The translations under genes and the position numbers were made by a program. This document shows, piece after piece, positions 1 to 64,000 of a stretch of 64,000 nt of DNA (positions within the stretch are counted from its first letter, which is position 1; each line of letters opens with the position of its first letter). This DNA comes from Anthoceros angustus (taxonomy: Eukaryota > Plantae > Anthocerotophyta). The DNA lies in the NCBI GenBank assembly GCA_010909165.1, contig MU008188.1, positions 723,766-787,765 of the forward strand. The letters are read 5' to 3'. The notes under the pieces are model-generated. The model was not told the origin of the DNA. It searched no databases and worked only from the letters and a program-made list of their open reading frames with translations.

Positions 1-210
1 GCAGTGCAGGTCAGAGTATGCGTGTGCAGGTCAGTAGCAGAGTATGTAGCCAGATTCCAAGGTGTCACCTTCCCGCTGTTGTGCATTAGAGAGCACAAAA
101 TTATAATCTGTTGTTGCAACACCAGGCCCGGATCCTCCTCCCATAAGTGGTACTGTCAGCGCCATGACAACCATAGCGAGCCACATGAACTTGAGCGATG
201 CCATGGCCAT
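1..210 (-). CDS. 5' part of a secreted bulb-type (GNA-like) mannose-binding lectin gene; runs off the window start
   Basis: Minus frame MAMASLKFMWLAMVVMALTVPLMGG (signal peptide) then GSGPGVATTDYNFVLSNAQQREGDTLESGYIL. The paralog at 35660-35933 continues into YSLHLQQGCNQVLY (QxDxNxVxY-like). Three synonymous differences between the copies fall in this frame. Confidence 0.65.
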
Positions 211-338
211 GGCTTGGGCCTGGATCCATATCCCAACTTGCTACACGTGTCTTCCAAGATTTTGACATCGATGCCTTCCCTTAAGGAAGCCACCTGTGGC
301 CGTCTCCAGATGATGCATGCATCCAAGGTTCTTCTTAC

Positions 339-371
339 AACACGATAAATTTGCAAGGGGGTGAATATACA
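339..371 (+). repeat. Left terminal inverted repeat AACACGATAAATTTGCAAGGGGGTGAATATACA
   Basis: Exact reverse complement of 24224-24256; preceded by TTAC. Confidence 0.9.
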
Positions 372-496
372 AACCCTCTTCGATTGGGGTCGGACCCTCT
401 TGCACGCATGCAGCCCCATTTGGAAACCGCCTTCTGACGTTATATTGAAAACAGCGGGGAAATTCAGAAGTTCATATAGTGGCACACGACATGCCT

Positions 497-1817
497 ACAA
501 CATAGTTTTCAGTTCATTGTTACATGGGCGGCCCACGTCACTGTCGTTCATCTCAACATCCAAGCCATGGACTTCAATGTCCCGAACCACTGGCTGGCTG
601 ATTGTACAACAAAAAAACTTGATCAAGTAGGACCTATAGTTTCAACCTACCTACTCTAAATCGGAGGAATATGAAGTGGGCTCATTGCGACTCATGAGCG
701 CTGAGCCGTCACGACATTATGCTGTGATGTCCAGCAGAACATTGCTTGTGATCGTTCCGTCTCTCTTAAATCCATTGTTTTCTTCCAGGGCTCTGTCGTA
801 CTCGTCTCCTCGCTGGACTCCACCCCAGTGATTGCTCCCAAAACATTCAAAGTCTGCTGTCCACGTCTAAAGCTCTCCAGATTGTTCTCATCATTCTTTT
901 TCGCGATGAGGGGAACCACTAAAACCATCCTTCTCAACATACTCTTCGCCCAAAGGGAGGGGCCTCTCAGGTATCAGTGAGCTCTTCTTTGCGTGCAGTA
1001 GGACCTCGTGCCCATGGATGCGTTGCGAATATAGCACGCACACCTCAAGTCGCCTCGATGGCGTCTGGTGGCGTCCATAAAGCAAAATTTGCCAAAATGG
1101 TTGTCCAGCTCCACGAGCATGCTCCGTGGCCAGGTCTTCCTGTGAAAATGTCTTTATGAGCTTCATCATAGGCCAGGAGGCCTTTAGTGCAGACATACCA
1201 CCGAGCATCGTTAGAAGGTAAACACGCTTTTCACCACGTGTCATACTTACCAACCTCCCGTTGTTAAACATTAATCCATGGCATTCGGCATCATCGTGGC
1301 CCTATCCTTGGAACACCGTCCTTCACACCACCCTCGATCACGTACTCCACGGTTTCAAACCCTCCTTTGTCATTGCTCATGTTTGTCTTGGCATACAAAT
1401 GAACCATACCTCCTTTCACTGCACCACTTCCTCATGGGCTCTCTATGTGTGGGCTTCCTCCACACACCATGCATACTTGATAATCCGATACTCTTAGCAT
1501 GTAGTTTTCTCCCAAAGCTGGAACCTGTACTCATACTTGTGATGTCCATCCTTTTGTCCATAGATCCTATATCAAAACCTCGGGGACATCCATGATCAAC
1601 AGGGCATAGTTTCGTCCTCTCAAATACCCCGCATATCCATTTTGGTTTTCGACGATGCCCTGTTTATTATACATGTTGGGACATTGAATCTGAAAAGCGG
1701 CTTCGGATCTTTGTCGGCCAAATCTCTTTGCTCATTCTCAAGTCCTTCAATTGTTCACTTGAATATAAAATGTTGGAAATCTCTGCGCTTTGTGTGAGGT
1801 TGTCCACATCCTTGATT
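497..1817 (-). pseudogene. C-terminal part of ParB-MTase gene: beta-class N4-cytosine/N6-adenine DNA methyltransferase domain (PF01555-like) plus acidic tail
   Basis: Read across frameshifts in beta-class order. Motif IV-like GRNYALLIMDVP-x-GFD (~1570-1615); YAKTNM..GFETVEYVIEG (~1330-1400); MMKLIKTFSQE-D..GAG/TTILAN/LLYGRH../AIE (motif I, ~1050-1170). Acceptor CAAG| at 1818. The 3' end at 497 is approximate. Confidence 0.72.
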
Positions 1818-1865
1818 CTTGCGTGAAACACAAGGGAATTAGAACGCACGCCGTCACGTTCGGGT

Positions 1866-1885
1866 AGAGGCGGCCGGCGCCCTCC
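1866..1885. repeat. Degenerate GC palindrome (AGAGGCGG|CCGGCGCCCTC); left inversion breakpoint
   Basis: Same core as 2897-2952; coding strand switches at this point. Confidence 0.7.
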
Positions 1886-1900
1886 TCTTGTTGAGAACAG

Positions 1901-2836
1901 CCCAAGGGCGTGGGGTTATGGGGCCGCGAGTTTTACCCCTGCTGTGCATGATTGATCCGACGGAATGCCCTGAGCTCGCCAGCCTGGACTGGAAGAAATT
2001 CAGGGCAAAGACATATGTCATGGGTGTCCTGGGTGGGAACCACACATATGCAGCCATGAAACATTTGGCAGACATCTCACCTGGGAAAAAACGCTTCCAA
2101 TATGTGGAGACACATGTGTACTGTGGCCTCACTGTGCAGGAGATGAGAGTACTCGCAACCGATCACAACATTATGTCGGACAAGCGGAGGAAGATGTCTT
2201 TTATAGAGCAAGTCAGGTACCTCAGGGATGAACTATTGATTGCGAAACGCGAAGGGGTACAAATGACGATGACTTGGAAATTCAACTTCTATAAGGTTCT
2301 GAACTTATTAAGGATGATGAGGCCCGTAACGACGATGTGTACAAACAAAACAAGGTGGACAACAGGACTCATATCTTATGCATAGCGAAGCAGGAGGGCA
2401 AAGTGTGGGAGAATATAGACAAGATCTTCTCAAAGTGGGAAGCTGGTGACCTGCCAGAGTAGAAGAGGCACAGCGCAGTGGGCACAAACAAGAAGGGAAA
2501 AGGGAAACGGAAGGTGACCGAAGAGTCGAAGAAAGTGGATGCAACATATGTGAAGCCGGAGGACATGTTGGCGAAGCCATGGAAGTCGTTTCAAGGTATT
2601 CCAGCGGGTGATTATGGTCAGCAGATTCTCATATCCGCTACGGAGAAGGTTCTGGCAGGCCTAATAGATTTGAAAGGGATGGATGACGACATTACCTTGC
2701 GAAAGAAATTCCATGTCATCCAAGTTGCTATGGCCAAACACTTGGGATGCTCATCGTTCGAGGAAGTCGGCTAGAATATCCACATCACTCCACTGACGAA
2801 ATGCTAGCTCGGTTTCAGACTCAATTCGCGGGAAAG
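1901..2836 (+). pseudogene. Inverted middle exon of ParB-MTase gene: ParB/Srx-like core and helical region
   Basis: GVMGPRVLPLLCMIDP...VLGGNHTYAAMKHL...VYCGLTVQEMRVLATDHN...MSFIEQVRYLRDEL (GNH motif of the ParB/Srx fold). Continues WENIDKIFSKWE...TQFAGK then donor GTATGG at 2837; acceptor AACAG| at 1900. Confidence 0.75.
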
Positions 2837-2896
2837 GTATGGGGGTGTCAGTTGTGCTTTGTGTTTTCCTCTGCTTGGTATGCAAATGTTTTGGGC

Positions 2897-2952
2897 AATC
2901 GGAATGGTAGGAGGGAGGGCGCCGGCCGGCGCCCCTCCCTACCATTCCGATT
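2897..2952. repeat. 56-bp near-perfect palindrome AATCGGAATGGTAG..GGCGCCGG|CCGGCGCC..CTACCATTCCGATT; right inversion breakpoint
   Basis: Arms read directly from the sequence; centre at 2925/2926. Both arms lie just inside GT-started introns pointing towards each other. Confidence 0.9.
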
Positions 2953-2979
2953 CTTGAGACACGGAATGGGCGGTCTCAC

Positions 2980-3876
2980 CCGTGCCAAATAGTTCGTCCA
3001 TGCTTCATCCACCCTTCTTATCTGAGCGTCAGGTGTTAGGTGCGACGCAGGACGTAAATTCTCCAACTTCACAAGAACTGTCTCAGGCACAACCTTCTTG
3101 GCGTAGGCAGATTCCCTGATGCGTGTCGGCGGGTCCTCATCCCGGATAGCGTCTTCCAGTCTTCCCTCGTATGTCGTGACATGAACCGTGCGGATGTCAA
3201 GCGACACTGCTCCCTCGGCTGTGCCAGCTTTGCGCCTCTTTCCCCTTTTCCCTGTCTCTAGTTCTTCGCCCGCGTCATGACGCCACCACTAGGATCATGG
3301 CGGCACTCCGCTTCCCAAGACAATAAACGGAGGCCCGGCGGAAGGCGCTGCCCTCCGGCCCCTTCATCGTCATTCACGGGCTGTATGGCCAGCTCCTCAC
3401 CTGTTTCGGGCCTACCTGTCGAGGCTGACGCTGGGGCGCCTGCCGGCCGGCACCCCAACCCATCTGCGGCATTTGGGAACTGGACAAACCAGTTCGGATT
3501 GGGTGTCACCATGTCCTGGACACCTCTTCCCTGCTGGAGGGCGCCGGCCGGCCGGTGCCCTGATCCTGATTGAGGATCATATCTAGCTGTCGGGACCTCC
3601 ATGGACTGCCCAGGCATATTGTAGTCGAACATGATGCACGTCCACTTTGCTCTACAGGCATAAGACTCTTCCAAATCATCATCCAGAACATCGAGAATCG
3701 ACCCATCGTCCTCATCTTCTGGACCCAATTCACTCCCTTCAGGGCTGGGTGCCTCCTCCTCATGCTCTTGGTGGTGAGCAGTACTCCGTCTCAACGCCAT
3801 AACCCTCGTGCTCCGGCCTGGGCATGTAATCTTCGCTTTTACGGAGGCGGATAAAAGCTCTTCCTACTTGAGTAGC
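2980..3876 (-). pseudogene. N-terminal part of ParB-MTase gene: acidic region and first ParB strand/helix
   Basis: VLVKLENLRPASHLTPDAQIRRVDEAWTNYLAR then donor GTGAGA (2979), resembling the ParB N-terminus (I..LRP...QPR..DE..L..L). Acceptor TTTTGCAG near 3877; upstream acidic EHEEE..EDEDD stretch. Confidence 0.6.
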
Positions 3877-4049
3877 CTGCAAAACAAAACACAAGATTCC
3901 ACAAAAAGGGTTATGCGTCAACGTTGCTTCCAGGAAGATGACACAGTGCATTGTTGCTAAAATCCAAAACCTTACCGTTTGCTCTCATCTGCAATCTCGA
4001 AACAATTGAACCAGCCTTGATGGCTCACATTTCTTTATGACAAGACCAT

Positions 4050-7000
4050 TGTGGAACGAAGAATTTTGGTCACCCCAGACGCGGAAGGGGGAGGCCCGGC
4101 GTAGGATGGGTTGTCAGTAGGTGGGAAGTAGGTAGGACGATGAGAGCAGTGGGAAGGTGGTCGGACGTCCAGGGGAAGTTCGGGGTTTGAGTGGTCAGTG
4201 AACTCGTGGGAGGATCGATACGGTAGGAAGCATGGGTAGATAGGAGCATATATAGGCATGATAGGTTCGAGTTCCTTGGACCATGGAATATTCGGGGATA
4301 AGAAGTTCCTTGAATTATTTAGATCGCATGGCTATATATGCCAAAGAAAGCTAAGTTGTAAATAGAAAATAGCTACGGGAGTTTTGCCGGACACGTGGCG
4401 ACCATCGAGGAGGCGCCATTAAGCGGTTGCATGTACACCAAATCACAGTTAGCAGTTTGAGTGGCGTTTTCGGCGTGACTGGCGGGATGGCGGCCGAAGA
4501 GTAAGGAGCTTACGCTCGAGGCGGGCGACTTGAGGCGATTACAGCGCGTGTCGGAGGGCCTGGAGGCGACAAGGGAGGCGGCAGGCGCAGCCGCGCAAGG
4601 AGAGAAGCGAAGGAGCGCATGCTGCTGAACAGTGTCTTGGTGAGAAGCTGAAGAGAGTCGGAGAGGGTCCAGAGGGCGTGGAGATGCTCAAGCGGAGGTG
4701 GGGAGGCGTGTTGGCGAAGGAAGAGCTTGGGCGTGAGGCAGCGGGTGGAGAAGCTGGAGGGAGATTGAAGGGCCAAGGCCACCTCTTGGCGGTTGTGTGG
4801 AGGCGGGTTGGAGGCACGGAAGTTTTCCCCTTGTCATCTCACCCAAACCACCACTTCTTTGCTCACCACTCTCTTAGCACGATAGATTACTCTCCAATCT
4901 CTCAATTTTGCTATCCTTGTGTGCTCCCACATGCGGATGGTGAAGATAGTGAGGATGGGATACTCCAGGAGGAAACCTCCAGCCACCACACAAGGGAAAG
5001 GAAGAAACACCCAATTCCAGGAGTTCGAGTGTAGGCGCTCCAAATTTCACCTCGAGATTTGGAGGCGTTAGGCTATCTGAGATGAAGATGGAATGGCTGT
5101 ACTTGGTGCACAGGTGGCACTTCGAGCCACCTTGGTTCGGGGTGTCTTGTGACAGATGAGAGTGACCAAGGCGGACGGCCAGCGGAGGATCTGACGGTCA
5201 AAGTCATCACAGGATGTGGAAGGTGCGACATTTCGGGATCGTGCGATCTAGGAAGCCCACAAGGGAGGGATCATTCCGGTATTCGATTCTCCAAGAATCG
5301 GATCCGGAGGAGGTTATGGTATGTTCCTCGACCAAAGGAGGAAGTATGGTCGCAAGGCAATGGGTGGAGGATCTCTAGCAAGGAAGTGGAATTTATTCGC
5401 CAAGATATGGCTAGGACGTCTTGTGGCGAGGAAGGCGTGCACAGGAAATTCCATTTAATGATGATGTATGAGATGTCTCGGAAGTTGGTGGATTGGGCCA
5501 CCATTACGTATGAACAGCGGTTGCGAACCATTTGGTGATGGAGGGAGCAAGAATCGGTTTGTCTCTACCTTCCTCGTACACCTATATCGGAGGAGGAGGT
5601 TCTTACTGACTGGAAGAAGCCAAGATAGAAGCTACTCAGTGAGGGTAGTGGAAGGGAGCCATCGCGGCCCGGAGAGGATGAAAGCAGGCGGAGGCCCCGG
5701 GTAGAGGCCACCACCACCCATGAATGATGGCTTCGGGATCGAGAACCCAGAGAAAGGGAAAGGGCCATGAAGCACCTCCTACGGAGGAAGGAGGAAAGAT
5801 CTGAGACCACCTACGGAGGTTGAGGATTGGTGCCAACAACACGGTGGTAGGGAGTGAACCCCCTGGTGGGACCCGGGAGGATGGAGGACCTACGGTGAGC
5901 TTCCTCCTACCAAAGAGGTAATGTAACGACTTGTTAGCTGATGGAGGCGGGTGGCGGAGCGCCGAGGCGTTGGTGACCTCACACACGCAGGAGGAGGCGA
6001 TGGGAAGTGTTTGAGCGGTAGGCATCCTCTGAGTGATTCTTGGTGAAGGAAGTGGGCAGGATCTATGGACGCCCTAGTGGACCCGTGTCGGGAGGTGGCG
6101 AGAGTTCGTCTTGAACTTGAGACCTCTGAGGAGGGGAGGATCAGGAAATTGAGGAGCTCGAAAACCACCTCAGAAAGCAACACTCCGTGCTAGATCGGCC
6201 AAGGCGGCGGGATGACCAAGTTGGTGAATGTGTGGAAATGATTGACCCGGGTCTTAGGCGGGAGGCAAAATCAGCCAAGAGGGCTGGAGTTAGGCGCCGG
6301 GAAGGAGGCGGAAGAAAAATTGGAAGCTAGCAAGGGTAGGAGGCATCGAGCAGCGAGGAGGAGGCGGCATCTAGAGGCCAATGGGACCTTGAAGACGAGA
6401 AGGACCTCCTACGAAAGAAGTTAGTCGCCATGGAGCAACGGAAGGAGCATTACAAGGGAAAATATGACAGCTTGGAGAAAGAACGACAAGGATGGGACAA
6501 TGTGACCAAGGGTCACAAAGAGGAGCTTCGTATTACGAGAGAACTTTTGGAGCAGCAACGCAAGAAGGCCGACGATCTTACCCACGCCTATGAGACGGAG
6601 GCAAGGAACTACCGGAAGGAAGTTTTAATGGCCCAACGATCTTTGGAAGGTCTGCAGGTCATTCGAGGGGAGCAGGCGAGGGCGACTGCGGCCATAGTAA
6701 AACGCATGGCGATGGAAGCCATGGAGAAGGATAAGGAGATTGGGAGACTTGCCCTGGAGTTGGAGGGAGCGGTAGTGGAGACAAAGGCCGCATTGGTAGG
6801 AGTGACAAATCAAAGCCGGTGGGACGAAAAGGCCATCCCACTAAGGGTCCGTGATCATGGACGACAAAAGAAGGAGAGTAGTAGGGTGGCGACCTATTAC
6901 AACAACCTCCTAGAAGCGATTGAGGAACGCCACAAAGGAGGACGATTAAGAAACAGACCTCACCGCCCCGACAGCGGAATGGCACCGGAGGTCAAAACTT

Positions 7001-8331
7001 TGAGTGTACAAGGAAAGGCAGTGGCGGACACAAACAAGCAAGTCAAGAAGCACCACGGCGACGCCAAGAGACCTCCGAGACGGTGGAGTCATAGGAAAAA
7101 GATGGTAGGATGGTACCAAAGTTCCTACTGTAGGAACTGCTGATGAGGAGGAGGACCTCAAGGAGGGTACCTCCTACGGTGAAACCCAGCCGTGGAGGGA
7201 AGGAACCCCATGGAGATCCGAAAGGTAGGAGACGAACCGCCTACCAAGAAGACGAAGATGAGGGGAGGAACCCATCGAGGATGAACGAGGAGGAATGGAA
7301 CCTCCTACCATGGAGGACCTACCAGAGGGGCCGAGGTAGAGCATACCAGTAGTCCCGAGAAGACTCTCGAGGAGGCAAGGCTAAGCGACCCATCAAGGGA
7401 AGACATTGAAGCCGCGAGGCGAATAAGAAAGAACGAGGATGTCAGAGGACCTTTTCTATAGGACGTTTTGTCCCAAGTGGTACACCTTGGGAAGTGTGAG
7501 TATTTAAGAGTGGCGGCAAGATAGACAGATAGGATATTCGTCAAGGTGAGCCGGACCGAGCCGAGAGGATGAACCAAGGGATAAGGATCCTATTGTTGGA
7601 CTTGGCAAGTCGCCTAGCATTAAACTAGCACGAGTGACCAATGACTCCCCACCTATAAAGGGAGGGTGGAAGATGAATAAACACCGCTTGCTTTGCACTT
7701 TCTTTCCTGCCATCCCTAGCTGACCGCCAAGCCGACGAGAAGGCTAAGGGTGGGGTTCTCGAGGCCCCTCGCTGGGGTTCGCCAACGCAGTTCCTCCTCG
7801 GAAAGATTGCTGGATATGCTTTGTGTTGTTGCTGGCCTCGCAGGGATCGGCGCCGACTACGCCGCGCTGTGTTTGTACACGCAATCGCCCGAGAGAAATA
7901 CCCGCCACGCCACCCTGTGCGCTTGTGTCGCAAGGAGGCGCAACCGCTAACGCTACGGTAGAGTTAGATTTGGGATCGAATGAAGTGAGTTTCATGTGTG
8001 TGGATTTGAACTATGTTTTGAGAATGGTGAAGAGGTTGGCAATGGTGATGTGTCGTTGTAGAGTGAGTTGATTAGAAGGGCAGGAGAGTGTTGGGGATAA
8101 GAAGGAAATCGAAGGCGTGGAGCGGGCCAGTAACCTGAACGATAACACCCGCTTGTTGCCCATCCGAGGACAAGTAGACCGGCTGAACGATGAGGAGTGA
8201 GAGAGTGAGAGGAACGACCGCAAAAACAATGCCCAAACCAAATCTCTTGGGATCTGTAACCTACGTGACCAACGCATCCGTGATAAGTGTACACCGAGGC
8301 GGCGCCTCCGGGTGACCGGAAACCGTCTACA
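4050..8331 (+). mobile_element. Solo giant LTR, family A (Ty3/gypsy-type, ~4.28 kb) containing an accessory ORF
   Basis: Starts TGTGGAACG, ends CTACA; TATA at 7654. GATAAGTGT motif near the 3' end is shared with family C. Degenerate TSD ACCAT/A-ACTAT. No PBS or PPT. Confidence 0.72.
5081..7143 (+). pseudogene. LTR-borne accessory ORF (plant mobile-domain-like region plus coiled coil), frameshifted
   Basis: GNGWRIS...VDWATITYEQ...VSTFLVHLY matches family C KN-W...PDWGLIMYEAY...LSTYLVHLW; coiled coil at 6430-7143. Confidence 0.6.
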
Positions 8332-10589
8332 AACTATTGAAGTCATCACATGAATACCCGTCTTTGCATGTCCACCTCCCGTGGCAATGTAATTTAACCT
8401 GCAGGCGGCTTAGTAACACACAAGATGCGGCCTTTAGGTTCTCCCTTGGTACATATCCGTGGTTGCCTCAAATAACTCCGACCCGCCTGCCTTTTGATTT
8501 GGCATGGCATCCTTGTACCCCTATAACCCACAAATTGTATAAGGTCCCATACTGCGGCTATTTTGCTTCTTCCCCGCACCAGCATCCAATCCTTTCTCCA
8601 CAACTACACTCGTGGGCTCGTTTTAAATACGCTTGATGTGCATTGTTTCATAGCTATATGAGATTGAATAGGAGCAGTACATGATTTTTTCTTCGCCGCC
8701 GTACAAACCTCGTCACCTCCGCGATCTCTCTCACAGTTTCGCTTCCTGCATGCGGTGGTCACGTAGCGCAAGCGTGCGTGGCCCGCCTCCATGACCACCA
8801 CTGACCTCCTGACACGGGCGGCCTGCCACTGCCAGGAGCCGGGAATTGAGGGTCCGTAATCCCTTGCCAGGGGCGTGACTAGGCTCCTCCCGCCTTCGTT
8901 GCCGTTCCTCCGGCTTCTCTCGCTCTTCTTCGGTTTCTCAGACCGGGGCGGATCAAGGGCCAAAGCATCGCCACCTCTCCTTTCGCTTTCATGTCGCTTC
9001 CCATCGCCATTACCGCCTCTTCGGGCCGCTGTAAACCGTAATACGTACACTCAGTGCCATTCAAGAGATGCGGAATCAAGAGCATGCAGCTGGAAAGGAG
9101 CGAACCTCGCTCTCACCGGCAAAGGATGAAGGCAAGAAAGTTTTGGAATTCACCGATCAGAAGCTGAAGGGCGATCTTCCAAAGCATGCCCAACCAGCCG
9201 GAAGGTCGCTTTGATTTCTTAAACTCGCTGTCATGGTCAAAGGAACGCGAATCAGTGGTTCAATCCCGATCATTGCGTACACTCGATCAATATATTAGGG
9301 TCACATGTGTTCCAAAAGATTATACCATGAACCCGTGTAGACTTAGGCACAGCGAAGCGACACTGGTGTCACACCCGCCGCCAGCCAGATTCCCTGTATG
9401 CCACAGATATCCGACTTCCTGACATTCGGCCGAGGAGGCTGCTGATGCCTCAATGGGCTATTGCAATAACCGGGCTCAGCCGCCCGGGTGTGTGCATAAG
9501 TTAGCAACCCCGACACCTCCCACTGGAACGCAGTCCATCGCCTGCATGATGTATGGATGGAGCATGTAGACATGACAGCGACCGGCTCAGCCTCTGTGAG
9601 TTCTAAGGTCCCTCACCGGGCGCAATGTTGAGAACATGCACACAATTCCGACGATGAAGTGGGTGTCAGCCACGACTTTGTATAGTCCGCTTTCACGGTG
9701 AGTTGTTTCTTGTTTCTCATAAATAAGCCAAGAACCTTCTTCCTACATACGCCGCCCATGAAGAAGGCCAAGACCAATCTCAATTATCTCCGGTTCTGAC
9801 GCTGGCGACATATGCGTAAGGCGAGTGGATGGATGAACAACCCGCCGACCGTACCTATGCCCCTGCGTAAACCAGTTGCCGGACCTATCTGTGATTCTCC
9901 TGGCATGATGTTTGACCCGGAAGGGAGAGAACTAGAACATCAATTGAAATAGGGAACCGCGTAATGGCTACCGTGAAACAGACGACCGGACTCCAGACAT
10001 GCGTGCTTGGCAGCTTGGCTGGAAGACGTAAGTCAGTCACATTACCTAAGACATCGGTTTAAGGGACTAGCGAATTGTATTCCATAATGACCTTTGATTG
10101 TTTGGGCGTTTGGTGACACAGTAATGCTGAATGCCTGCGAATGTGCGTATACGTATTGACAAGGTCGTCACGGTTACGGCGATTTCAAGCAATTTTATCA
10201 CCCAACTCTTCACGATCTGCTCCACAAACTCCTCGCACCCACTTGTACCGCCATGGAGGGAAGGCTCACATTTAGTAAACAGGAAGGCAATGATGACAAG
10301 AGGATGGATGTCCATCCGATCAGTCTCCTTTTTGCAAGACGCGGATTGTCTAACAATGTGTGGATGATGGATGATATTGCCGCCCAAGCCTGGTGGCTCA
10401 TCTTGTGCAAAAGCAGGAAGAAGAGGACGACACCAACCGTATGCCAAGTGTGAAGAGGAGCTTGGCCAACGCTCGCTTTATGCGAAACCTTCGATGCAAA
10501 CGGCCTGCGTTGTACATTATGGATCTTCGTCGCATCATGACGCTTGGATGTCAAAATGTGCATTGAGGAAAAGTGATAAAGGCGCTTAT

Positions 10590-10768
10590 CAAGGCCGAGT
10601 TTTGAAACCATGTTGCAATGACATGTGTCCGTGATAGGTTAACGAAAAGAAAAATTTCAAGAAGAAATAAGTATCGCTTTTCCTCACAGCATGGAAGATG
10701 GCACGTGAGACATTTCTCTGGAAACCTTGATGTACGTCCGTGAGGGAATGAGGCGAAGGAAAGTGGTT
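10590..10768 (+). pseudogene. Transposase N-terminal Cys region, part 1 (continues at 15252 after removing the LTR)
   Basis: KPCCNDMC...AWKMA..EGMRRRKVV joins in frame across the TSD to PVTVITAIKCCLRHLEEKVLPISHK. Confidence 0.45.
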
Positions 10769-13700
10769 TGTGGACTACGACTCTCGTTAAGAAATAAGTA
10801 GGGCTTTGTTTTTTTGTAGGAGCCGATGGCGATACAAATATGTTGAAAAAGGGGGGGATAATAAGCACGATTTGACAGATTGGGGATCGTGACCCGAGTA
10901 TACTCCCATCCCGGATCGGGCAACGACTTTGACCTACTATGACAGCGCCTTACCGCTAAACGGGATACAAGTCCTGACTCACCCCAGTCCAAAGGTGATA
11001 AGTACACCGGAAAGTAACTTAAGTGAGCCGCGAGGACGGACTCAGGCGCGCTTACGCGGACGCCCCGGTGGAGGTCGCATGCAAACAAGCCGTGAGCTCG
11101 CCGGGCCGCGGCAGCAGTGTATTCACGCCCGCGACCCGCGCCAGAAGGCCGAGCACGGCAGCAGAAGCGCCGTAGTGTGAGGCGCAAGGTCGCAATGCCA
11201 TGCACTCCTCGCGGATGTGAAGAGGCGCCTTCCGCCTATATTCCAAGGCGCGTCAAGGGAAGGTCACTTTACCGCGCAGCCTCGAGATACCCCGCGCCTC
11301 GCCCGCAACCCGCTCGGGCGCTATCTCTTTGAGCGCCCCAAAGATTTCGGTTGTAGTCCACGGGTCGGGGTTGGAGAACAACGCGCGAGGAGGGCGATCG
11401 TGCCAAAGGAACTCCGCCAGCCTGCCGAAAAAGGAGACGAGGCGGCGGCACCCAAAAGCTCGGAAGTTTGGGAGCCATGGAACCGTGGAGCGCAACATTG
11501 TGACTCCGGGCGCTATCCGACTTTGGGCCGGCCGAGGAAGGGAGAAGGCAGGAGTGGCACGGATGCGCTAGACGGTCTCGACGCTCGGCCATACCTGGGT
11601 CCGGAGTTCACCGGAAGATGTTGGCGGTCAACAAGGAGGTGCGGTCCAAGAACCTCCGGAGGACCCATGGCGGACCTTGAGGTCCCGGGAGGCGCCTACA
11701 ACCGCCCAAAGGAGGAAGAAGGGGAGCGCTGCCCCTCAAGGCGGGAAGATAGGGCCGGGCCGAGGCCTCGACGCAGAGGACCACCAACGGTGGCCGATAT
11801 CCGACCCACCGGGATGAGTAGCGGTAGCCCTTGATCATTGTCCATTGATCCGCCACCAAGGTGGATCACCTTGGATAACCTCACAGTATTCTCGCATGCG
11901 CTACAATGGGGAAGAGGCGGACTGGGAAGGATTATCTCTGCTTAGCTGGGAGGCCCGCAAGCTCAGACCGAGAAGCCTCGCTGGCCGCCCTACCGATCCA
12001 TGTATGGGGACATTTCAGCCTCAAGGAGGGAGAGCTGAGCGGGCGCCCGAAAGGACCGAGGCCCCGCCGAAGTGGAGCGGGCGCCCGAGGTGGAGGCCGA
12101 CCCAAGGCCAAACGACCCGGGAGGAGGACGATCGGGAGGGAATTCCGACCCATACGCCCTGAACGGACCCCTCACCACCTGTGGAAGTATGGGAAGAAAT
12201 CCCCGCTTCCTCCTCGGTGCCCCAACCGAGCAGCCCAAAGCAGGCTGACCCAGCCCCGCCACCACCACATAACCATACCATGGAGCCCGCCTGACTGTGA
12301 GGGAACCAAGAGACGCAAGACCCTACTAACGCTGCACCTCGGGACCAAGATTCTTACCCCCGCCTACGGGAGTGGCAAGAAGCAGGCTGTGAAGGAGGAG
12401 GGCAGAGGACGCCTCAGTGAGCAGGAGGACACTGCAGCAGCCTGCACTCGAGCCGGCCCCTGCCGCCGATGTGAAGGGGCAAAAGGGCTTGCTCCCGACT
12501 CCTCACCTCCTCCGAGCCCTGAGAAAAGGGGAGAAGGAGCTCGGGGCTAAGGAGGGTGAAGCCCGGAAGCCAAAGACTCGTGACCTAAGGGTCCCGATTA
12601 GGTCCGGAGAACCCAACCGACTTACTCCGACAATGTATGGAGGTCTCGGATCGGAAACGCCGCCCCGCCACTGACTTTGTGGGAGCTCTCAGCGGCACCG
12701 GAAGAAACATGGCGGTTCCGCTAACATCAGATGCTTTGGGGTCTCATGAAGACCGGAAGGTAGAAGCCACCCGAGGCATGGTACTCCTCCGAGCAGCTTG
12801 AGGGGCCCAGAGGCAAGAAGGAAGGCCAAGCCCTACGGATTGAGGAAGGAAACGCCGAGGCGAGAGGGAGGTCCGTCCATCCGCAAGGATGACTAAATTC
12901 CTTCACCGGAGGAGCAAGGAAGCTAAGGAGGCCCAAGCGGCCGAGGACCTCGCAGCAGAGGGGTAGTGCACAGAAGGCAAGAGGCCCGGCGCGAGCGGGC
13001 GCGGACTCAAGTGAGGCACCAGACTGCAAGCTCGGAGAGGCTCGTGAAGGTGGCCAAGGAGGCTGAAGCACCGATCGCCATCACTACTCCATGGATCGGA
13101 ACCGGTGGAGGGAGGAGAGCCACAACCGGCCGAGCAGCAAGGAGAGCAAGCACGACGAGCCGTGTAACACTGAGGCCAAGACCCGGAAATCGGGACCAGG
13201 CGGAAATGGGCAGGAGGTAGAAGGGAGGCGGCAGAGTCGAGGACAAGAAGGACACCTTGGAGTTACAACCCAAGACGCTGGGCTGAGCAGCAAGGGGTTC
13301 TCAACGAGAATCCAAGACTTTGAGCTGAGATAGAGGCGCCCACCGCCTCAAGATGAGCAGAGGTGGTGAGGGCGCGACCACCAAAGCCTGTGAAGTTCGC
13401 GATAAGGAGATGGAGGATCTCCTGACTCAGCCCGTGAGGTGGAGCAGTGGAGATGGAAGACCGCAGGAGACTTTGAGCAGCCCAAACTACCATTGAGAGG
13501 AATGGTAGTCATAGGTCGCGAACGCGAAAATAGAGCGGCTGAGCTGGCATATGGACGGAGTCAAGAGACGGCGATGGAACAGGAGCAGGACGCCGCCGAG
13601 ATGGAGAAGGGCCTGGAGCCTGCACCGCAGAGCTGCCCACCGTCTGAGAGGGAGATGGCGAGCAATGTCTGAATGGACAAAGAGGCGAGCCGGAAGTGCA

Positions 13701-15246
13701 TAAGAAGCCGGTCCACCTTGAGGAAGGCGGAAGGCGGGCGGGCAAGCCGCGCAACTGGCCAAGGGAGTTGGAGCAGTGGAGCAACAATGACGCTGGAGGT
13801 GACCGAGGCACCTGGGCGAGAAGGCATTCAGCCTTATCAAACTCGGAGGTGGACCAATGCGGCAAAGACGCCACCCGAGCACCTATGGCGAAGGGAGACG
13901 GTGCCCGGCACACGTGAAGAGGCAATCCAACAAGTGGATTCTGGACTTTGCCTATTACTACCGAGCCCTGCAGAGAGGCCTCATCAGAAATGCACCCGAC
14001 CTGAAGGCCTGGAGGGGAAGAAGGCACGGGGACAAAGACAGTGGACTCCTAGGGCCCTGCTTGAGACGACGCAATGGGGAGAAGAGCCTCAAGAGGAGCG
14101 GGACGAACCCCCTGAGGTAAGTTCACCGCAACCCGCCTCAGAGAAGGGAGGACGGGCCCGAAGGGTGCGGAGGAGCCAACCCACCCAAGACAAGGGCCTG
14201 GGTAGGGAGGAGGACCTAGCAAGACGAGGTCCACAAGGGGTCCGGAGCTTGGGGACCGGAATAAGTTCGGACCGAGGTCCGAACCTCAGAGACCAGGCCG
14301 GACCCACCGGACCTGGGAAATAAGCCGACCCTGAGTTCAGACGAGTCGAGACCTGACTCGAGGTCCTGCCCAAAGAAGTGAGGAGCCCCTTCGACTTACG
14401 CTGGGGAGCATAGTGGCCCCACCGGAGGGGACCCACGGGAGGCTGGGAGGATGACGCCGCGGCACGGGTCATCACGCCACGAGCCCAACCCGACAGTGAT
14501 TCCGGAGAGAGGAGGTCTACCGCTGATCATCCGATTGCGCCAGAATCGTCGGGAGATTGACCACCAATCCCAAGGCGAACCTGACCTTCCTACCCCACCG
14601 CCGAAGGGGAGAGAATAGGGGTGGCGGCCGACAGGTATACCGAAATGGCCATCACCGTAATAGGGGTGTAATAAAGACGCCGACTGGGCGTAGTATAAGA
14701 GGGTCATCAATAAATCATCTTTCTTGGTGTTGATGCTGCTTGCGACAATTTTGTGTGTCTTCTGCTAACGTGAGTCCCGAGTCACCGAGCAGCAATGGCG
14801 AGAGATTGACTGGGTCCCGTGACGACTCCAACGTTGTGGTGGTGTGTGAGGGTGGGACCTGCGGCTCGGGCCCCGCCCAGCCGGGCCGAATCGGACCGAA
14901 CGCAGAGGAGGGACTCGGGGCGGCAGAGCCCTGGACGGAGAGGCCCCAGAGAACGACCTGAGGAGGTCCTGATCAAGGCCTTTTCCCTAAGACCGATAAG
15001 GTGTAGTGGGAGGGAGAGAGGAACGACGAGGTGGAGTGACTTAACGTGAACGAAACGACGCGAACGTCTCTAAACGCTTGGCCATACCGGCCCGGCGTGA
15101 TTTGTCAGGTAGTTAGACGAATCGAGAATGTGCGCTGGAACTAAAGTAAGACGAGATCGCTAAACAGAACGGAGTCCTATTCCTTTGGGAACGACTCTTC
15201 CTACAACGACACGGGATTGTGTACCAACAAAAGTGCCGCCGCCACA
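10769..15246 (+). mobile_element. Solo giant LTR, family B copy 1 (4478 bp) containing an accessory ORF
   Basis: TGTGG...CCACA termini; perfect TSD TGGTT (10764-10768, 15247-15251); TATA at 14694; colinear with 16596-20912. Confidence 0.9.
11440..14320 (+). pseudogene. LTR-borne accessory ORF of family B copy 1, frameshifted
   Basis: EPWNRGAQHCD...DHL..NLTVFSHALQW.EEADWEGLSLLSWEARKL...LPIHVWGHF, then a Glu/Arg-rich coiled-coil region. End is approximate. Confidence 0.5.
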
Positions 15247-15251
15247 TGGTT

Positions 15252-16595
15252 CCTGTTACAGTAATCACCGCTATCAAATGCTGTTTACGGCATTTAGAAG
15301 AGAAAGTTTTACCCATCAGTCACAAAAGGTATGAGGGAATTAAAGAGTGGTGGTCAGTCCTAATGCACCAGCGGGACTGTCAAGCTTGAAGGCCAACCCT
15401 ATATGTAAGACCCACGCACGCAGAAAGGGGCCAGTAGCTTGGCCGGACTGTTTTTTAAGATGGGCGTAGTAGAGGTCAGCCGACGTGGAGGTCTTCAATC
15501 TTCCGACACATACACGGGTTGAGATATGGCTCAAAGATAATACAATGTGAGATATTCATGTACATGGGTTTGTAGAATATACGCCATGCCGTTCCCAAAT
15601 TGTGGAAAACATACTCAAAGCAGAAAGTGAAGATAATCAAGTCCAATCGATTAACGTGGCTTCTCACCGGCCAGTTGAAAGCAACAATACGGAATACTCA
15701 CCTCCAAAGAGGATCATGGCGCTTGAACCGCAATAAACCTTCCTCTTTCTAGAATACCGCCGCTAAGGAAGGGGACTCAGACCGGCGGGCGCGATTCGAA
15801 GGGTTGGTCAGGGTTGGTGTCTGCAGGTGGAGGATAAGGAACTGAGTTCATTACCGATAGTATCGTACCGTTCAACATCCTCCCTGCAGATGCACTTTCT
15901 TATATCATCGTCTGCTGTATGTGGTGTTGGGGTTCCACATTTACCGATGACGCGGTAACTTGATGTGGTTGTATGAGGGCGTGAGGGCGCCGGCCGGTTT
16001 CCTACCTGCGTTAACAATTCATCCAAGACACTTGGTTTGATGTCAAAGTGCCATCCTCATCAAAGTCGCCTTTCAATGAGTTTGCTGGAAGAAAGTTCAA
16101 TCGATGCGAGATTGCCTCAGATCTGTGGGCCTCGCTGTGGCAGCCTGTTTAGGAAGCTGAAAAGGCCAAACGCTTAATATCTTTATCCTATGTTGTTTGC
16201 AGAGGAAGTACCAGGCACATAGAGCGCCTATATGCAGAAGGCAAAGATGCTAAACACCAAGATTACGTTGAACCGCAAGTATATATGTTATTATCTATTG
16301 ATGATATGGAGATGTAAATACCCCATTTTTGGGTGGCTAAGAACCAGAAGAGGAAAGTCAATTTCGGGCCCATGTTGTGGGTGCTTATTTTACAACTAAG
16401 CGTGATAAACCGTGATTTTCACATGCATTATGCTAACTTCGAGATGATGCCTTGACCGGGGTTCGCAAAGTTTTATACTTGCAGGTTGGACAACATGCGG
16501 GAGGATAAGAACCAATATTATTGTATGACTTAAATATGCTTGTGGACATGGGGACTTTCCAGAAAGTGAAGGTGGGCTTCCTACTAGTTGGGCAC
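15252..16595 (+). pseudogene. DUF7869/Sola-like transposase, part 2 (zinc-binding region and first two catalytic Asp)
   Basis: C..RCGSLFRKL, YQAHRA..Y, YMLLSIDDME..PHF, VLYLQ/LDN..xNKNQY, MLVDMGTFQKVKVGFLLVGH at 16130-16595. 15400-16080 is not assignable. Confidence 0.72.
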
Positions 16596-19500
16596 TGTGG
16601 ACTATGGACTTCCCTTGGGGGGTAGGAATTAAGTAGGGCTTTGTTTTTTTTGGTAGGTTGGAATAGTAAAATAAGGCGGAAAAGGAGGAATAAGCACGGA
16701 TGGCGCCTCCTGACCGACCGAGTATACCCGACTCGGAGTGGGCAACGACTCAACCACTATGGCGAAGCCCGACTACGCTAACGGATAAGTCCGACCCCAC
16801 CCGGTCAAAACAGATAAGTACGCCAGGAAAGTAACTTAGAAGTTGAGTCGTGAGGATGCATCGGCCGCCACGTGGACGGCCCCGAGTGGAGGTCGGGCAT
16901 GCAGCAGTGCCAGACGAGCTGTGGGCCGCAGGTATTCACGCCCGGACCGCGCGGCGCACAGAAGGCCGTAGCACGGCGTAAGGCCGAGGCGGAGGCGTAA
17001 GGTCGAGTAAGCCATGCACTGCGCTACGTGTGGAAGAGGCGCCTTCCCGCCTGCCTTACTTCCCACGCGGCCGAAGAGGGTCATTTCACGGCACCGACAA
17101 TTTCGCAGCCTCGCGCCCGCAACCCGCCTCGGCGCTATCTCTTTGAGCGCCCAGCATCTCGAGCGGCTCACCGCCGGGTTGGAGCAGCCGAACGCGAAGA
17201 GGGCGATCGCGCCGACTCCGCCGCCAGCCTACAAAGAACAAGGGAGAAGAAGGCGATGGCACCCAAAAAGGTCATGGAGGTCCGGGAGCCATGGAACCGT
17301 AGAGCGCAACATTGTGACCCGCGCTATCCGGACTTTGGGCCCCGCCGAGGAAGCGGGGAATTAGTCGAGGAGTGGCACTAGATGTGTTCCAGTCTCGACG
17401 CTTGACAACACTCCGTCCGGAGTTCGCTCAAGATGTTGGCGGCGGCCAACAAGGAGGTTCGTCCAAGAACCTCCGGGAGGATCCTAGGCGATGGACCTTG
17501 AGGTCCCGAGGGCGCCTACAACCGCCCAAAGGAGGAAGATGGGGCGAGTCCCGCAGCCCTCAAGGCGGGAAAGATAGGGCCAAGAATGGGCGCGCCGAGG
17601 CTCGAACGCAGGACAACCAACGGCGGTTGATATCGCACGACGCCGATAAGGGGGTCAGAGCCCGATCATTGTCCATTGAACTCGCCACCAAGGTGGATCA
17701 CCTTGGTGATAATTTGGTGTTCCCGCATGCGCACTGGGAAAGAGGGCGGACTGGGAAGGATTATCTTCGCCTGCTCACAGAGGCCCGCAAGCCGAGGAGC
17801 GAGAAGCCTCGCTCTGATCCCCATACCCGATCCATGTATGGGGACATGAGCTCAAGGAGGGAGAGATCGAGCGCCCCAAGAGGCCGGCGAGCGTGCAAGG
17901 GCGCCCGAGGTGGGGGCCACCCCTAAGGCCAAACGACCCGGAGGAGGACGACCGGAGGGATTCCGACCCATACGCCCGAACGGACCCCTCACCACCTGTG
18001 GAAGTATGGAAGAAATCCCCGCCTCTTCTCCCGGTGCCTCCTCCGAGCAACAACGCAGCAGAGGGAACGACGGAGCGAGTTGGCGGCAGCCCCAGAGCTC
18101 ACCCAAGAATCAGCCGAGCCCGACGACTCGGGCGGAACCAAGAGGCGCAAGACGCACCAACGCAAAGACTCGTGACGGTCTCTCCCCCGCCCACGAGTGG
18201 CAAGAGGTCAAGAGGCGTAAGGAGGGCGTAGCGCAGGAGCAGAGGTCACCGGCAGCCTGCACTCGAGCCTGCCCCCGGCTGTGAAGGGGCAAGGGCTAGC
18301 CCCGACCCCTCACCCTCCGAGCCCTGTGACTAAGAGGGCAAATAGGAATGCCAAGAGGGCCAAGGAGGGTGAAGCTCCGAGCCAAGACTCAGACCTAAGG
18401 GTCCCGATTAGGTCCGAGAACCCAGACCCGACTCCGGATCTGGTATGGAGGTCCTTGGCGGACCGTGAAATGCCCGCCTCCCACTACGGACTTTGTGGGG
18501 TCTCACTAAGGCCGTGGAAGAAACACGGCATGGTCCTACGCCATGGACGATGCTTTGGGGTCTCGGAGCCGAGAAGACCTGGAGGTAGAAGCCACCCGAG
18601 GGATGGTGCTCCTCCGTGAGCAGCTGGAGGGGCCCAGGAGGCAAGGAGGAAGGCTCCCGCATCGAGGAAGGGAAACGCAGGAGGCCGAGAGGGAAGTCCG
18701 TCCATCCGACAGACGACTAAATTCCTTCACCGGGTGAGCACGTGCATGTGAGGCCCAAGCACGGTCAAGACCTCGCAGCGGAGGGGAGTAGCGCAGCAGG
18801 AGGCGAGGAGGCCCGCAAGTGAGAAGGCTCGTGACCGGGCGAGGCGGCCTGACCGACCAGCGCCAAATGGGGCGAAGTGAAGGCGAGGGAGGCGTCACCG
18901 CTAAGATCGACCGCGATCACTATCGGCGTGATCGGAACCGTGGAGGGAGACGGCAGGATAGCCGCTAACTCAAGAAGGAGCAGGAGGCGGCGAGCACGGG
19001 CCACCCATGCCGAGGAGGAAGCACGCAAGGAGATGGAGGATCTCCTCCGCATGTGAGGTGGAGCGCCAAGGTGAGAGATGGAAGACCGCAAGAGAGTCAT
19101 AGCCCAAGTTACCATTGAGAGGAATGAATGCAGGCGTGATCGCGATCACGAACGAGAAATAGAGCGGCTCCTGCTGGGACGGAGGAAGTACGGCGATGGA
19201 ACAGGAGCGTGACGCCGCCAAATGGAGAAGGACTGGAGGCCCGCACGGGCAGAGTTGCCCGACCCTGGAGAGGGAGATGGAGTTAACACGAATGAACGAG
19301 GAGCGAGAGCACCGGACGCAAAGAAGCCGCCGTCCGGAAGGCGAAGGAGCGCCGCGCTATGGTAAGCTAGCAGAGCAAACGACGGAGCCGGAGCAAAGTG
19401 AGCAACAGCAGTGAGGTGACCGAGGCGCCTTGTAGCCTCGCATGACGGCCTCCCACAAACCCGGCAGGGAGGTGGTCCAACAAGCCGGGCAAGAGACGCC

Positions 19501-20912
19501 TCCGAACACCCATGGCGAAGGGAGACGGTGCTCCGCACACGTGGAAGAGGCACCAACAAGTTGATTGACTTTTGCCTATTACCACGCCGAGCTCCTTAAG
19601 ACATTGCCCTCCCGCCGCCCGCAAATAGACGGACCGGAAGGCCTGGGGGAAGGGCATGGGGACAAAGACGGGACTCTAGTGGCCCCGCTTGGAGACGAGG
19701 GGAGAGAAGTGAGGAGGACGCGCCAATACAACGAATCCTGTGGTAAGTCCGCCGCAACCCGCCGGAAGATAGAGGCGGGGCCTGAAGGAGGAGGAAGCCA
19801 AACCACCCAAGACAAGGGTCGGGATGAGGACCCAGCAAGAGGTCCGGGTAAGGGGTCCGGAGTTTGGACCGACTATTAATAAGTTCTGACCGAGGTCCGA
19901 ACCCCGAGATGAGACCGACCAGCAGACCTGACTCAGAAGGCGACTCCCGACCGAGTCGAGACCGACCTCGAGGTCCGACTCAGAAGCAAGGAGGAGTCCC
20001 TCCGACTTACGCTGGGGAGCATACAATGGGTCTTCTCGAGGGGACCCACCGGGGCTGGGGAACGACGTTGTGGTAACGGCGGCCGCCGCATCACGGTAGA
20101 GCCCAACCCGACAGTGATTCCGGAAGAGGAAGGGGTCCCCGCGATCATCCGATTGCGCCAGAACTGCCGTGCCGGAGATTGACCACCAATCCCGAGGCGG
20201 AACCCGGACCTTCCCAGCCCACCGACGAAGGAGATAGGAGGGGAGGAATAGGATGGTAGGCCGATTAGGGCATCGAAATGGCCACCCGTAATAGGGTGTA
20301 AAGGCGCCGACCGCGTAGTATAAGAGGGCCGAGGTCGCCTAAGTAAAGTCATCTTCTCTTGGTGTTGATGCCGCTTCGCACCCTTGTGCGCCTTCTTGCT
20401 AACGTGAGTCCCGAGTCATCGAAAGGTGCACACCCGAGAGACCGATCAAGGTTCCGTGACTGACTAACGGTGGTGGTGTGCAGAAGGGTGACCGGGGACC
20501 CGTGTTCGTCTGTAGGGCCGCCCAACACGAACGGGACCGAATGTGTGAGCTGGAGGAACCCGGAGGGCGTGTAGAGCCCGGAGAGGCCCGAACGATGAGG
20601 AGGTCCTGACCGTAGCCCCGCTTTTCCCTAAGACCGATGAGTGTAGCGTGAGTGGAGAGAGAACGGACTAGAGGTGTAAGTGACGAACGTGAACGTATAC
20701 TTGGACGCCAACGGGTCCTTAAACGTTTGGCCACACCGCCTCGGTGAAGCGCTGGTGGTAGTTAGGCAAGGAATGTGCGTTGGAGTTTGAACGGACGCAG
20801 CGAAGTGAGAATCGTCAACGCGCAAGCAGACTATCATTCCCCTTGGGAACCGGGACTCCTTCCATAACGACCTGATTGTCATGCGCATTTGGCCGTCCCG
20901 AAGTCGCGCACA
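16596..20912 (+). mobile_element. Solo giant LTR, family B copy 2 (~4.3 kb), inserted inside the transposase GH|TH motif
   Basis: Starts TGTGGAC right after GGGCAC; TATA at 20319; colinear with copy 1. Right end is noisy and duplicated (second end near 22191, followed by AGCAC resembling TSD GGCAC). Confidence 0.8.
17257..19900 (+). pseudogene. LTR-borne accessory ORF of family B copy 2 (starts MAPKK), frameshifted
   Basis: MAPKKVMEVREPWNRRAQHCDPRYPDFGP...KVDHLGDNLVFPHA; coiled coil MEQERDAAKW..EREMELTRMNEER. End is approximate. Confidence 0.5.
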
Positions 20913-22790
20913 GTAATAATACGATCGTATTGATCGATGTTTTCGTGTTTCACAAAACATTGAAACACAAGGAAGCACACATTGATGAGTTGACCCATAT
21001 TCTTGTTGGTGCGCATACACTCCCACACCAAGTGAAACCGCTGACTAAGTTGCAAATTTTGGACATGTGTGGCCTATTCAAGAGGGGAAGGTCAAATGTA
21101 TACCGCCGTAAGGAGACTAAACAATCTATCGCTCCAGCACCACCAAGATAACTCGGAGGAAAACAAGACAGAGGGCTAGTCACCGTAATCCAAGCAAGAT
21201 TCAACGCCGCCTCATTGGGAAATGTTCGTGGTTAGAGTTCAAGTTCGCCCCATTGATGCCATTATCGCAAAGACCGATGATGGCATTGCGGGCGAGGGAC
21301 AAGAAGGGCCGATCCGGGTTAAGGCCAATCAAGGAGTCGCCATTTGAAAGCCGGGCTTCGCTTTGAGGTCAGATGAGACAACATGAGCAACGTGTGGGAA
21401 GCTCGAAGGACCAAGAGGAGATTGTCCGCCATTGTGGAAAATAATATCCGATTAGGTGCCGCAAGCTCGAGGAGATTGGACCACCAATCCGTGAACCCGG
21501 ACCTTCCCCACGAGCGAAGGAGATAGGAGGAGGAATAGGATGGTAGGCGATTAGGGCGTCTTGGTGCCACCGGCTCGAATAGGGTGTAATAAAGGCGCCG
21601 ACCTTGCGTAGTATAAGAGTGAAATTGCTCTAAGTAAAGTATCTTTCTCTTGGTGTTGATGCGCGTTTCTTGCGGACCCTTGTGCGTCTTCTTAACGTGA
21701 GTCTGAGTCAGCGAGCACGGCGGCCGGAGGCCCGATCAAGGTTACGGTGGACCCTAACGTGTGGTGGTGTGTGCGAGGGAAGGTGGCGGGGACCCGTGTT
21801 CGTCGAGCGGTGGCCCAGTCGAGCGGACGGGCAGTGTGAGCGGAGGACTCGGGAGGCGTGTAGAGCCGGACGGAGAGCCCGGCGAGCAGCGGAGGTCGGG
21901 ATGTAGCCCGCGTTTTCCCTAAGGCCCGATGAGTGTAGCGTGAGTGGAGAAGAGCGGACTAGAGGTGCAAGTGACGTCTGAGTCTGACGCGACGGGTCCT
22001 TAAACGTTTAGCCACACACTGTCACGGTGAAGCGTTGCGAGTAGTTAGGCGGCGGTGATGAATGTGCGTTGAGTGAGCAGACGCAAAGTGAAGTGAGAAT
22101 CGTCAACGGCAAGCGAACTATCATTCCCCAGGAGCGGACTCCTTCCTCTACGACACGGGATTGTCACCTGGCCCGTCCCGGTAGTCGCATACTGAGCACA
22201 TGATCAGATTGATCAGATGTTTTCGTGTTTCACGAAAACCTTGAAACACAAGGAAGCACACACATTGGATGAGTTGACCCATATTCTTGTTGGTGCGTAC
22301 ACTCCCACACTCGAAGTGAAACTGTTGACGGAAGTTGCAAATTTTCGGACATGTGTGTGGCCTATTCGAAGAGGGGAAGGTCGGCAAATGTATATCGCGG
22401 CGGTAAGGAGACTAAACGATCTATCGTTCCAGCACCAGTTCAAGATAACTCGGGAGGAAAAACAAGACAGAGGGCTAGTCACCGTAATCCGAAGCAAGCA
22501 GTATTCAACGTCGCCTCATTGGGAAACAGATTCAGGGTTAGAGTTCCTGAAGTTCGTCCCATTGGATGCCATTACTGCAGCACCGATGATGGCATTGCGG
22601 GCGAGGGACAAGAAGGGCTCCGATCCAGGGTTAAGGCTAACTGAAGGAGTCGCTCATTTGAAAGCTGGGCTTTCTGCTTTGAGGCCGTATGTGACAACAG
22701 TTGAGTACAACCAGTGGGAAGCTTTCTGGAAGGACCAAGAGGAGATTGCTGTCATTGTGGAAAATAATATCGGGTTAGCCTTGCAGGAAC
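20174..22790 (+). repeat. ~1.3-kb tandem duplication (LTR 3' end plus transposase segment); possibly an assembly artefact
   Basis: 20174-21470 repeats as 21471-22790; GGAGATTG lies at the junction; the copies differ mostly by small indels. Confidence 0.8.
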
Positions 22791-23100
22791 CATGGAAATG
22801 GTATTCCAGAACTAATGTAGAAGTGACAGCTTCACCTCTTCATGTCCCTGACGAAGCATTGCTAGAGGAAGCTTTGATGAGGGACCTACCACAGCGGGAT
22901 ATGTATTTGGGAGCATACCAAAATGTTGGTAAATAGGAGGAAATGGCTGCGAATGGGGATGTGAAATCAAGAAAGGATGGTTCATCGCAACACCATGCCA
23001 TACGTATACCTTGATCACAATGACCATTTTGGATAGGGAGGTAGCCGATGTCGATTGGTGCCCCACGCCCCACTTCTCGCCCATTGGTATAGAACCGAGG
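22200..23100 (+). pseudogene. DUF7869/Sola-like transposase, part 3 (third catalytic Asp and C-terminal domain)
   Basis: HDQIDQMFSCFTKTL completes GH-TH-D-x-ID-QMFS. 239-aa ORF 22217-22936; then EIKKGWFIA..PFWIG..HWY across frameshifts. Confidence 0.78.
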
Positions 23101-23598
23101 CATACTGAGATGCGTTTGAAGGCGTTATGTGGAAGAGTATATAGTATGCGAGGGCAATAATCACCAACCGGTCATGAGCGCGGTAAGAAAGGGCCCAAGG
23201 TTTATATCCCAAGAATATGCGGAGCTATATGTAAACGAAAGCGGTATTGCTTTACTACGGATTTAACCTCACGTCACTAAAACATGTCTGCCGTGGACAA
23301 AAAAAAGCTATCGTGATAAGTTAAATGAATTAGAGGATTTATAGAACCCGCCGAGTGTATTGGGCGGGAAAGGGACGAATAAGCATTGACAGCTCCGCCT
23401 GTGGGTGTGTTGGAGTGAATGAGTAGGATGGATGTGGACGCAGAAACGGGCTTCGTAATAGTGAGAGAGAACATACTTTTGCAAAATGTGAGAGGATTAA
23501 AAACGTGTTGGTTTGAGGGAAACTATTCCATGTAGTCCGGGGTCCGAATGAATTTTTGTTATAGTTCCTCGTGGCACACCTTCGGAGTTTTTCTTTTT

Positions 23599-23674
23599 GT
23601 GCATATGACACAGCTTATGTTGCTTTAAGGACGGCGTCTTTCCAACACTGCACTTCCCGCCATTCTTGGTTATA
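23599..23674 (-). pseudogene. WRC-type zinc finger (C-x9-C-x10/11-C-x2-H), cargo gene remnant
   Basis: Reconstructed (C/Y)NQKNGGKWQCWKDAVLKQHKLCHMH using three 1-bp corrections; compare WRC CxRTDGKKWRC...KYCERH. Confidence 0.5.
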
Positions 23675-24223
23675 CTTTAATGGATAGGGAAAGGGACATT
23701 GCATGAGCTTTGTCGTCCTGCGGCAGCTGAATGGCCGCCAATTAAACGATCGGGTGAGTTCCATGTCATGCTCATTCCACTAAAGCTATCCAAAGAACCA
23801 TTGTCGCAAAGACTAGAACAGGGAGGGGCATTCCTGAAATAGTGCGTGGGAAGCGAACATGTGAGCCGTACTTTGTCCTTCGGTTAAGAGAGGGCGCCGG
23901 GGCGCGCCTCCCCACACTCTAGAAACGCTGCCATCACTTTAAGACCACATCTAAAGAGCTGAGTTCGATGTTCTCCCTTAGAACCCTACTTGAAGGGGAG
24001 TAAGAACTAGTAACACCGCATGAATGGTCCACCACATGGGTCCGATTATAAGGAAAGGGTAAAGTGGAACTAAACCTTCACATGCTCCGACATCAAGAAC
24101 ACAATACAACCAATGGTGGGATACCATGTTTTGGTGCTACATTTGATGGGAATCCCCGTAGACGCATGTTTAACACCCATGTGGAACCCTCTTCGGAGGA
24201 TAAAAGGCACTCAACCCCCAACG

Positions 24224-24256
24224 TGTATATTCACCCCCTTGCAAATTTATCGTGTT
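24224..24256 (-). repeat. Right terminal inverted repeat
   Basis: TGTATATTCACCCCCTTGCAAATTTATCGTGTT followed by TTAC. Confidence 0.9.
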
Positions 24257-24485
24257 TTACTAAATGGTGGCTGCGGCCACAGGTTAAATTCTCGCGTTGC
24301 TGCGGCCACAGGTTAAATTCTCGCTGCACATGAGACAATAATAGTCCATGAAATGATACAATCATACAATGTAAGTAGAGGACATTCATATTATTTATGA
24401 AAGAAGTGTTAAATGCAAATGTCATGTTTTGTACCTTCGGTTTGAGAGAGTTCTTCAATGCGAGACATTAGTTATATAAATAAAG

Positions 24486-24585
24486 CTTGACTTGACTTGA
24501 CTTGACTTGACTTGACTTGACTTGACTTGACTTGACTTGACTTGACTTGACTTGACTTGACTTGACTTGACTTGACTTGACTTGA
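24486..24585. repeat. (CTTGA)20 pentanucleotide microsatellite
   Basis: Perfect tandem array. Confidence 0.97.
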
Positions 24586-24962
24586 TGCTGTAGCTATCAT
24601 GTCAAAGTGGAAACCTTCCTTTCATTTTCTTTGAGATACTAGATACGAGGAGGAGTCCGTATTATGTTCTTCAGGCCAAGGAGTAATAATCTTCGTCGCA
24701 TGTTTGAAGTGTGTATCCATATTACCTATGTCATGTGAGTCATAGCTACATCTATGTCGCCAGTAAATCTACCTCAAAGGAAAAGCTGTGAGTGGCATGA
24801 TTGTGAGAGCTTGCTAGGGATCATTAAAAACTCATCTTACATAGTTGGTTATATGGCTACACCTGAGTGATACATCTCATCATGTTTGTCTATGTTTGTT
24901 ATAAAAAAATTGACCAGAGGGCAGTCAGCATTTAAATATCATAAACTAGAATCTAACAAGAT

Positions 24963-24965
<3 letters not shown>

Positions 24966-25046
<81 letters not shown>
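24966..25046. repeat. (AAT)n microsatellite
   Basis: Perfect tandem array. Confidence 0.97.
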
Positions 25047-25047
<1 letters not shown>

Positions 25048-25399
25048 TAATATAAACTTTCTAGAAGACAAAAGTATTAGAATATCAGTCTAGTTAAGTT
25101 AGGCTAACCTTTTAAGAGTCACACCTTTTCGGTGACTATAAGAGATGTTGTAACCAAGTACAACAATCTAATCATTCTTACTTTCTCTCCTCATGTGTTA
25201 GCATCACACCCACTAATCTTATATGGTATCATAACAAGATACTCAATCCTGATGGCCAGATCTAATGCTCCCACCTCCTTAATTTTATGAACCCCCTCCA
25301 TATCTCGGATTTGATGGGCCGCTAGCCCTATCTTCTTTTAATGCCTCCAAGGATGGGAGAAAGGCATTTTGCCTTCTCTCTCCCTTGCCTTCTAGCCCC

Positions 25400-25860
25400 T
25401 TGCCTCTCTCAATGGCAAGACGTTCACGTACTAGAGCCCGAGGGCAGTGCTCACACGCCATATACCATGGACGATAGCACCGCCAAAGCGACACCAGGAA
25501 TATAATTTTGTTGAGCAACACCGCACCCAAGCCGCTCAGGCCCTCAACCCCAAAGGCACAATCAGGCTTCACCTCGACAATAATTGTAGATGTCCAAGCC
25601 TTGGTTACCCCTCCCATGGATGGACTGAAGATGATTTGCAACCAGATCAATATGAGACATGGAGCGTAGGGACTGGCGATCCTCCCCATCACGTACCCGC
25701 TCCGAAATTTGGAGAAATTTATGTAAATTGTGCAGGAATTTCACGGCAACACCATGTCGGGCGGGAGCTACCGCAAGCTATCATGGTGGCGAACCGCCAC
25801 CGCCCTCATGGCGGCGACGAACTGTATGGGCTACCGAATGCTTCAGGCGAGATAGACGGC
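25400..25860 (+). pseudogene. gag: copia gag (UBN2-like) remnant
   Basis: KGTIRLHLDNN..(frameshift)..QYE and IMVA../PPSWR match copia gag AIRLHLS..LYE and LPPSY. Confidence 0.6.
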
Positions 25861-25904
25861 CGCCGCGCGACTCGGCACCGCGTTATACTGCATCACAGCT
25901 GATA

Positions 25905-27797
25905 CTCAACTGGCGCCATTGACCACTACAAGGCAACACTCGTGGCACAAGGTTACACTCAACGTGCAGGGGATGACTACGATGTGGATAATCTTTTCTC
26001 CCCTGTCATCCAGACTAGTTCGTTGCACGTTATCCTTGCCTATGCTACCTTTCATGATCGGGAGGTAGTACAGCTCGATGTTAATACAACATTTCTTTAT
26101 GTAAAGTTGCAAGAGGAGATATACATGCGTTAAATTGAAGGTTACGAAGAGAAAGGCCGCAAACATCTTGTGTGTCTGCTGCAGCGTAGCATATATGGCC
26201 TTAAGCAATCCGCTAAGAATTGGAATGTCTACATGGATGACTTCCTCTTGGCGTGCGGATTCACTAAGTGCCACTGTCATCTTCAATGAGGACCCCCTTC
26301 TTCTCTCTCCCGATGCTAGGGGAGATGTTGACGTCCCTGACCTGGATGTTTCCACCGATGTTGGCGCGGGGGGGAGGATGAATGGGAGCCCGTACCACCG
26401 CCAGCTACGTATACACACACTCCGCATGCTCCTCAAGCTGCAATCCGCCCACCGGTGATTGCGCTCGTGCCTGTAGCATCGGCGCCCGCTCCTCCCGCCT
26501 CTCCTGCTACTGCTGCAACTCCATCCACCTCTGAAGCTCCCTTCTCTCCCTTGCCCTCCAGCAGCGGTGACTCGAACCTCGACCTTGGTGGCTTGCTTAC
26601 CCCTCGTCCCTGCAAGCGAGGTATCTCACCCCCCTGACTTACCTCCTCCTGCAGATGGACCTCCAGCACTTCTGCGCTCGATAAGGGAAGGACCCTTAGG
26701 AGGAAGGCACTCGAGAACCTTGAGCAAACTCAACAAATCTCAAATACACAGGCCACCAGCATGGCCATCTATTCCCGTTCAAGTTTCGCTCTCCACCTTA
26801 GACTTATTAATTGGAGCCTACCACTCTCGCCGCAGCCTTGTCTGGGCCACAAGCGGCGGAGTGGAAGAAGGCTGTTGATGACTAGTTTCAATCATTGCAT
26901 GATAACACCACATGGCGCCTTTGTGATCTACCACCTGGCAGGTCCGCAGTCGGCAGCAAGTGGAGTTTCAAGATCAAGTGCACTGCTGCCGGTACCATTG
27001 ACCGCTACAAGGCAAGGCTCATGGCACAAGGTTACACTCAATGTGCAGGGGATGACAACGATGCAGATAATCTTTTTTCCCCTGTCGTCCAGACTAGTTC
27101 GTTGTGCGTTATCCTTGCCTGTGCTACCTTTCATGATTGGGAGGTGGATGTTAAGACAACATTTCTTTATGGAAAGTTGCAAGAGGAGATATACATGCGT
27201 CAACCTGAAGGTTACGAAGAGAAAGGCTGCGAACATCTTGTGTGTCTACTGCAGCGTAGCATATACAGCCTTAAGCAATCTACTAAGAATTGGAACGTTT
27301 ATATAGACGACTTCCTCTTGGCGTACGGATTCACTAAGTGCCCATCTGACGGTAACGTTTACATCCTCCGGTCAAGGGATGCACTGGTCATCCTCGCCCT
27401 ATACGTGGACAACTGCATCCTTGTTAGCAATGACAAGCATGGGCTTCTCGCCAAGACCATCCTCATGCTTGAGTCGAAGTTTAGCATGGCTGACTTAGGT
27501 GATATTCATTATTATATTGGTATGAAAGTTACTCGCGATCGTGCACATAGAACCTTGCACCTCACGCAGATGCAATACATTAAGAATACTCTAACCCGAT
27601 ACAACATGCTAGAATGCAAACAGACCTACCCGCTCATCGGCCCTTGCATCATCGACCACGCACCCAAGACGTGAAGTACAGTACATGGAGACCATTCCCT
27701 ACCAAGAAGCACTTGGGTGGATTAACTGGATTTGTACAACCATACGTCCTGATATAGGGCACGTTGTTCGTGTCCTCTCCCAACAAATGGCTGATCT
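25905..27797 (+). pseudogene. pol: copia reverse transcriptase fragments; start duplicated (25905-26275 and 26990-27345)
   Basis: VGSKWSFKIK..IDRYKARLMAQGYTQ, DVKTTFLYGKLQEEIYMRQPEG, LALYVDN. Confidence 0.9.
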
Positions 27798-28016
27798 TGA
27801 TAAAATAGCTTACTATTAGGGCACTCTTCACTAGGGCACTTAGGACTTAATAATTAATTTTAGTCCTTAGGGTACTAAGTAGTTTCTTCTAGTAGTGATT
27901 GGTTAGTTGTTACAACCACTTAACGGTTACAACAACCTTGCCTACATAAAGGCATGTACTTTCTATTATGAATCAATGCAACACATATTGCTTGAGCTTG
28001 TGTATGATTCTCATCA
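27798..28016 (+). mobile_element. Solo copia LTR inserted in the RT-RNase H linker
   Basis: TGATAAAA...TCATCA; TSD GATCT/CATCT; similar to the LTRs at 36234 and 40288. Confidence 0.82.
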
Positions 28017-28598
28017 CATCTAGGACCTGCTCATTGGTCCGCCCTTCAACGCACCTTGCGTTATCTCAAGGGGACCATGGCTTACGGACTCAAGTGCCAC
28101 AGACCTAGCACCAGCAACACATCTCCAGCCTCCTTCCCTCAACTTTACACCTGAAGCCTTGATTGGGGAGACATGGACTCGAAGAAATCTACTTTTGGTT
28201 ATGCCTTGATGCTTTGTGATGCCGCCATTGCACTCTCCTCCACCGAATCTGAGTACATGGCTGCGACGCTTGCCACCAAGCGCGTTGTTGACCGCATCAA
28301 GCTCCTTGATGAGCTTGGTATAATGCAGGAGAAGCCGGTGGTCATCAAGATAGACAACCAATCCGCTTTCGCTCTTGCCGGCATCTCAAAGTTTAGTTCC
28401 AGGTCCAAGCACATCGATCTCCAATATCACTACGTGCGTGAGAAATGTGCCTCTGGGGATGTGCGACTTGAGTACTGCCCAACAGAGCTTATGGGGGCAG
28501 ACATCTTGACCAAGAGCCTACCTCGTGACAAACACTTAGTTTGTACAAAGCTGCTAGGAGTTAGTGGTCTCTCTTATCAAGACGATAAGCGAGCCTAA
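28017..28598 (+). pseudogene. pol: copia RNase H
   Basis: ALSSTESEYMAA..DNQSA..RSKHIDLQYHYVRE..ADILTK. Confidence 0.92.
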
Positions 28599-28816
28599 CA
28601 TACTTAGCCTGAGGGGGAGTATTAGAATATTAGTCTAGTTACGTTAGGCTAACCTCCTACTCCAAGAGTCATACCCTTTCGGGGTGACTATAAGAGATGT
28701 TGTAACCAAGTACAACAATCTGATCATTCTTACTTTCTCTCATGTGTTAGCATCACACCCACTAATCTTATAAAAAGTACAAGATAATATTTTAAACTAC
28801 CTAATCATCCTTGATT

Positions 28817-29000
28817 CACTAGTAGAAACATGGTGTCCATGTTATGGTTTTTTGACACCATTTTTGTTACGGCCCCCAACAACGTTACATGTTTTGGTGT
28901 GGGAAGAGGCATGGCATACAAGCCTACATTTGTAACACCTCTTTATAACACTTTTTCCTTTAGCAACGTGTGCATTGTGTTCCTATTACTCGCACTCCCA
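28817..29000 (+). mobile_element. Possible CACTA 5' terminus with subterminal repeats
   Basis: CACTAGTAGAAA followed by several TGTTAC/GTAACA-like motifs; no matching 3' end found. Confidence 0.4.
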
Positions 29001-30000
29001 AGTCTTTTCCCACTTGCAAGCTTTAAAATACTAATTTTGGCATGAGGTTCATCATTGCACTCCTTTGAATATTCTAGTCCCATTTGTGTGCGGGGCGGTA
29101 TCGGCAGGAGCAGACAATGGCTTCTTCTTTGTGGATCTTTTACCCTTTCTAGATCTGCGTGACATTCATATAGTGGCTCATGAGCGTGCAGGTTAAAATG
29201 GCGTGCTGATGTTGCGGGTTCCTGCGGTCACGAGACGCGTTTGCCGTGATGCGAGAAGCCAGAGATCCGGATTTGCGAGTTTAGTTTTGTTATGTAGTGC
29301 CTTGAACATGGCCTGTTTTATGTTGAATGATGGCCATGTGGCAGATACGAAAGCAACAAACATGGCATCCGTGGTGTACGAGGCCCCGCCCTTCGATACG
29401 TCTGTAGATGGCGTACATGGCCATGTGCCACATACGCCAATTTGTGTATATGGTATGTGCCGTGTGTCGGCACGGCACGTACCATGTGCATACCACGTCT
29501 CGGAAAACCCACTCCTGGCCGTCACGCAAACCATCATGGCTATGGCGGACGGCAGTGCAAGTGTGGCTATGAAAGGTGGCTGAATGCACACCCATTTGCA
29601 CACTGCACTAAAAGGTGATTATACATCCCTCAAGCTAGAGGAAGTTATGAACCTTTCAGCGACGTGCGGGTCGAAGCCGCCTTCAACCCCAATTTCGGTT
29701 CCTTCCACCTTGTGAAGGCAGGGACATGGGAGTTGTTCTGGACCACCTGCACAAAAGCCCTTTTTCAAACGACCGCTCCAGGCATTTTCTTGCACAATAC
29801 CAAAACAAGGACGTCCTACAAAAAAAACGGGCACCCTATGGACCCAGGACTTGTGGTCTGGACACTCAGATCTCATATCCCAACGCCTCCCTCTTGCAGG
29901 TTAAGCATTCTCAGAAAATGGTTTTCGTGTCGGTATCTTGGAAGGCTGCTCGTGTGAGAGATTGGACATGTCGCTAATCCCGGTTCCTGACTCTGCGTAG

Positions 30001-30536
30001 GGGCTGTTATTGTTTCAACGCCACAAGACATTGCTCTTATCGATGCACGAAGAGGAGCTAGCATGTTTCGAAAAGTCGATGTTCCAGTAGGTTTCTCACC
30101 CGTCTGCAGCAGCACTTTTCCTTTGCTGCTCCCATACTGCCAAACTCTTGAGAGTCGAGATATATGCAGGTACTAGGTTTGGTAGAAAACATGAGCTTCT
30201 TCAAGTGTCCCAAATGTGGGGAGCGTACCGAAGTGTTTGGCCATGGAGGTGCCAGGCAAACTGCAGAAGAGCTCGACATGCACTTTCTGGGAGCGGTAAC
30301 TGCTGCATGAGTGAACTCGTCAGTGCTTGGGTGTCCTGAACCTGACTCTCGTTCTGCACGATTGCCAGGTCCCACTGGAAATGTCTGTTCGCCAGACCTC
30401 AGATCATGGAAGTCCAATAGTTGCCTCCTCACCCGACAGTGAAGTTGCCGCTATCTACAGAGACATTGCCACACAGATCTCTCGAAAGCTGCAAGAAACG
30501 GCAGTACCTTCAATACCACGATTTGTAGTAGACTAG
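30001..30536 (+). CDS. IND1: Mrp/NBP35-family Fe-S scaffold (mitochondrial IND1/NUBPL type), last three exons only (30001-30086, 30170-30295, 30369-30536)
   Basis: [26 protein letters not shown] / [23 protein letters not shown] / [18 protein letters not shown]; GT-AG introns. P-loop exons are not seen upstream. Confidence 0.88.
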
Positions 30537-30756
30537 AGAATTTCCCTCGAAAGAGGCTAATGGTATTACATCACCCTCACGTACAAAATTTCACCAGGCT
30601 GCAACGCATGGTACAACAGACCGAGGAAGCACTCAGGCCACAAGCAACCCCGAGCAGATCCTTCGGAGGGAACTTCAAAGCACCAAGGCAGGACCTCACA
30701 GGCAGGGAACGCAAAAGGGATTTCACAGCCGGGATGACTAGAGGCGGACCATCTCT

Positions 30757-31481
30757 CTAGGCGAAGAACGCTGCTTGCAACTGCTTGACTTCAGTCACAA
30801 CTTCGTCATATTCTTTAGCATACTTGTCTTTCTCTTCTTCCGTGACTGCACCTTTAAGAGGGGGAGGTATCACAAGCATGCAACTGGTCGGTCTTTTCGT
30901 AGCTCCTGCCGCTCCCAAATCCTGAGCAGCAAAACACTCCTCCGATTGAGAGCTCAGTCCAAAACCAACGCAAAAACAAAGAGTGGAATGCAAGGGGAAT
31001 TTTCGCACTGTCTCACCTCCTTGGATGGAACATATACATAGGATCTCAGCTTCCTCACACAAGACAGGAACGTGGGTTATAACATCAATCGGAGAAATAT
31101 CCCCAGCAATGATACATAACCTGCCAATTCCAGAATCAGTGTGATCCTAAATCTCAATCAAAACAGAGAGCAACTCGGCAAGGCAGGGGCAATCGTACCC
31201 TTTCTGACCCTTCCTCACTGATTTCAATACCTCCTTCACTCCACGCTTCAACTGCTTAGCCTGCCGCTGAGAGCGGAAATGACACCAGACCAGGATTCAG
31301 CACAGCCCAACCAATACCGCTGGAAATTAGCCCATAAACAGTCTGCCGAGCCTACCTCTTTGACGACTTTCAGCGTCTTTCTGTTCAGCTTCTTGCCTGC
31401 CAGGGGCTTAGCGATAACCGAAACCGCAGCCCACTTCCTCCTGTCCTTCTCTTTGCTCTTCTTGTCATCTTCAGCGTCCGT
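30757..31481 (-). CDS. NHP2: H/ACA snoRNP subunit NHP2 (L7Ae family), four exons
   Basis: IAKPLAGKKL / LKRGVKEV..RKGQK / GLCIIAGDISPIDVITHVPVLCEEA..YVPSKE / DLGAAGATKRPT. One 1-bp frameshift; start reads ACG. TGGGCC site-II element upstream. Confidence 0.92.
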
Positions 31482-31609
31482 TGCTCTGATGGCGATGGCA
31501 ACTTGGTAAACGGCCCAGGCGATAAGGGCTCTGCACTAGGGATTAGGAGCCCTAGGTTCCGCCAATTGTTTCAGTCAAAATAAGGTTTGTCAAGTTCTGC
31601 TGTTTATTT

Positions 31610-31720
31610 TCAGATATGCGTGTACCGCATACATCAGGGGTACGTAAGATATCGTAGGAGACGGTAGAAGGTGCAAAAACTTATAGGCTATTTTATTCGC
31701 ATATATCTACTTCACATACC
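31610..31720. repeat. Second copy of the lectin 3' flank (matches 35540-35655)
   Basis: Shared GGTAGAA.GTGCA..TTATAGGCTATTTTATTCGCATATAT. Confidence 0.7.
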
Positions 31721-33152
31721 TATATTTACATACGTCAAACCCTAAAGCATGACTTTGTCGAGAACAAGCTAGAAATCCAACAAAGAATGGTGAGCACACC
31801 GGACGGAACTCACATCCCATCCTTAGTAGACATAAATAAAGTTGCCTGTTGTTGTTGCTGAGCGATAATTCTTCTCTGTCTCACCCAGTGCCCATGGTCA
31901 ACTGCAATCATGGGAGGATAGGTGTTACCGTGGTAAGCAACAATTGAAAATATTGGTAAATCATGATTTTCAAAATAATGAAGGTAGATTTTTCCTCTTA
32001 AAAACTAGAGATTGAGGACCGGTCCTTATCTTGAAGAAGCTTAAGACCTTGTTATGGGATGATTTTAGAGGATATCTATGGAATAATTCTATTACATGTC
32101 ATTATGTGGAATTAACCATTTGCACAACCACAAGCTCAATGTGGCACCATGTAGTAAATAAGCATTGTAAATTTTGTGCGTGAATTTTGTGTTGAGCCAC
32201 AAGCTACCAGCCTACAAGGCCGTACTATTGGAGAAATGTGTGATCATACCTTTATGTGTGAAGTGGGTTGATGTGAAAAACAAGATCCTTGTGTGATTTA
32301 GGCTTTAGGCTCTAGGGTTTAACGTTTGGATTACGGTTTGGGGTTTAGGGTTTCTTGTTTTTGCACACATCAATCCACTTCACCGATAGAGGTCTGATCA
32401 CACATTTCGTGGACGGGTCTCTTTGGAGCGACCAAACCGAAGCGGTTTCTTCGTTCCCTTTCGTTCCAAGTTGGATAGAAACTGGCACAGAAGGTGAATA
32501 CCAAAGCTGCTTTACATAAAAGTGATGACAAAGAACTAACTCAACTTCATACTTTGTTTAATCATGCCTCACATCAAATTGAACATAACGTATCTTAGCC
32601 TAGCTAATTGCGTTCCACTATGGTTACCTTTCCTTATGTTTTTTTTTGTTCACCAGTCAAAAGGTTTGTTTGCCTTGATTGATGCAATCATGACGAAAAT
32701 TATCTTAAAAAACTTTAGCGAAAAATAATTTCAGATTATTTGCTCAAAAATGTATATAATCTTGTCACTTGCATTCACTAAAGGTCGAGGAAAAATAATA
32801 GTCCTTGGGCCATGTGGTGCATATATATAAAAAAATGTGATATTGTTACATCCACTCTAATTTCATCTTCTCTACCAACCTTCATCAAAGGCCAAGGACA
32901 AGTAGTTCTTGGCCTTTGGGGCGACCCCCCGCAGGCAGCTGGCAAATAAATTATATATAAGCATGTGTATCGAGATCAATTGTATACCAAGACATGAGAT
33001 CGAGAAAGACTATTGAACATAGGGTATATATGTGTGTGACTGCATCACTCTCATTCATAGTATTGTCCCGAACTAAATTTGCTCCTTGCTAGCAGTTAGT
33101 CTCCAATTGCCTTCCACCGTGAGACATTCTAGTGAAGAGTGGTACAAACACC

Positions 33153-35193
33153 ATGGCCAACAAAGGGTTGATATTATTACTGGCATGCTTGTTCTTTTTT
33201 TCTCATGCAAGTGAAGCATTGGTTGGAGCATATAGGAAAGGTTCTACTGTACAAGATGAGACATTGCCATCGGTTCAAACACATAACGTATGTATTTCCT
33301 GTAATTCGAACCATGAAGATAAATTTGTGAATCCTCAAATTTGTGAATATTTTCAGTTCATTATCCATTTTGGTGCTTATTGCTTGTGTTTTCGTTTTCA
33401 TTGGTCAACCAAAAACTTTAACGGCTAGATTTAGTTTCATTAAACGACTCACCTATTTTTATGTTTTTGATTAATTCCAGCTTACAGATGGTTCGACAAT
33501 CGATTGTGTTAAGATTGAGGACCAACTAACACTACGAGATCCGCGGTTTAAAGATCATGTGATTCAAGTAAGTGTGCTTCTATATAAATTCGTTCTCGTG
33601 TCAAATTATGATATATCATGTCTTAAATTTTAAGATATTTTTAATTATAAAATAAGAATAAGTTATCAATTCTTCATGCTAAAGTATTGAATTCTTCACT
33701 TACCATGTAGAAACCACCAACATTGACTTACATATCCAATGAGACACTTCTTAAAGATTTGGATCTGCCAAGACAACTTTATCACCATGAAGTTGGTTCG
33801 TGTAAGGTACTATTCACTTTCTACGTTCTAACAAGGGCCATAACCATAAAAGAAATACAAAGGTACACAAAGCGAGGAATAGACAATGAAATAAATTACT
33901 CTCCACCAACCATCATGTAAGTACTTGAAAGTCACCATCTACATGATGGGGAAAGCTAGATGTAGCAATTAATATGCTTTGAAAATAACCAAACACATGT
34001 ATACATAAGCATGCATGATCGACTAACAAGTATGAATATAAAATGCAGTACGTCACCGGTGAACTCCCTGGACAGTGGAATGGTGGTGGAGCACGTATTA
34101 GCCTTTGGAATCCTGAGCCTAATATGAATGTAAGCACAGGTGCTACGTTCTCGCAGATGTGGATTCTTGGATCAAACAAAGATAACCTTAATACGGCTGA
34201 AGTAGGATGGATGGTAAGTATCTTCAAGAGCCTTGTGTATTGATATGAAGCTACCAAATCTCAAAATAGATTTTTAAACTCAAAATCTATCATACTTTTT
34301 TGGTGAAGATTTAAGAGCTAATGTGTAAAACTTGCTTGTTTATACACAAATAGGTGTCCCCGAACTCATTTTTGGATGCAGAGCCACATTTATTTATCTA
34401 TTGGACGGTTAGTGATTTGTATAGAAAATATATTTCATTCAATATCCTTGCACATGTTAATTCAACTTCATGACTAACTTGACTTGTCGGGTGTTGATGC
34501 AGTCGGATGGTTATCAAACAACAGGATGTTCCAATCTAGATTGCCCAGGATTTATTCAAACTAGTGCAGCCTATGTTCTTGGTGGTACTTTTGCTGGCAA
34601 TTATGTCGGCACAAGCTTGTTGTTCGGTATCAACAAGGTATAACTGCATCATTTGTATGTTATTTTTTTGTATTTCATAAAATTTTGAAGAATATTTCTT
34701 ATATAAATATGTGATAACCGTGAGTTCCACCTTTTTTCACGTTGGGTTGATTTGTGATATACAGGTCAATGCTAATGCGGATCTATGGTTATACATTGAG
34801 TCCATACCTATAGGCTATTGGCCAAACAACATTTATACAGAAGGCCTTCTACGTGATGGGCTTGTTACCGAAATACAATGGGGAGGTGAAACAGCAATGA
34901 CAACTCCACAATCGCACGTAGCAATGGGGAATGGGCGATTAGGTTCCACAGGCCCAGGACCGGTACCGTGTGGAGTTACAGATGTACCAGCCCATATGGC
35001 GGCGTTGCACTCTATGAAGTTTGATAAACATAATAATCCCCTTCCACACGATGCCAAAGATTTGATCATGATACAAACAGATCTTGCACAATATGATTCA
35101 AAAATCTTCTATGATGTCAAAGGTGGTGATTGTTTAATGAGGTACTTGGATGTTTTTGGTGGCCCGGATATTGAACTTGAGAAGGGCCGGTAG
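33153..35193 (+). CDS. Secreted neprosin-family glutamic peptidase with activation peptide, seven exons
   Basis: Signal peptide MANKGLILLL; DGSTIDCV..Q; FSQMWI..NTAEVGW; FIYWT; DGYQTTGCSNLDCPGFIQ; IGYWP; QWGGE. Both catalytic Glu present; probable frameshift in exon 3. Confidence 0.9.
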
Positions 35194-35224
35194 CGTCATG
35201 GCCTTACAAAATTTGATGTCTTTT

Positions 35225-35414
35225 GATGTTTTTAACGTTATGAATCTGGTTCAATATTATGAAATAAGTACCACGTAATGTGGTCATACAAGTTCTTTTC
35301 TTGAAACTATTTATCAAAACCTTTATGTTTTTAACGTTATGATTCTTGTTCAATATTATGAAATAAGTACCACGTAATGTGGTCATACAAGTTCTTTTCT
35401 TGAAACTATTTATC
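35225..35414. repeat. Two-copy tandem repeat of ~100 bp, AT-rich
   Basis: ATGTTTTTAACGTTATGA...GAAACTATTTATC occurs twice. Confidence 0.9.
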
Positions 35415-35659
35415 GTCAAAAACCGATGCTTGGACCCACATTTTCTTTCTACATTAAATATTCCTCATTGTTTTATTGTGTCGTCAAAACAAGTTAACGT
35501 CATTTTCCTTTGAAATGAATGTGTTGTGTATTGGCTGATATGCATGTGTGTACGTCATAGGCACTTATAAATGGGGTGCGTAACATACTATAAGAGATGG
35601 TAGAACGTGCATAACATTATAGGCTATTTTATTCGCATATATCGATTTCACATATGTAA

Positions 35660-35933
35660 ACTTTAAACAATGGCTCTGCATGATAAGGTTGCAAGCGTGA
35701 GGAGCTGAGTATTGCTTGATCAGAGTGCATGTAGGGATCCATGATAGTACAGCACCTGGTTGCAACCTTGTTGTAGGTGCAGGCTGTAAGCATTGTGTGC
35801 GCAGTCAAGGCCGCCGCCGAGTATGTAGCCTGATTCCAAGGTATCACCTTCCCGCTGCTGTGCGCTAGAGAGCACAAAATTATAATTTATTGTTGCAACA
35901 CTAGGCCCGGATCCTCCTCCCATAAGTGGTACT
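35660..35933 (-). pseudogene. Bulb-type lectin paralog; 5' end cut off by a giant LTR
   Basis: VPLMGGGSGPSVATINYNFVLSSAQQREGDTLESGYILGGG..NAYSLHLQQGCNQVLYYHGS; near-identical to 40-152. Confidence 0.68.
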
Positions 35934-36233
35934 TGTGGTGGTACTTTCACTGACGGCCAGCCGAGCGCACACCAATCCCGCGTCGTTGCAATATGGGGTC
36001 CGTTCCCAAGGGAATGACTTGTTCCGTTTATACACGTCCGTTACTCAACACGCTCAGCGGTGTTAAGGAAGATGGCCTACCTAAGGCCGCTTATCGCAAC
36101 GCGTTTGTTTTCCATCCTCTAACGCTCTGCACTCGTTCAAATGCGATGGCCGGGATGGCCAAACGTTTAAGGACCCATTTGCGTCCGGCGTGCTGGCTTT
36201 TCTCCTCGCCCTTGCTTGCCGCTTGGCCTGCGT
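35934..36233 (-). mobile_element. 3' (U5) end of a third family B giant LTR, interrupted by the outer copia
   Basis: Reverse strand has GGGTCCTTAAACGTTTGGCCA and TTCCCTTGGGAAC..ACGAC.CGGGATTG and ends CCACA, as at 15050-15246 and 20700-20912. Confidence 0.75.
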
Positions 36234-38559
36234 CGATGAGAATCATAGGGCCCTCTGGGTAGCAAAACATAGCAAGCGGATAGTGAAAGCTTTGCACAAA
36301 AGAGTTGTATGCATTGATTATAATAGAAAGTACAAAGCCTTTATATAGGCTAAGTGGTTGTAACCATAAGGTGGTTGTAACCATAAGTAGTTCTAACCTC
36401 TAAGTGGTTGTAACAACTAACTACTCATTAAACTACCTAAAGCCCTAAGAACTAAATTAATTAATAGCCTTAGGTGCCCTAGTGAAGAGTGCCTAAATAG
36501 GTCATATTTCATCACTCCCACTCACTATGAACTAGGTGTGAAGAATCAGCTTCAAATGAGACTAAAAGGCTAGTTAGCTCCCACTAACTTGAAAGCTATC
36601 CACTAAGAAAACAATTAAAACTGGCTTAAGTTACATTTAAGCAGAATTTAATGTAATCAAAATTAATTACCAAAAACTTAATTAGGAAATGGTAAATTCC
36701 TAAACAAGGTAAAAGATAAAAGTAAAACTTAAACTAGGTTAATCTTAGTAAACCATAAAAAGAGGTAAAGGTGAAAACCCATTAAATGGGCATGGGCCAT
36801 ATGATGGTGTCAGTATACCATGGCATGCGTTATGTACCCTCCCTCACGGTTTTATTCCTCCTCCGCTCCCGCTCCCCGCTCGCGCTCTCCACAAAGAAAC
36901 TTGGCCATGGCCAGAAAACGGTGGGGCAAGGGGCGCGCACCGGAGGGCGCCGGCGCGCCATACATGTATGGCCCTGCGGTTCGCGCAGTGGAGAAGTGCA
37001 CCACTGCGGTGGGAAAGAAGAGGTGGGCGGCCCAGGGAGGACGCGCCCCTCAAGGAGCGCCTCACGCGGTGCCGTGATCCTCTCACGCCTCTAAATGGAT
37101 TCCAACCTTTGTGAGAGCCCACCACGTTTCGGTGGTAGAAGTGGTCCCAGCTCGTGTAGAGGTTGAAGTCACCCGGAGAGGTGGAATTTGTTCCTGCAGT
37201 CGGAGGGCCTGATGTGTGAGTGCGCCATGCGGGAGTGTCTCACCAAGCCGAGATTAGAAAGATCACGCATGTCTTGTCTCAATTTGTTGAAGTGCTGCTA
37301 ATCCCAAGCCAACACTGCTCCAAATCGCATGTCGTCACCAGTTGTGTGCGAGGAAGATTCGGAAAAGTTCTTGTGGAGAAGAAATCGCGAGATTGTTCTC
37401 TCGATACAAGTGCCTTGGAAGAATCTTCATTGAAGGCTTCCTGTACTGATGGGGAGGCTGAAATCTCAAGTAAGATAGCGATGTGTGTAATAAGGCATTC
37501 CCCTGTCATGAAGGGAGGCACCTTGAGCAGATGCCCCCTTTTGTCAAGGAGAGGCACCTAGTTGTAAGCCCGTTTGTGGGCATCTTCAAATGACCATTTT
37601 CCAGTTCAAAATATTTGTGATGAATTTTCTGATACTATTTTGCAGATTTATGTATGGAAAATTATGGGAAAAAGGAAAATGAAATGATGAAGAAAATGAG
37701 AAAAATGAAAAGGTAGACATGCTTTTGTGACTCTAAAAGGTGTTCTAACTTATTTTTCTCTTGCTAAAACTTGCCCATTTTAGATTTCTTTTGAAGAAGA
37801 CATAGGATAGAAACATAGGAAACATGGAAGATCATATATCCCAAGGGTGATGATGTGAAGCTCATCTATATAATCACTAATATGAAAGGGAAGCGGCGGA
37901 CGTACCACCATGCTCCTATGTTTGCGAAACTAAGATACATGATACGGGTTATGTATCTTTGTGAAGAATTTCCGGACATATGATCCATGTCTATCGTAGT
38001 ATTCTTGAGGTTAAGAAAATATGGAAAAGTTTTAATTAGCAAAATATTATTTAATATTTTAATATTATTTTTCAGAGCTCTCAACTATGTATGAAGGAGA
38101 GGATGGATAAGCCTATGTTAAGATTGAGGATGATTGTTCAAGACTTAGAATAGAATATTGGACTACTAAGGTTATCTCAAGTAGACCAATTTAGCTAGGA
38201 TGAACTATAGGTGGAGGCTTAGACAATGTCCAATATACCTAAACATTTCATATGTTTCTGATTCAATGCCTAGTGACTTTGTTAATAAATCATTATCTAA
38301 AGTTTGAACATAACTAATATCTATAGTTTTATCCTCTATTTTCTCTATAATGATATTCGGACAATATGTTTAGTTCTAGAGTGGAAGAGGTTCCTTGACA
38401 AGGCTATAGCTCACGACTATCACTCAACAACAAGGTGGCTTTTCAGCTTGTGATGAAGTTCACTCAAGGTTAGCCTAGTCCATACTATGTCTTTATAGGT
38501 TAGTACTCTATACTCTCTGGACAAGGCTATGGTTGGTTGTTTCTTACTTGACCGGGATA

Positions 38560-40287
38560 TTGCTCCCCAATAGCGATCGTAACGATACGGATCTGCGTGT
38601 GTCGAGTCACCGGCATAGTCGGCGTCGGTAAGTCATTAATGTCAACGTCTTTATGCCGGTGTATACTTGAATGTCAATCCGTGCATGGTACCCTTGAGGT
38701 ATCGATATGCGCTTAGTTGACATCCGGTGTTCACGCGTCGAGGTTCTCGGGGTGAGCAGGGCGACTTGAAGATATATCGGTCGAGTGAAGTTGGATAAAT
38801 ATATAAGTGTGACAGCATGTCGATATGGGATCGACATTTCCAACTTATCTTGTCTTTGTCTTTGGACTCATATCCATGGTAAGCGACCAGCTAGCAAAGG
38901 TGTAGGCGTTTCGCATCTTCAAGTCCAAACTTGGTTAAACTTTCTTTAATGTACTTGGTTTGAACAATACTCGAGTCTTGTTTGCTCGATCTCTAATAAT
39001 GTTGAAGTGCATATGTCATTTCTCCTAAATCGGACATTTCATAAAAGTCTTGAGCCGACTTTTGATCTCGGCTAGGAGGTAAGAGAGTTTGTGGCCATGA
39101 ATACGTCTCGGCGTAGAGCAATAAGTAAAAGGTATCATTGCACGATATTAGGATATACATGCATGCATCGGCATCACTTTGCCGGAAGCCTCTTTTGATG
39201 AGTTTCACATGTATGTCCATATTCCAATTTTACCAGTTGAGACCATACAAGCCTTTAATTAGTGCATACCCAATCTTCCTTGCCTTTAACCTCATAACCT
39301 TGAGCTGTTTCATGTAGATTTCTTCTTGAAGGCTAGAGATATATGTCTTCACATCCATCATATGAGCTCAAGATCATGATGGTTAAGGCGAAGATTATTC
39401 TAAGGAAGCAAACTTTGCTCTGCGAATGTGGCCCATGGGAGGTAATCTAAACCCGGTATGGGTGAATCCACGCCACAAGGCGTGCTTTGTATCTCTCAAT
39501 GGAACCATCTCCTTTTCTCTTAATTTTGAATACCCATTTGGTGACTATCTTCCTACCCTTAGGTGGCTTAACCAATTCCCATGTAGAGTTACTAATGAGA
39601 GAGTTATATTTCTGACTACCTTCCATAAGGTCTTTTCGGAGAAGAAAGCTTGTTTTAAGGTAAGAGGTTCTTGGATCTATGGTTGCCTTGTATGACTTGT
39701 GAGTAAAGTGATACGGGGAAGAGGATCATCAAAAGCTAGATATCCTAAAGGAGGTTCCTTCCATCCTGCGGTCCGGGATTGCGGGACGTACCTTTGTGTA
39801 GGTTGCATCTTCCTTTGGAGCAGAACATCAATAGGATCATGGTGCTCCATGTCATTCACGGAGGGTCATCATGCTCTTCATCAGTGTCTGGCTCCTCGAC
39901 TTGAATGTTGTCGCCATCGGTGTTTCATGGAATAGATGCTAACTCCTCCTCCTCCGTAATAGGTTCAACTACGGGAACACGAGGCGAACTGGAAATTGAG
40001 TGATATAATCGGTATCATCAAATGAGGAGGTATCCGAGGGCTCTTGGAAGAGGCGTCCTCGGGGCGGATGTACCAGCTCCCCGCTGGGGAAAAGAGGTAA
40101 GACTCATGAAAAGTAACACTCCAGGCATATATAAGCTTCCATGTGATGGGTTCAAAAAGCTTGTAACCTTTGATGCCTTCGGTGTAGCCAATGAATAGAT
40201 ATTTGGCAGCTTTTGGATCTAACTTCTTGCGTTGTACTTTAGGGATAAAGACATATGCAGGAGATCCAAAAATGCGAAGGTGATCTA
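38560..40287 (-). pseudogene. pol: Outer copia integrase C-terminus, RT and RNase H (degenerate)
   Basis: DHLRIFGSPAYVFIPK..LDPKA..FIGY; RGFRQSDADAC..YI; MSDLGEMTYAL. Confidence 0.85.
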
Positions 40288-41395
40288 TAATGAAATAGAT
40301 TAGGGTTAGGGCACTATTCACTAGGGTACCTAACTTAATCATCTTTATCTACCTAGGGCATTAAGTAGTTACTAGTTAGTTGCTCTAGGTAGTTAGTGGT
40401 TAGGTAGTTATAACTACTTGATGGTTACAACTACTTATGGTTGTAACCACCTAACCTCCTAACCACCTTGCCTATAAATAGGCTTTGTATTTTGTATTAA
40501 ATCAATTGTCATATAAGAATCTCTTTCTCAAGAGCCTAGTGTATGATTTTCATCATGGTATCGAGCACATTGCTCCTTGTGCTTGAGCACTCTTGCTTTT
40601 CTCAAGGCTCCTCTCTCCTCAATGCATCGCATCTTTAGCTTTTCCAGTGATCATGGAGCATGGAGACCTCTTTGAATAGCAACCAACTTGAGTGGAGCAC
40701 AATACGTTAATGATGCACTTTTGCATTCACCTCTTGTTTGCCCTCCATGGATTGTATCAATCCCAGCAAACAAGAGTATAGGAGAAAGATCAAGGCAAGA
40801 ATAAGAGACAACAACAACCCGGACTATTTGCAATTCAGAGGAAAACTTTGATCTCAACGCTCCCGAAATTGATGTTGTTGAAGCACAAGTGTGTCGTCTC
40901 ATAGAAGCCCTTGTTTCTAAGTCCGGAGATAGAGTAGGTAACATAAATCACGCAAAGATCTCCTAACTTCCTTTGACCTTTGCAATCTAGCGCCATTGAG
41001 TCCTATTTTTAAGTACATTAAGCATAGGCCAAAGGTCTTCACTCCCCACATCCCGGATCTCTTGACTCCATTAGAGCGTAATTCTTCATCGCTACTAATG
41101 ATAGATTGAATTATCTAACCGATCAATTACATTCAATCATCGACGGTCTTCATGAACCATCCTCCCAAGAGCCAATAGATCCAACTCACTTGCTTGTAAG
41201 CTGCAGATTTTGATGACTATGGATGATTCCCTTTGAAGAAATGCTATAATTGCTCACGCTTCCTCCGCTAATACAAGCGGAAGTCGTGTCAAGTCAGGCG
41301 TAATGCATCAATAAACACACCGCAATGTCGTAGGGTAGACTTCTTCGACGAGAAAGAAATTGCCGAGAGGCAAGATATATTGAAGCCTGTATTGT

Positions 41396-44300
41396 ATGGC
41401 TCAAGAAGAGCGAGCCAAATGGCAAGATGAACTTGAAAAGTTCAAAGAGAAGGAGAAGAAGAAGTGGCTAATTCAATCAAAGCCCACCACTTTGTTTCAA
41501 GCACACAACTTCATGGAGAAAGATAGATTCAATGGAAGAGGATATGATGTATGGCAAGACCGAGCAAGGAGTGTTACGTAGTCATGGCCTATGGAATATT
41601 GTCGAGGAACCGAGACCACACCTTTGGGACGAAGATAAACATGAAGAATGGGACGCTAAGGACTTAAGGGCCCGAGATATCCTTCTTCAAGGTCTTAATT
41701 CATGGTACGCCAAGTTTCGTGGAGCCGCACATCTCATAATACGTGGGAGCGTCTAGCTCAATTATATGCCTCTAAAGACGGATGAGCTTATTGATACGCG
41801 TCATCTCCACAACCGAAAATGAAGGAGAATGATTCCATTGATCATCATATCACCGCTTTCCGTGTTGCTAAGAATAATTTCAAGCATCATCGACGAGAAA
41901 CTTCGAGAAAGCACTTTTATTGCTCTCCTTGCCTCCTTACCACCCTCCTATAGGTCCTTTGTGACAACACAAAATGTCCTTAGAGCCGCAGAAAGAAAAG
42001 AATGCAATCGGCTGGATATCGGCGTTGATGAATTAATTGGAGCCATTATACAGAGGATGCCGTCGACAAGAGAATCCGCGATCTACCGGACAGTGATGTT
42101 TACGAGGCGGAGGAAGAGGGCGTGGCCGAGGCCGCGGAAGACCCTTTCCTCCTAGGCCAAATCCTAATTCTCCCGATGGAGAACGCGCTTCTTCCACACC
42201 TGCAAGAGGTAAGAAGAAGGCTGGAGTTATTTGTAATTGGTGCAAAATACCGAATCACATGGAGAAGGACTGCTACAAGAAGAAGAACGGCGAGCCCAAG
42301 AAGGAGGCTACCCCTGGAGCAAATGTTGCTGTGAAGAAAAAGAGCTCAGCAACGCCATCAGCACTCACTGTATGCTTGGCATCATCCAAGCCCTCTAACC
42401 AATATTGGTATTTAGACAGTGGTGCTACATCTCATATCTGTCACAACTTAAACTCTTTTGAGTCTTACTCGCCGATTAGGACATCAAACCGTCCTGGCGA
42501 TGATCATAACCTCACAATCTCGTGTAGGTTCGGTTGTTCTCGATGCTCTTGCCAAGTTCTCTCTCTCTCTCATGTCCTCCATGTACCATCCATGTGTAAA
42601 ACCTAGTGTCACCGCTAGTTTGTGTTCGAACATAGCATGCAAATTCTCCTCCAAGCGGATATTTGTCTTCTTTCTTATCTATCAAGTAAGTCGCACACCA
42701 TCCGCTCGTACACTAGAAGATGGACTATACAAACTCTCCAAGTGGGTCCTCACATCTCATCAATGTAGCTTCCCAAAATTCCGCCACCTCCTCCCATACT
42801 ATATGCTTTGCTTTAGGTCATCCTAATAGCCAAGCGATCCAAATGTCTAAGGGAAATTTTTATCGATCACCTCCTCTCCAAGATAGAACCCTGTCTTGGT
42901 GTGAAGCTTGTTGTCACCAAACGGCACCAAGCTCCTTTTCATAACCCATCTCCACATGGCTAAGGCACCTCTTGAGTTGGTTCATACATTTGTGGTCCCA
43001 TTTCGCCCCTTCATTTAGTGGTTGCATACTTTTTAACCTTCATTGATGATTACTCTCGTTTTGTCCTCACCTATATCCTGAGACACAAAAGCCAGGCCTT
43101 TCAGTTTTTCAAGGATTACATGGTGTGGGCAGAGCGACTTACGGATAAGAAACTCAAAACATTGCGTTCTGACAATGGTGGCGAGTTTACATCCAATAAT
43201 TTTGCTGATTTTTGCCGAGCTGAAGGAATAGCTCAGCAACTCACTGTGGTACACACTCCTCAGCAAAATGGCGTCGCAGAGAATAAGAATTTACACCTAC
43301 AAGAGATCACTGGTTGCTTGCTCACTCAAGCCCAACTATCCAAGAGTTATTGGGCTGAGGCCATTATGACAGCAACGTATCTACTCAATCGACTGCCCAC
43401 CTCTGCAGTCCAAGGTATGACACCTTATGAAGCTTTCACTGGTCGCAAGCCCTCCATTGACCATCTTCGGATTTTTGGATCACCTGCGTATGTTTTTATA
43501 CCCAAAGTACAACGCAAGAAGTTAGACCCTGAGGCAGCCAAGTATACTTTCATTGGCTATACGGAAGGCATCAAAGGATATAAGTTATTCCACCCTTCCA
43601 CCAGGAAAATTATCTATGCCAGGAGCGTGACTTTTCATGAGTCCCCTTACTTTCCCTTCTGGGAGCTCGCCACTCGATGTTCCCTTCGGGATGCAAACGG
43701 GTCCTCATCTTTTGATGATGATGAATATGTCACCCTTCATCCTCCCCCTACAGCGTTCCTTTTGTTGAACCTACTGCAGGAGGAGGAGGAGTCATAGAAC
43801 ATATTCCACGTCGACCTACTACACCGGATCCCGACACACAAGAACCTCTCCACTTGAGGATGACTATCATCTCGGGACGATTTCATTATCCCCAGAATGA
43901 GCAATTGTGCATGATGACGAGATTGACGAAGAGCACGAAGATGAGTCGACTCACCAACACAAGAGCCACTCATGAGGAAGTCGACATTGAAGAAAATATT
44001 CCACAACAACAACTCGCTTGGTACAACCCGAGAACTAGACCTAACATTCCAGACTGCAGGATGGAAGGAACCACCCTTGGATACCTTGCTACCATAGATG
44101 ATCCAGCTCCTTTTCACCTTATCATCAAGCTATACAAAAGCCAGCTTGATCCCAAGAGCCGCTTACCTTAAAACAAGCATTTTCCTCTCCTGAGAAAGAC
44201 TTGTGGAAAGTAGCTGTAGATTCAGAGTACGACTCATTAGTCAAGAATTCTACATGGGAATTAGTGAAACCACCTAAGGGAAGAAAGATAGTGACTAGCA

Positions 44301-45670
44301 AGTGGGTATTCAAAATAAAAAGAAAGGGCGATGGTTCCATAGAAAGATATAAGGCACGCTTAGTGGCAAGAGGGTTTACCCAGATACCTGGTTTATATTA
44401 CATACCCTGGGCCACCTATGCACCAGTTGCCAAGTTTGCCTCCCTAAGAATGATCTTTGCCTTAACCGCACAATATGACCTACACCTCCATATGATGGAC
44501 GTCAAAACAAGATACCTTCATGGCGCAAGAAGAAATTTATATGAAACAGAGGGCTATGAGGTCAAGGGAAAGGAAGACTTGGTATGCAAACTCATTATGC
44601 CTTTATGGCTCAAGCAATCGAGCAAAGAATGGAACGTCATACATGTCAAGCTAGTTAACCGAGGCTTTCGACAAAGCAAGGCGGATGCTAGCATGTACAT
44701 ATTGAAATCGTAGTGATTTTCTATCTCCGCTCTATGTTGACGACTTATTTATGGCCTCATCCTCACTATCTCTCTTAGTGAAACCAAGGCATGGTTAAAA
44801 GTCATTTTGAAATGACCGATTTAGGAGAGATGACTTATGCCCTTGGGGTTAATATTATAAGGGATAGAGGCAACAAAACTTTAAGCTTAGTACAAACTAA
44901 GTATATAAAAGAAAGCTTAGCCAAGTTTGGACTTGAAGATGCTAAGCCATCCACTACACCATTTGCAAGTGGCATTCGGCTCACTAAAGCTATGAGCCCT
45001 CAAACAGATCTTGAAAACAAGAGATGTTAGCAGTCCCTTATAGACATGGTGGGTACCTTGATTTATTTAAGCAATTTTACAAGACCCGACATCTCCTTCA
45101 AGTAGTGCATGTTCCCAATTTCTTGAAAACCCGAAGAGAACATTGGGCATCACAAACGAATATTTAGATATCTCAAAGGCACTATGCACATCGGATTAAT
45201 GTTTAAGCATCGACCCATCCCGGTTAATTCTAGCAGCATTTTATCTCGATTATCGCGATCCGATACATAAGTCCGTGTCGTTACATATTATTCGGGAGGA
45301 GCACCCATATCATGGTCAAGTAAGAAACAACCAACCATTGCCCTCTCAAGTCGAGTCCGAATATAGAGTCCTAACCTCGGTTTCCAAGGATATTGTCCGG
45401 AGCAGTTAGCTTTAAGTGAACTTGGTCATCCTCGAATGATCCTCCTCTATTTAGTGATAGCCGTGAGCCATAGCCTTAGCTAGAAACCCTCTTTCACTCT
45501 CGGACCAAGCATATAGCCGTTGAATATCACTACATTCGAGAAATGCTAGAAAATAAGACAATAAACATAAGTTATGTCCAAACCCATGAGAACCCGGTGA
45601 TATCCTAACTAAGTCTTTAGGACAAGATTTACAAAACAAACACATGAGAAGTTTAGGCATAGTGTATGTT
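41396..45670 (+). pseudogene. pol: copia gag-pol, frameshifted: gag, zinc knuckle, protease, integrase, RT, RNase H
   Basis: FNGRGYDVW..LRSHGLW; WYLDSGATSH; FIDDYSR..LRSDNGGEF..PQQNGVAE; SKWVFKIK..RYKARLVARGFTQ; SWSSKKQ..ALS; PGDILTK. Confidence 0.92.
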
Positions 45671-45742
45671 AAATCACCCTAACCTTGGTTGATTAAGAAG
45701 AAAAACTTTATTGGGCATTAAAAAAAAAAAGGCTTAGATCTC

Positions 45743-46190
45743 CTAAAGGTCAAGTATTTTGTCCAATTCATTAAGTTCTTCCTCTATCTCTACACAGTCC
45801 TCATTGTATTCTCTATCCTCCTCGCTGAGTTTCCAAAATGAACCTAGTACATATAAGTAATCAGGTTTTAATAATTTATAATAATTAGATTTTGCACTAA
45901 TTAAATGCGCTTTAATTGTGGCACTTAGGGCACTCACAATAGATGTGTTTTGTGTGCCCCTCATATTCCTCACATGGCTTACAGCCTAGCCACACCATAT
46001 GAATGCCTGTTTGTTGGCATGTATACTCCTCTGGGGCTTCTGCATTTTCAATATCCCCAGGACATAGTAAATACACATTTTTGGCTAGATCAGCTTTAGG
46101 CAATAGAGAATCCGGGATCTCATACGTATTCCTTTTCCCACAGCTGGGCTTCACCGAGACTGCCACCTTTATACCTCCAGTCCCAATACA
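45743..46190 (-). CDS. Antisense cargo ORF in the copia 3' region: Cys-rich motif plus acidic helix, function unknown
   Basis: Two overlapping ORFs joined by one frameshift: WLGCKPCEEYEGHTKHIYCECPKC then YVLGSFWKLSEEDREYNEDCVEIEEELNEL. Confidence 0.45.
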
Positions 46191-46411
46191 TTTGTCTAAA
46201 CCTAAAAAAGGGGGAAATACAATTTAGTTTTAGGTTAATAAACCAAACCATATAAATAGGATAATATAGTAGGAGTTTTTTTTGTTTTTAGTTTTACTAA
46301 ACGCTCTTACATATTTTCTTTTCTCCTATTTTTGTTTCCCTATTTTGGTCCACTCTTTCCTATCCGCAATCCTCACTTCCTTAAGAATTTCTTCATATCA
46401 CATCGACGAAA

Positions 46412-47050
46412 ATGTCAGTTTATGTTGCGGTGAAATTTGGGAGAGCTACTTACTTGAGGCGCGCTTTGAAGCTTTCGTGCTCGGATGAAGAAATTTTTCC
46501 GACGCCGCACGCGACCTCCATGAGGGACTTCCTTGAAACAGCTCCTCTGCGACAGGCTGCTCAACAATTGGTGACTTTGCAAGTTTGTGGGCAGCCTGAC
46601 ACCTCCATCTCCTCCGAATCAATTTGGAATTTGTCATCTTCATATCTTTGGATCATCTTCCGAATCCGATATGCACAATTGGTGGAGGCTTGAACAATGA
46701 AGCTAGATCCGTGGCCGTTTTGCTCTCGGTGTCCTCACTTACGCTACGGGAGGCGGTGGAGGAAGGGCTATGTCCCCTTAACACCCTTTTACCCGCAGGA
46801 GAAGAACAACATTAAGGCAACACGGGCATCAAAATTTACAGCTATTTTGGTGCGGATGCGGGATCGACCTCTGCATTCACGGGAGGCCCCATCACCGGGC
46901 CTTCCTCCTCCATCAACGCTCTCATTTCTTGGAGGTCTACAAGATGATTGAAGACCCCGAGCTTTGGCGGCAAGATGTCCGTGCCCCGATGTTCCACACG
47001 GGCGCCTAAGGACCGCGGAGATAAGGTACACTACGCCACCATGTCGTGAA
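46412..47050 (+). CDS. Sense cargo ORF in the copia 3' region, function unknown
   Basis: ATG after an AT-rich spacer with TATAAATA (46251); protein-like stretches such as CGIDLCIHG..HFLEVYKMIEDPELWRQDVR across frameshifts. Confidence 0.3.
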
Positions 47051-47757
47051 GGAATTGCGGCATGGCCGTGTTCGAGTTGAGCATTCGGACATGGACGAAT
47101 TTGCAGCGTCGTCCCAGGCGCCCGGCGTGCGACGCCGCCTCGCTTCCACAGGCGGGGCTGCTCCTCGCGCTGCCCGCTGCGGTGGTTTGGAGCTCCGTCC
47201 GCCTCCTGCGGGAATTGAAGATGGGCGCAGCGTGTACCCCGCCCACGATACGAACGTGGGGAGTGCATACCTCACCGTATTTTCATTAATTACTTGTTTT
47301 ATTAATTGGTTTAAGTTCTCTTAAAATTTGTTTAGGTTCTTAAACTTATTTTCAGCTTTCTTTTCATAGCTTAAGTTTTTATTATTACTTTTCTTAGGCT
47401 TATAGCTTGTTATTTAGTGGGAGTCTATTGACATTTTAGGCCTCATTTTAATGGTAGTTCTCTCACCCACGTTCATAGTGAGTGGGAGTAATGAAATAGA
47501 TTAGGGTTAGGGCACTATTCACTAGGGTACCTAACTTAATCATCTTTATCTACCTAGGGCATTAAGTAGTTACTAGTTAGTTGCTCTAGGTAGTTAATGG
47601 TTAGGGTAGTTATAACTACTTGATGGTTACAACTACTTATGGTTGTAACCACCTAACCTCCTAACCACCTTGCCTATAAATAGGCTTTGTATTTTGTATT
47701 AAATCAATTGTCATATAAGAATCTCTTTCTCAAGAGCCTAGTGTATGATTTTCATCA

Positions 47758-48755
47758 ATCTATGGAAGGCTTGTTGCCGGTGAATGCTTCATATGGAGTC
47801 ATACCTTGAACTGATGAAGTCGGCAGGCGATTCATGAGATAGGTTGTTGTAAGGAGGGCCTCAAATAAGCTTTGGATAAGTTAGCTTGTGTTAACAGCCT
47901 GATCTCTTGGAGGCGGAGATTCTATTTTCCTATGACATCATTTCTTTGAGGAGTGTATACGACCTTGAAGTTGTTGAGCTACGCCTTGACAAAACTCAAA
48001 AGTAAATCTATGAGATGTAAACTCCCGCTGTCAACGTAAGGTCTTGAGTTTATGATCTGTAGCCTTTTCCGCCCATGCCATGTAATCCTTGAAAACCGAT
48101 AAGTTTCACTCTTTGGGTGAGGATGTAGGAGAGGCGAAATGAAATACCGAAAAGTTAAGAAGTATCTACTACCAAGGAGGAGGGTGTAGAGAGGGTCCAC
48201 AAATGTCTGTGTACTATCTCTAAAGGTGATTTGGCCCTTTGAGGAGATGGATTTTGAAAGGTTCCTGTGACGCTTTGAGAGGACTGTTTCGCACCAATCT
48301 AAGTTGTGAACCTTGGAGAGGCAGGTGTTTTATGTTCTAGAGTTGTCTCTAGACATTTGGAGTAACCGACTATTAGGATGACCTAATCTACAATGCCGTA
48401 GCATCATGTGTGTTGGGAGAATGTTGGGAGGCTACATTGAGAATGTGTGGCTCACTTTTAATCGATTAATCTATAGAGTCCATCTTCTAAGATGCGGTGT
48501 AGTGTGTTTTATTCTTAAGGTAGGAAAAGAGAACATTATCGGCATATAAAAGGACCTGCATGTTGTGTTCTTTTGCAAAGACTAGACACTAGGTTTTTGC
48601 ATTGAGAACATGGAGGACTTGGTGAAGATGAAGAGTCGACCCGAATCACATCTCGAGTACAACAGAACCAGGCTATGGGAAGGTTATGATCATTCAAGAA
48701 GTGGATGTCGTGATGTATAACTCAAGGAGTCTTTGTTGTAGATATGTGATGTTGC
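47758..48755 (-). pseudogene. pol: Outer copia integrase core and GAG-pre-integrase
   Basis: Continuous with 40287 across the ATCTA TSD; ends in SHIYNKDS of the split GATSHI motif. Confidence 0.8.
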
Positions 48756-48959
48756 TGGGAACGCAAAAGTTTGGGCAAATGTTTAAATGAGTTTGTTTTG
48801 GAACAGCCCACACTCTTTGCTAGAAATGGTTTGGTGAAGACATGCAAGGAAATTTTTGCCTTTTTGAGGAGTTGTAGGACCATGTCGGAAGGCAAAGGAT
48901 ATGCGAAAAGAAACGGGTCAAAACGACCTGGTGAGGAGAAAAGGTAACCTACATGAGTG

Positions 48960-49190
48960 GTAGGAGGTGTCCTACCACCGTAGGAGAAACTCCTACCATG
49001 GTAGACGAGGGTAGGAGAGATCCTACCACCGTAGGAGAAATGACCGCTAGTGTTTTGATCACCTACTGTAGGAATAGCTCCTACCATGGTAGGAGAGGGT
49101 AGGAGAGATCCTACCACCGTAGGAGAAACTCCTACCATGGTAGGAGAAAGGGAAAACGCCTACCATGGTAGGAGGATGTCCTACCAGGAG
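48960..49190. repeat. Array of CCTACCATGGTAGG palindromes and variants (also ~51070-51120, 52395-52470 and the 3' LTR equivalents)
   Basis: Perfect 14-bp palindrome at ~49080, 49131 and 49160 plus CCTACCACCGTAGG/CCTACCGTGGTAGG variants. Confidence 0.85.
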
Positions 49191-50000
49191 GAGATTTGCT
49201 AAGGAAGGTAGCTTATGTTTTAGGCAGGATAGGCTTGCTATATATAGAGTCTTTTAGTGGACTAGATAAATAGGCCAAAATAGGTAATTAAGAAATTAGA
49301 GGCTAATTTTCAGAATTAGAAATTAGAAAATAGGGAAATGGTATTTTAGTATAAGGAAATTAGGAAACTAACATCAATGGTGGGAAGACGTGGCACACAT
49401 CCAAGGGCAGGATAGAATGGTAGTTACTTTTTCTAACCCTTGGGTGACTTATAAAAGTGGTCGCAGTGCCCGCAGGAGGCCACAACTCGTAAACTTGAAG
49501 GAGACGGCCTCACAGGAAGGCGCCGCCACACCTCAAGCTGCCCAAGGCCCCCAGCAACGCCGCCGCACACGCCCTGCGTGTTGAGGAGGAGAAGGAGGGC
49601 GCAAGCTCAAGAAGGAGGAAATCCAGCGCCCAAGAGAGGAAGGAGGAAAAGAGAAGAAGAGAAGGGAGAAGAAGGTTGGGCGCAACCCAACACTTGCCAA
49701 GCTCGTGAGGGTGCCTAGGAGGGTGGAGCGTGGCAAGATTGCTAGGAAACCGTGTGAAGGGCTCCTAAATTGCTGTGGGGTGTAAGAGTCCGTGGGGAAT
49801 TTTTGAGCTTGCAGGAGAAATCGGGGTTTTGGGGACGGTGTAAGGACTGCAGGAGGAGAGCAAGGGCAAGGACCTTTGAGCTGTGAGCAAGAGCAAATCA
49901 GGAGGAGGAGAAACGCAAGGATAAGAAGTCGGTGTGCCGCAGGAATTGCGGAGAGGCATCACTTTTCTTCAATTTCGTGCAAGTACTAACCAAGGAGGCC

Positions 50001-52030
50001 ATGACCAAGCCTACCATGACCAAGGGCAAGGAGGTAGTAGCTAAGGAAGGAGCGTCCACCAAGGAGGTGGCGCGAGGCAAGAGGTCTAAGGCGGAGGATC
50101 AGACCCGAGGGTGGAAATTTGACATGCCCTTATTTACGTGCTATGCAGGCCAGCTATCCTCTAGAGACCTTTCAGACTTTCGACCTTGGGCAGCGAGGAG
50201 AATATATAGAGTGGTGTATGGGCGACATTGGTCTTACACCAACCTTGAATTGATAGAGGAGTGTTTTGCTAATTTACGTGACGGAAGAGGAATTGGCTGC
50301 CGGATAGAAACGCACGGACGGATCCACGGTGTTGGATGAGGAGCATACGCTGTATATGGCAGCCGGATAGCGAGGATAGCGGAATCACGTTGATGGAAGG
50401 AACGAGGAGGCAAGCGTGCATCAACGGCGGATCTTCCCAAGGGAGCCCTTACACTTATGCAAGGGCATGAAGGCTAAGTCCAAGAACGGTTCGGACCAAA
50501 TCTTGGAGCCCAAGTGGAGATTGTTCACAAGAATTGTTTTGGGCTTGGTGAGCAATCCAAGGGTGTCATATTTCAGCACTACCTTCCTCCATTTTCTATG
50601 GAAGATCACTCAAGGAGCGGCCGGATTGGGGCTCATCATGTATGAAGCATACACCTACCACCGGAAAAGTTGCGAAACCCAACGCGTCGGATGAAGGATC
50701 AAGGCCATGCTATCTTAGCACTTATCTAGTGCATTTGTGGGAAGTAGAGGGCTACTCACAAGTAAGGAGTTGGATGATTCCAAGCATCCCTTTAACATTG
50801 TGTACTTACCGAGAGGGAGTGCTTGGTGCTGGGCTAAAGGAGGTGCCGGACATTATTGCCGGAAGGAATCCTCCAAAGATAGGCCGAGGATGCAGGAGGA
50901 CTTGCAAGGAGAAGTTGTAGGGGATTTGAAGTTTGGACCGCGGAGGATGCGGAGATGGAAGGTAGGATAGATCCTACCATGGCGGGAATCCGCTGCGAGG
51001 GTGGGAGGTGTTCCCAGTGGTTTTGGGACCCCTTCGTCCTCTCATGACAAGGCCTCAGTGGTGAATTAGTCCTACCACGGTAGGAAGTAGTCCTTGGAGC
51101 ACCTCCTACCACGGTAGGAGGGAAAAGGAAGTCACGGTTTGGAAGCTCCCAAGGGAGATAAGAAGGCAACCGGCCCTGCTAGGTGGGCGAGCGGATGGAG
51201 TCACGGTGGGAGGAGTTGCCCCAAGTGATGAGCGGGAGCTCATCATAGGGAAGCAAGGGATGTAAGATCCCATGAGCAAGGCAAAGGCCTTGAGTCTCCG
51301 GAGGTAAGAAAGGAGACTTAGACATGTTGGAGGAGATGCTGCGATAGGGGAGATGTTCAGCAAGGTAGACATAGGAGCCGCCAAGAGGAGAGTTGAATTC
51401 TTGAAGGAGGCGGAGAAGACAAGGACCTACCAAGCAAGGGAAATTGCGGGTAGGCGGCGAAACCCAGTGGCGGGAGGATGTTATGAGGATGGAAGCTCAA
51501 GTGGAGCACTTGGAAAGAGTCTTGAGGCAAGGCCGAAACAAACCATCATATTCGGAGAACAAGGCTCTTACCAAGCAATTGGCAGCTCGAGAGGAGAAGG
51601 TGGAGCAACTTGCTCACATGGTGCGCATGGGAAAAGAAGGCGGAAGACAAGCAAGTGCTGCTAATGGAGGAAAGGTCAAGACGAGAGCAATCTCTGCAGA
51701 AATGAGGGGCAGACAAAGGCAAGTAGGCGCACATGAGCGGGTCATAGCCACACAGTGAAGATTAGTGACATGGAAAAGGAGCTGGGAGAAATCCACGAGG
51801 CTGGAATTGAAGGAAGAAGAGCTGGAAGAACGGACACATTTTGTCCAAAGATTGGAAATGGAACGAGAAGTCCAACGGAGAATGCACAACTCCCTAGGAG
51901 GATAGGGGAGTTGGAGGAAGAAATGGCAAAGGAGAAAGGCCATGAGGCGGTGCAAGATATGTTGGCGGTGAGGGAGCGAGATTTGGGATTATGCCCTACA
52001 AGAGAGATTGATCCGCCAACCGCAAAATGA
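50001..52030 (+). pseudogene. LTR-borne accessory ORF, 5' copy (plant mobile-domain-like plus coiled coil), frameshifted
   Basis: MTKPTMTKGKEVV..KSKN..QILEPKWRLFTRIVLGLVSNPRVSYF..PDWGLIMYEAY..LSTYLVHLW; heptad-rich MEAQVEHLE..KQLAAREEKVEQL. Confidence 0.7.
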
Positions 52031-53853
52031 GAGGACGGAGAATGTGGCTCTCCATGTCAAGACCGTGAGCTGGCCTTGAGCGAGATGCTTACAAAAGCAA
52101 GTGTGAGCATGGAGTATGGCTTGAGGATTAAGAATTGGAGATGGCACAACAACGATTTGCAGCCCATCTTCACAACAAGGTGCTCAAGGCCACTAACGAG
52201 TTGTTGCGACTTCTGAGAGGAGGATGTTGGGACCTCATGACGATGATAGGGAGGCCCTCATGCAAGTCCAACCGGAAGCCTTAGACTTGGAGAGTGTCCC
52301 AAGCAGGGGTGAAGAAACTTGCACTGTGGAGAAGCAGTGAAGCGGGAAGCACGTGGAGAGAATCACCCAGAAGGGGTAAGGAAGAAGAGTAGGAACTCCT
52401 ACCGTGGTAGGAGGAGTTCCTACCGTGGTAGGAGAAACTCCTACCGTGGTAGGAGGTGTCCTACCACCGTGGGAGGGCCATGGAAGAAGCAGGTGCTAGC
52501 ATGGATTTGCTAGCAAGGGAGGCGAGTACCTTGGCCCTTGCAGAAAGAAGGAAGAGGGGTTGATCTTGCAGAATGGAGCAAGAATCACAAGGAGAAGACC
52601 AACCTCCTAACATGGGTGCAGGAGCAAGGAGCTCACTTGCTCCACAAGTGAGAGGAAGAGGAGAAGGCGAGGATGAGGGCTAAGAGAGCCCGGCTATTTT
52701 ATTGGAGGAAGGAACTCAAGATAGGCATCAAGATAAGGAAGGGATTCATAAGAAGTCCTTAAATTAGCTTGAAGACATGGGGCAAGATGCCACTTGGGAA
52801 GACTTTTCTTTAGAGGAGGAGTATTAATGCTTGTCACCCAGAGAGTGTGTTGACTAGCTAGATAGGAATGTTGGAGAGCCATTAAGGCTCACATAGGTGA
52901 ATTTGCTAGAATAGAATTTTACCCAAGATGCTTGGATGTCGAACTTAAAATCGACAATAGGATACACTAAAATAAGGAGTGAGGCGGTGTGGGGAGGCGC
53001 CGGGAGGCTATGTGAGGACCTCCCTATAAAAGGAGCTTGTGAAGTAAAATTATCGTGTCTTGCGCTCCCATCCTCCCGAGTCCTTCACTTTGTGCAGAAT
53101 TTCGTGCCGCAAGCCAACGCAGTCTGGTAGAGAGGAGAACGCGCGGTCGGAGTCGTGGAGGCTTGCTCTTTGCAGCGCCCGCCTCCTTGTGAATGGTTGT
53201 GTGAATTGTTTTGCTTTGAGTGTGGCGATGCTCAAGGAACTCTCGGCTTGAGGGTAGACTGGGAAGACTCCAAGGTTCTCTCGTGCAAACCACATATAGC
53301 CCAAGGAAGAACTCGTTAATTCCTGACGGACCCAGTGTCCGTAAGGGCGAGTTGGAATTAATGAGCCAATTGGTGTTAGAGTAGGAGATTGTGGAGGAAG
53401 GAAGGGTAGATGAGTAGAGAAGAAGAGGGCGTTGTTGATTGAGAGAGTTGTGAGGAGGATTAGAGTGTAGGAAAACTAAGGCCAGGGAGCCTAAGGGACG
53501 AATCCCAACTGTAAGAGGGCGCTCCCGTGGAGAAGAGTGTCTTAGGAGTAGGGACGGTTGCGGTGTGGGTCGGGGTCCCCGGCGCCCGTGATAGACACCT
53601 CTTAAGACGTAACACCGCAATTGTGTGGTGTCGTAGGTTGAGGTTTGGTGAGTTTACGACGGGCGTGGCTGCTGTAGAGGAGCGTGAGAGGGCGCCTTGC
53701 TTGTTTAGAAGGCTGAGGTGTGTAGCTGCGGTAGTGTGGATTCTCAAGATTCGATCCCCAAGTCTCATGGGACGAAACCCAACGTCTGAAACGTGGGATA
53801 AGTGTGGCCGCTAGAGGGGAATCTCAGTGCCCCGGGTTTTCCTCCCACATTTT

Positions 53854-53867
53854 TGGCGCCGTTGGGA
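53854..53867 (+). promoter_or_regulatory. Primer-binding site TGGCGCCGTTGGGA
   Basis: LTR-CA, T-run, TGGCGCCGT: the Athila/Tat arrangement. Confidence 0.8.
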
Positions 53868-54899
53868 CTTGTGGGTGACAATTGAAATTTTGAGATTTTC
53901 GTTGCTAGCTTGCGTGAGTGAGAAGATCTTGTAAGGAGGTGGAGCGGGGTCTAGGAAGAAGCCTACACGTCCTGGAACCTGCGTTGTGAAGGAGGAGCTC
54001 CACGCCTCCCGAATGGTGTGATTTTTGTGTTCGCAGCAAGAATGGCGCATGGCGGTTGGCTGATTTTTCTTTAACAACCGTGTTTTGGAGGCTATGAGGA
54101 TGCTTGCAGATGTCTAGCAGAGGGAGGGGAGAGGAGAAACCATAGGAGGTCACCCCACATCGCAAGAGATCTAAGAGCTGCAAGAAGAAATCAATGGAGG
54201 GAGGAAAACGCGGTGGTTGCACCGGCTCCAGGAGGAGGAAGAGCTAAGGGCTTGAGGAGGAGGCCGTTTTGCCCTTGCCTACAAGGGGAGCCAAGTGATC
54301 CAGCAGAAACGCTTCGAGAAGGGGACGTCAAATCACCGGCAAACAAAGGAGGTGGTTGAAGAGGAGTTGGTATGTGAAGAGGAAAGCGAGGAGGAAGCAC
54401 CTTTGGAGCACGATTCAAGTTCAGCTACCAGCACCGGGCCTCTCTCAGCTGGACCTTCGTGAGAGTGGATCTAGCTCAACTCAGCGAATGAAGTGAAGAA
54501 GGTGGTGAGCAGGAGAATTTCAGCGTGGTCAAGATCTTGGAGCTTGATAGAATCACCCTCAGCTCACATCTTGGGACGCACACCTAGGGGACACCATCCC
54601 ACAACCCCCAATCTTTTGCAGACACCCTTCTGCAGAGAACTTTGGTTGGAGAATTTACTGCAGGAGAGGAAGGGAGTGAGTTCTAGCTCATCCGGACCAA
54701 GCAACATGAGTGGAGCAGGAGGGGATTTGCTTTTTGGATAGTTGTGTGTTGAGGGGTGTGAGCGTGCGTAAGTCTAGTCGGGAGGGAGGAAGTAATTTTC
54801 GTGTAGGAGTTGAGAGGAGATCACCCCGCCTTTGTCTGCAAGGGATTTGTGAACTGAATGGAGAAATCATGTGTGAAGAAAGCTTTTTCTGCAAATGTA

Positions 54900-56680
54900 G
54901 GAAGAAGCGGAGGAGAGCTCTTGAGGAAGCTACATGTGCTAACATCTTCAAGGGTTCCGTTGAGGAAGAAGAGGTAGTTGTCTAAGAGCAAGAGGAGGTT
55001 GTGCTCACCAGCGAGAGGAAGGAGGTTGTTGCCGAGGAGTTGCTGATCAAGGGTGAGGGTCAAGAATCCGAGCCGGTTAATAATTTCAAGGTACATCTTC
55101 CGTTCAAGAGGAGGATTTTTTCTGGATTGTTGAGCTCTTCTAGCTCGAGTTGGTCGTCGTCAAGAGGAGGAAGGCAAGAGGGTGAGATTTGGCGGTGGAG
55201 AAGTTGGTCGAGATCTAATGGCGAGCAAGGTCTTGATCGAATTACCGCCCATCTTGCTGCCCTTTCAACCTTGCTTGTTAAGAGGACTAGGCGTGTGCCC
55301 AAGTCTGTATAGTACATCCGCTTGCATGCATTTGTTCGCCGGACAGAATTCTGGGAGGTGTGCCCAGTTTTGTGGACGCCTCAACCATGAGTGGAGGAAG
55401 TGGAGGTGGTGGAAGTCGGTCACCACCCCGCCAACAATATGAGATTTGGGAGAAGAAACGAGGTGAAGATGTTGAGGCTTTTGTGCAAACTTTGAACATG
55501 TGACTCATGCGAATTTGGAAGCCTCATGTGGATTGTCTCCAAAATTTTCCTAGAGTACTTGAGGTCATGGCAGGGTATAGTCACACGTATGGGTGCATCA
55601 TTGGATTGGGATGATTTGAGAGCATCTTTGAACCGGTTTTGTGGCTTAAGCTATGCACATCACACGTTGGTCCGTTGAGGACTCACGAAGGAAGAGGAGG
55701 GAGTCTTGTATGATTACATAGAGGAGAGAGTACCACCACGGCCACCCAAGGATGTAGCTCGCAAAAGCAAGGCCTATGGTATGACCTTTCTTGATAAAAG
55801 TTGGGAAACAGGTAGGAAGGAGTTAGAGGGAACACATGTAGATCCATGTGCCATTAGAGCTAGAATGTGGTAAGGTGGTGAAGATTTCTAAGTGTAGAGG
55901 AGATGGTAGAGTTTAAGAAGGTGCAGGAAGAGCATGAGAATGCAGTTTCATTTTTTGGAGAGCGACTTGAGGCCACATGAATGGATTTTCGACGAGTTGG
56001 TTGCCACTGGTTGAAGGGGAGGACGTGAGCATGTTAGACGGCCTAAGGATTGATCAGCAAGCCTTGCTGCCAGAGAGGTCAAATGAGCAAGAAGGGAGCG
56101 TTGTGCAGGAAGGCGCGCAGGACAACTGGAAACCGAGAGGATAAAAGGGCGCCAGTATGGGCGCGAGGAGGAGGCTGGAATGCTCCTCAAGGGTGAGCAG
56201 TCAGGAGGCTGCAAGTGGAGGCCAGCCGTTGGCAAAGAAAGAAGCACGGATGGAGCGTCGGTCAAGCAGAAAAGGCGCCCCACTTGGCGAGGTCAAGCCA
56301 GGCGCCATGGGGCCGGAGGAGAGGCCCTAGGGAGGTAGGTGCGCCAGAGGGCGAGGAAGGAGATGCATCCCATGAGAAGCTTGAGCAAAACAGGAGAAGA
56401 AAATGGCGCATTCATGGGAAATCACTCATGAGGTGGCCATGGGGGAAACAGGCGAGGAGGTCGCCATGGGAGCACGAGCTGGACCTGGACACGAGGCTAG
56501 ACCAGCAGGAATGGAAGAAATCCGAACGTTGTTGGAGGAGGAGCATGCAACGGGCAGCTCAAAAACTTGCAAATGGACAAAGCGGGAGAAACTGGATTTG
56601 TGGATGGAACAACGCCTCGGGCTGCTGGTGGGCGAGCTAGCAGGAGGCGACGTGGTATGCGTGGAAGGAGGAGATTAGAA
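54900..56680 (+). pseudogene. gag: gypsy gag remnant
   Basis: GEDVEAFVQTFEHV...DWDDLRASF..F capsid-like region at 55450-55650. Confidence 0.6.
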
Positions 56681-56699
56681 CGTGAAGGACTCCATGTCC

Positions 56700-57380
56700 A
56701 TGTTATTGAATGGTGAGGTATGAAATTTCTTGGAGCACGGAATCATGTTGGATAGTTTGTCTAGGGAAGGGCGTGCTGTCTTTCTCCCTAGAGCTGTGCC
56801 TTATTGTCTAAGAGATGGGGTCTTATACAAGCTTGGTTTGGATGAGAAGATCCGACGTTGTTTGAAGGAAGGAAGCTTCTCTTCGAAGCTTTGCATGCGT
56901 AAGAGGTTGGAGGCCATTATTCTGTAAATCACGGTGAAGAAGATCTTAGATGCAGCATTATGGGCTTACAGACAGGAGAAGGTGACAACCAAGAAGACCT
57001 CTTATTACTTAACATGGCATGTCTCCGATGCCTGAATTTGAAGTACCTACCTATAGAATCATGGAGGATGAGCATGGAGAGGATAGTCGGTGCTAGACTA
57101 GAGTCTTTCATAGAGCAGAGGAACGTAGGGAAGATGCTTTAGAAGAAACTCAGTTGAGCTTAGAAAGGATAGGCATGATGGGAAGTTGAGGAAGCAAGAA
57201 GCTATCATGGCGGGATTTGGTTCTTCTATATGATAGCCGTTATATGGACTTCCGAAGCTTAGGTTGAGATGGATGGGACCTTGAGGTGGTGGCGTGTATG
57301 AGAATGGATCCTGCAACTCGTGTCGGATGGGGATTTCTGCCAACTAGAGTGAATGGGTGGAAGGTTAAGAAGTACCTTCC
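56700..57380 (+). pseudogene. pol: gypsy integrase remnant lacking the catalytic core
   Basis: YCLRDGVLYKLGLDEKIRRCL..GGH..TVKKIL fused directly to DAALWAYRT; then LVLLYDSR..RWMGP..RVNGWKVKKY. Confidence 0.8.
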
Positions 57381-57414
57381 GAGAATTATCTGTTGTTTCG
57401 AGGACGCAAACAGT

Positions 57415-57425
57415 GAGGAGGGGAG
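57415..57425 (+). promoter_or_regulatory. Polypurine tract GAGGAGGGGAG
   Basis: Two bases upstream of TGTGGAGC, the 3' LTR start. Confidence 0.8.
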
Positions 57426-57427
57426 TA

Positions 57428-60400
57428 TGTGGAGCAAAAGTTTGGGCAACAAGCTTAAATGAGTTCGCTTTGAACAGCCCACACTCTTTGCTAGAAATGG
57501 TTTGGTGAAGACATGCAAGGAAATTTTTTCCTTTTGAGCGGGAGTTAGGACCATGTAAGGCAAAGGATATGCAGGAAAAGAACGGGTCAAAACGACCTCG
57601 GTGAGGAGAAAAGGTAACCTACATGAGTGGTAGGAGGTGTCCTACCACCGTGGGAGAAACTCCTACCATGGTGACGAGGGTAGGAGAGATCCTACCACCG
57701 TGGGAGAATGACCCCAGTGTTTTGATCACCTACCTGGAAGCTCCTACCATGGTAGGAGAGGGTAGGAAGGTATCCTCACCGTGGGAGACTCCTACCGTGG
57801 TAGGAGAGGAAAACGCCTACCATGGTAGAGGATGTCCTACGGTGGGAGATGGGTTCTAAGGAAGGTAGCTTATGTTTTAGGCGGGATAGGCTTGCTATAT
57901 ATAGAGTCTTTTAGTGGACTAGATAAATAGGCCAAAATAGGTAATTAAGAAATTAGAGGCTAATTTTCAATAATTAGAAATTAGAAAATAGGGAAAAGTA
58001 TTTTAGTATAAGGAAATTAGGAAACTAACATCAATGGTGAGAAAGGGCCACGTGGCACACATCCAAGGGCAGGATAGAATGGTAGTTACTTTTCTAACCC
58101 TTGGGTGACTTATAAAAGTGGTCGCAGAGGAGACAACTCGACTTGAGGCGGCCTCACACAGAAGGCGCCACACCTCAAGCTGCCCAAGGCCCCATACAGC
58201 ACCCGTGCCTGTGTTGAGGAGGAGAAGGAGGGCGCAAGCTCGGCAAGGAGGCGGCAGCGCCCAAGAGAGGAAGGAGGAAGAGAAGAAGAGAAGGAGAAGA
58301 AGGTTGGGGCGCAACCCAACACTTGCCAAGCTCGTGAGGGTGCCTAGGAGGGTGGAGCGTGGCAAGATTGCTAGGAAACCGTGCAGAAGGGCTCCTAAAT
58401 TCGTGGCAGTGTAAGAGTCCTGGGGAATTTTGTGAGCTTTCTCTTGAAATCGGGTTTGGGGCCAAGGTGTAAGGGCTGGAGGAGAGCAAGGCAAGGACCT
58501 TTGAGCTGTGAGCAAGAGCAAATCACGAGGAGGAGAAACGTTTGCAAGGATAGAAGGTGGCAGCTGCAGAATTGCGGGAGAGGCATCACTTTTCTTCAAT
58601 TTCGTGCAAGTACTAACCAAGGAGGCCATGACCAAGCCTACCATGACCAAGGGCAAGGAGGTAGTAGCCAAGGAAGGAGCGTCCACCAAGGAGGTGGCGC
58701 GAGGCAAGAGGTCTAAGGCGGAGGATCGGACCCCGGAGGGTGGAAATTTGACATGCCCTTGTTCGTACTATGCAGGCCAGCTATCCTCTAGAGACCTTTG
58801 ACTTTCGACCTTGGGCAGAGAGAAAATAGAGTGGGTGTATGGGCGACATTGGTCTTACACCAACCTTGAATTGATAGAGAGTGTTTTGCTAATTTGCAGC
58901 ACGGAAGAGGAATTGGCCGCCGGATAGAAAGCACGGACGGATCCACGGTGTTGGGAGAGCATACGCCCGGTATATGGCGGCGGATAGCGAGGATAGCGGA
59001 ATCACGTTGATGGAAGGAACGGAGGCAAGCGTGCATCAACGCGGATCTTCCCAAGGAGCCCTTACACTTATGCAAGGGGCATGAAGGCTAAGTCTAAGAA
59101 CGGTTGGCGACGGACCAAATCTTGGAGCCCAAGTGGAGATTGTTCACAAGAATTGTTTTGGGCTTGGTGAGCAATCCAAGGGTGTCATATTTCAGCACTA
59201 CCTTCCTCCATTTTCTATGGAAGATCACTCAAGGAGCGAAGCCGGATTGGGGCTCATCATGTATGAAGCATACACCTACCACCGAAAAGTTGCGAAACCA
59301 ACGCGTCGGATGAAGGAGGTCAAGGGCTATCTTAGCACTTATCTAGTGCATTTGTGGGAAGTAGAGGGCTACTCACAAGTAAGGAGTTGGATGATTCCAA
59401 GCATCCCTTTAACATTGTGTACTTACGAGAGGGACAGGAGTGCTTGGTGCTTTGCTAAAGGAGGTGCCGGCAGCACCACGACATTATTCGGAAGGAATCC
59501 TCCAAAGATAGGCCGAGGATGTGCGGGAGGACTTGCAAGGAGAAGTTGTAGGGGATTTGAAGTTTGGACGCGGAGGATGCGGAGATGGAAGGTAGGATAG
59601 ATCCTACCATGGCGAATCCCCGAGGGTGGGAGGTGTTCCCACGTGGTTTGGACCCCTTTCGTCCTCTCATGACAAGGCCTACGGTGGCTTAGTCCTACCA
59701 CGGTGGAAGTAGTCACTAGGAGCACCTCCTACCACGGTAGGAGGGAAAGGAAGTCACGGTTTGGAAGCTCCCAAGCGGAGATAAGAAGGCAACCGGCCCG
59801 TTAGGTGGGCGAGCGGATGGAGTCACGGTGGGAGGAGTTGCCCACCAAGTGATGAGCGGGAGCTCATCATAGGGAAGCAAGGGATGTAAGATCCCATGAG
59901 CAAGGCAAAGGCCTTGAGTCTCCCGGAGGTAAGAAAGGAGACTTGGACATGTTGGAGGAGATGCTGCGCATAGGGAGATGTTCAAGGTAGAAGGAGCCGC
60001 CAAGAGGAGAGTTGAATTCTTGAAGACGGAGGCGGAGAAGACAAGGACCTACCAAGCAAGGGAAATTGCGGTAGGCGCGGAAACCCAACGGGGAGGATGT
60101 TATGAGGATGGAAGCTCAAGTGGAGCACTTGGAAAAGAGTCTTGAAACAAGGCGAGGCAACAAACAATCATATTCGGAGAACAAGGCTCTTACCAAGCAA
60201 TTGGCAGCTCGAGAGGAGAAGGTGGAGCAACTTGCTCACATGGTGCACATGGGAAAAGAAGGCGAAGACAAGCAAGTGCTAATGGAGGAAAGGTCAAGAC
60301 GAGAGCAATCTGCGGCAAATGAGGCAGACAAAGGCAAGTAGGCGCATGAGCGGGTCATAGCCACAGTGTGAAGATTAGTGACATGGAAAAGGAGCTGGGA

Positions 60401-62506
60401 GAAATCCGAGGCTGGAATTGAAGGAAGAAGAGCTGGAAGAACGGACACATTTTGTCCAAAGATTGGAAATGGAACGAGAAGTCCAAAGCGAGAATGCACA
60501 ACTCCCTAGGAGGATAGGGGAGTTGGAGGAAGAAATGGCAAAGGAGAAAGGCCGTCATGAGGCGGTGGTCATATGTTGGCGGTGAGGGAGCAGATTTGGC
60601 TGATTATGCCCTACAAGAGAGATTGATCCGCAATGAGAGGAGAATGTGGCTCTCCATGTCAAGACCGGTGAGCTGGCCTTGGGCGAGATGCTTACAAAAG
60701 CAAGTGTGAGCATGGAGTATGGCTTGAGGATTACGAAGAATTGGAGATGGCACAACAACGATTTGCAGCCCATCTTCACAACAAGGTGCTCAAGGCCACT
60801 AACGAGTTGTTGCGACTTGAGAGGAGGATGTTGGGACCTCATGACGATGATAGGGAGGCCCTCATGCAAGTCCAACCGGAAGCCTTAGACTTGGAGAGTG
60901 TCCCAAGCAAGGTGAAGAAACTTGCACTGTGGAGAAGCGAGTGGGCGGGAAGCTGCACAGTGGGAGAATCACCCGGAAGGGTAAGAAGAAGAAAACTCCT
61001 ACCTGGTAGGAGGAGTTCACCGTGGTAGGAGGAGTTCCTACCGTGGTAGGAGGAGTCCTACCGTGGTAGGGAGGTCCTACCATGGTAGGAGGGCGGAAGA
61101 AGCGGATTCAAGGCTAGCATGGATTTGACAAGGAGGCGAGTACCTTGGCCCTTGCAGAAAGAAGGAAGAGGGGTTGATCTTGCGAATGGAGCAAGAATCA
61201 CAAGGAGAAGACCAACCTCCTAACATGGGTGCAGGGGAGGGGCTCACTTGCTCCACAAGTGAGAGGAAGAGGAGAAGGCGAGGATGAGCCCTGGCTAAGA
61301 GAGCCCGGCTATTTTATTGGAGGAAGGAACTCAAGATAGGCATCAAGATAAGGAAGGGATTCATAAGAAGTCCTTAAATTAGCTTGAAGACATGGGGCAA
61401 GATGCCACTTGGGAAGACTTTTCTTTAGAGGAGGGCATTAATGCTTGTCACCCGAGAGTGTGTTGACTAGCTAGATAGGAATGTTGACAGAGCCATTAAG
61501 GCTCACATAGGTGAATTTGCTAGAATAGAATTTTACCCAAGATGCTTGGATGTCGAACTTAAAATCGTAGGATACACTAAAATAAGGTAAGGCGGTGAGG
61601 GGCGCGCCAGGAGGCTGTATGTGAGGACCTCCCTATAAAAGGAGGGAGCTTGTGAAGTAAAATTATCGTGTCTTGCGCTCCCATCCTCCCGAGTCCTTCA
61701 CTTTGCAGAATTTCGTGCGCCGCAAGCCAACGCAGTGTCTAGAGAGGAGAACGCGCGGTCGGAGTCGGGTGGAGGGCTTGCTCTTTGCAGCGCCCACCGC
61801 CTCCCTTGTGAATGGTTCTTGTCATTGTTTTGCTTTGAGTGTGTGGCGATGCTCAAGGAACTCTCGGCTTGAGGGTAGACTGGGAAGACTCCTGGAGGTT
61901 CTCGCTGTCGTGCAAACCACATAGCCGGCCCAAGGAAGAACTCGTTAATTTCCGGACGGACCCAGCATTGTGCGTGGCGAGTTGGAATTAATGAGCCAAG
62001 AATTGGTGTTAGAGTAGGAGATTGTGGAGGAAGGAAGGGTAGATGAGTAGAGAAGAAGAGGGCGTTGTTGATTGAGAGAGTTGAGGAGGATTAGAGTGTA
62101 GGAAAACTAAGGCTGTGTGCAGCCTAAGGGACGAATCCCAACTGCAAGTAAGAGGGCTCCCTCGTGTGGAGAAGAGTGTCTTAGGAGTAGGGACGGTTGT
62201 GTGTGGGTCGGGGTCCCCTGGCGCCGTGATAGACACCTGCCGTTAAGACGAACTGCAATTGTGTGGTGTCGCTGTAGGTTGAGGTTTGGTGAGTTTACTA
62301 CAAGACGGGCGCGAGGCTGAGAGGGAGCGTGAGAGGGCGCCTTGCTTGTTTAGAAGGCCGAGGTAGTGTGTAGTCAGCAGTAGTGACGGATTTCTCAAGA
62401 TCGACTGCCTCAAGTCTCATGGGACGAAACCCAACGCACGAAACGGCTGGGATAAGTGTGGCCGCTTAGAGGGTGCATCTCGGGAGCTCCTGGATCTGCC
62501 TCCACA
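57428..62506 (+). repeat. 3' LTR (5079 bp)
   Basis: Colinear with the 5' LTR; TATA at 61634; ends CTCCACA. Confidence 0.88.
58628..60650 (+). pseudogene. LTR-borne accessory ORF, 3' copy
   Basis: Same translation as 50001-52030 with different indels. Confidence 0.7.
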
Positions 62507-63700
62507 TGCCCCGCCCATATACTAACAAGTGGTGGCCGCTTAGAGGATGCAAGGCAAATAGTGAGCACACGTGTTGTTGATGAAGAGTGTTTCTTCAAGC
62601 AACATGAGCGCGGGCCTCGATCTAGGTTCCCATTCTTCTTCTTTCTCCTTTTCCATGTGATTAGGAATTCTACCACCAATTACAAATAATTCCACTTTTT
62701 GTTACCCCGGAAGGTGTGGAAGAGTTGGATTCGCCATGATATTTGTTTGGTGTGGAATAAGGTGTCTATTGGAAGGAGAACTTTTGCCGCCCCTCGCCCT
62801 CCCTCTTCCAGATACATCACCGCTGGACTTGGGCTCATGGCGATCGACTCCTCCGAATCATGGCTCTGGCGAGTTCGCGACAGATGTCGAGGTCGCCTCG
62901 CATCAAGCCCAATTCTTTTGGGCTTGTCAACCACGTGTGGTGAGAAATGGTCAGAGGAGGGTGGGAGGGATATCAAGAGAACAAGGAATGCAACAAGTTC
63001 GGAGACGGAGGTGTTGGTGGCAGCTTCATATTGAGATCTAGCTTGCTGGAAAGTGTTGATATGGTGTTCGACGGAGTCGGATTCCTTCATCTTCAGATTG
63101 AAGAAGTTGCGCATCATACTCATCACATCTCTTGAAGAATATAACTGAGCAAGGTGATCCCACATCTGTTTAGAAGTTTTTGCTTGACTGCATTGTCTTA
63201 CCATGTTAAGTGCTAGTCCACTGATCAGGAGGTCTTGAGCTTTTTCATCCCTAGCGTCCCAAATTTCTTTGCTCTCGGAGCCCCACTGTGGTCTGGGTGT
63301 GGACCCACTTACAACGTCCCATAGGTCTCGATTGCGGAAAAGTGCACGATTCGCAGCGCCAAACGCCATACCGCCCATTGAATGTGTCCTTCTCCTTAAA
63401 ACTGTCACCATAGTTGTGATTCACCACCAAGGTCGTACTTCATCTTTGGGTGGATCCTTCCTCTCTCTCTCGATGTTGTTGTTTCTCCTCCTCGTCGTCA
63501 CGCCAACCACCATTGCAGTGGTCACCGCGCTTAGAGAGTCGCAAGCGCCACGCATTTCCTCATCATCATGCATGAAATCGCAAGGAGCAAGGCAAGAAGA
63601 AACCTTTTCATCGGGCGTGTTTGTCGATGACAAGCGCAGAAGGGAAAGTTTGTGATGAAGACAACCAAGATGTTTGGATCAAGATGCTCAAGGAGGCGCT
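62507..63700 (-). pseudogene. gag: Outer copia gag (UBN2) and start of protease
   Basis: LFRNRDLWDVVSG..WDARDEKAQDLL..TSKQMWDHLAQLY..LLISLPPS; ICLASSK before the split GATSH. Confidence 0.9.
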
Positions 63701-64000
63701 TATTGAGATCACGCACTTCTCTTGCTAACTCCTCTATGCTTGTTCTGCTTGTTGAACCCGCATTGGAGATGTAAGAAAGAGGACCTTGTAGATTTGGGAT
63801 ATGATCAAGAGCGAGTTCTAATTGCTTTCACTTGACTTAAACTAAAGATAGTAAGCAAGTTTCTTCTAGCAATTTCTATTTGCCTCCTTGATCTTCTACT
63901 TTGATTAGAATAGAGCCAATGAAGTTAGCAATAAGTATGGAATCTCCTACTATCTTACTAGACTTCCTAGCAATTCTAATCTTTGCATTCCTATATTCTA

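Follow-up and report, generated by a model that had tools for sequence, protein, structure and literature searches.

A window of 64 kb from the hornwort Anthoceros angustus (contig MU008188.1) contained, between positions 339 and 24256, an interval bounded by terminal inverted repeats (TIRs) and 4-bp target site duplications (TSDs) (Table 1), both of which agreed with the original prediction (perfect 33-bp TIRs with TTAC on either side). The TIR was present only twice in the window, with an expectation of zero from shuffled sequence: 0/100 shuffles gave any match at ≤3 mismatches. After removal of the nested blocks, the net length of the element was ~9.54 kb, and intact copies from the liverwort Riccia sorocarpa were 9,544-9,642 bp. 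The features of a class II cut-and-paste element, namely, TIRs, a TSD of fixed length (4 bp), and an RNase H-like transposase inside, were all found in the interval. The only gene recognisable by Pfam inside the element was that of a DUF7869 (PF25273) transposase.

Table 1. Features of the element in the window and complete copies of its relatives in Riccia sorocarpa.
Feature	Sequence	Position	Strand	Description
Left TSD	Window	335-338		TTAC; read directly; identical to 24257-24260
Left TIR	Window	339-371	+	33 bp, AACA start; 33/33 match to right arm
Possible catalytic remnants of the putative methyltransferase	Window	894-1663	-	'GVW.KP' block in ORF 1373-1663; motif-I-like 'KLIKTFSQE-D..GAG..GR' in ORF 894-1301
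Perfect inverted repeat	Window	1871-1885 / 2914-2928		15 bp; brackets ParB-like piece
Pseudogene piece, ParB-like domain and helical linker	Window	1948-2771	+	VLGGNH motif; three frames: ORFs 1843-2382, 2295-2459, and 2463-2771
Near-perfect palindrome	Window	2897-2952		56 nt, GC-rich; contains right arm (2914-2928) of 15-bp inverted repeat
Purine-skewed block	Window	~3950-8250		~4.3 kb; presumed nested insertion; GC and AT skew switch at both limits
LTR-like block A	Window	10769-15246	+	Solo-LTR-type insertion; TG..CA ends; perfect 5-bp TSD TGGTT at 10764-10768 / 15247-15251
Transposase catalytic core, part 1	Window	16153-16594	+	Ends ..LLVGH; tblastn from 15 relatives; HMM E = 8e-9
LTR-like block B and duplicated junction	Window	16595-22195	+	Inserted within transposase motif GH/THDQID (at the slash); homologous to block A
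Tandem duplication	Window	20174-22778		Copies 20174-21455 / 21471-22778, 78% identity; includes block B/transposase junction
Transposase, part 2	Window	22196-23041	+	HDQIDQMFS.. to C-terminal region; PF25273, tblastn; HMM E = 3e-46
Right TIR	Window	24224-24256	-	33/33 match to left arm
Right TSD	Window	24257-24260		TTAC; read directly
Complete copy	Riccia L002	5147-14690		TSD CATT; both genes inside
Complete copy	Riccia L007	2730-12314		TSD TGTT; both genes inside
Complete copy	Riccia L005	3166-12807		TSD ATAG; both genes inside

The large size of the interval had been ascribed to three solo LTRs and a duplication, leaving ~9.5 kb. LTR-like blocks A and B (73% identity to each other), the duplication, and a net length of ~9.54 kb were all recovered, while the third "solo LTR" was recognised by composition only. 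This purine-skewed block had no similarity to the remainder of the window, and a search of it for TG..CA ends with a 5-bp TSD gave none; its subtraction yielded the canonical 9.5 kb. The transposase alignment broke off at 16594-16598 and restarted at 22196-22199, flanking block B.

The DDD transposase predicted on the + strand was confirmed by a PF25273 match (22196-22933; 5.4e-11) and a further piece at ~16150-16594. Part 2 had 39 relatives among 1.8 billion proteins (best E = 9e-29). In the frame translations, the first acidic motif, IDDMEM (16297-16314), was followed by a stop (16315-16317) and separated by a frameshift from the second, LDNMREDKN (16486-16512), and three acidic motifs were kept in the family alignment: IDGMDQ, LQLDN, and GHTH(D/E)xIDQ. 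The AlphaFold2 model of the transposase (pLDDT 79.6) had the strand/helix order of RNase H, and its Foldseek matches were mostly RNase H-like folds: RNase HI, NurA, terminase nuclease, IstA transposase, and retroviral integrase (probability 1.0). In active copies, such an enzyme would excise and reinsert the element via a 4-bp staggered cut. The gene in the window was disrupted by frameshifts, stops, the LTR-like insertion, and the duplication, as expected for the dead copy that had been proposed.

The piece at the left of the element (1948-2771) resembled a 690-aa protein of R. sorocarpa in its ParB-like front half; the back half of this protein is an amino-methyltransferase (PF01555). The piece was matched by tblastn from Riccia L001 (2e-16; a reciprocal search was also run) and, in three collinear parts, by the family HMM from which the row of the window had been excluded (E = 1.9e-20, 1.3e-3, and 1.9e-3). 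The N-terminal domain itself had no match in Pfam and no sequence match in the PDB. Its AlphaFold2 model had a pLDDT of 43, and Spo0J, Noc, and ParB made up 6 of the 50 Foldseek matches, all non-significant; the E value with a PHROG ParB-like family was 0.056, on the GGNH motif, and hhalign gave P = 0.05-0.07 on a 'C.I..GLT..A....DN' block. The original prediction placed a ParB-methyltransferase gene on the - strand, head-to-head with the transposase; this was not the case for the ParB-like piece, which was on the same strand as the transposase. Since it is located between the 15-bp inverted repeats, the sequence suggests that this part was inverted, as inferred from the relatives and not from the hornwort lineage.

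The complete relatives in R. sorocarpa clarified the gene content of the family. The three copies in Table 1, located on different chromosomes, had perfect 4-bp TSDs and TIRs starting with AACA or a one-base variant (TIR length in the relatives, 24-40 bp; typical of the family, ~33-40 bp). The co-occurrence of methyltransferase and transposase genes between TIRs with 4-bp TSDs, which had been proposed as a check, was found in these three Riccia copies, and the claim of a multi-gene cut-and-paste element was upheld for the family. The DUF7869 gene was head-to-head with the PF01555 gene in L001, L005, and L007, and the second gene was usually divergent from that of the transposase. Its product started with the ParB-like N-terminal domain, followed by a helical linker and then by a β-class (PF01555) amino-methyltransferase domain. 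PF01555 was matched above the gathering cut-off in four Riccia proteins (P0052, P0056, P0067, and P0068; 45.6 bits for P0052 vs a cut-off of 26.7). The methyltransferase motifs were in the order of IV then I (D[VI]PYGF upstream of DLCxGSG), an AdoMet-binding motif of the FxGxG type was present, and motif IV was DVPY or DIPY in 5/5 loci, differing from the canonical (D/S/N)PP(Y/F). In hhalign with phage ParB-methylases (probability 94.8, E = 5e-8), D[VI]PYGF and DLCxGSG corresponded to DPPYG and DLFGGSG, respectively, and the match to PHROG_67 was 1e-18. Judging from the substitution pattern, the ParB-like/methyltransferase gene in Riccia is under purifying selection (dN/dS between L002 and L007: methyltransferase, 0.19; ParB-like part, 0.09). 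At least 28 paralogues were annotated across many chromosomes, and the linkage of PF01555 and DUF7869 genes recurred in an unrelated sample (L011). Sequence comparisons thus support a TIR-bounded family with 4-bp TSDs that encodes a DUF7869 transposase and a putative PF01555 amino-methyltransferase with a ParB-like front half.

The catalytic methyltransferase part of the window copy has decayed past secure recognition. Neither PF01555 nor ParBc (PF02195) was matched in ORFs of ≥50 aa (339-11235) or ≥54 aa (11236-24400), so that the profile recovery of both, set beforehand as a test, failed in the window, and PF01555 was matched in the relatives; a search of the window with the Riccia methyltransferase exons also gave no match. 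The WRC finger remnant claimed on the - strand was absent: neither the PF08879 profile nor the pattern C..DG..WRC...C..H was matched on either strand. On the other hand, two blocks on the - strand (894-1663) were collinear with the methyltransferase. Their hmmsearch E values (32 and 40) were at the noise level, while, at the profile blocks where they were expected, hhalign gave P = 0.017 and 0.039, and the score in a frameshift-tolerant profile scan was 32.8, the third-best of ~100 positions on both strands (202 scores; Riccia control, 571). These blocks are suggestive of remnants of the methyltransferase domain (p ~0.03).

An unlikely alternative is that the lineage of the window never had this domain, but encoded only a ParB-like protein by itself, in the same direction as the transposase, the blocks at 894-1663 being due to chance. 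The lack of a PF01555 signal anywhere in the window and the location of the ParB-like piece and transposase on the same (+) strand are in line with this, as is Riccia L002, in which the ParB-like part is annotated as a gene of its own (370 aa), on the strand of the transposase. However, an inversion of ~1.9 kb in an L007-like head-to-head gene gave rise to the layout of L002, the piece in the window includes the linker that in Riccia connects the ParB-like part and the methyltransferase, the weak remnants have the predicted place, strand, and order, and the net length of the window copy equals that of methylase-bearing copies. An original ParB-like/methyltransferase gene, later decayed, is the preferred reading.

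It is very improbable that the Riccia methyltransferase is a host or host-domesticated gene near DUF7869 genes and outside the mobile unit. Although the proteins are annotated as ordinary hypothetical proteins and purifying selection also fits a host gene, both genes were within one TIR/TSD-bounded 9.5-kb unit at three loci, and the number of paralogues and the recurrence of the linkage in the unrelated sample also argue against this. Even more remote is an origin of the 33-bp inverted repeat and TTAC pair by chance or rearrangement, with the interval not being a single transposon, because, in spite of the single pair visible in 64 kb and the patchwork interior of unrelated repeats, the shuffles gave no such repeat, the AACA termini and 4-bp TSD agreed with those of the three Riccia copies, a Riccia-like gene pair lay inside, and the net length agreed. 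We therefore regard it as probable that the interval represents a cut-and-paste DNA transposon of the TIR type, in the form of a dead and non-autonomous copy, and, jointly, that the family has the gene content described above. The TIRs and TSD are perfect but the internal parts are old; therefore, the 23.9-kb composite probably moved in trans, after its decay.

Among known superfamilies, piggyBac (DDE_Tnp_1_7, TTAA TSD) was rejected, with no such Pfam match and TSDs of 4 bp but not TTAA, as was PIF/Harbinger (DDE_Tnp_4, 3-bp TWA TSD), with no such Pfam match and TSDs of 4 bp. Sola elements have a DDD transposase, 4-bp TSDs, a size of 2-9 kb (sometimes >15 kb), and variable TIRs, and have been reported in moss (Bao et al. 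2009, summarised in PMC10741241); no Sola model was contained in Pfam as of 2017 (PMC5751038). The present family is similar by description, in its 4-bp TSD, DDD transposase, size range, and variable TIRs. The hallmark of Sola1 is a preference for AWWT targets (PMC3845634). The TSDs of the present family (TTAC, CATT, TGTT, and ATAG) do not follow it. To our knowledge, a methyltransferase passenger gene has never been reported for Sola.

Eukaryotic DNA amino-methylation (6mA and 4mC) is rare and its occurrence is disputed, and where its writers came from is a matter of debate. The closest counterparts in domain order were phage/plasmid fusions of a ParB-like nuclease and N6_N4 methylase (PF02195 and PF01555; e.g., Vibrio phage 1.213.O, AUR95847.1), the methyltransferase domains of which are homologous to those of the plant proteins. 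The latter differ in having an additional helical linker of ~170 aa, introns, and D[VI]PY instead of DPPY, and in an N-terminal domain that was below significance against ParB models. MpDN4MT1a/b from Marchantia, also a liverwort, and bdelloid N4CMT are likewise bacterial-type β-class amino-methyltransferases in eukaryotes; however, they are host genes with TSPPY, whereas the Riccia transposon family has D[VI]PY, and no Marchantia protein was among the listed relatives of the Riccia enzyme.

KDZ/Plavaka elements in fungi carry TET/JBP genes, and some retrotransposons carry C5-methyltransferases. DIRS1 bears an inactive methylase domain (PMC4738411). All of these are, likewise, mobile elements with a conserved extra gene for a DNA base-modifying enzyme; the present family differs from them in that its enzyme belongs to the amino-methyltransferases (6mA or 4mC) and is carried by a DUF7869 cut-and-paste element in a liverwort. 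In IS10/Tn10 and IS50/Tn5, amino-methylation within the element controls transposase expression and the activity of the ends, and the methylase is that of the host. These Dam-regulated elements are an analogy only, as the present element would bring its own methylase.

The family represents a mobile element that has retained a bacterial/phage-type putative amino-methyltransferase under selection. The enzyme would serve the element, most likely by methylating sites in the DNA of the element itself, and this may tune its transcription or transposition or blunt silencing by the host; a self-marking role of this kind is plausible, but doubtful. Equally tentative is the broader proposal of an undescribed lineage of plant cut-and-paste elements (DUF7869, AACA termini, 4-bp TSDs; possibly related to Sola) with a self-contained DNA-marking system. 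This would consist of a phage-derived ParB-like/amino-methyltransferase under purifying selection and arrays of palindromes as putative binding or methylation targets, by which the element would write 6mA or 4mC on itself and thereby control its own activity or escape host silencing. If true, such elements could be a route for bacterial amino-methyltransferases into plant genomes.

The window copy adds little on function; it places the family in a second plant genome, indicates that it can move as a 24-kb composite, and, by comparison with its relatives, suggests a decay by inversion also seen in Riccia. A telomere-to-telomere assembly has been published for Riccia, and whether DNA is methylated by a eukaryotic transposon, at which base and motif, and for what purpose can be directly tested there. 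The best candidate targets, and concrete ones in view of their confinement to the element, may be the subfamily-specific 15-16-bp palindromes filling the Riccia copies: they were absent from the 12-14 kb flanks of L002 and L007, the two copies with defined ends and one motif type, and numbered 14-29 per Riccia element.

The element at window positions 339-24256 was bounded by two 33-bp arms (339-371 and 24224-24256) with perfect complementarity and TTAC beside each, exactly as the original prediction had described. The arm sequence did not occur elsewhere in the 64-kb window, and dinucleotide-preserving shuffles yielded no arm matches even when three mismatches were allowed. BLAST revealed two GC-rich, purine-skewed blocks of ~4.3-4.5 kb in the interior that were 73% alike (10788-15095 vs 16623-20744). 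Three solo LTRs and a duplication had been proposed here: block A could be delimited, and the start of block B and the duplication were located, whereas the third block was compositional only: it (3950-8250) showed no similarity to the other LTR-like blocks in a low-stringency self-BLAST, and a search for TG..CA termini with a TSD defined no ends. When the nested blocks and the duplication were subtracted, a net length of ~9.54 kb was obtained, in agreement with the ~9.5 kb estimated previously. A 267-aa coiled-coil-like open frame with no Pfam match (6340-7140, + strand) lay in the third block. Just left of the element, a 118-bp repeat (37-154) recurred 35 kb away (35816-35933; 92% identity), and a (CTTGA)n microsatellite of ~21 units lay just to its right (24486-24590).

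Coordinates of nested features in the window and of elements and palindromes in Riccia sorocarpa loci
Feature	Sequence	Coordinates	Length	Details
Block A	Window	10769-15246		TG..CA ends; perfect 5-bp duplication TGGTT
Block B	Window	start 16595		interrupts transposase GH|THDQID motif
Tandem duplication	Window	20174-21455 / 21471-22778	1.3 kb	78% identity; includes right junction of block B
Third block	Window	~3950-8250		similar size and skew; recognised by composition only
Element	L002	5147-14690	9,544 bp	TSD CATT
Element	L007	2730-12314	9,585 bp	TSD TGTT
Element	L005	3166-12807	9,642 bp	TSD ATAG
Palindrome TGTATGCGCGCATACA	L001	4565-14849
Palindrome CCATGCGNCGCATGG	L002	5500-14312
Palindrome CCATGCGNCGCATGG	L007	3092-12033
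Palindrome TCATGCGNCGCATGA	L006	3894-13699
Palindromes CATGGACGTCCATG and CCATGAGNCTCATGG	L005	3617-11136

All stop-to-stop frames of ≥50 aa (339-11235) or ≥54 aa (11236-24400) were scanned with Pfam, and the sole real match was PF25273 (DUF7869) at 22196-22933 (5e-11) on the + strand, the strand on which a DDD transposase had been anticipated. Only 39 relatives (best E = 9e-29) emerged when 1.8 billion representative proteins were searched exhaustively, two of them annotated proteins of the liverwort Riccia sorocarpa. Mapping of these relatives onto the window extended the gene upstream (~16150-16594), and block B split it exactly within a conserved motif. The first acidic motif, IDDMEM, was followed by a stop (16297-16317), and the second, LDNMREDKN (16486-16512), was in a different frame. 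With its stops, frame changes, and the block B insertion, the transposase gene in the window is thoroughly dead; this copy had indeed been regarded as dead from the outset.

In an alignment of 20 relatives, three motifs were conserved: IDGMDQ, LQLDN, and GHTH(D/E)xIDQ. The AlphaFold2 model of the Riccia transposase core (pLDDT 79.6, pTM 0.82) reproduced the strand and helix order of an RNase H fold; its strands 1 and 4 and the helix that follows strand 5 carry the three motifs. Foldseek against the PDB gave weak, consistent matches, mostly to RNase H-like proteins (RNase HI, NurA, terminase nucleases, and IstA transposase), and retroviral integrase matched at a probability of 1.0. Querying PDB sequences with the transposase profile gave no match, and no close solved structure was found. 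Together with the TIRs and TSDs, the fold evidence supports the assignment of DUF7869 as a DDD/E cut-and-paste transposase. Compared by description only, the element resembles the Sola superfamily, whose members have a DDD transposase, a 4-bp TSD, and a length of up to >9 kb and include one from a moss (PMC10741241); the family does not show the target preference of Sola1 (PMC3845634). One candidate relative (L003/P0028) was dropped as low-complexity noise, and a metagenomic DUF7869 locus (L004) contained no methylase within 2.8 kb upstream.

In the Riccia locus L001, a 689-aa gene matching PF01555 stands head-to-head with the DUF7869 gene. A search with the methyltransferase frame returned at least 28 annotated Riccia paralogues on many chromosomes and two distant sequences from other samples. 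Methyltransferase homology was evident at several levels: PF01555 scored above the gathering cut-off in four family proteins (P0052, P0056, P0067, and P0068), alignment of the family profile to one of 120 phage-type ParB/PF01555 fusions gave a probability of 94.8 (E = 5e-8) with motifs IV and I matched up, and PHROG_67 was matched at 1e-18. Among the five loci compared (L001, L002, L005, L006, and L007), the methylase and DUF7869 genes were head-to-head in L001, L005, and L007 and rearranged in L002, while L006 contained no annotated DUF7869 gene, only DUF7869-like sequence near the methylase gene. The element ends in L002, L007, and L005, found by inter-locus comparison, consisted of TIRs of ~24-40 bp starting with AACA or a one-base variant, and both genes lay between these TIRs with 4-bp TSDs, which answers in relatives the check that the original prediction had called for. 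The window TIR has the same AACA start, and the net length of the window element equals that of the Riccia elements. In a locus from an unrelated sample (L011, 128-2813; Logan SRR18067573), a distant PF01555 gene was tail-to-tail with a DUF7869 gene; this PF01555 gene was intron-less and 35% identical to that of Riccia, and its 347-aa product lacked the ParB-like part. In the L002-L007 comparison, the methyltransferase had a dN/dS of 0.19 over 339 codons (dS 0.42) and the ParB-like part one of 0.09, and these low values indicate, at the level of codon comparison, that the second gene has been under selection and its protein kept functional as the element diversified. No paper in our literature search described a plant transposon with a PF01555 gene. 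ParB-linked enzymes are listed for haptophytes, chlorophytes, and chytrids in a review of adenine methylases in eukaryotes, which names none in bryophyte transposons. MpDN4MT1, with its TSPPY motif, is a host gene.

The N-terminal half of the second gene showed a strand ending in VDP, followed by YV(I/L)GGNH..A and a strand C.CI.Y.GLT..EA....DDN, a pattern that agrees with expectation for the ParB/Srx N-terminal domain. In phages, PF01555 is usually paired with this domain. Formal tests gave weak results: the domain had no Pfam match, no ParB was recovered from PDB sequences with either the ORF or a family profile as query, the GGNH motif matched the PHROG ParB-like family at E = 0.056, and hhalign gave P = 0.05-0.07 on the GLT..A..DN block. 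The AlphaFold2 model (pLDDT 43) was too poor for use; the Foldseek list obtained from it contained Spo0J, Noc, and ParB six times, all non-significant. The N-terminal domain is probably ParB-like.

The middle exon of the L001 second gene, which contains an invariant VLGGNH motif, matched the window at 1948-2280 and 2382-2765 on the + strand (2e-16). A family HMM made without the window sequence recognised three collinear + strand frames: 1843-2382 (1.9e-20), 2295-2459 (1.3e-3), and 2463-2771 (1.9e-3), so the front half of the second gene is securely present. The original prediction of a ParB-methyltransferase gene on the - strand thus held for the ParB-like half, but on the opposite strand, and the catalytic half was not found: PF01555 and ParBc, which profile searches had been expected to recover, were absent from the Pfam scan of window frames, the Riccia methyltransferase exons (D[VI]PYGF; QK(S/P)..DLCxGSG) had no window match by tblastn to E 20, and searches of the window for (D/N/S)PP(Y/F/W/H) and FxGxG gave nothing credible. 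The family profile produced only noise-level - strand matches, a GVW.KP block at 1373-1663 and a motif-I-like block at 894-1301. In a frameshift-tolerant profile scan of the whole window, the 894-1663 region scored 32.8 (Riccia control, 571), third-best among ~100 window positions assessed on both strands; hhalign aligned the two pieces to the profile blocks predicted for them, in the right order, with P = 0.017 and 0.039. These matches may be remnants of a methyltransferase domain. A - strand ORF (2851-3288) with a QIRRV..IP likeness to the Riccia N-terminal region received no support from the HMM. The proposed WRC finger had to be abandoned: neither Pfam, including a permissive scan of candidate ORFs, nor a motif search gave a credible match.

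Both genes point outward in canonical Riccia copies: the methylase C-terminus is ~0.4 kb away from one TIR, and homology to the transposase C-terminal region stops ~1.2 kb short of the other. The right TIR of the window element likewise lay 1.2 kb past the end of transposase homology, and the weak methylase remnants were at its left end on the - strand, as the Riccia layout predicts. The ParB-like/linker piece between them and the transposase was on the + strand, between the arms of a perfect 15-bp inverted repeat (1871-1885 / 2914-2928); a 56-nt palindrome contained the right arm. L002 and L007 differed by a similar inversion of ~1.9 kb over the 5' portion of the methylase gene that encodes the ParB-like domain (L002 7543-9402; L007 8044-9951), with breakpoints different from those in the window (1871-2928). 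From this repeat and the Riccia parallel, we infer that inversion is the simplest reading of the window piece. The duplicates were 78% alike and the genes full of stops, yet all 66 TIR and 8 TSD bases were unchanged, the chance of which is ~3e-4 given ~11% change per copy. This contrast suggests that the already decayed 23.9-kb composite, nested insertions included, was mobilised in trans, which would imply an active relative in the A. angustus genome not long ago. The original observation is partly confirmed and its interpretation has partial support; the window holds unremarkable wreckage of an element whose family is worth following in Riccia.

Each Riccia subfamily carried its own 15-16-bp palindrome in 14-29 copies per element, in short arrays often with a period of 27, 42, or 63 bp; these lie within the divergent promoter region, inside introns, and close to either end, and are the most concrete lead to a mechanism. 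At L002 and L007, where the element ends are known, the flanking DNA contained no subfamily palindromes, and the window had a few GC-rich palindrome copies only. These palindromes could be binding sites for the transposase or the ParB-like domain, methylation targets, or both. The second-gene enzyme may be active and work for the element.

The remainder of the window (24300-64000) was repeat-rich plant DNA with Copia-type gag, integrase, and RT frames (e.g. 42976-43794, + strand), one Neprosin frame, and one ribosomal L7Ae-like frame. Two strongly purine-skewed 5-kb direct repeats (48763-53825 / 57434-62481), which share 90% identity and lie 8.7 kb from each other, probably represent the two LTRs of one large retrotransposon, and both bear arrays of the palindrome TCCTACC(A/G)TGGTAGGA.

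Follow-up and report, generated by a model that had tools for sequence, protein, structure and literature searches.

A decayed and internally inverted ParB-like/methyltransferase gene, probably a relic of DUF7869-type transposons

Introduction

In the 64,000-nucleotide stretch of DNA analysed here (the window), pieces of a ParB-like domain and of a DNA amino-methyltransferase are spread over both strands and several reading frames. Did these pieces once form a single gene, and did such a gene belong to the host or to a mobile element? An earlier note on this DNA proposed a cryptic gene for one minus-strand ParB-methyltransferase protein, resident in a eukaryotic genome and legible once positions 1874–2925 are re-inverted. 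The pieces that it named are all present where it placed them, and the evidence supports a single minus-strand protein, composed of a ParB/Srx-like domain joined by a helical linker to an amino-methyltransferase of PF01555 type, as the former product of the locus; the reading requires the re-inversion. The copy itself is a pseudogene, broken by many frameshifts and stops. It is probably the decayed relic of an accessory gene of cut-and-paste transposons of the DUF7869 type (Sola1-like), which occur in the green lineage and in some algae. An intact gene would have encoded an acidic N-terminus followed by a ParB/Srx-fold domain, a helical linker and a DNA amino-methyltransferase of the beta class (PF01555).

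The ParB-like domain and its linker

The plus-strand segment 1874–2925 contains a ParB-like core (1900–2232), reading ..VLPLLCMIDP..VLGGNHTYAA..VYCGLT..DHN.., and a helical linker (2244–2833), both assigned by homology and by the fold of an intact relative, P0002. A phmmer search of 1.8 billion representatives with the ORF at 1888–2385 returned 49 matches headed by a protein of Chara braunii (E 2.9e-20), and frameshift-tolerant profile alignment of plus strand 1900–2833 gave 169–193 bits against about 16–23 for shuffles (z about 48–97). The segment is interrupted by frameshifts near 2323 and near 2770 and by an in-frame stop at 2460–2462.

The fold of P0002 (pLDDT 85) agrees with this homology, and together they uphold the ParB/Srx domain claimed earlier. 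P0002 was needed for the fold test because the window's 165-aa ORF is devoid of the N-terminal strand; the assignment thus rests on a protein 37% identical to that ORF. Its top Foldseek matches were ParB, Noc, PadC, sulfiredoxin and KorB (probability 1.0, E 3e-4 to 1e-2), and ParB/Srx-fold structures made up essentially all of the 50 matches listed, with TM-scores of only 0.4–0.68. The window ORF gave no significant ParB match in Foldseek and a weak PadC match (Z 4.1) in VIA-align. Bacterial ParB, Noc and KorB and sulfiredoxin are therefore similar to the N-terminal domain of P0002 in fold, with no match at the sequence level: Pfam ParBc hit neither the window pieces nor the relatives, and the ParB profile found only noise among PDB sequences. 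ParB carries a GERRxR motif and sulfiredoxin a GGCHR motif. Their place is taken in this family by a conserved strand-GG-x-H-helix, which reads GGNH[ST] at the GERRxR position, and the arginine-rich motif with which ParB binds CTP is absent.

On the minus strand, an N-terminal piece of the same domain (..VLVKLENLRPAS..RRVDEAWTNYLAR) lies at 2980–3129 and was recognized by tblastx against L001, the closest collinear relative found, and by BLASTP against P0002. Matches in broader searches were confined to the plus-strand segment. With 49 and then about 70 relatives, tblastn gave nothing significant outside 1843–2839, an HMM built from 11 full-length relatives detected the plus-strand segment alone, and the N-terminal flank was indistinguishable from shuffles under free-jump chaining. 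Further upstream of the ParB part, the ORF list contains an acidic minus-strand ORF of 180 aa (3258–3800), which includes GC palindromes at 3434–3455 and 3539–3560. Its proposed inclusion in the gene was not borne out, as no homology to the relatives was detectable; its frame also differs from that of the next piece. Judged only by its position and by the acidic N-termini of the relatives, it may represent the N-terminal part of the gene, which is acidic and variable.

Inversion of the segment 1874–2925

Two relatives reveal the orientation of the central segment. Positions 1233–1376 of L001 match the minus strand of the window at 3129–2986 (tblastx, E 1.3e-4), while positions 1413–2325, which directly follow, match the plus strand at 1930–2833. 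Similarly, residues 51–98 of P0002 match the minus strand (BLASTP, E 3e-4) and residues 109–235 the plus strand (E 1.9e-22). Since both relatives run straight from the minus-strand piece into the plus-strand piece, 1874–2925 is inverted with respect to its flanks, in agreement with the earlier proposal. When the re-inverted gene was aligned over its full length, the alignment failed to extend across the spacers that do not align.

Both junctions lie in GC palindromes. Repeat search and arm comparison placed a near-perfect hairpin of 56 nt, with GGGCGCCGGCCGGCGCCC at its centre, at the right junction (2897–2952), where there is an exact 18-nt palindrome (0.02 expected by chance). At the left junction (1861–1885), repeat search and sequence context revealed an imperfect copy of the same palindrome, and a perfect 15-nt inverted repeat connects the two (1871–1885 and 2914–2928). 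In total, the gene and its surroundings contain seven perfect GC palindromes of at least 12 nt in 4.5 kb, against 0.8 expected. The starting state would have been two copies of a repeat of about 30 nt, each ending in the palindrome and situated about 1 kb apart within the gene. The intervening 1,052 bp would then have been flipped by recombination, or by a template switch, at the cores of the palindromes, leaving one junction with two left arms, the 56-nt hairpin, and the other with two right arms. The locus offers a clean example of a balanced inversion within a gene, between two copies of one short GC palindrome.

It is also conceivable, if unlikely, that the gene is dead and transposon-derived but that its 1,052-bp inversion arose in assembly, because of the GC palindromes, and the real gene runs collinearly along the minus strand. 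The palindromes in which the breakpoints exactly lie are difficult for sequencing and assembly, and the dense 1-nt frame changes in 1632–1017, one of them in a homopolymer run, fit imperfect polishing. However, fold-back assembly errors usually produce inverted duplications rather than a balanced inversion with both junctions, and two left arms at one junction and two right arms at the other are the expected trace of real recombination between repeat copies. We therefore favour a genuine inversion, although some of the 1-nt indels, or the inversion, may be assembly errors.

Decay of the coding sequence

The ParB/linker part of the gene is interrupted by a stop and by two or more frameshifts. 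In the methyltransferase part (1632–1017, minus strand) the frame changes roughly eight times or more, and there is a stop near 1186. Because such lesions occur throughout, no protein is expected from this copy.

Could the lesions instead be spliced out, or be sequencing errors, in a working intron-containing host gene? We regard this as very improbable. A possible donor, AAG/GTATGG, follows ..QFAGK at a point where two relatives diverge. At the first junction, however, the frame is not restored by any GT-AG pair, and two of the frameshifts and the stop are located within stretches that are continuous in L001. The frame changes of the methyltransferase part are crowded into 600 nt, in which 199 DNA codons stand against 204 profile positions and leave no room for introns; moreover, the middle exon would lie on the opposite strand. 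Nor are the short GT-AG introns read earlier from this sequence supported. The interruption after ..YLAR is 80 nt long, which is not a multiple of three, and checking by hand put it in the wrong phase from both AG acceptors, neither of which restores the frame; an intron at this place was discarded as unprovable, and L001 and P0002 are uninterrupted there. The idea of a resident eukaryotic gene is also disfavoured by the multicopy nature of the family, by its pairing with a DUF7869 transposase in a metagenome contig (L003), by a transposase fragment in the window and by the published design, which is that of a transposon accessory gene (PMC12477816).

The methyltransferase remnant

The pseudogene continues on the minus strand beyond the inverted segment. 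A spacer between linker and methyltransferase (LENEQR.., WPTKIRSR.., FQIQCPNMYNKQGIVE; 1648–1742), weak when taken alone, is collinear with L001 in frameshift-tolerant alignment. It is followed by the motif IV region, ..RNYALLIMDV / PRGFDIGSMDKRMD (1544–1632; z 4.1–5.5, with codon comparison to L001), and by a central block, GGMVHLYAKTNMSNDKG .. TVEYVIEG (1330–1413), which belongs to an alignment path with z 6.4–6.7 and fits the family consensus ..lvtwvKPNv.. and ..atEfcviG. The QKP box and motif I region, ..RPPGL MMKLIKTFS .. (GAG)TTILA .. LLYGR .. AIEA (1017–1204), reached z 5.2 alone with default parameters (0 of 300 shuffles as high).

When the whole stretch 1632–1017 was aligned with the family profile in a diagonal-consistent, frameshift-tolerant model, it scored 25.7 bits against 16.2 ± 1.9 for shuffles (z 5.0), and none of 400 shuffles scored as high. 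In three settings the C-terminal half alone gave z 5.2–6.7, with 300 shuffles per setting and none as high, and the motif IV piece of L001 gave z 5.5 against the window (0 of 200 shuffles). The path includes the segments picked out by eye in the earlier note (YALLIMDVP.GFD, YAKTN..VEYVI, MMKLIKTFS, TTILA, YGR and AIE), and motif IV (1614–1571) precedes the motif I region (1122–1090) by 148 codons, against 152 profile positions, so that the claimed beta-class order stands. This model replaced free-jump chaining, in which jumps are allowed in both DNA and profile and the methyltransferase side was not separable from shuffles (z 0.9–1.9); both results are given here. That the ParB-like segment alone is real, and the minus-strand motifs are chance picks from three frames, is scarcely credible: Pfam is blank for every single piece, and neither tblastn nor free-jump chaining sees this side of the gene, but no shuffle reaches the score of the one-diagonal collinear model in any of the three comparisons, the opposite strand stays at shuffle level in it, and the spacing of motifs IV and I agrees with the family profile.

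The methyltransferase ORF is not intact, and single ORF pieces of the window have no Pfam match. PF01555 exceeds the Pfam threshold in three relatives (P0031, P0042 and P0047) and in the C-terminus of L001. As these relatives pass Pfam and the remnant follows their profile collinearly (z 5.0–6.7), membership in PF01555 would hold by descent rather than for the sequence as it stands.

Arginine in place of the aromatic residue of motif IV

The earlier note considered the aromatic residue of motif IV unreadable because of a frameshift. The frameshift comes from one nucleotide missing in a run of C over the Val and Pro codons (about 1585), and the next codon can be read: it is Arg (CGA). L001 has Arg at the same place, in DLPRG, from a different codon (AGA). 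The window therefore reads D-V-P-R, and the aromatic residue of (D/S/N)-P-P-(Y/F/W) is absent, while the wider family keeps D-x-P-Y-G-F. L001 is itself interrupted, so that the Arg is known from two damaged copies only, and a length-filtered search with its motif IV piece found no further D-x-P-R-G members.

Judging from these residues, it would be unwarranted to describe the copy as an active methyltransferase. With Arg in place of the base-stacking aromatic, the D-[V/L]-P-R-G subfamily may have differed from conventional methyltransferases already in its intact state; the occurrence of Arg in two independent copies, with different codons, hints at a subfamily with altered or lost activity. 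A more far-reaching idea, which we think doubtful, is that the GC palindromes of the GGGCGCCGGCCGGCGCCC family would be the element's own parS-like sites, bound by the ParB-like domain and marked by the methyltransferase, as well as recombination hot spots at which parts of the element can be flipped, as in this copy, and that the D-x-P-R-G subfamily would represent a lineage of land plants that retained the methyltransferase fold for binding and not for catalysis.

Genomic context and the transposon link

A fragment of a DUF7869-type putative transposase is located at 22199–22912 on the plus strand, 18 kb upstream of the gene and in divergent orientation (PF25273, 28.2 bits; tblastn to the L003 transposase, E 1.6e-14 and 0.004). 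The class is defined here by the Pfam DUF7869 match, and the name Sola1 is taken from PMC12477816. The region has an additional small piece at 16515–16595 and, by self-comparison, a tandem duplication. In L003, the ParB-methyltransferase gene and the DUF7869 transposase gene are divergent and lie within 8.9 kb.

The gene and the DUF7869 fragment are candidate parts of one element copy. They are separated by 18 kb with duplicated, unexplained sequence, and no terminal inverted repeats were found; as the window starts about 500 nt past the 3' end of the gene, it may not include the left end of the element. Neither Pfam matches nor similarity to L001, L002 or L003 were seen for the ORFs between 3.9 and 22 kb.

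Although the locus alone matters little, it adds evidence for ParB-methyltransferase transposons, with palindromes of their own, in land-plant-type genomes. Going by the literature, the ParB-like domain of a working element would recognize palindromes specific to that element, and the methyltransferase would place 6mA or 4mC on the element's own DNA. The family bears on the question of whether eukaryotic transposons mark their own DNA in this way.

Comparison with known systems

The beta-class enzymes of solved structure (5hek/5hfj, DpnA-type N6A; M.RsrI; M.MboIIA; CcrM; rotifer N4CMT, 8s9m) share the order IV, QKP, I, and the family methyltransferase profile matches several of them (5hek, 1.2e-10; M.RsrI, 8e-7; CcrM, 3e-5; rotifer N4CMT, 7e-5). 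Unlike the family, they have neither a ParB-like domain nor a helical linker. Relative to their (D/S/N)PP(Y/F/W), the first Pro is replaced family-wide, and the aromatic residue has become Arg in the window copy and L001.

Marchantia MpDN4MT1a/b are sperm 4mC methyltransferases with a TSPPY motif, as is usual for N4C enzymes, encoded by expressed single-locus genes (bioRxiv 10.1101/2021.02.12.428880). Compared by description, they are likewise prokaryote-type beta-class amino-methyltransferases in a land plant, whereas the window has D-V-P-R-G-F in a dead transposon-type copy. Kinship with MpDN4MT1 was rejected on account of the TSPPY motif and of the fact that the text of that paper makes no mention of ParB (bioRxiv 10.1101/2021.02.12.428880).

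Hypothetical proteins annotated as 'DNA methylase N-4/N-6 domain-containing' occur in ferns and a stonewort (Adiantum nelumboides and A. capillus-veneris, in many copies; Chara braunii, GBG86584.1). Their ParB-like core and linker are homologous to those of the window (best E 2.9e-20, 32–42% identity over matched stretches), and the methyltransferase remnant of the window follows their profile. In contrast to the window copy, they keep D-x-P-Y-G-F, and several are intact and at the PF01555 threshold. The family is multicopy in ferns, with 24 distinct proteins in A. nelumboides.

The design as such is already known, having been published for algal transposons, and the present locus is one more dead copy of it. 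In the Ectocarpus element Sola1-1_Ec32, a ParB plus N4C/N6A methyltransferase gene lies opposite the transposase (PMC12477816), and similar fusions in eukaryotic mobile elements were described by Iyer, Abhiman and Aravind (2011, as cited in PMC12477816). The window differs from Sola1-1_Ec32 in its host, which is of land-plant type and not a brown alga, in the Arg at the aromatic position of motif IV and in the state of the copy, which is dead, has an internal inversion and lies at a distance of 18 kb from the transposase fragment. By the published description, the two share the same pair of domains in the same order, from the ParB-like domain to a PF01555-type methyltransferase. Palindromes in and beside the gene are a further likeness, as is the opposite placement of gene and transposase gene in L003, with a transposase of the same type preserved as a fragment in the window.

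The gene pieces and the ParB-like core

All minus-strand pieces quoted by the earlier note, which had read the locus as a cryptic, spliced, resident ParB-methyltransferase gene, were located at their sites: an acidic ORF (3800-3258), ..VLVKLENLRPAS..WTNYLAR (ORF 3207-2848), ..YALLIMDVP.. (about 1600), ..YAKTN..VEYVIEGG (1419-1291) and ..KLIKTFSQED..GAG.. (1271-891). The plus strand carries ..VLPLLCMIDP..VLGGNHTYAA.. (ORF 1888-2385). No single window piece matched any Pfam family. A homologue of the acidic ORF was not detected among the relatives compared, and it is tied to the gene by position alone.

The 165-aa plus-strand ORF matched 49 proteins (phmmer against 1.8 billion representatives), with Chara braunii GBG86584.1 at the top (E 2.9e-20), and several of its full-length relatives contain PF01555 (N6_N4_Mtase) above Pfam's threshold. 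A profile search retrieved 24 distinct proteins of Adiantum nelumboides and a single one of A. capillus-veneris; the family is therefore multicopy in ferns. Homology was placed at 1843-2839 of the plus strand, collinear through the ParB-like core and the helical linker (tblastn, HMM), and frameshift-tolerant profile alignment gave 169-193 bits versus about 16-23 for shuffled controls. Judged by these alignments, the segment is a real homologue of the family.

Neither Pfam (window pieces and relatives) nor a PDB sequence search supported the ParB-like identity. Folded alone, the window ORF (pLDDT 81) matched nothing significantly in Foldseek and resembled PadC only weakly. The model of P0002, an intact relative protein, includes the N-terminal strand (pLDDT 85), and nearly all of the 50 PDB matches listed for it are ParB/Srx-fold proteins (probability 1.0, E 3e-4 to 1e-2), including Noc, ParB, PadC, sulfiredoxin and KorB; its Swiss-Prot matches are Noc and ParB. 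These matches support a ParB/Srx fold for the family and, through homology, for the window remnant. Bacterial ParB has an arginine-rich motif, whereas this family has GGNH[ST] at that position.

Inversion and palindromes

The proposed re-inversion of 1874-2925 is borne out by a strand switch in the matches to two relatives. In the closest collinear one, the 3.3-kb Logan contig L001, positions 1233-1376 correspond to minus-strand 3129..2986 of the window (E 1.3e-4) and the next bases, 1413-2325, to plus-strand 1930..2833. P0002 switches likewise, from the minus-strand ORF over residues 51-98 (E 3e-4) to the plus strand over residues 109-235 (E 1.9e-22). Both show one and the same break and, on this comparison, the segment is inverted relative to kin; less probably, an assembly error produced the inversion.

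A perfect 15-nt inverted repeat bounds the segment, and a 56-nt hairpin centred on the 18-nt palindrome GGGCGCCGGCCGGCGCCC (0.02 matches expected by chance) forms the right junction. Turning the segment back in silico restores two direct copies of a ~30-nt repeat, AATCGGAATGGTAGG..GGGCGCCGGCCG, about 1 kb apart. For a genuine inversion, exchange at the palindromic cores of these copies would have flipped the segment between them; the predicted product, with two left arms face to face at one junction and two right arms at the other, is the observed one.

Further, related palindromes occur at 3434-3455, 3539-3560 and 15985-16002, and the first 4.5 kb contain 7 perfect palindromes of at least 12 nt versus 0.8 expected. 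Perfect palindromes of 12-18 nt, CTCCTACCATGGTAGGAG, recur at 49078-49172, 57741-57828 and 61075-61090, within two 5-kb repeats (48763-53825 and 57434-62481, 90% identical) in which ParB or DUF7869 similarity was not found; ..ATGGTAGGAG.. is common to these sites and to both arms' sequence in the 2897-2952 hairpin. Another relative's contig, L002, has two copies (16-35 and 141-158) of a different GC palindrome of its own, CATCCCGGACGTCCGGGATG, upstream of its ParB-like gene, which agrees with the notion of element-specific palindromes.

The methyltransferase remnant

On the METHYLTRANSFERASE side (minus strand), standard searches with relatives (tblastn, HMM) detected nothing, and a free-jump chaining model scored no better than shuffles. 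In a second model, the alignment was held to one diagonal, with frameshifts and unaligned stretches permitted. Profile positions 396-700 against minus-strand 400-1873 then gave 25.7 bits (shuffles 16.2 +/- 1.9; 0 of 400 reached the score); the opposite strand had given 19.6 bits in an earlier run of this test. Restricted to the C-terminal half (profile 531-700 versus 400-1450), the model gave z 5.2-6.7 with three parameter sets (0/300 shuffles each), and the L001 motif IV piece gave z 5.5 (0/200 shuffles).

The path runs along the minus strand through RNYALLIMDV / PRGFD (1614-1571), VHLYAKTNMSNDKG (1404-1363), TVEYVIEG (1353-1330), RPPGL (1183-1169), MMKLIKTFS (1169-1143), ..TTILA (1122-1090), LLYGR (1085-1071) and AIEA (1062-1051), and ends near 1017. 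In this order motif IV comes before motif I, as in the beta class. The two motifs are 148 DNA codons apart versus 152 profile positions, and therefore introns have no room in the methyltransferase domain. The family methyltransferase profile matches the solved beta-class enzymes 5hek (1.2e-10), M.RsrI (8e-7), CcrM (3e-5), rotifer N4CMT (7e-5) and PvuII (0.015); the best-scoring solved enzymes are adenine enzymes, a ranking that does not decide the target base.

The family consensus of motif IV is [YF][TS]L.I.D.PYGF. Its aromatic position, which the earlier note had considered unreadable, can be read past the frameshift, a loss of 1 nt from a C run that covers the codons for Val and Pro: beyond it the frame gives P-R-G-F-D, with Arg (CGA) at that position. 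L001 reads D-L-P-R-G-L-D with Arg codon AGA. Since the two copies have Arg from different codons, their sequences argue that it was ancestral to both and did not arise by random decay. No more members of such a subfamily turned up in a length-filtered search using the motif IV piece of L001.

State of the copy

Set against L001, the ParB/linker segment shifts frame near 2323 and again near 2770, and codons 2460-2462 form an in-frame stop; the methyltransferase part has about eight or more frame changes and a stop near 1186. The 80-nt interruption after ..YLAR holds a palindrome, is not a multiple of three and has no counterpart in L001 or P0002. As a GT-AG intron it cannot be shown, being in the wrong phase from both AG acceptors. 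L001 is itself interrupted by two frame changes and in-frame stops (about 1490, about 2400 and about 2700); it could be either unspliced DNA or a further dead copy. The proposed architecture and beta-class motif order stand; the cryptic working host gene does not, the locus being a dead, internally inverted, transposon-type copy.

Transposon context

An intact ParB-methyltransferase gene is present on metagenome contig L003, divergent from a 580-aa DUF7869 protein. In the window, a fragment of such a protein occupies plus-strand 22199-22912 (Pfam 28.2 bits; tblastn E 1.6e-14), and a small piece lies at 16515-16595. Relic and fragment are divergent like the L003 pair, but 18 kb lie between them, and tandem duplications span 10.8-22.8 kb.

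These duplications (10788-15095 / 16623-20744 and 20174-21455 / 21471-22778, 71-78% identity) sit in a stretch strongly purine-rich on the plus strand (4-22 kb), and the second pair doubles part of the DUF7869 transposase region. Between relic and transposase fragment, 6430-7143 (+) is a 237-aa ORF, coiled-coil-like and charged, without a Pfam match. Elsewhere in the window are Ty1/copia-type retrotransposon pieces at 26895-27674 (+) and 43018-43797 (+), showing RVT_2 (E 4e-53) on the one hand and integrase core with a retroviral SH3-like domain on the other; two microsatellites, a perfect (CTTGA)20 and an (ATA)31, at 24486-24585 and 24961-25052; and a 118-nt repeat (92% identity) at 37-154, just past the 3' end of the relic, and at 35816-35933, 36 kb off.

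Comparison with known systems

Kinship with the Marchantia MpDN4MT1 enzymes was rejected: these belong to a different lineage because they have a TSPPY motif and are single-locus sperm genes (bioRxiv 10.1101/2021.02.12.428880). In Ectocarpus, the 21.5-kb Sola1-1_Ec32 encodes a 1104-aa ParB-like and N4C/N6A methyltransferase protein opposite its transposase (PMC12477816). Plavaka elements of Bostrychia combine an oxygenase and a ParB-like domain, beside inverted-repeat arrays. Two features stand out in the present locus, whose design is otherwise already known: a putative inversion mediated by palindromes, and the motif IV Arg.

What the first reader, a model, noticed from the sequence alone, without database searches (positions are those of the whole stretch)
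4050..62506. Giant 4.3-5.1 kb LTRs that contain a whole accessory gene, in three families
Seen: five complete LTRs (4050, 10769, 16596, 48756, 57428) plus a truncated one (35934). Four begin TGTGGA and the fifth TGGGAA. All have an internal ~2-3 kb ORF with a DW..I/L.Y/W-E motif, an HLY/HLW/HVW motif and a coiled coil, with the canonical TATA only 550-825 bp from the 3' end. For family C the LTR limits are fixed by PBS, PPT and the split host motif. For B1 they are fixed by a perfect TSD. Known: extra ORFs in plant Athila/Tat/Ogre elements normally lie in the internal region; LTR-encoded genes are a retroviral feature (MMTV sag, HIV nef overlap). Inference: each element carries two copies, and solo-LTR formation leaves a full transcription unit that could act in trans, for example in anti-silencing.
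Basis: partly seen in the sequence, partly recalled or inferred. Interest (0 to 1): 0.8.

Follow-up and report, generated by a model that had tools for sequence, protein, structure and literature searches.

The report
Gene inside giant plant retrotransposon LTRs
Three families of jumping genes in a plant genome have unusually long end repeats (4.3-5.1 kb), each holding a frame-broken 2-3 kb stretch that is likely a protein gene; such a gene would be copied twice per element and survive in lone repeats, where it might help the family escape silencing.

Summary
The giant LTRs are real. Family C is a complete Gypsy-type element (48756-62506) with two ~5.1 kb LTRs, a primer site, a purine tract and a deleted interior. 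A, B1 and B2 are solo LTRs bounded by target duplications or a split host reading frame. Short-read contigs bridge the purine-tract/LTR junction and join the LTR start to the coding stretch and the TATA box. The tandem-element rival fails.

The gene is less secure. No window copy is intact (longest open stretch 122-267 aa), largely because the assembly is indel-rich. A-C protein kinship is modestly supported (z 5.0 and 3.2); B's is not shown. B1 versus B2 shows no codon-periodic divergence (z 0.7; control 8.2). No homologue or fold was found.

New here: family C LTRs carry 11-15 copies of an 18-bp palindrome, a candidate binding site for a VANC/PMD-like anti-silencing protein (inferred, about 35%). 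The sixth 'LTR' (35934) is a minus-strand 3' end with no coding stretch. Ten paper searches gave no plant precedent. This scan noted the same layout before in a likely liverwort and in fungi.

The parts
4050..8331 (+). Family A solo LTR, 4.28 kb, TGTGGAAC...CTACA
   Evidence: TSD ACCAT vs ACTAT offset by one base; no PBS after it; no terminal repeat inside
4950..7143 (+). Family A coding-like stretch in U3: DW...YE at 5491, STFLVHLY ending near 5587, 267-aa open E/K/R-rich stretch 6340-7140
   Evidence: limits approximate
10769..15246 (+). Family B solo LTR B1, 4.48 kb, TGTGGACT...CCACA
   Evidence: perfect TSD TGGTT
11440..14323 (+). B1 coding-like stretch (DWEG near 11920, HVW near 12000); kinship with A/C not shown
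   Evidence: limits approximate
14266..14283 (.). B-type 8-2-8 palindrome at the end of the coding stretch; one copy, kept in B2 at 19884
16596..20912 (+). Family B solo LTR B2, about 4.32 kb, 71-73% like B1; splits a DUF7869 reading frame
   Evidence: the 3' end is uncertain by a few bases
20174..22778 (+). Tandem duplication of the B2 3' end plus host flank (78% alike), probably an assembly artefact
   Evidence: artefact status inferred
35934..36300 (-). 3' end of a B-related LTR on the minus strand, cut by a Copia LTR; no coding stretch
48756..53849 (+). Family C 5' LTR (C1), 5.09 kb in the window, probably about 5.4 kb in truth
48969..49175 (.). First cluster of the C palindrome CTCCTACC-N2-GGTAGGAG (7 matches); more at 50971-51120 (3) and 52396-52621 (5)
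49239..49456 (+). Upstream TATA-like boxes (49239, 49450), candidate promoter for the U3 gene; also at 57896 and 58111 in C2 and 4249 and 4333 in A
   Evidence: function untested
50001..52340 (+). C1 coding-like stretch: basic N-terminus from ATG 50001, helical core 50464-50814, linker, coiled-coil-like part 51405-52030
   Evidence: frame-broken, 3' limit approximate
53025..53031 (+). Canonical LTR TATA box, 825 bp from the 3' end
53854..53869 (+). Primer binding site TGGCGCCGTTG... (tRNA-Asp type as in Athila: recalled, not tested)
53850..57427 (+). 3.6 kb interior with gag-like and integrase C-terminal-like remnants (recalled motifs; no Pfam hit); no protease, RT or RNase H seen
57415..57425 (+). 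Polypurine tract directly before the 3' LTR
   Evidence: junction bridged by short-read contig X3 record 19
57428..62506 (+). Family C 3' LTR (C2), 5.08 kb, with its own coding-like stretch (58628 to about 61030) and 11 palindrome matches

Best explanation
These are true 4.3-5.1 kb long terminal repeats of Gypsy-type retrotransposons whose U3 part holds a frame-broken 2.2-2.9 kb stretch that is likely an accessory protein gene, predicted to encode a dimeric DNA-binding protein that would bind repeated motifs in its own LTR and likely counter host silencing. SHOWN: the LTR limits, two copies in element C, three solo copies, the position of the coding-like stretch upstream of the LTR TATA box, the palindrome arrays in family C, and A-C protein similarity at the motif. 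FROM ESTABLISHED RETROELEMENT BIOLOGY (my own knowledge): everything between the purine tract and R in the genomic RNA is copied to both ends, and LTR-LTR recombination leaves one full LTR. INFERRED: an accessory ORF that once lay between pol and the 3' LTR was taken into U3 when plus-strand priming moved to an upstream purine tract. It is expressed from the upstream TATA boxes and ends at the LTR poly(A) site, so solo LTRs keep a full transcription unit that could act in trans. My odds: true giant LTR 0.93; a gene that was functional when the families spread 0.75; VANC/PMD-like anti-silencing role about 0.35.
For: LTR limits: PBS, PPT, TSDs and two split host frames. No inner terminal repeat, and no PPT plus TG upstream of the TATA box. 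Short-read contigs: X3 record 19 bridges the PPT/LTR junction (57131-57621); X3 record 16 (4405 nt) joins LTR positions ~170-690, the whole coding stretch and the TATA box in one contig (X3 being RNA is only a guess). Frame breaks are at least partly assembly errors: 370 indel rows against the short-read contigs, 11 of the 12 shown being bases missing from the window, and record 16 is 6.8% longer than the stretch it covers. Families A and C share no DNA similarity, yet the C core aligns to A at the motif (score 53, z 5.0, null maximum 44), and reciprocally to C2 (46, z 3.2). Palindrome: 15 and 11 matches in C1 and C2, 0 in the interior, 0 in 25 kb of other DNA, 0 in 20 resamplings of each LTR. 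VANC21 binds dense motif arrays in its own family (PMC5735166, passages), is predicted to dimerise by a coiled coil and is structurally related to the PMD protein MAIN (PMC13547354, passages). PMD-A clades are encoded only by Gypsy elements (PMC5418596, passages).
Against: No intact copy in the window. B1 vs B2 mismatches show no codon periodicity: z 0.70 over 1383 columns, against z 8.2 for two Copia pol copies under the same test; errors may swamp the signal, but this gives no support for selection. B's kinship with A or C is not significant (z -1.2 to 1.6), and A vs C1 reached only z 1.5; the cores were chosen because of the motif. Of 20 displayed substitutions shared by X2 and X3 in the coding stretch I classified 8 and dropped 12 (near indels or frame unknown): 4 synonymous (3 in the N-terminus and core), 4 non-synonymous (all in the coiled-coil part). 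Palindrome arrays are absent from A (1 weak match; hairpins 6 vs null 3.5) and B (one copy each). The VANC paper describes motifs arrayed in the same orientation and does not mention palindromes. No Pfam, sequence or fold link to VANC, PMD or DUF1985 was obtained here.
Confidence: 0.55

Rival explanations
1. The U3 gene is real and selected but has a structural or replication role, like Athila ORF1/env-like accessory proteins (oligomer, particle or nuclear-import helper). The palindromes are ordinary LTR tandem repeats or host-factor sites.
For: Long coiled-coil-like part. Athila-domain proteins are predicted to form coiled-coil pentamers (PMC13547354, passages). Non-chromovirus LTRs and non-coding regions often hold tandem arrays (PMC6317226, passages). 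Palindrome arrays occur in only one of the three families.
Against: No Athila ORF-1 or Transposase_28/32 Pfam hit on the fragments (weak, because the fragments are frame-broken). An earlier, unreviewed finding reports a VANC-like fold for a similarly placed gene in a likely liverwort (e1-10601626; a lead only).
Confidence: 0.25
2. The stretch is a once-captured ORF that now decays neutrally and is carried passively because it lies in U3.
For: No codon periodicity in B1 vs B2 (z 0.7; control 8.2). No intact copy. No database homologue.
Against: The motif is kept between A and C, which share no DNA similarity. Many frame breaks are assembly errors. The 3 assignable N-terminal and core substitutions between C subfamilies are all synonymous (small n). 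A keeps a 267-codon open stretch.
Confidence: 0.15
3. The long repeats are not LTRs but tandem non-autonomous elements sharing a short LTR, or repeats made by the noisy assembly.
For: Tandem LTR-retrotransposon arrays are common in plants (PMC11899658, abstract). The assembly is noisy and the B2 3' end is duplicated.
Against: No terminal direct repeat in any of the 5 units. No PPT plus TG upstream of the TATA box: the 3 purine-tract matches in C lie downstream of it. No primer-site context at the 4 internal TGGCGCCG/TGGCGAC matches, which lie inside the units. TSDs and host frames close around whole 4.3-4.5 kb units. Short-read contigs reproduce the PPT junction and the LTR-start-to-TATA linkage.
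Confidence: 0.05

Closest known systems
MMTV sag (LTR-encoded ORF in U3; PMC12548423, passages read)
   Same: A gene inside U3, which makes up most of the LTR; present in both LTRs; solo LTRs exist
   Different: A retrovirus superantigen. No sequence relation was tested or is expected. The LTRs here are 4.3-5.1 kb and belong to a plant retrotransposon.
Extra ORFs of plant non-chromovirus Ty3/gypsy elements (Athila ORF-1, Ogre PMD, Retand Transposase_28, Grande gene23; PMC6317226 passages; PMC7264820 parts 1-2 of 3)
   Same: Accessory ORF in a Gypsy element with a non-Met tRNA primer site; LTRs up to about 5 kb are already known in non-chromoviruses
   Different: The review places these ORFs in the internal region, mostly between pol and the 3' LTR; here the stretch is beyond the purine tract, inside the LTR. 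[quoted passage not shown]
VANC anti-silencing proteins of VANDAL transposons and PMD proteins MAIN/MAIL1 (PMC5735166, PMC13547354, PMC5418596, bioRxiv 2024.04.02.587720; passages)
   Same: Proposed way of working only: a helical core plus coiled coil, with family-specific motif arrays in the element's own DNA
   Different: VANC is encoded by Mutator-like DNA transposons of eudicots and binds same-orientation 8-9 bp motifs. No sequence or fold link was obtained here.
Rice Retrosat2/RIRE3/RIRE8 ORF0 (PMC3485330, passages)
   Same: LTRs of about 3 kb or more, an extra ORF and many solo LTRs
   Different: ORF0 is described as upstream of gag-pol, not as part of the LTR, and is grass-specific

Membership tests
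LTR retrotransposon | Direct terminal repeats with TG...CA ends around an interior | tested here: met
   C1/C2 89.9% over 5241 columns; all five start TG and end CA
LTR retrotransposon | 5-bp target site duplication | tested here: met
   Perfect for B1; 4 of 5 and offset for A; for C the left copy lacks two bases but the host motif is split there; B2 unclear but the host frame is split
LTR retrotransposon | PBS after the 5' LTR and PPT before the 3' LTR | tested here: met
   53854 and 57415-57425; PPT junction bridged by a short-read contig
Ty3/gypsy non-chromovirus (Athila/Tat superclade) | RT/RH/INT phylogeny; presence or absence of the additional RNase H | not testable with these tools
   No RT or RNase H seen in the 3.6 kb interior; no genome held
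Ty3/gypsy non-chromovirus (Athila/Tat superclade) | gag first, integrase last, no chromodomain | tested here: inconclusive
   Remnants read by recalled motifs only; Pfam 0 hits in 13 fragments and 3 frames, protein search none
Ty3/gypsy non-chromovirus (Athila/Tat superclade) | Non-Met tRNA primer site | tested here: inconclusive
   PBS reads TGGCGCCGTTG; assignment to tRNA-Asp is recalled, no host tRNA was available
VANC / PMD (DUF1985, PF10536) proteins | Profile match to the family domain | tested here: inconclusive
   No such hit in 22 fragments or 15 stop-read frames of the cores; all are frame-broken
VANC / PMD (DUF1985, PF10536) proteins | VANC21/MAIN fold | tested here: inconclusive
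VANC / PMD (DUF1985, PF10536) proteins | Dense family-specific motif arrays in the element | tested here: inconclusive
   Met for C (15 and 11 matches, null 0); not met for A or B
VANC / PMD (DUF1985, PF10536) proteins | Sequence-specific DNA binding and loss of methylation in trans | not testable with these tools
   Needs bench work
U3-encoded gene (MMTV sag layout) | Coding stretch wholly inside the LTR, upstream of the LTR promoter | tested here: met
U3-encoded gene (MMTV sag layout) | Intact ORF that is expressed | tested here: inconclusive
   No intact copy in the window; X3 is only guessed to be RNA and is held as contigs

The most novel reading that the evidence does not exclude
A lineage of bryophyte Gypsy retrotransposons has moved a whole sequence-specific anti-silencing gene, together with its palindromic target arrays, into the LTR. 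Every solo LTR is then a self-contained counter-defence cassette, and the host's main way of removing retrotransposons (LTR-LTR recombination) leaves behind the very gene that reactivates the family.
Probability: 0.3. Interest if true: 0.85.

Novelty: new variant of a known kind. Interest (0 to 1): 0.62.

Why it matters
LTRs are treated as non-coding, and solo-LTR formation as the end of an element's coding capacity. If these LTRs carry a working gene, solo LTRs (3 of the 4 complete insertions here) keep it, its copy number follows LTR number rather than element number, and it could support deleted elements such as C in trans. It would give plant retrotransposons a layout known from a retrovirus (MMTV sag). 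It also offers a testable protein-motif pair for the open question of what plant retrotransposon accessory ORFs do. In practice, LTR and gene annotation pipelines are likely to miss or mislabel such repeats (my inference).

Tried and rejected
No genome is held for this window, so copy number, intact copies and RT phylogeny could not be examined.

Profile and sequence searches for the U3 protein found nothing: Pfam on 22 fragments gave only DUF7869 for a host frame plus chance-level hits; Pfam on 18 stop-read frames 0. Word-based protein searches gave none (and 67 for the integrase-like remnant). HMMER against 1.84 billion representatives gave 14 of 14 unrelated repeat proteins. ESM Atlas gave no usable hit. 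PDB sequence searches were not significant. Metagenome scans: 0 confirmed of 459 stretches and 0 pattern matches. The viral scan gave 2 loci that are one chance match in unrelated DNA. All queries were 68-110 aa or frame-mixed, so these blanks are weak.

The AlphaFold model of a 68-aa piece was uninformative and VANC21 was not listed; this does not exclude it. The fragment alignments were poor. The base-composition period-3 test had no power: controls reached only z 1.2-1.5.

No RNA holder is on record. X3 has no cover over 53224-56824 and its long contig ends at 53055; contigs cannot show an RNA end, so this is not used. X1 summed depth averages 1791 over the coding stretch, 1712-2149 over the rest of the LTR and 520 over the interior; this agrees with an LTR location, but the tool warns that such depth is no copy number and the run was found with this stretch, so it is not counted as evidence. 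The bacterial promoter scan does not apply.

Paper searches listed no report of a gene inside a plant retrotransposon LTR; most subscription papers are not covered. PMC7466625, PMC10508981, PMC13468544 and bioRxiv 2022.12.06.519325 (passages) did not bear on it. No supplements were read; those of PMC6317226 (eORF tables) and PMC5418596 (PMD sequences) may bear on novelty and family.
Full report
SETTING. The window is eukaryotic plant-like DNA packed with nested retrotransposons. An earlier unreviewed note calls the genome a likely hornwort (e1-10596208; not tested here). No whole genome is held. The sequence is noisy: the two LTRs of one element differ by 416 mismatches and 115 gap events in 5232 columns. 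Short-read contigs disagree with the window at 370 indel rows; 11 of the 12 shown are bases missing from the window. Every coding claim below is limited by this.

ARE THE LONG REPEATS LTRs? Family C: 48756-53849 and 57428-62506 match at 89.9%. The first is followed by TTTT and a primer site TGGCGCCGTTG (53854). The second is preceded by the purine tract GAGGAGGGGAG (57415-57425). The whole 13.75 kb element interrupts a minus-strand Copia protease motif: the right flank reads ...GGA, the left flank ATSHI..., and an intact copy of the motif elsewhere in the window reads DSGATSHIC. The 3.6 kb interior has gag-like and integrase-tail-like remnants by recalled motifs only (Pfam 0 hits) and no visible protease, RT or RNase H, so this copy is probably non-autonomous. 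B1 (10769-15246) has the perfect TSD TGGTT. B2 (16596 to about 20912; 71-73% like B1) splits a DUF7869 frame (Pfam E 5.4e-11) at VGH|...DQIDQMF. A (4050-8331) has ACCAT vs ACTAT offset by one base. None of A, B1, B2 is followed by a primer site, so they are solo LTRs. The unit at 35934 is the reverse complement of an LTR 3' end with short matches to B, cut after about 370 bp by a Copia LTR, and holds no coding stretch.

THE TANDEM RIVAL. A low-stringency self-comparison found no terminal direct repeat in any of the five units. The only purine-tract-plus-TG matches (1 in C1, 2 in C2) lie downstream of the TATA box. In independent short-read contigs, X3 record 19 spans 57131-57621, bridging the purine tract and LTR start. 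X3 record 16 (4405 nt) carries LTR positions about 170-690, then the coding stretch up to just past the TATA box (53055), in one piece. Record 16 is 6.8% longer than the window stretch, so the true C LTR is probably about 5.4 kb. Run X2, labelled a different organism, also holds pieces of the C LTR. The rival is rejected.

IS THERE A GENE? Each LTR has on its + strand a run of overlapping frame fragments over 2.2-2.9 kb. The order is a basic N-terminus, a core with DW..I.YE (DWEG..L.WE in B) and, 17-25 residues later, STxLVHL[YW] (PYPIHVW in B), a low-complexity linker and an E/K/R/Q-rich heptad-like part. The longest open stretches are 267 (A), 223 (B1), 202 (B2), 122 (C1) and 171 (C2) residues, so no intact ORF is shown. 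The families share no DNA similarity. A frameshift-tolerant alignment of the C core to LTR A scores 53 and ends on the motif (5587); shuffled queries give 34.6 +/- 3.7 (z 5.0) and 21 control stretches at most 44. The A core scores 46 on C2 (z 3.2) but 38 on C1 (z 1.5). No comparison with B is significant. So A and C are likely kin; B is only similar by eye.

SELECTION. Mismatches between B1 and B2 in the coding stretch show no excess at lags of three (z 0.70; 340 mismatches in 1383 gap-free columns). The same test on two Copia RT/RNase H copies gives z 8.2. This counts against strong purifying selection between these two copies, unless errors dominate: the duplicated B2 end, probably one locus assembled twice, differs at 13-19% of columns with no periodicity. 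Of 183 substitution rows, 40 were shown and 20 lie in the coding stretch. I classified 8 and dropped 12 near indels or of unknown frame: 3 of 3 in the N-terminus and core are synonymous, 1 in the linker is synonymous under an uncertain frame, and 4 of 4 in the coiled-coil part are non-synonymous. Selection is unresolved.

WHAT PROTEIN? Every database search was blank or chance. The only model, of 68 residues, is two helices at pLDDT 61 with no meaningful match. An earlier unreviewed finding in another genome, a likely leafy liverwort, reports a gene in roughly 4 kb LTRs with a predicted VANC-like core (e1-10601626). I could not reproduce a fold here and did not show that it is the same family; it moved my reading from Athila-ORF-like to VANC/PMD-like as the leading guess.

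C1 and C2 carry 28 and 22 perfect short hairpins, against null means of 3.4 and 3.5 (maxima 8 and 6). An 18-bp palindrome, CTCCTACC-N2-GGTAGGAG, matches 15 times in C1 and 11 in C2 (up to 4 mismatches). It forms three clusters in each LTR: near the LTR start, in the linker and just after the coding stretch. It has 0 matches in the interior and in 25 kb of other DNA. A has one weak match and an excess of the half-site (2.8 per kb vs 0.3). B1 and B2 each keep one different palindrome of the same 8-2-8 shape at the end of the coding stretch. TATA-like boxes lie upstream of the coding stretch in A, C1 and C2; B1 has only TATATT and B2 none by my patterns.

MECHANISM. From retroelement biology (my own knowledge), whatever lies between the purine tract and R is copied into both LTRs. 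The simplest origin is that an accessory ORF between pol and the 3' LTR, the commonest place for such ORFs (PMC7264820, parts 1-2 of 3 read), entered U3 when plus-strand priming shifted upstream; this is inferred. A fungal finding of this scan reports an LTR gene related to a sister element's pre-PPT ORF (e1-7415546, not checked). For function I favour a dimeric, sequence-specific protein that binds its own LTR and counters silencing. The reasons are the core-plus-coiled-coil layout, the family-specific palindromes, VANC's binding to dense motif arrays (PMC5735166), its predicted coiled-coil dimer and structural kinship with MAIN (PMC13547354; bioRxiv 2024.04.02.587720), and Gypsy-encoded PMD clades (PMC5418596). 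All of these were read as passages. None of this is shown for these proteins; I put it at about 0.35.

WHAT IS KNOWN. LTRs up to about 5 kb and extra ORFs are both known in plant non-chromoviruses (PMC6317226, passages). Rice Retrosat2 has LTRs over 3.2 kb and an ORF0 upstream of gag-pol (PMC3485330, passages). A gene in U3 is known from MMTV (PMC12548423, passages). Ten searches listed no plant retrotransposon with a gene inside its LTR. The large survey did not separate LTR from internal positions when it classed extra ORFs, and subscription papers and supplements were not seen.

VERDICT. The architecture is real and unusual. The gene is likely but not shown intact, expressed or selected. 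The function is a guess with a testable target. New variant of a known kind; interest 0.62.

Noticed in passing
window 20174-22778: The B2 3' end and 540 bp of host flank are tandemly duplicated at 78% identity with no codon periodicity; probably one locus assembled twice, and a rough gauge of the error level.
   Followed up: partly
window 16400-16595 and 22196-22933: A DUF7869 (PF25273, E 5.4e-11) reading frame, split by B2; it looks like part of a DNA-transposon-like element into which B1 may also be inserted.
   Followed up: partly
window 40288-47757: A Copia element with 269-bp LTRs 99.3% identical, so recent and locally well assembled, nested in a minus-strand Copia.
   Followed up: no
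window 25073-28772: A Copia element with 150-bp LTRs (89%), an internal duplication of an RT piece (25916-26272 / 26995-27342) and a short Copia-LTR-like insert near 27810-28020.
   Followed up: no
window 37-154 and 35816-35933: A 118-bp repeat (92%); the second copy ends exactly where the minus-strand LTR end at 35934 begins, marking its insertion site.
   Followed up: partly
window 33150-35190: A spliced host gene with a signal peptide and motifs that resemble neprosin/DUF239 proteins (recalled, not tested).
   Followed up: no
window 30190-30530: Exons that resemble the C-terminus of an Mrp/NBP35-type iron-sulfur carrier (recalled, not tested).
   Followed up: no
window 1843-3900 and 8332-8420: A transposon-like frame with a ParB-like look (1843-2385) and a minus-strand, cysteine-rich spliced frame interrupted by LTR A (identity not tested).
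   Followed up: no
window 24487-24585 and 24965-25050: Microsatellites (GACTT)n and (AAT)n.
   Followed up: no
window 49915-53716 (run X2): Pieces of the family C LTR occur in a run labelled a different organism and share 20 displayed substitutions with run X3, suggesting a subfamily shared across organisms.
   Followed up: partly
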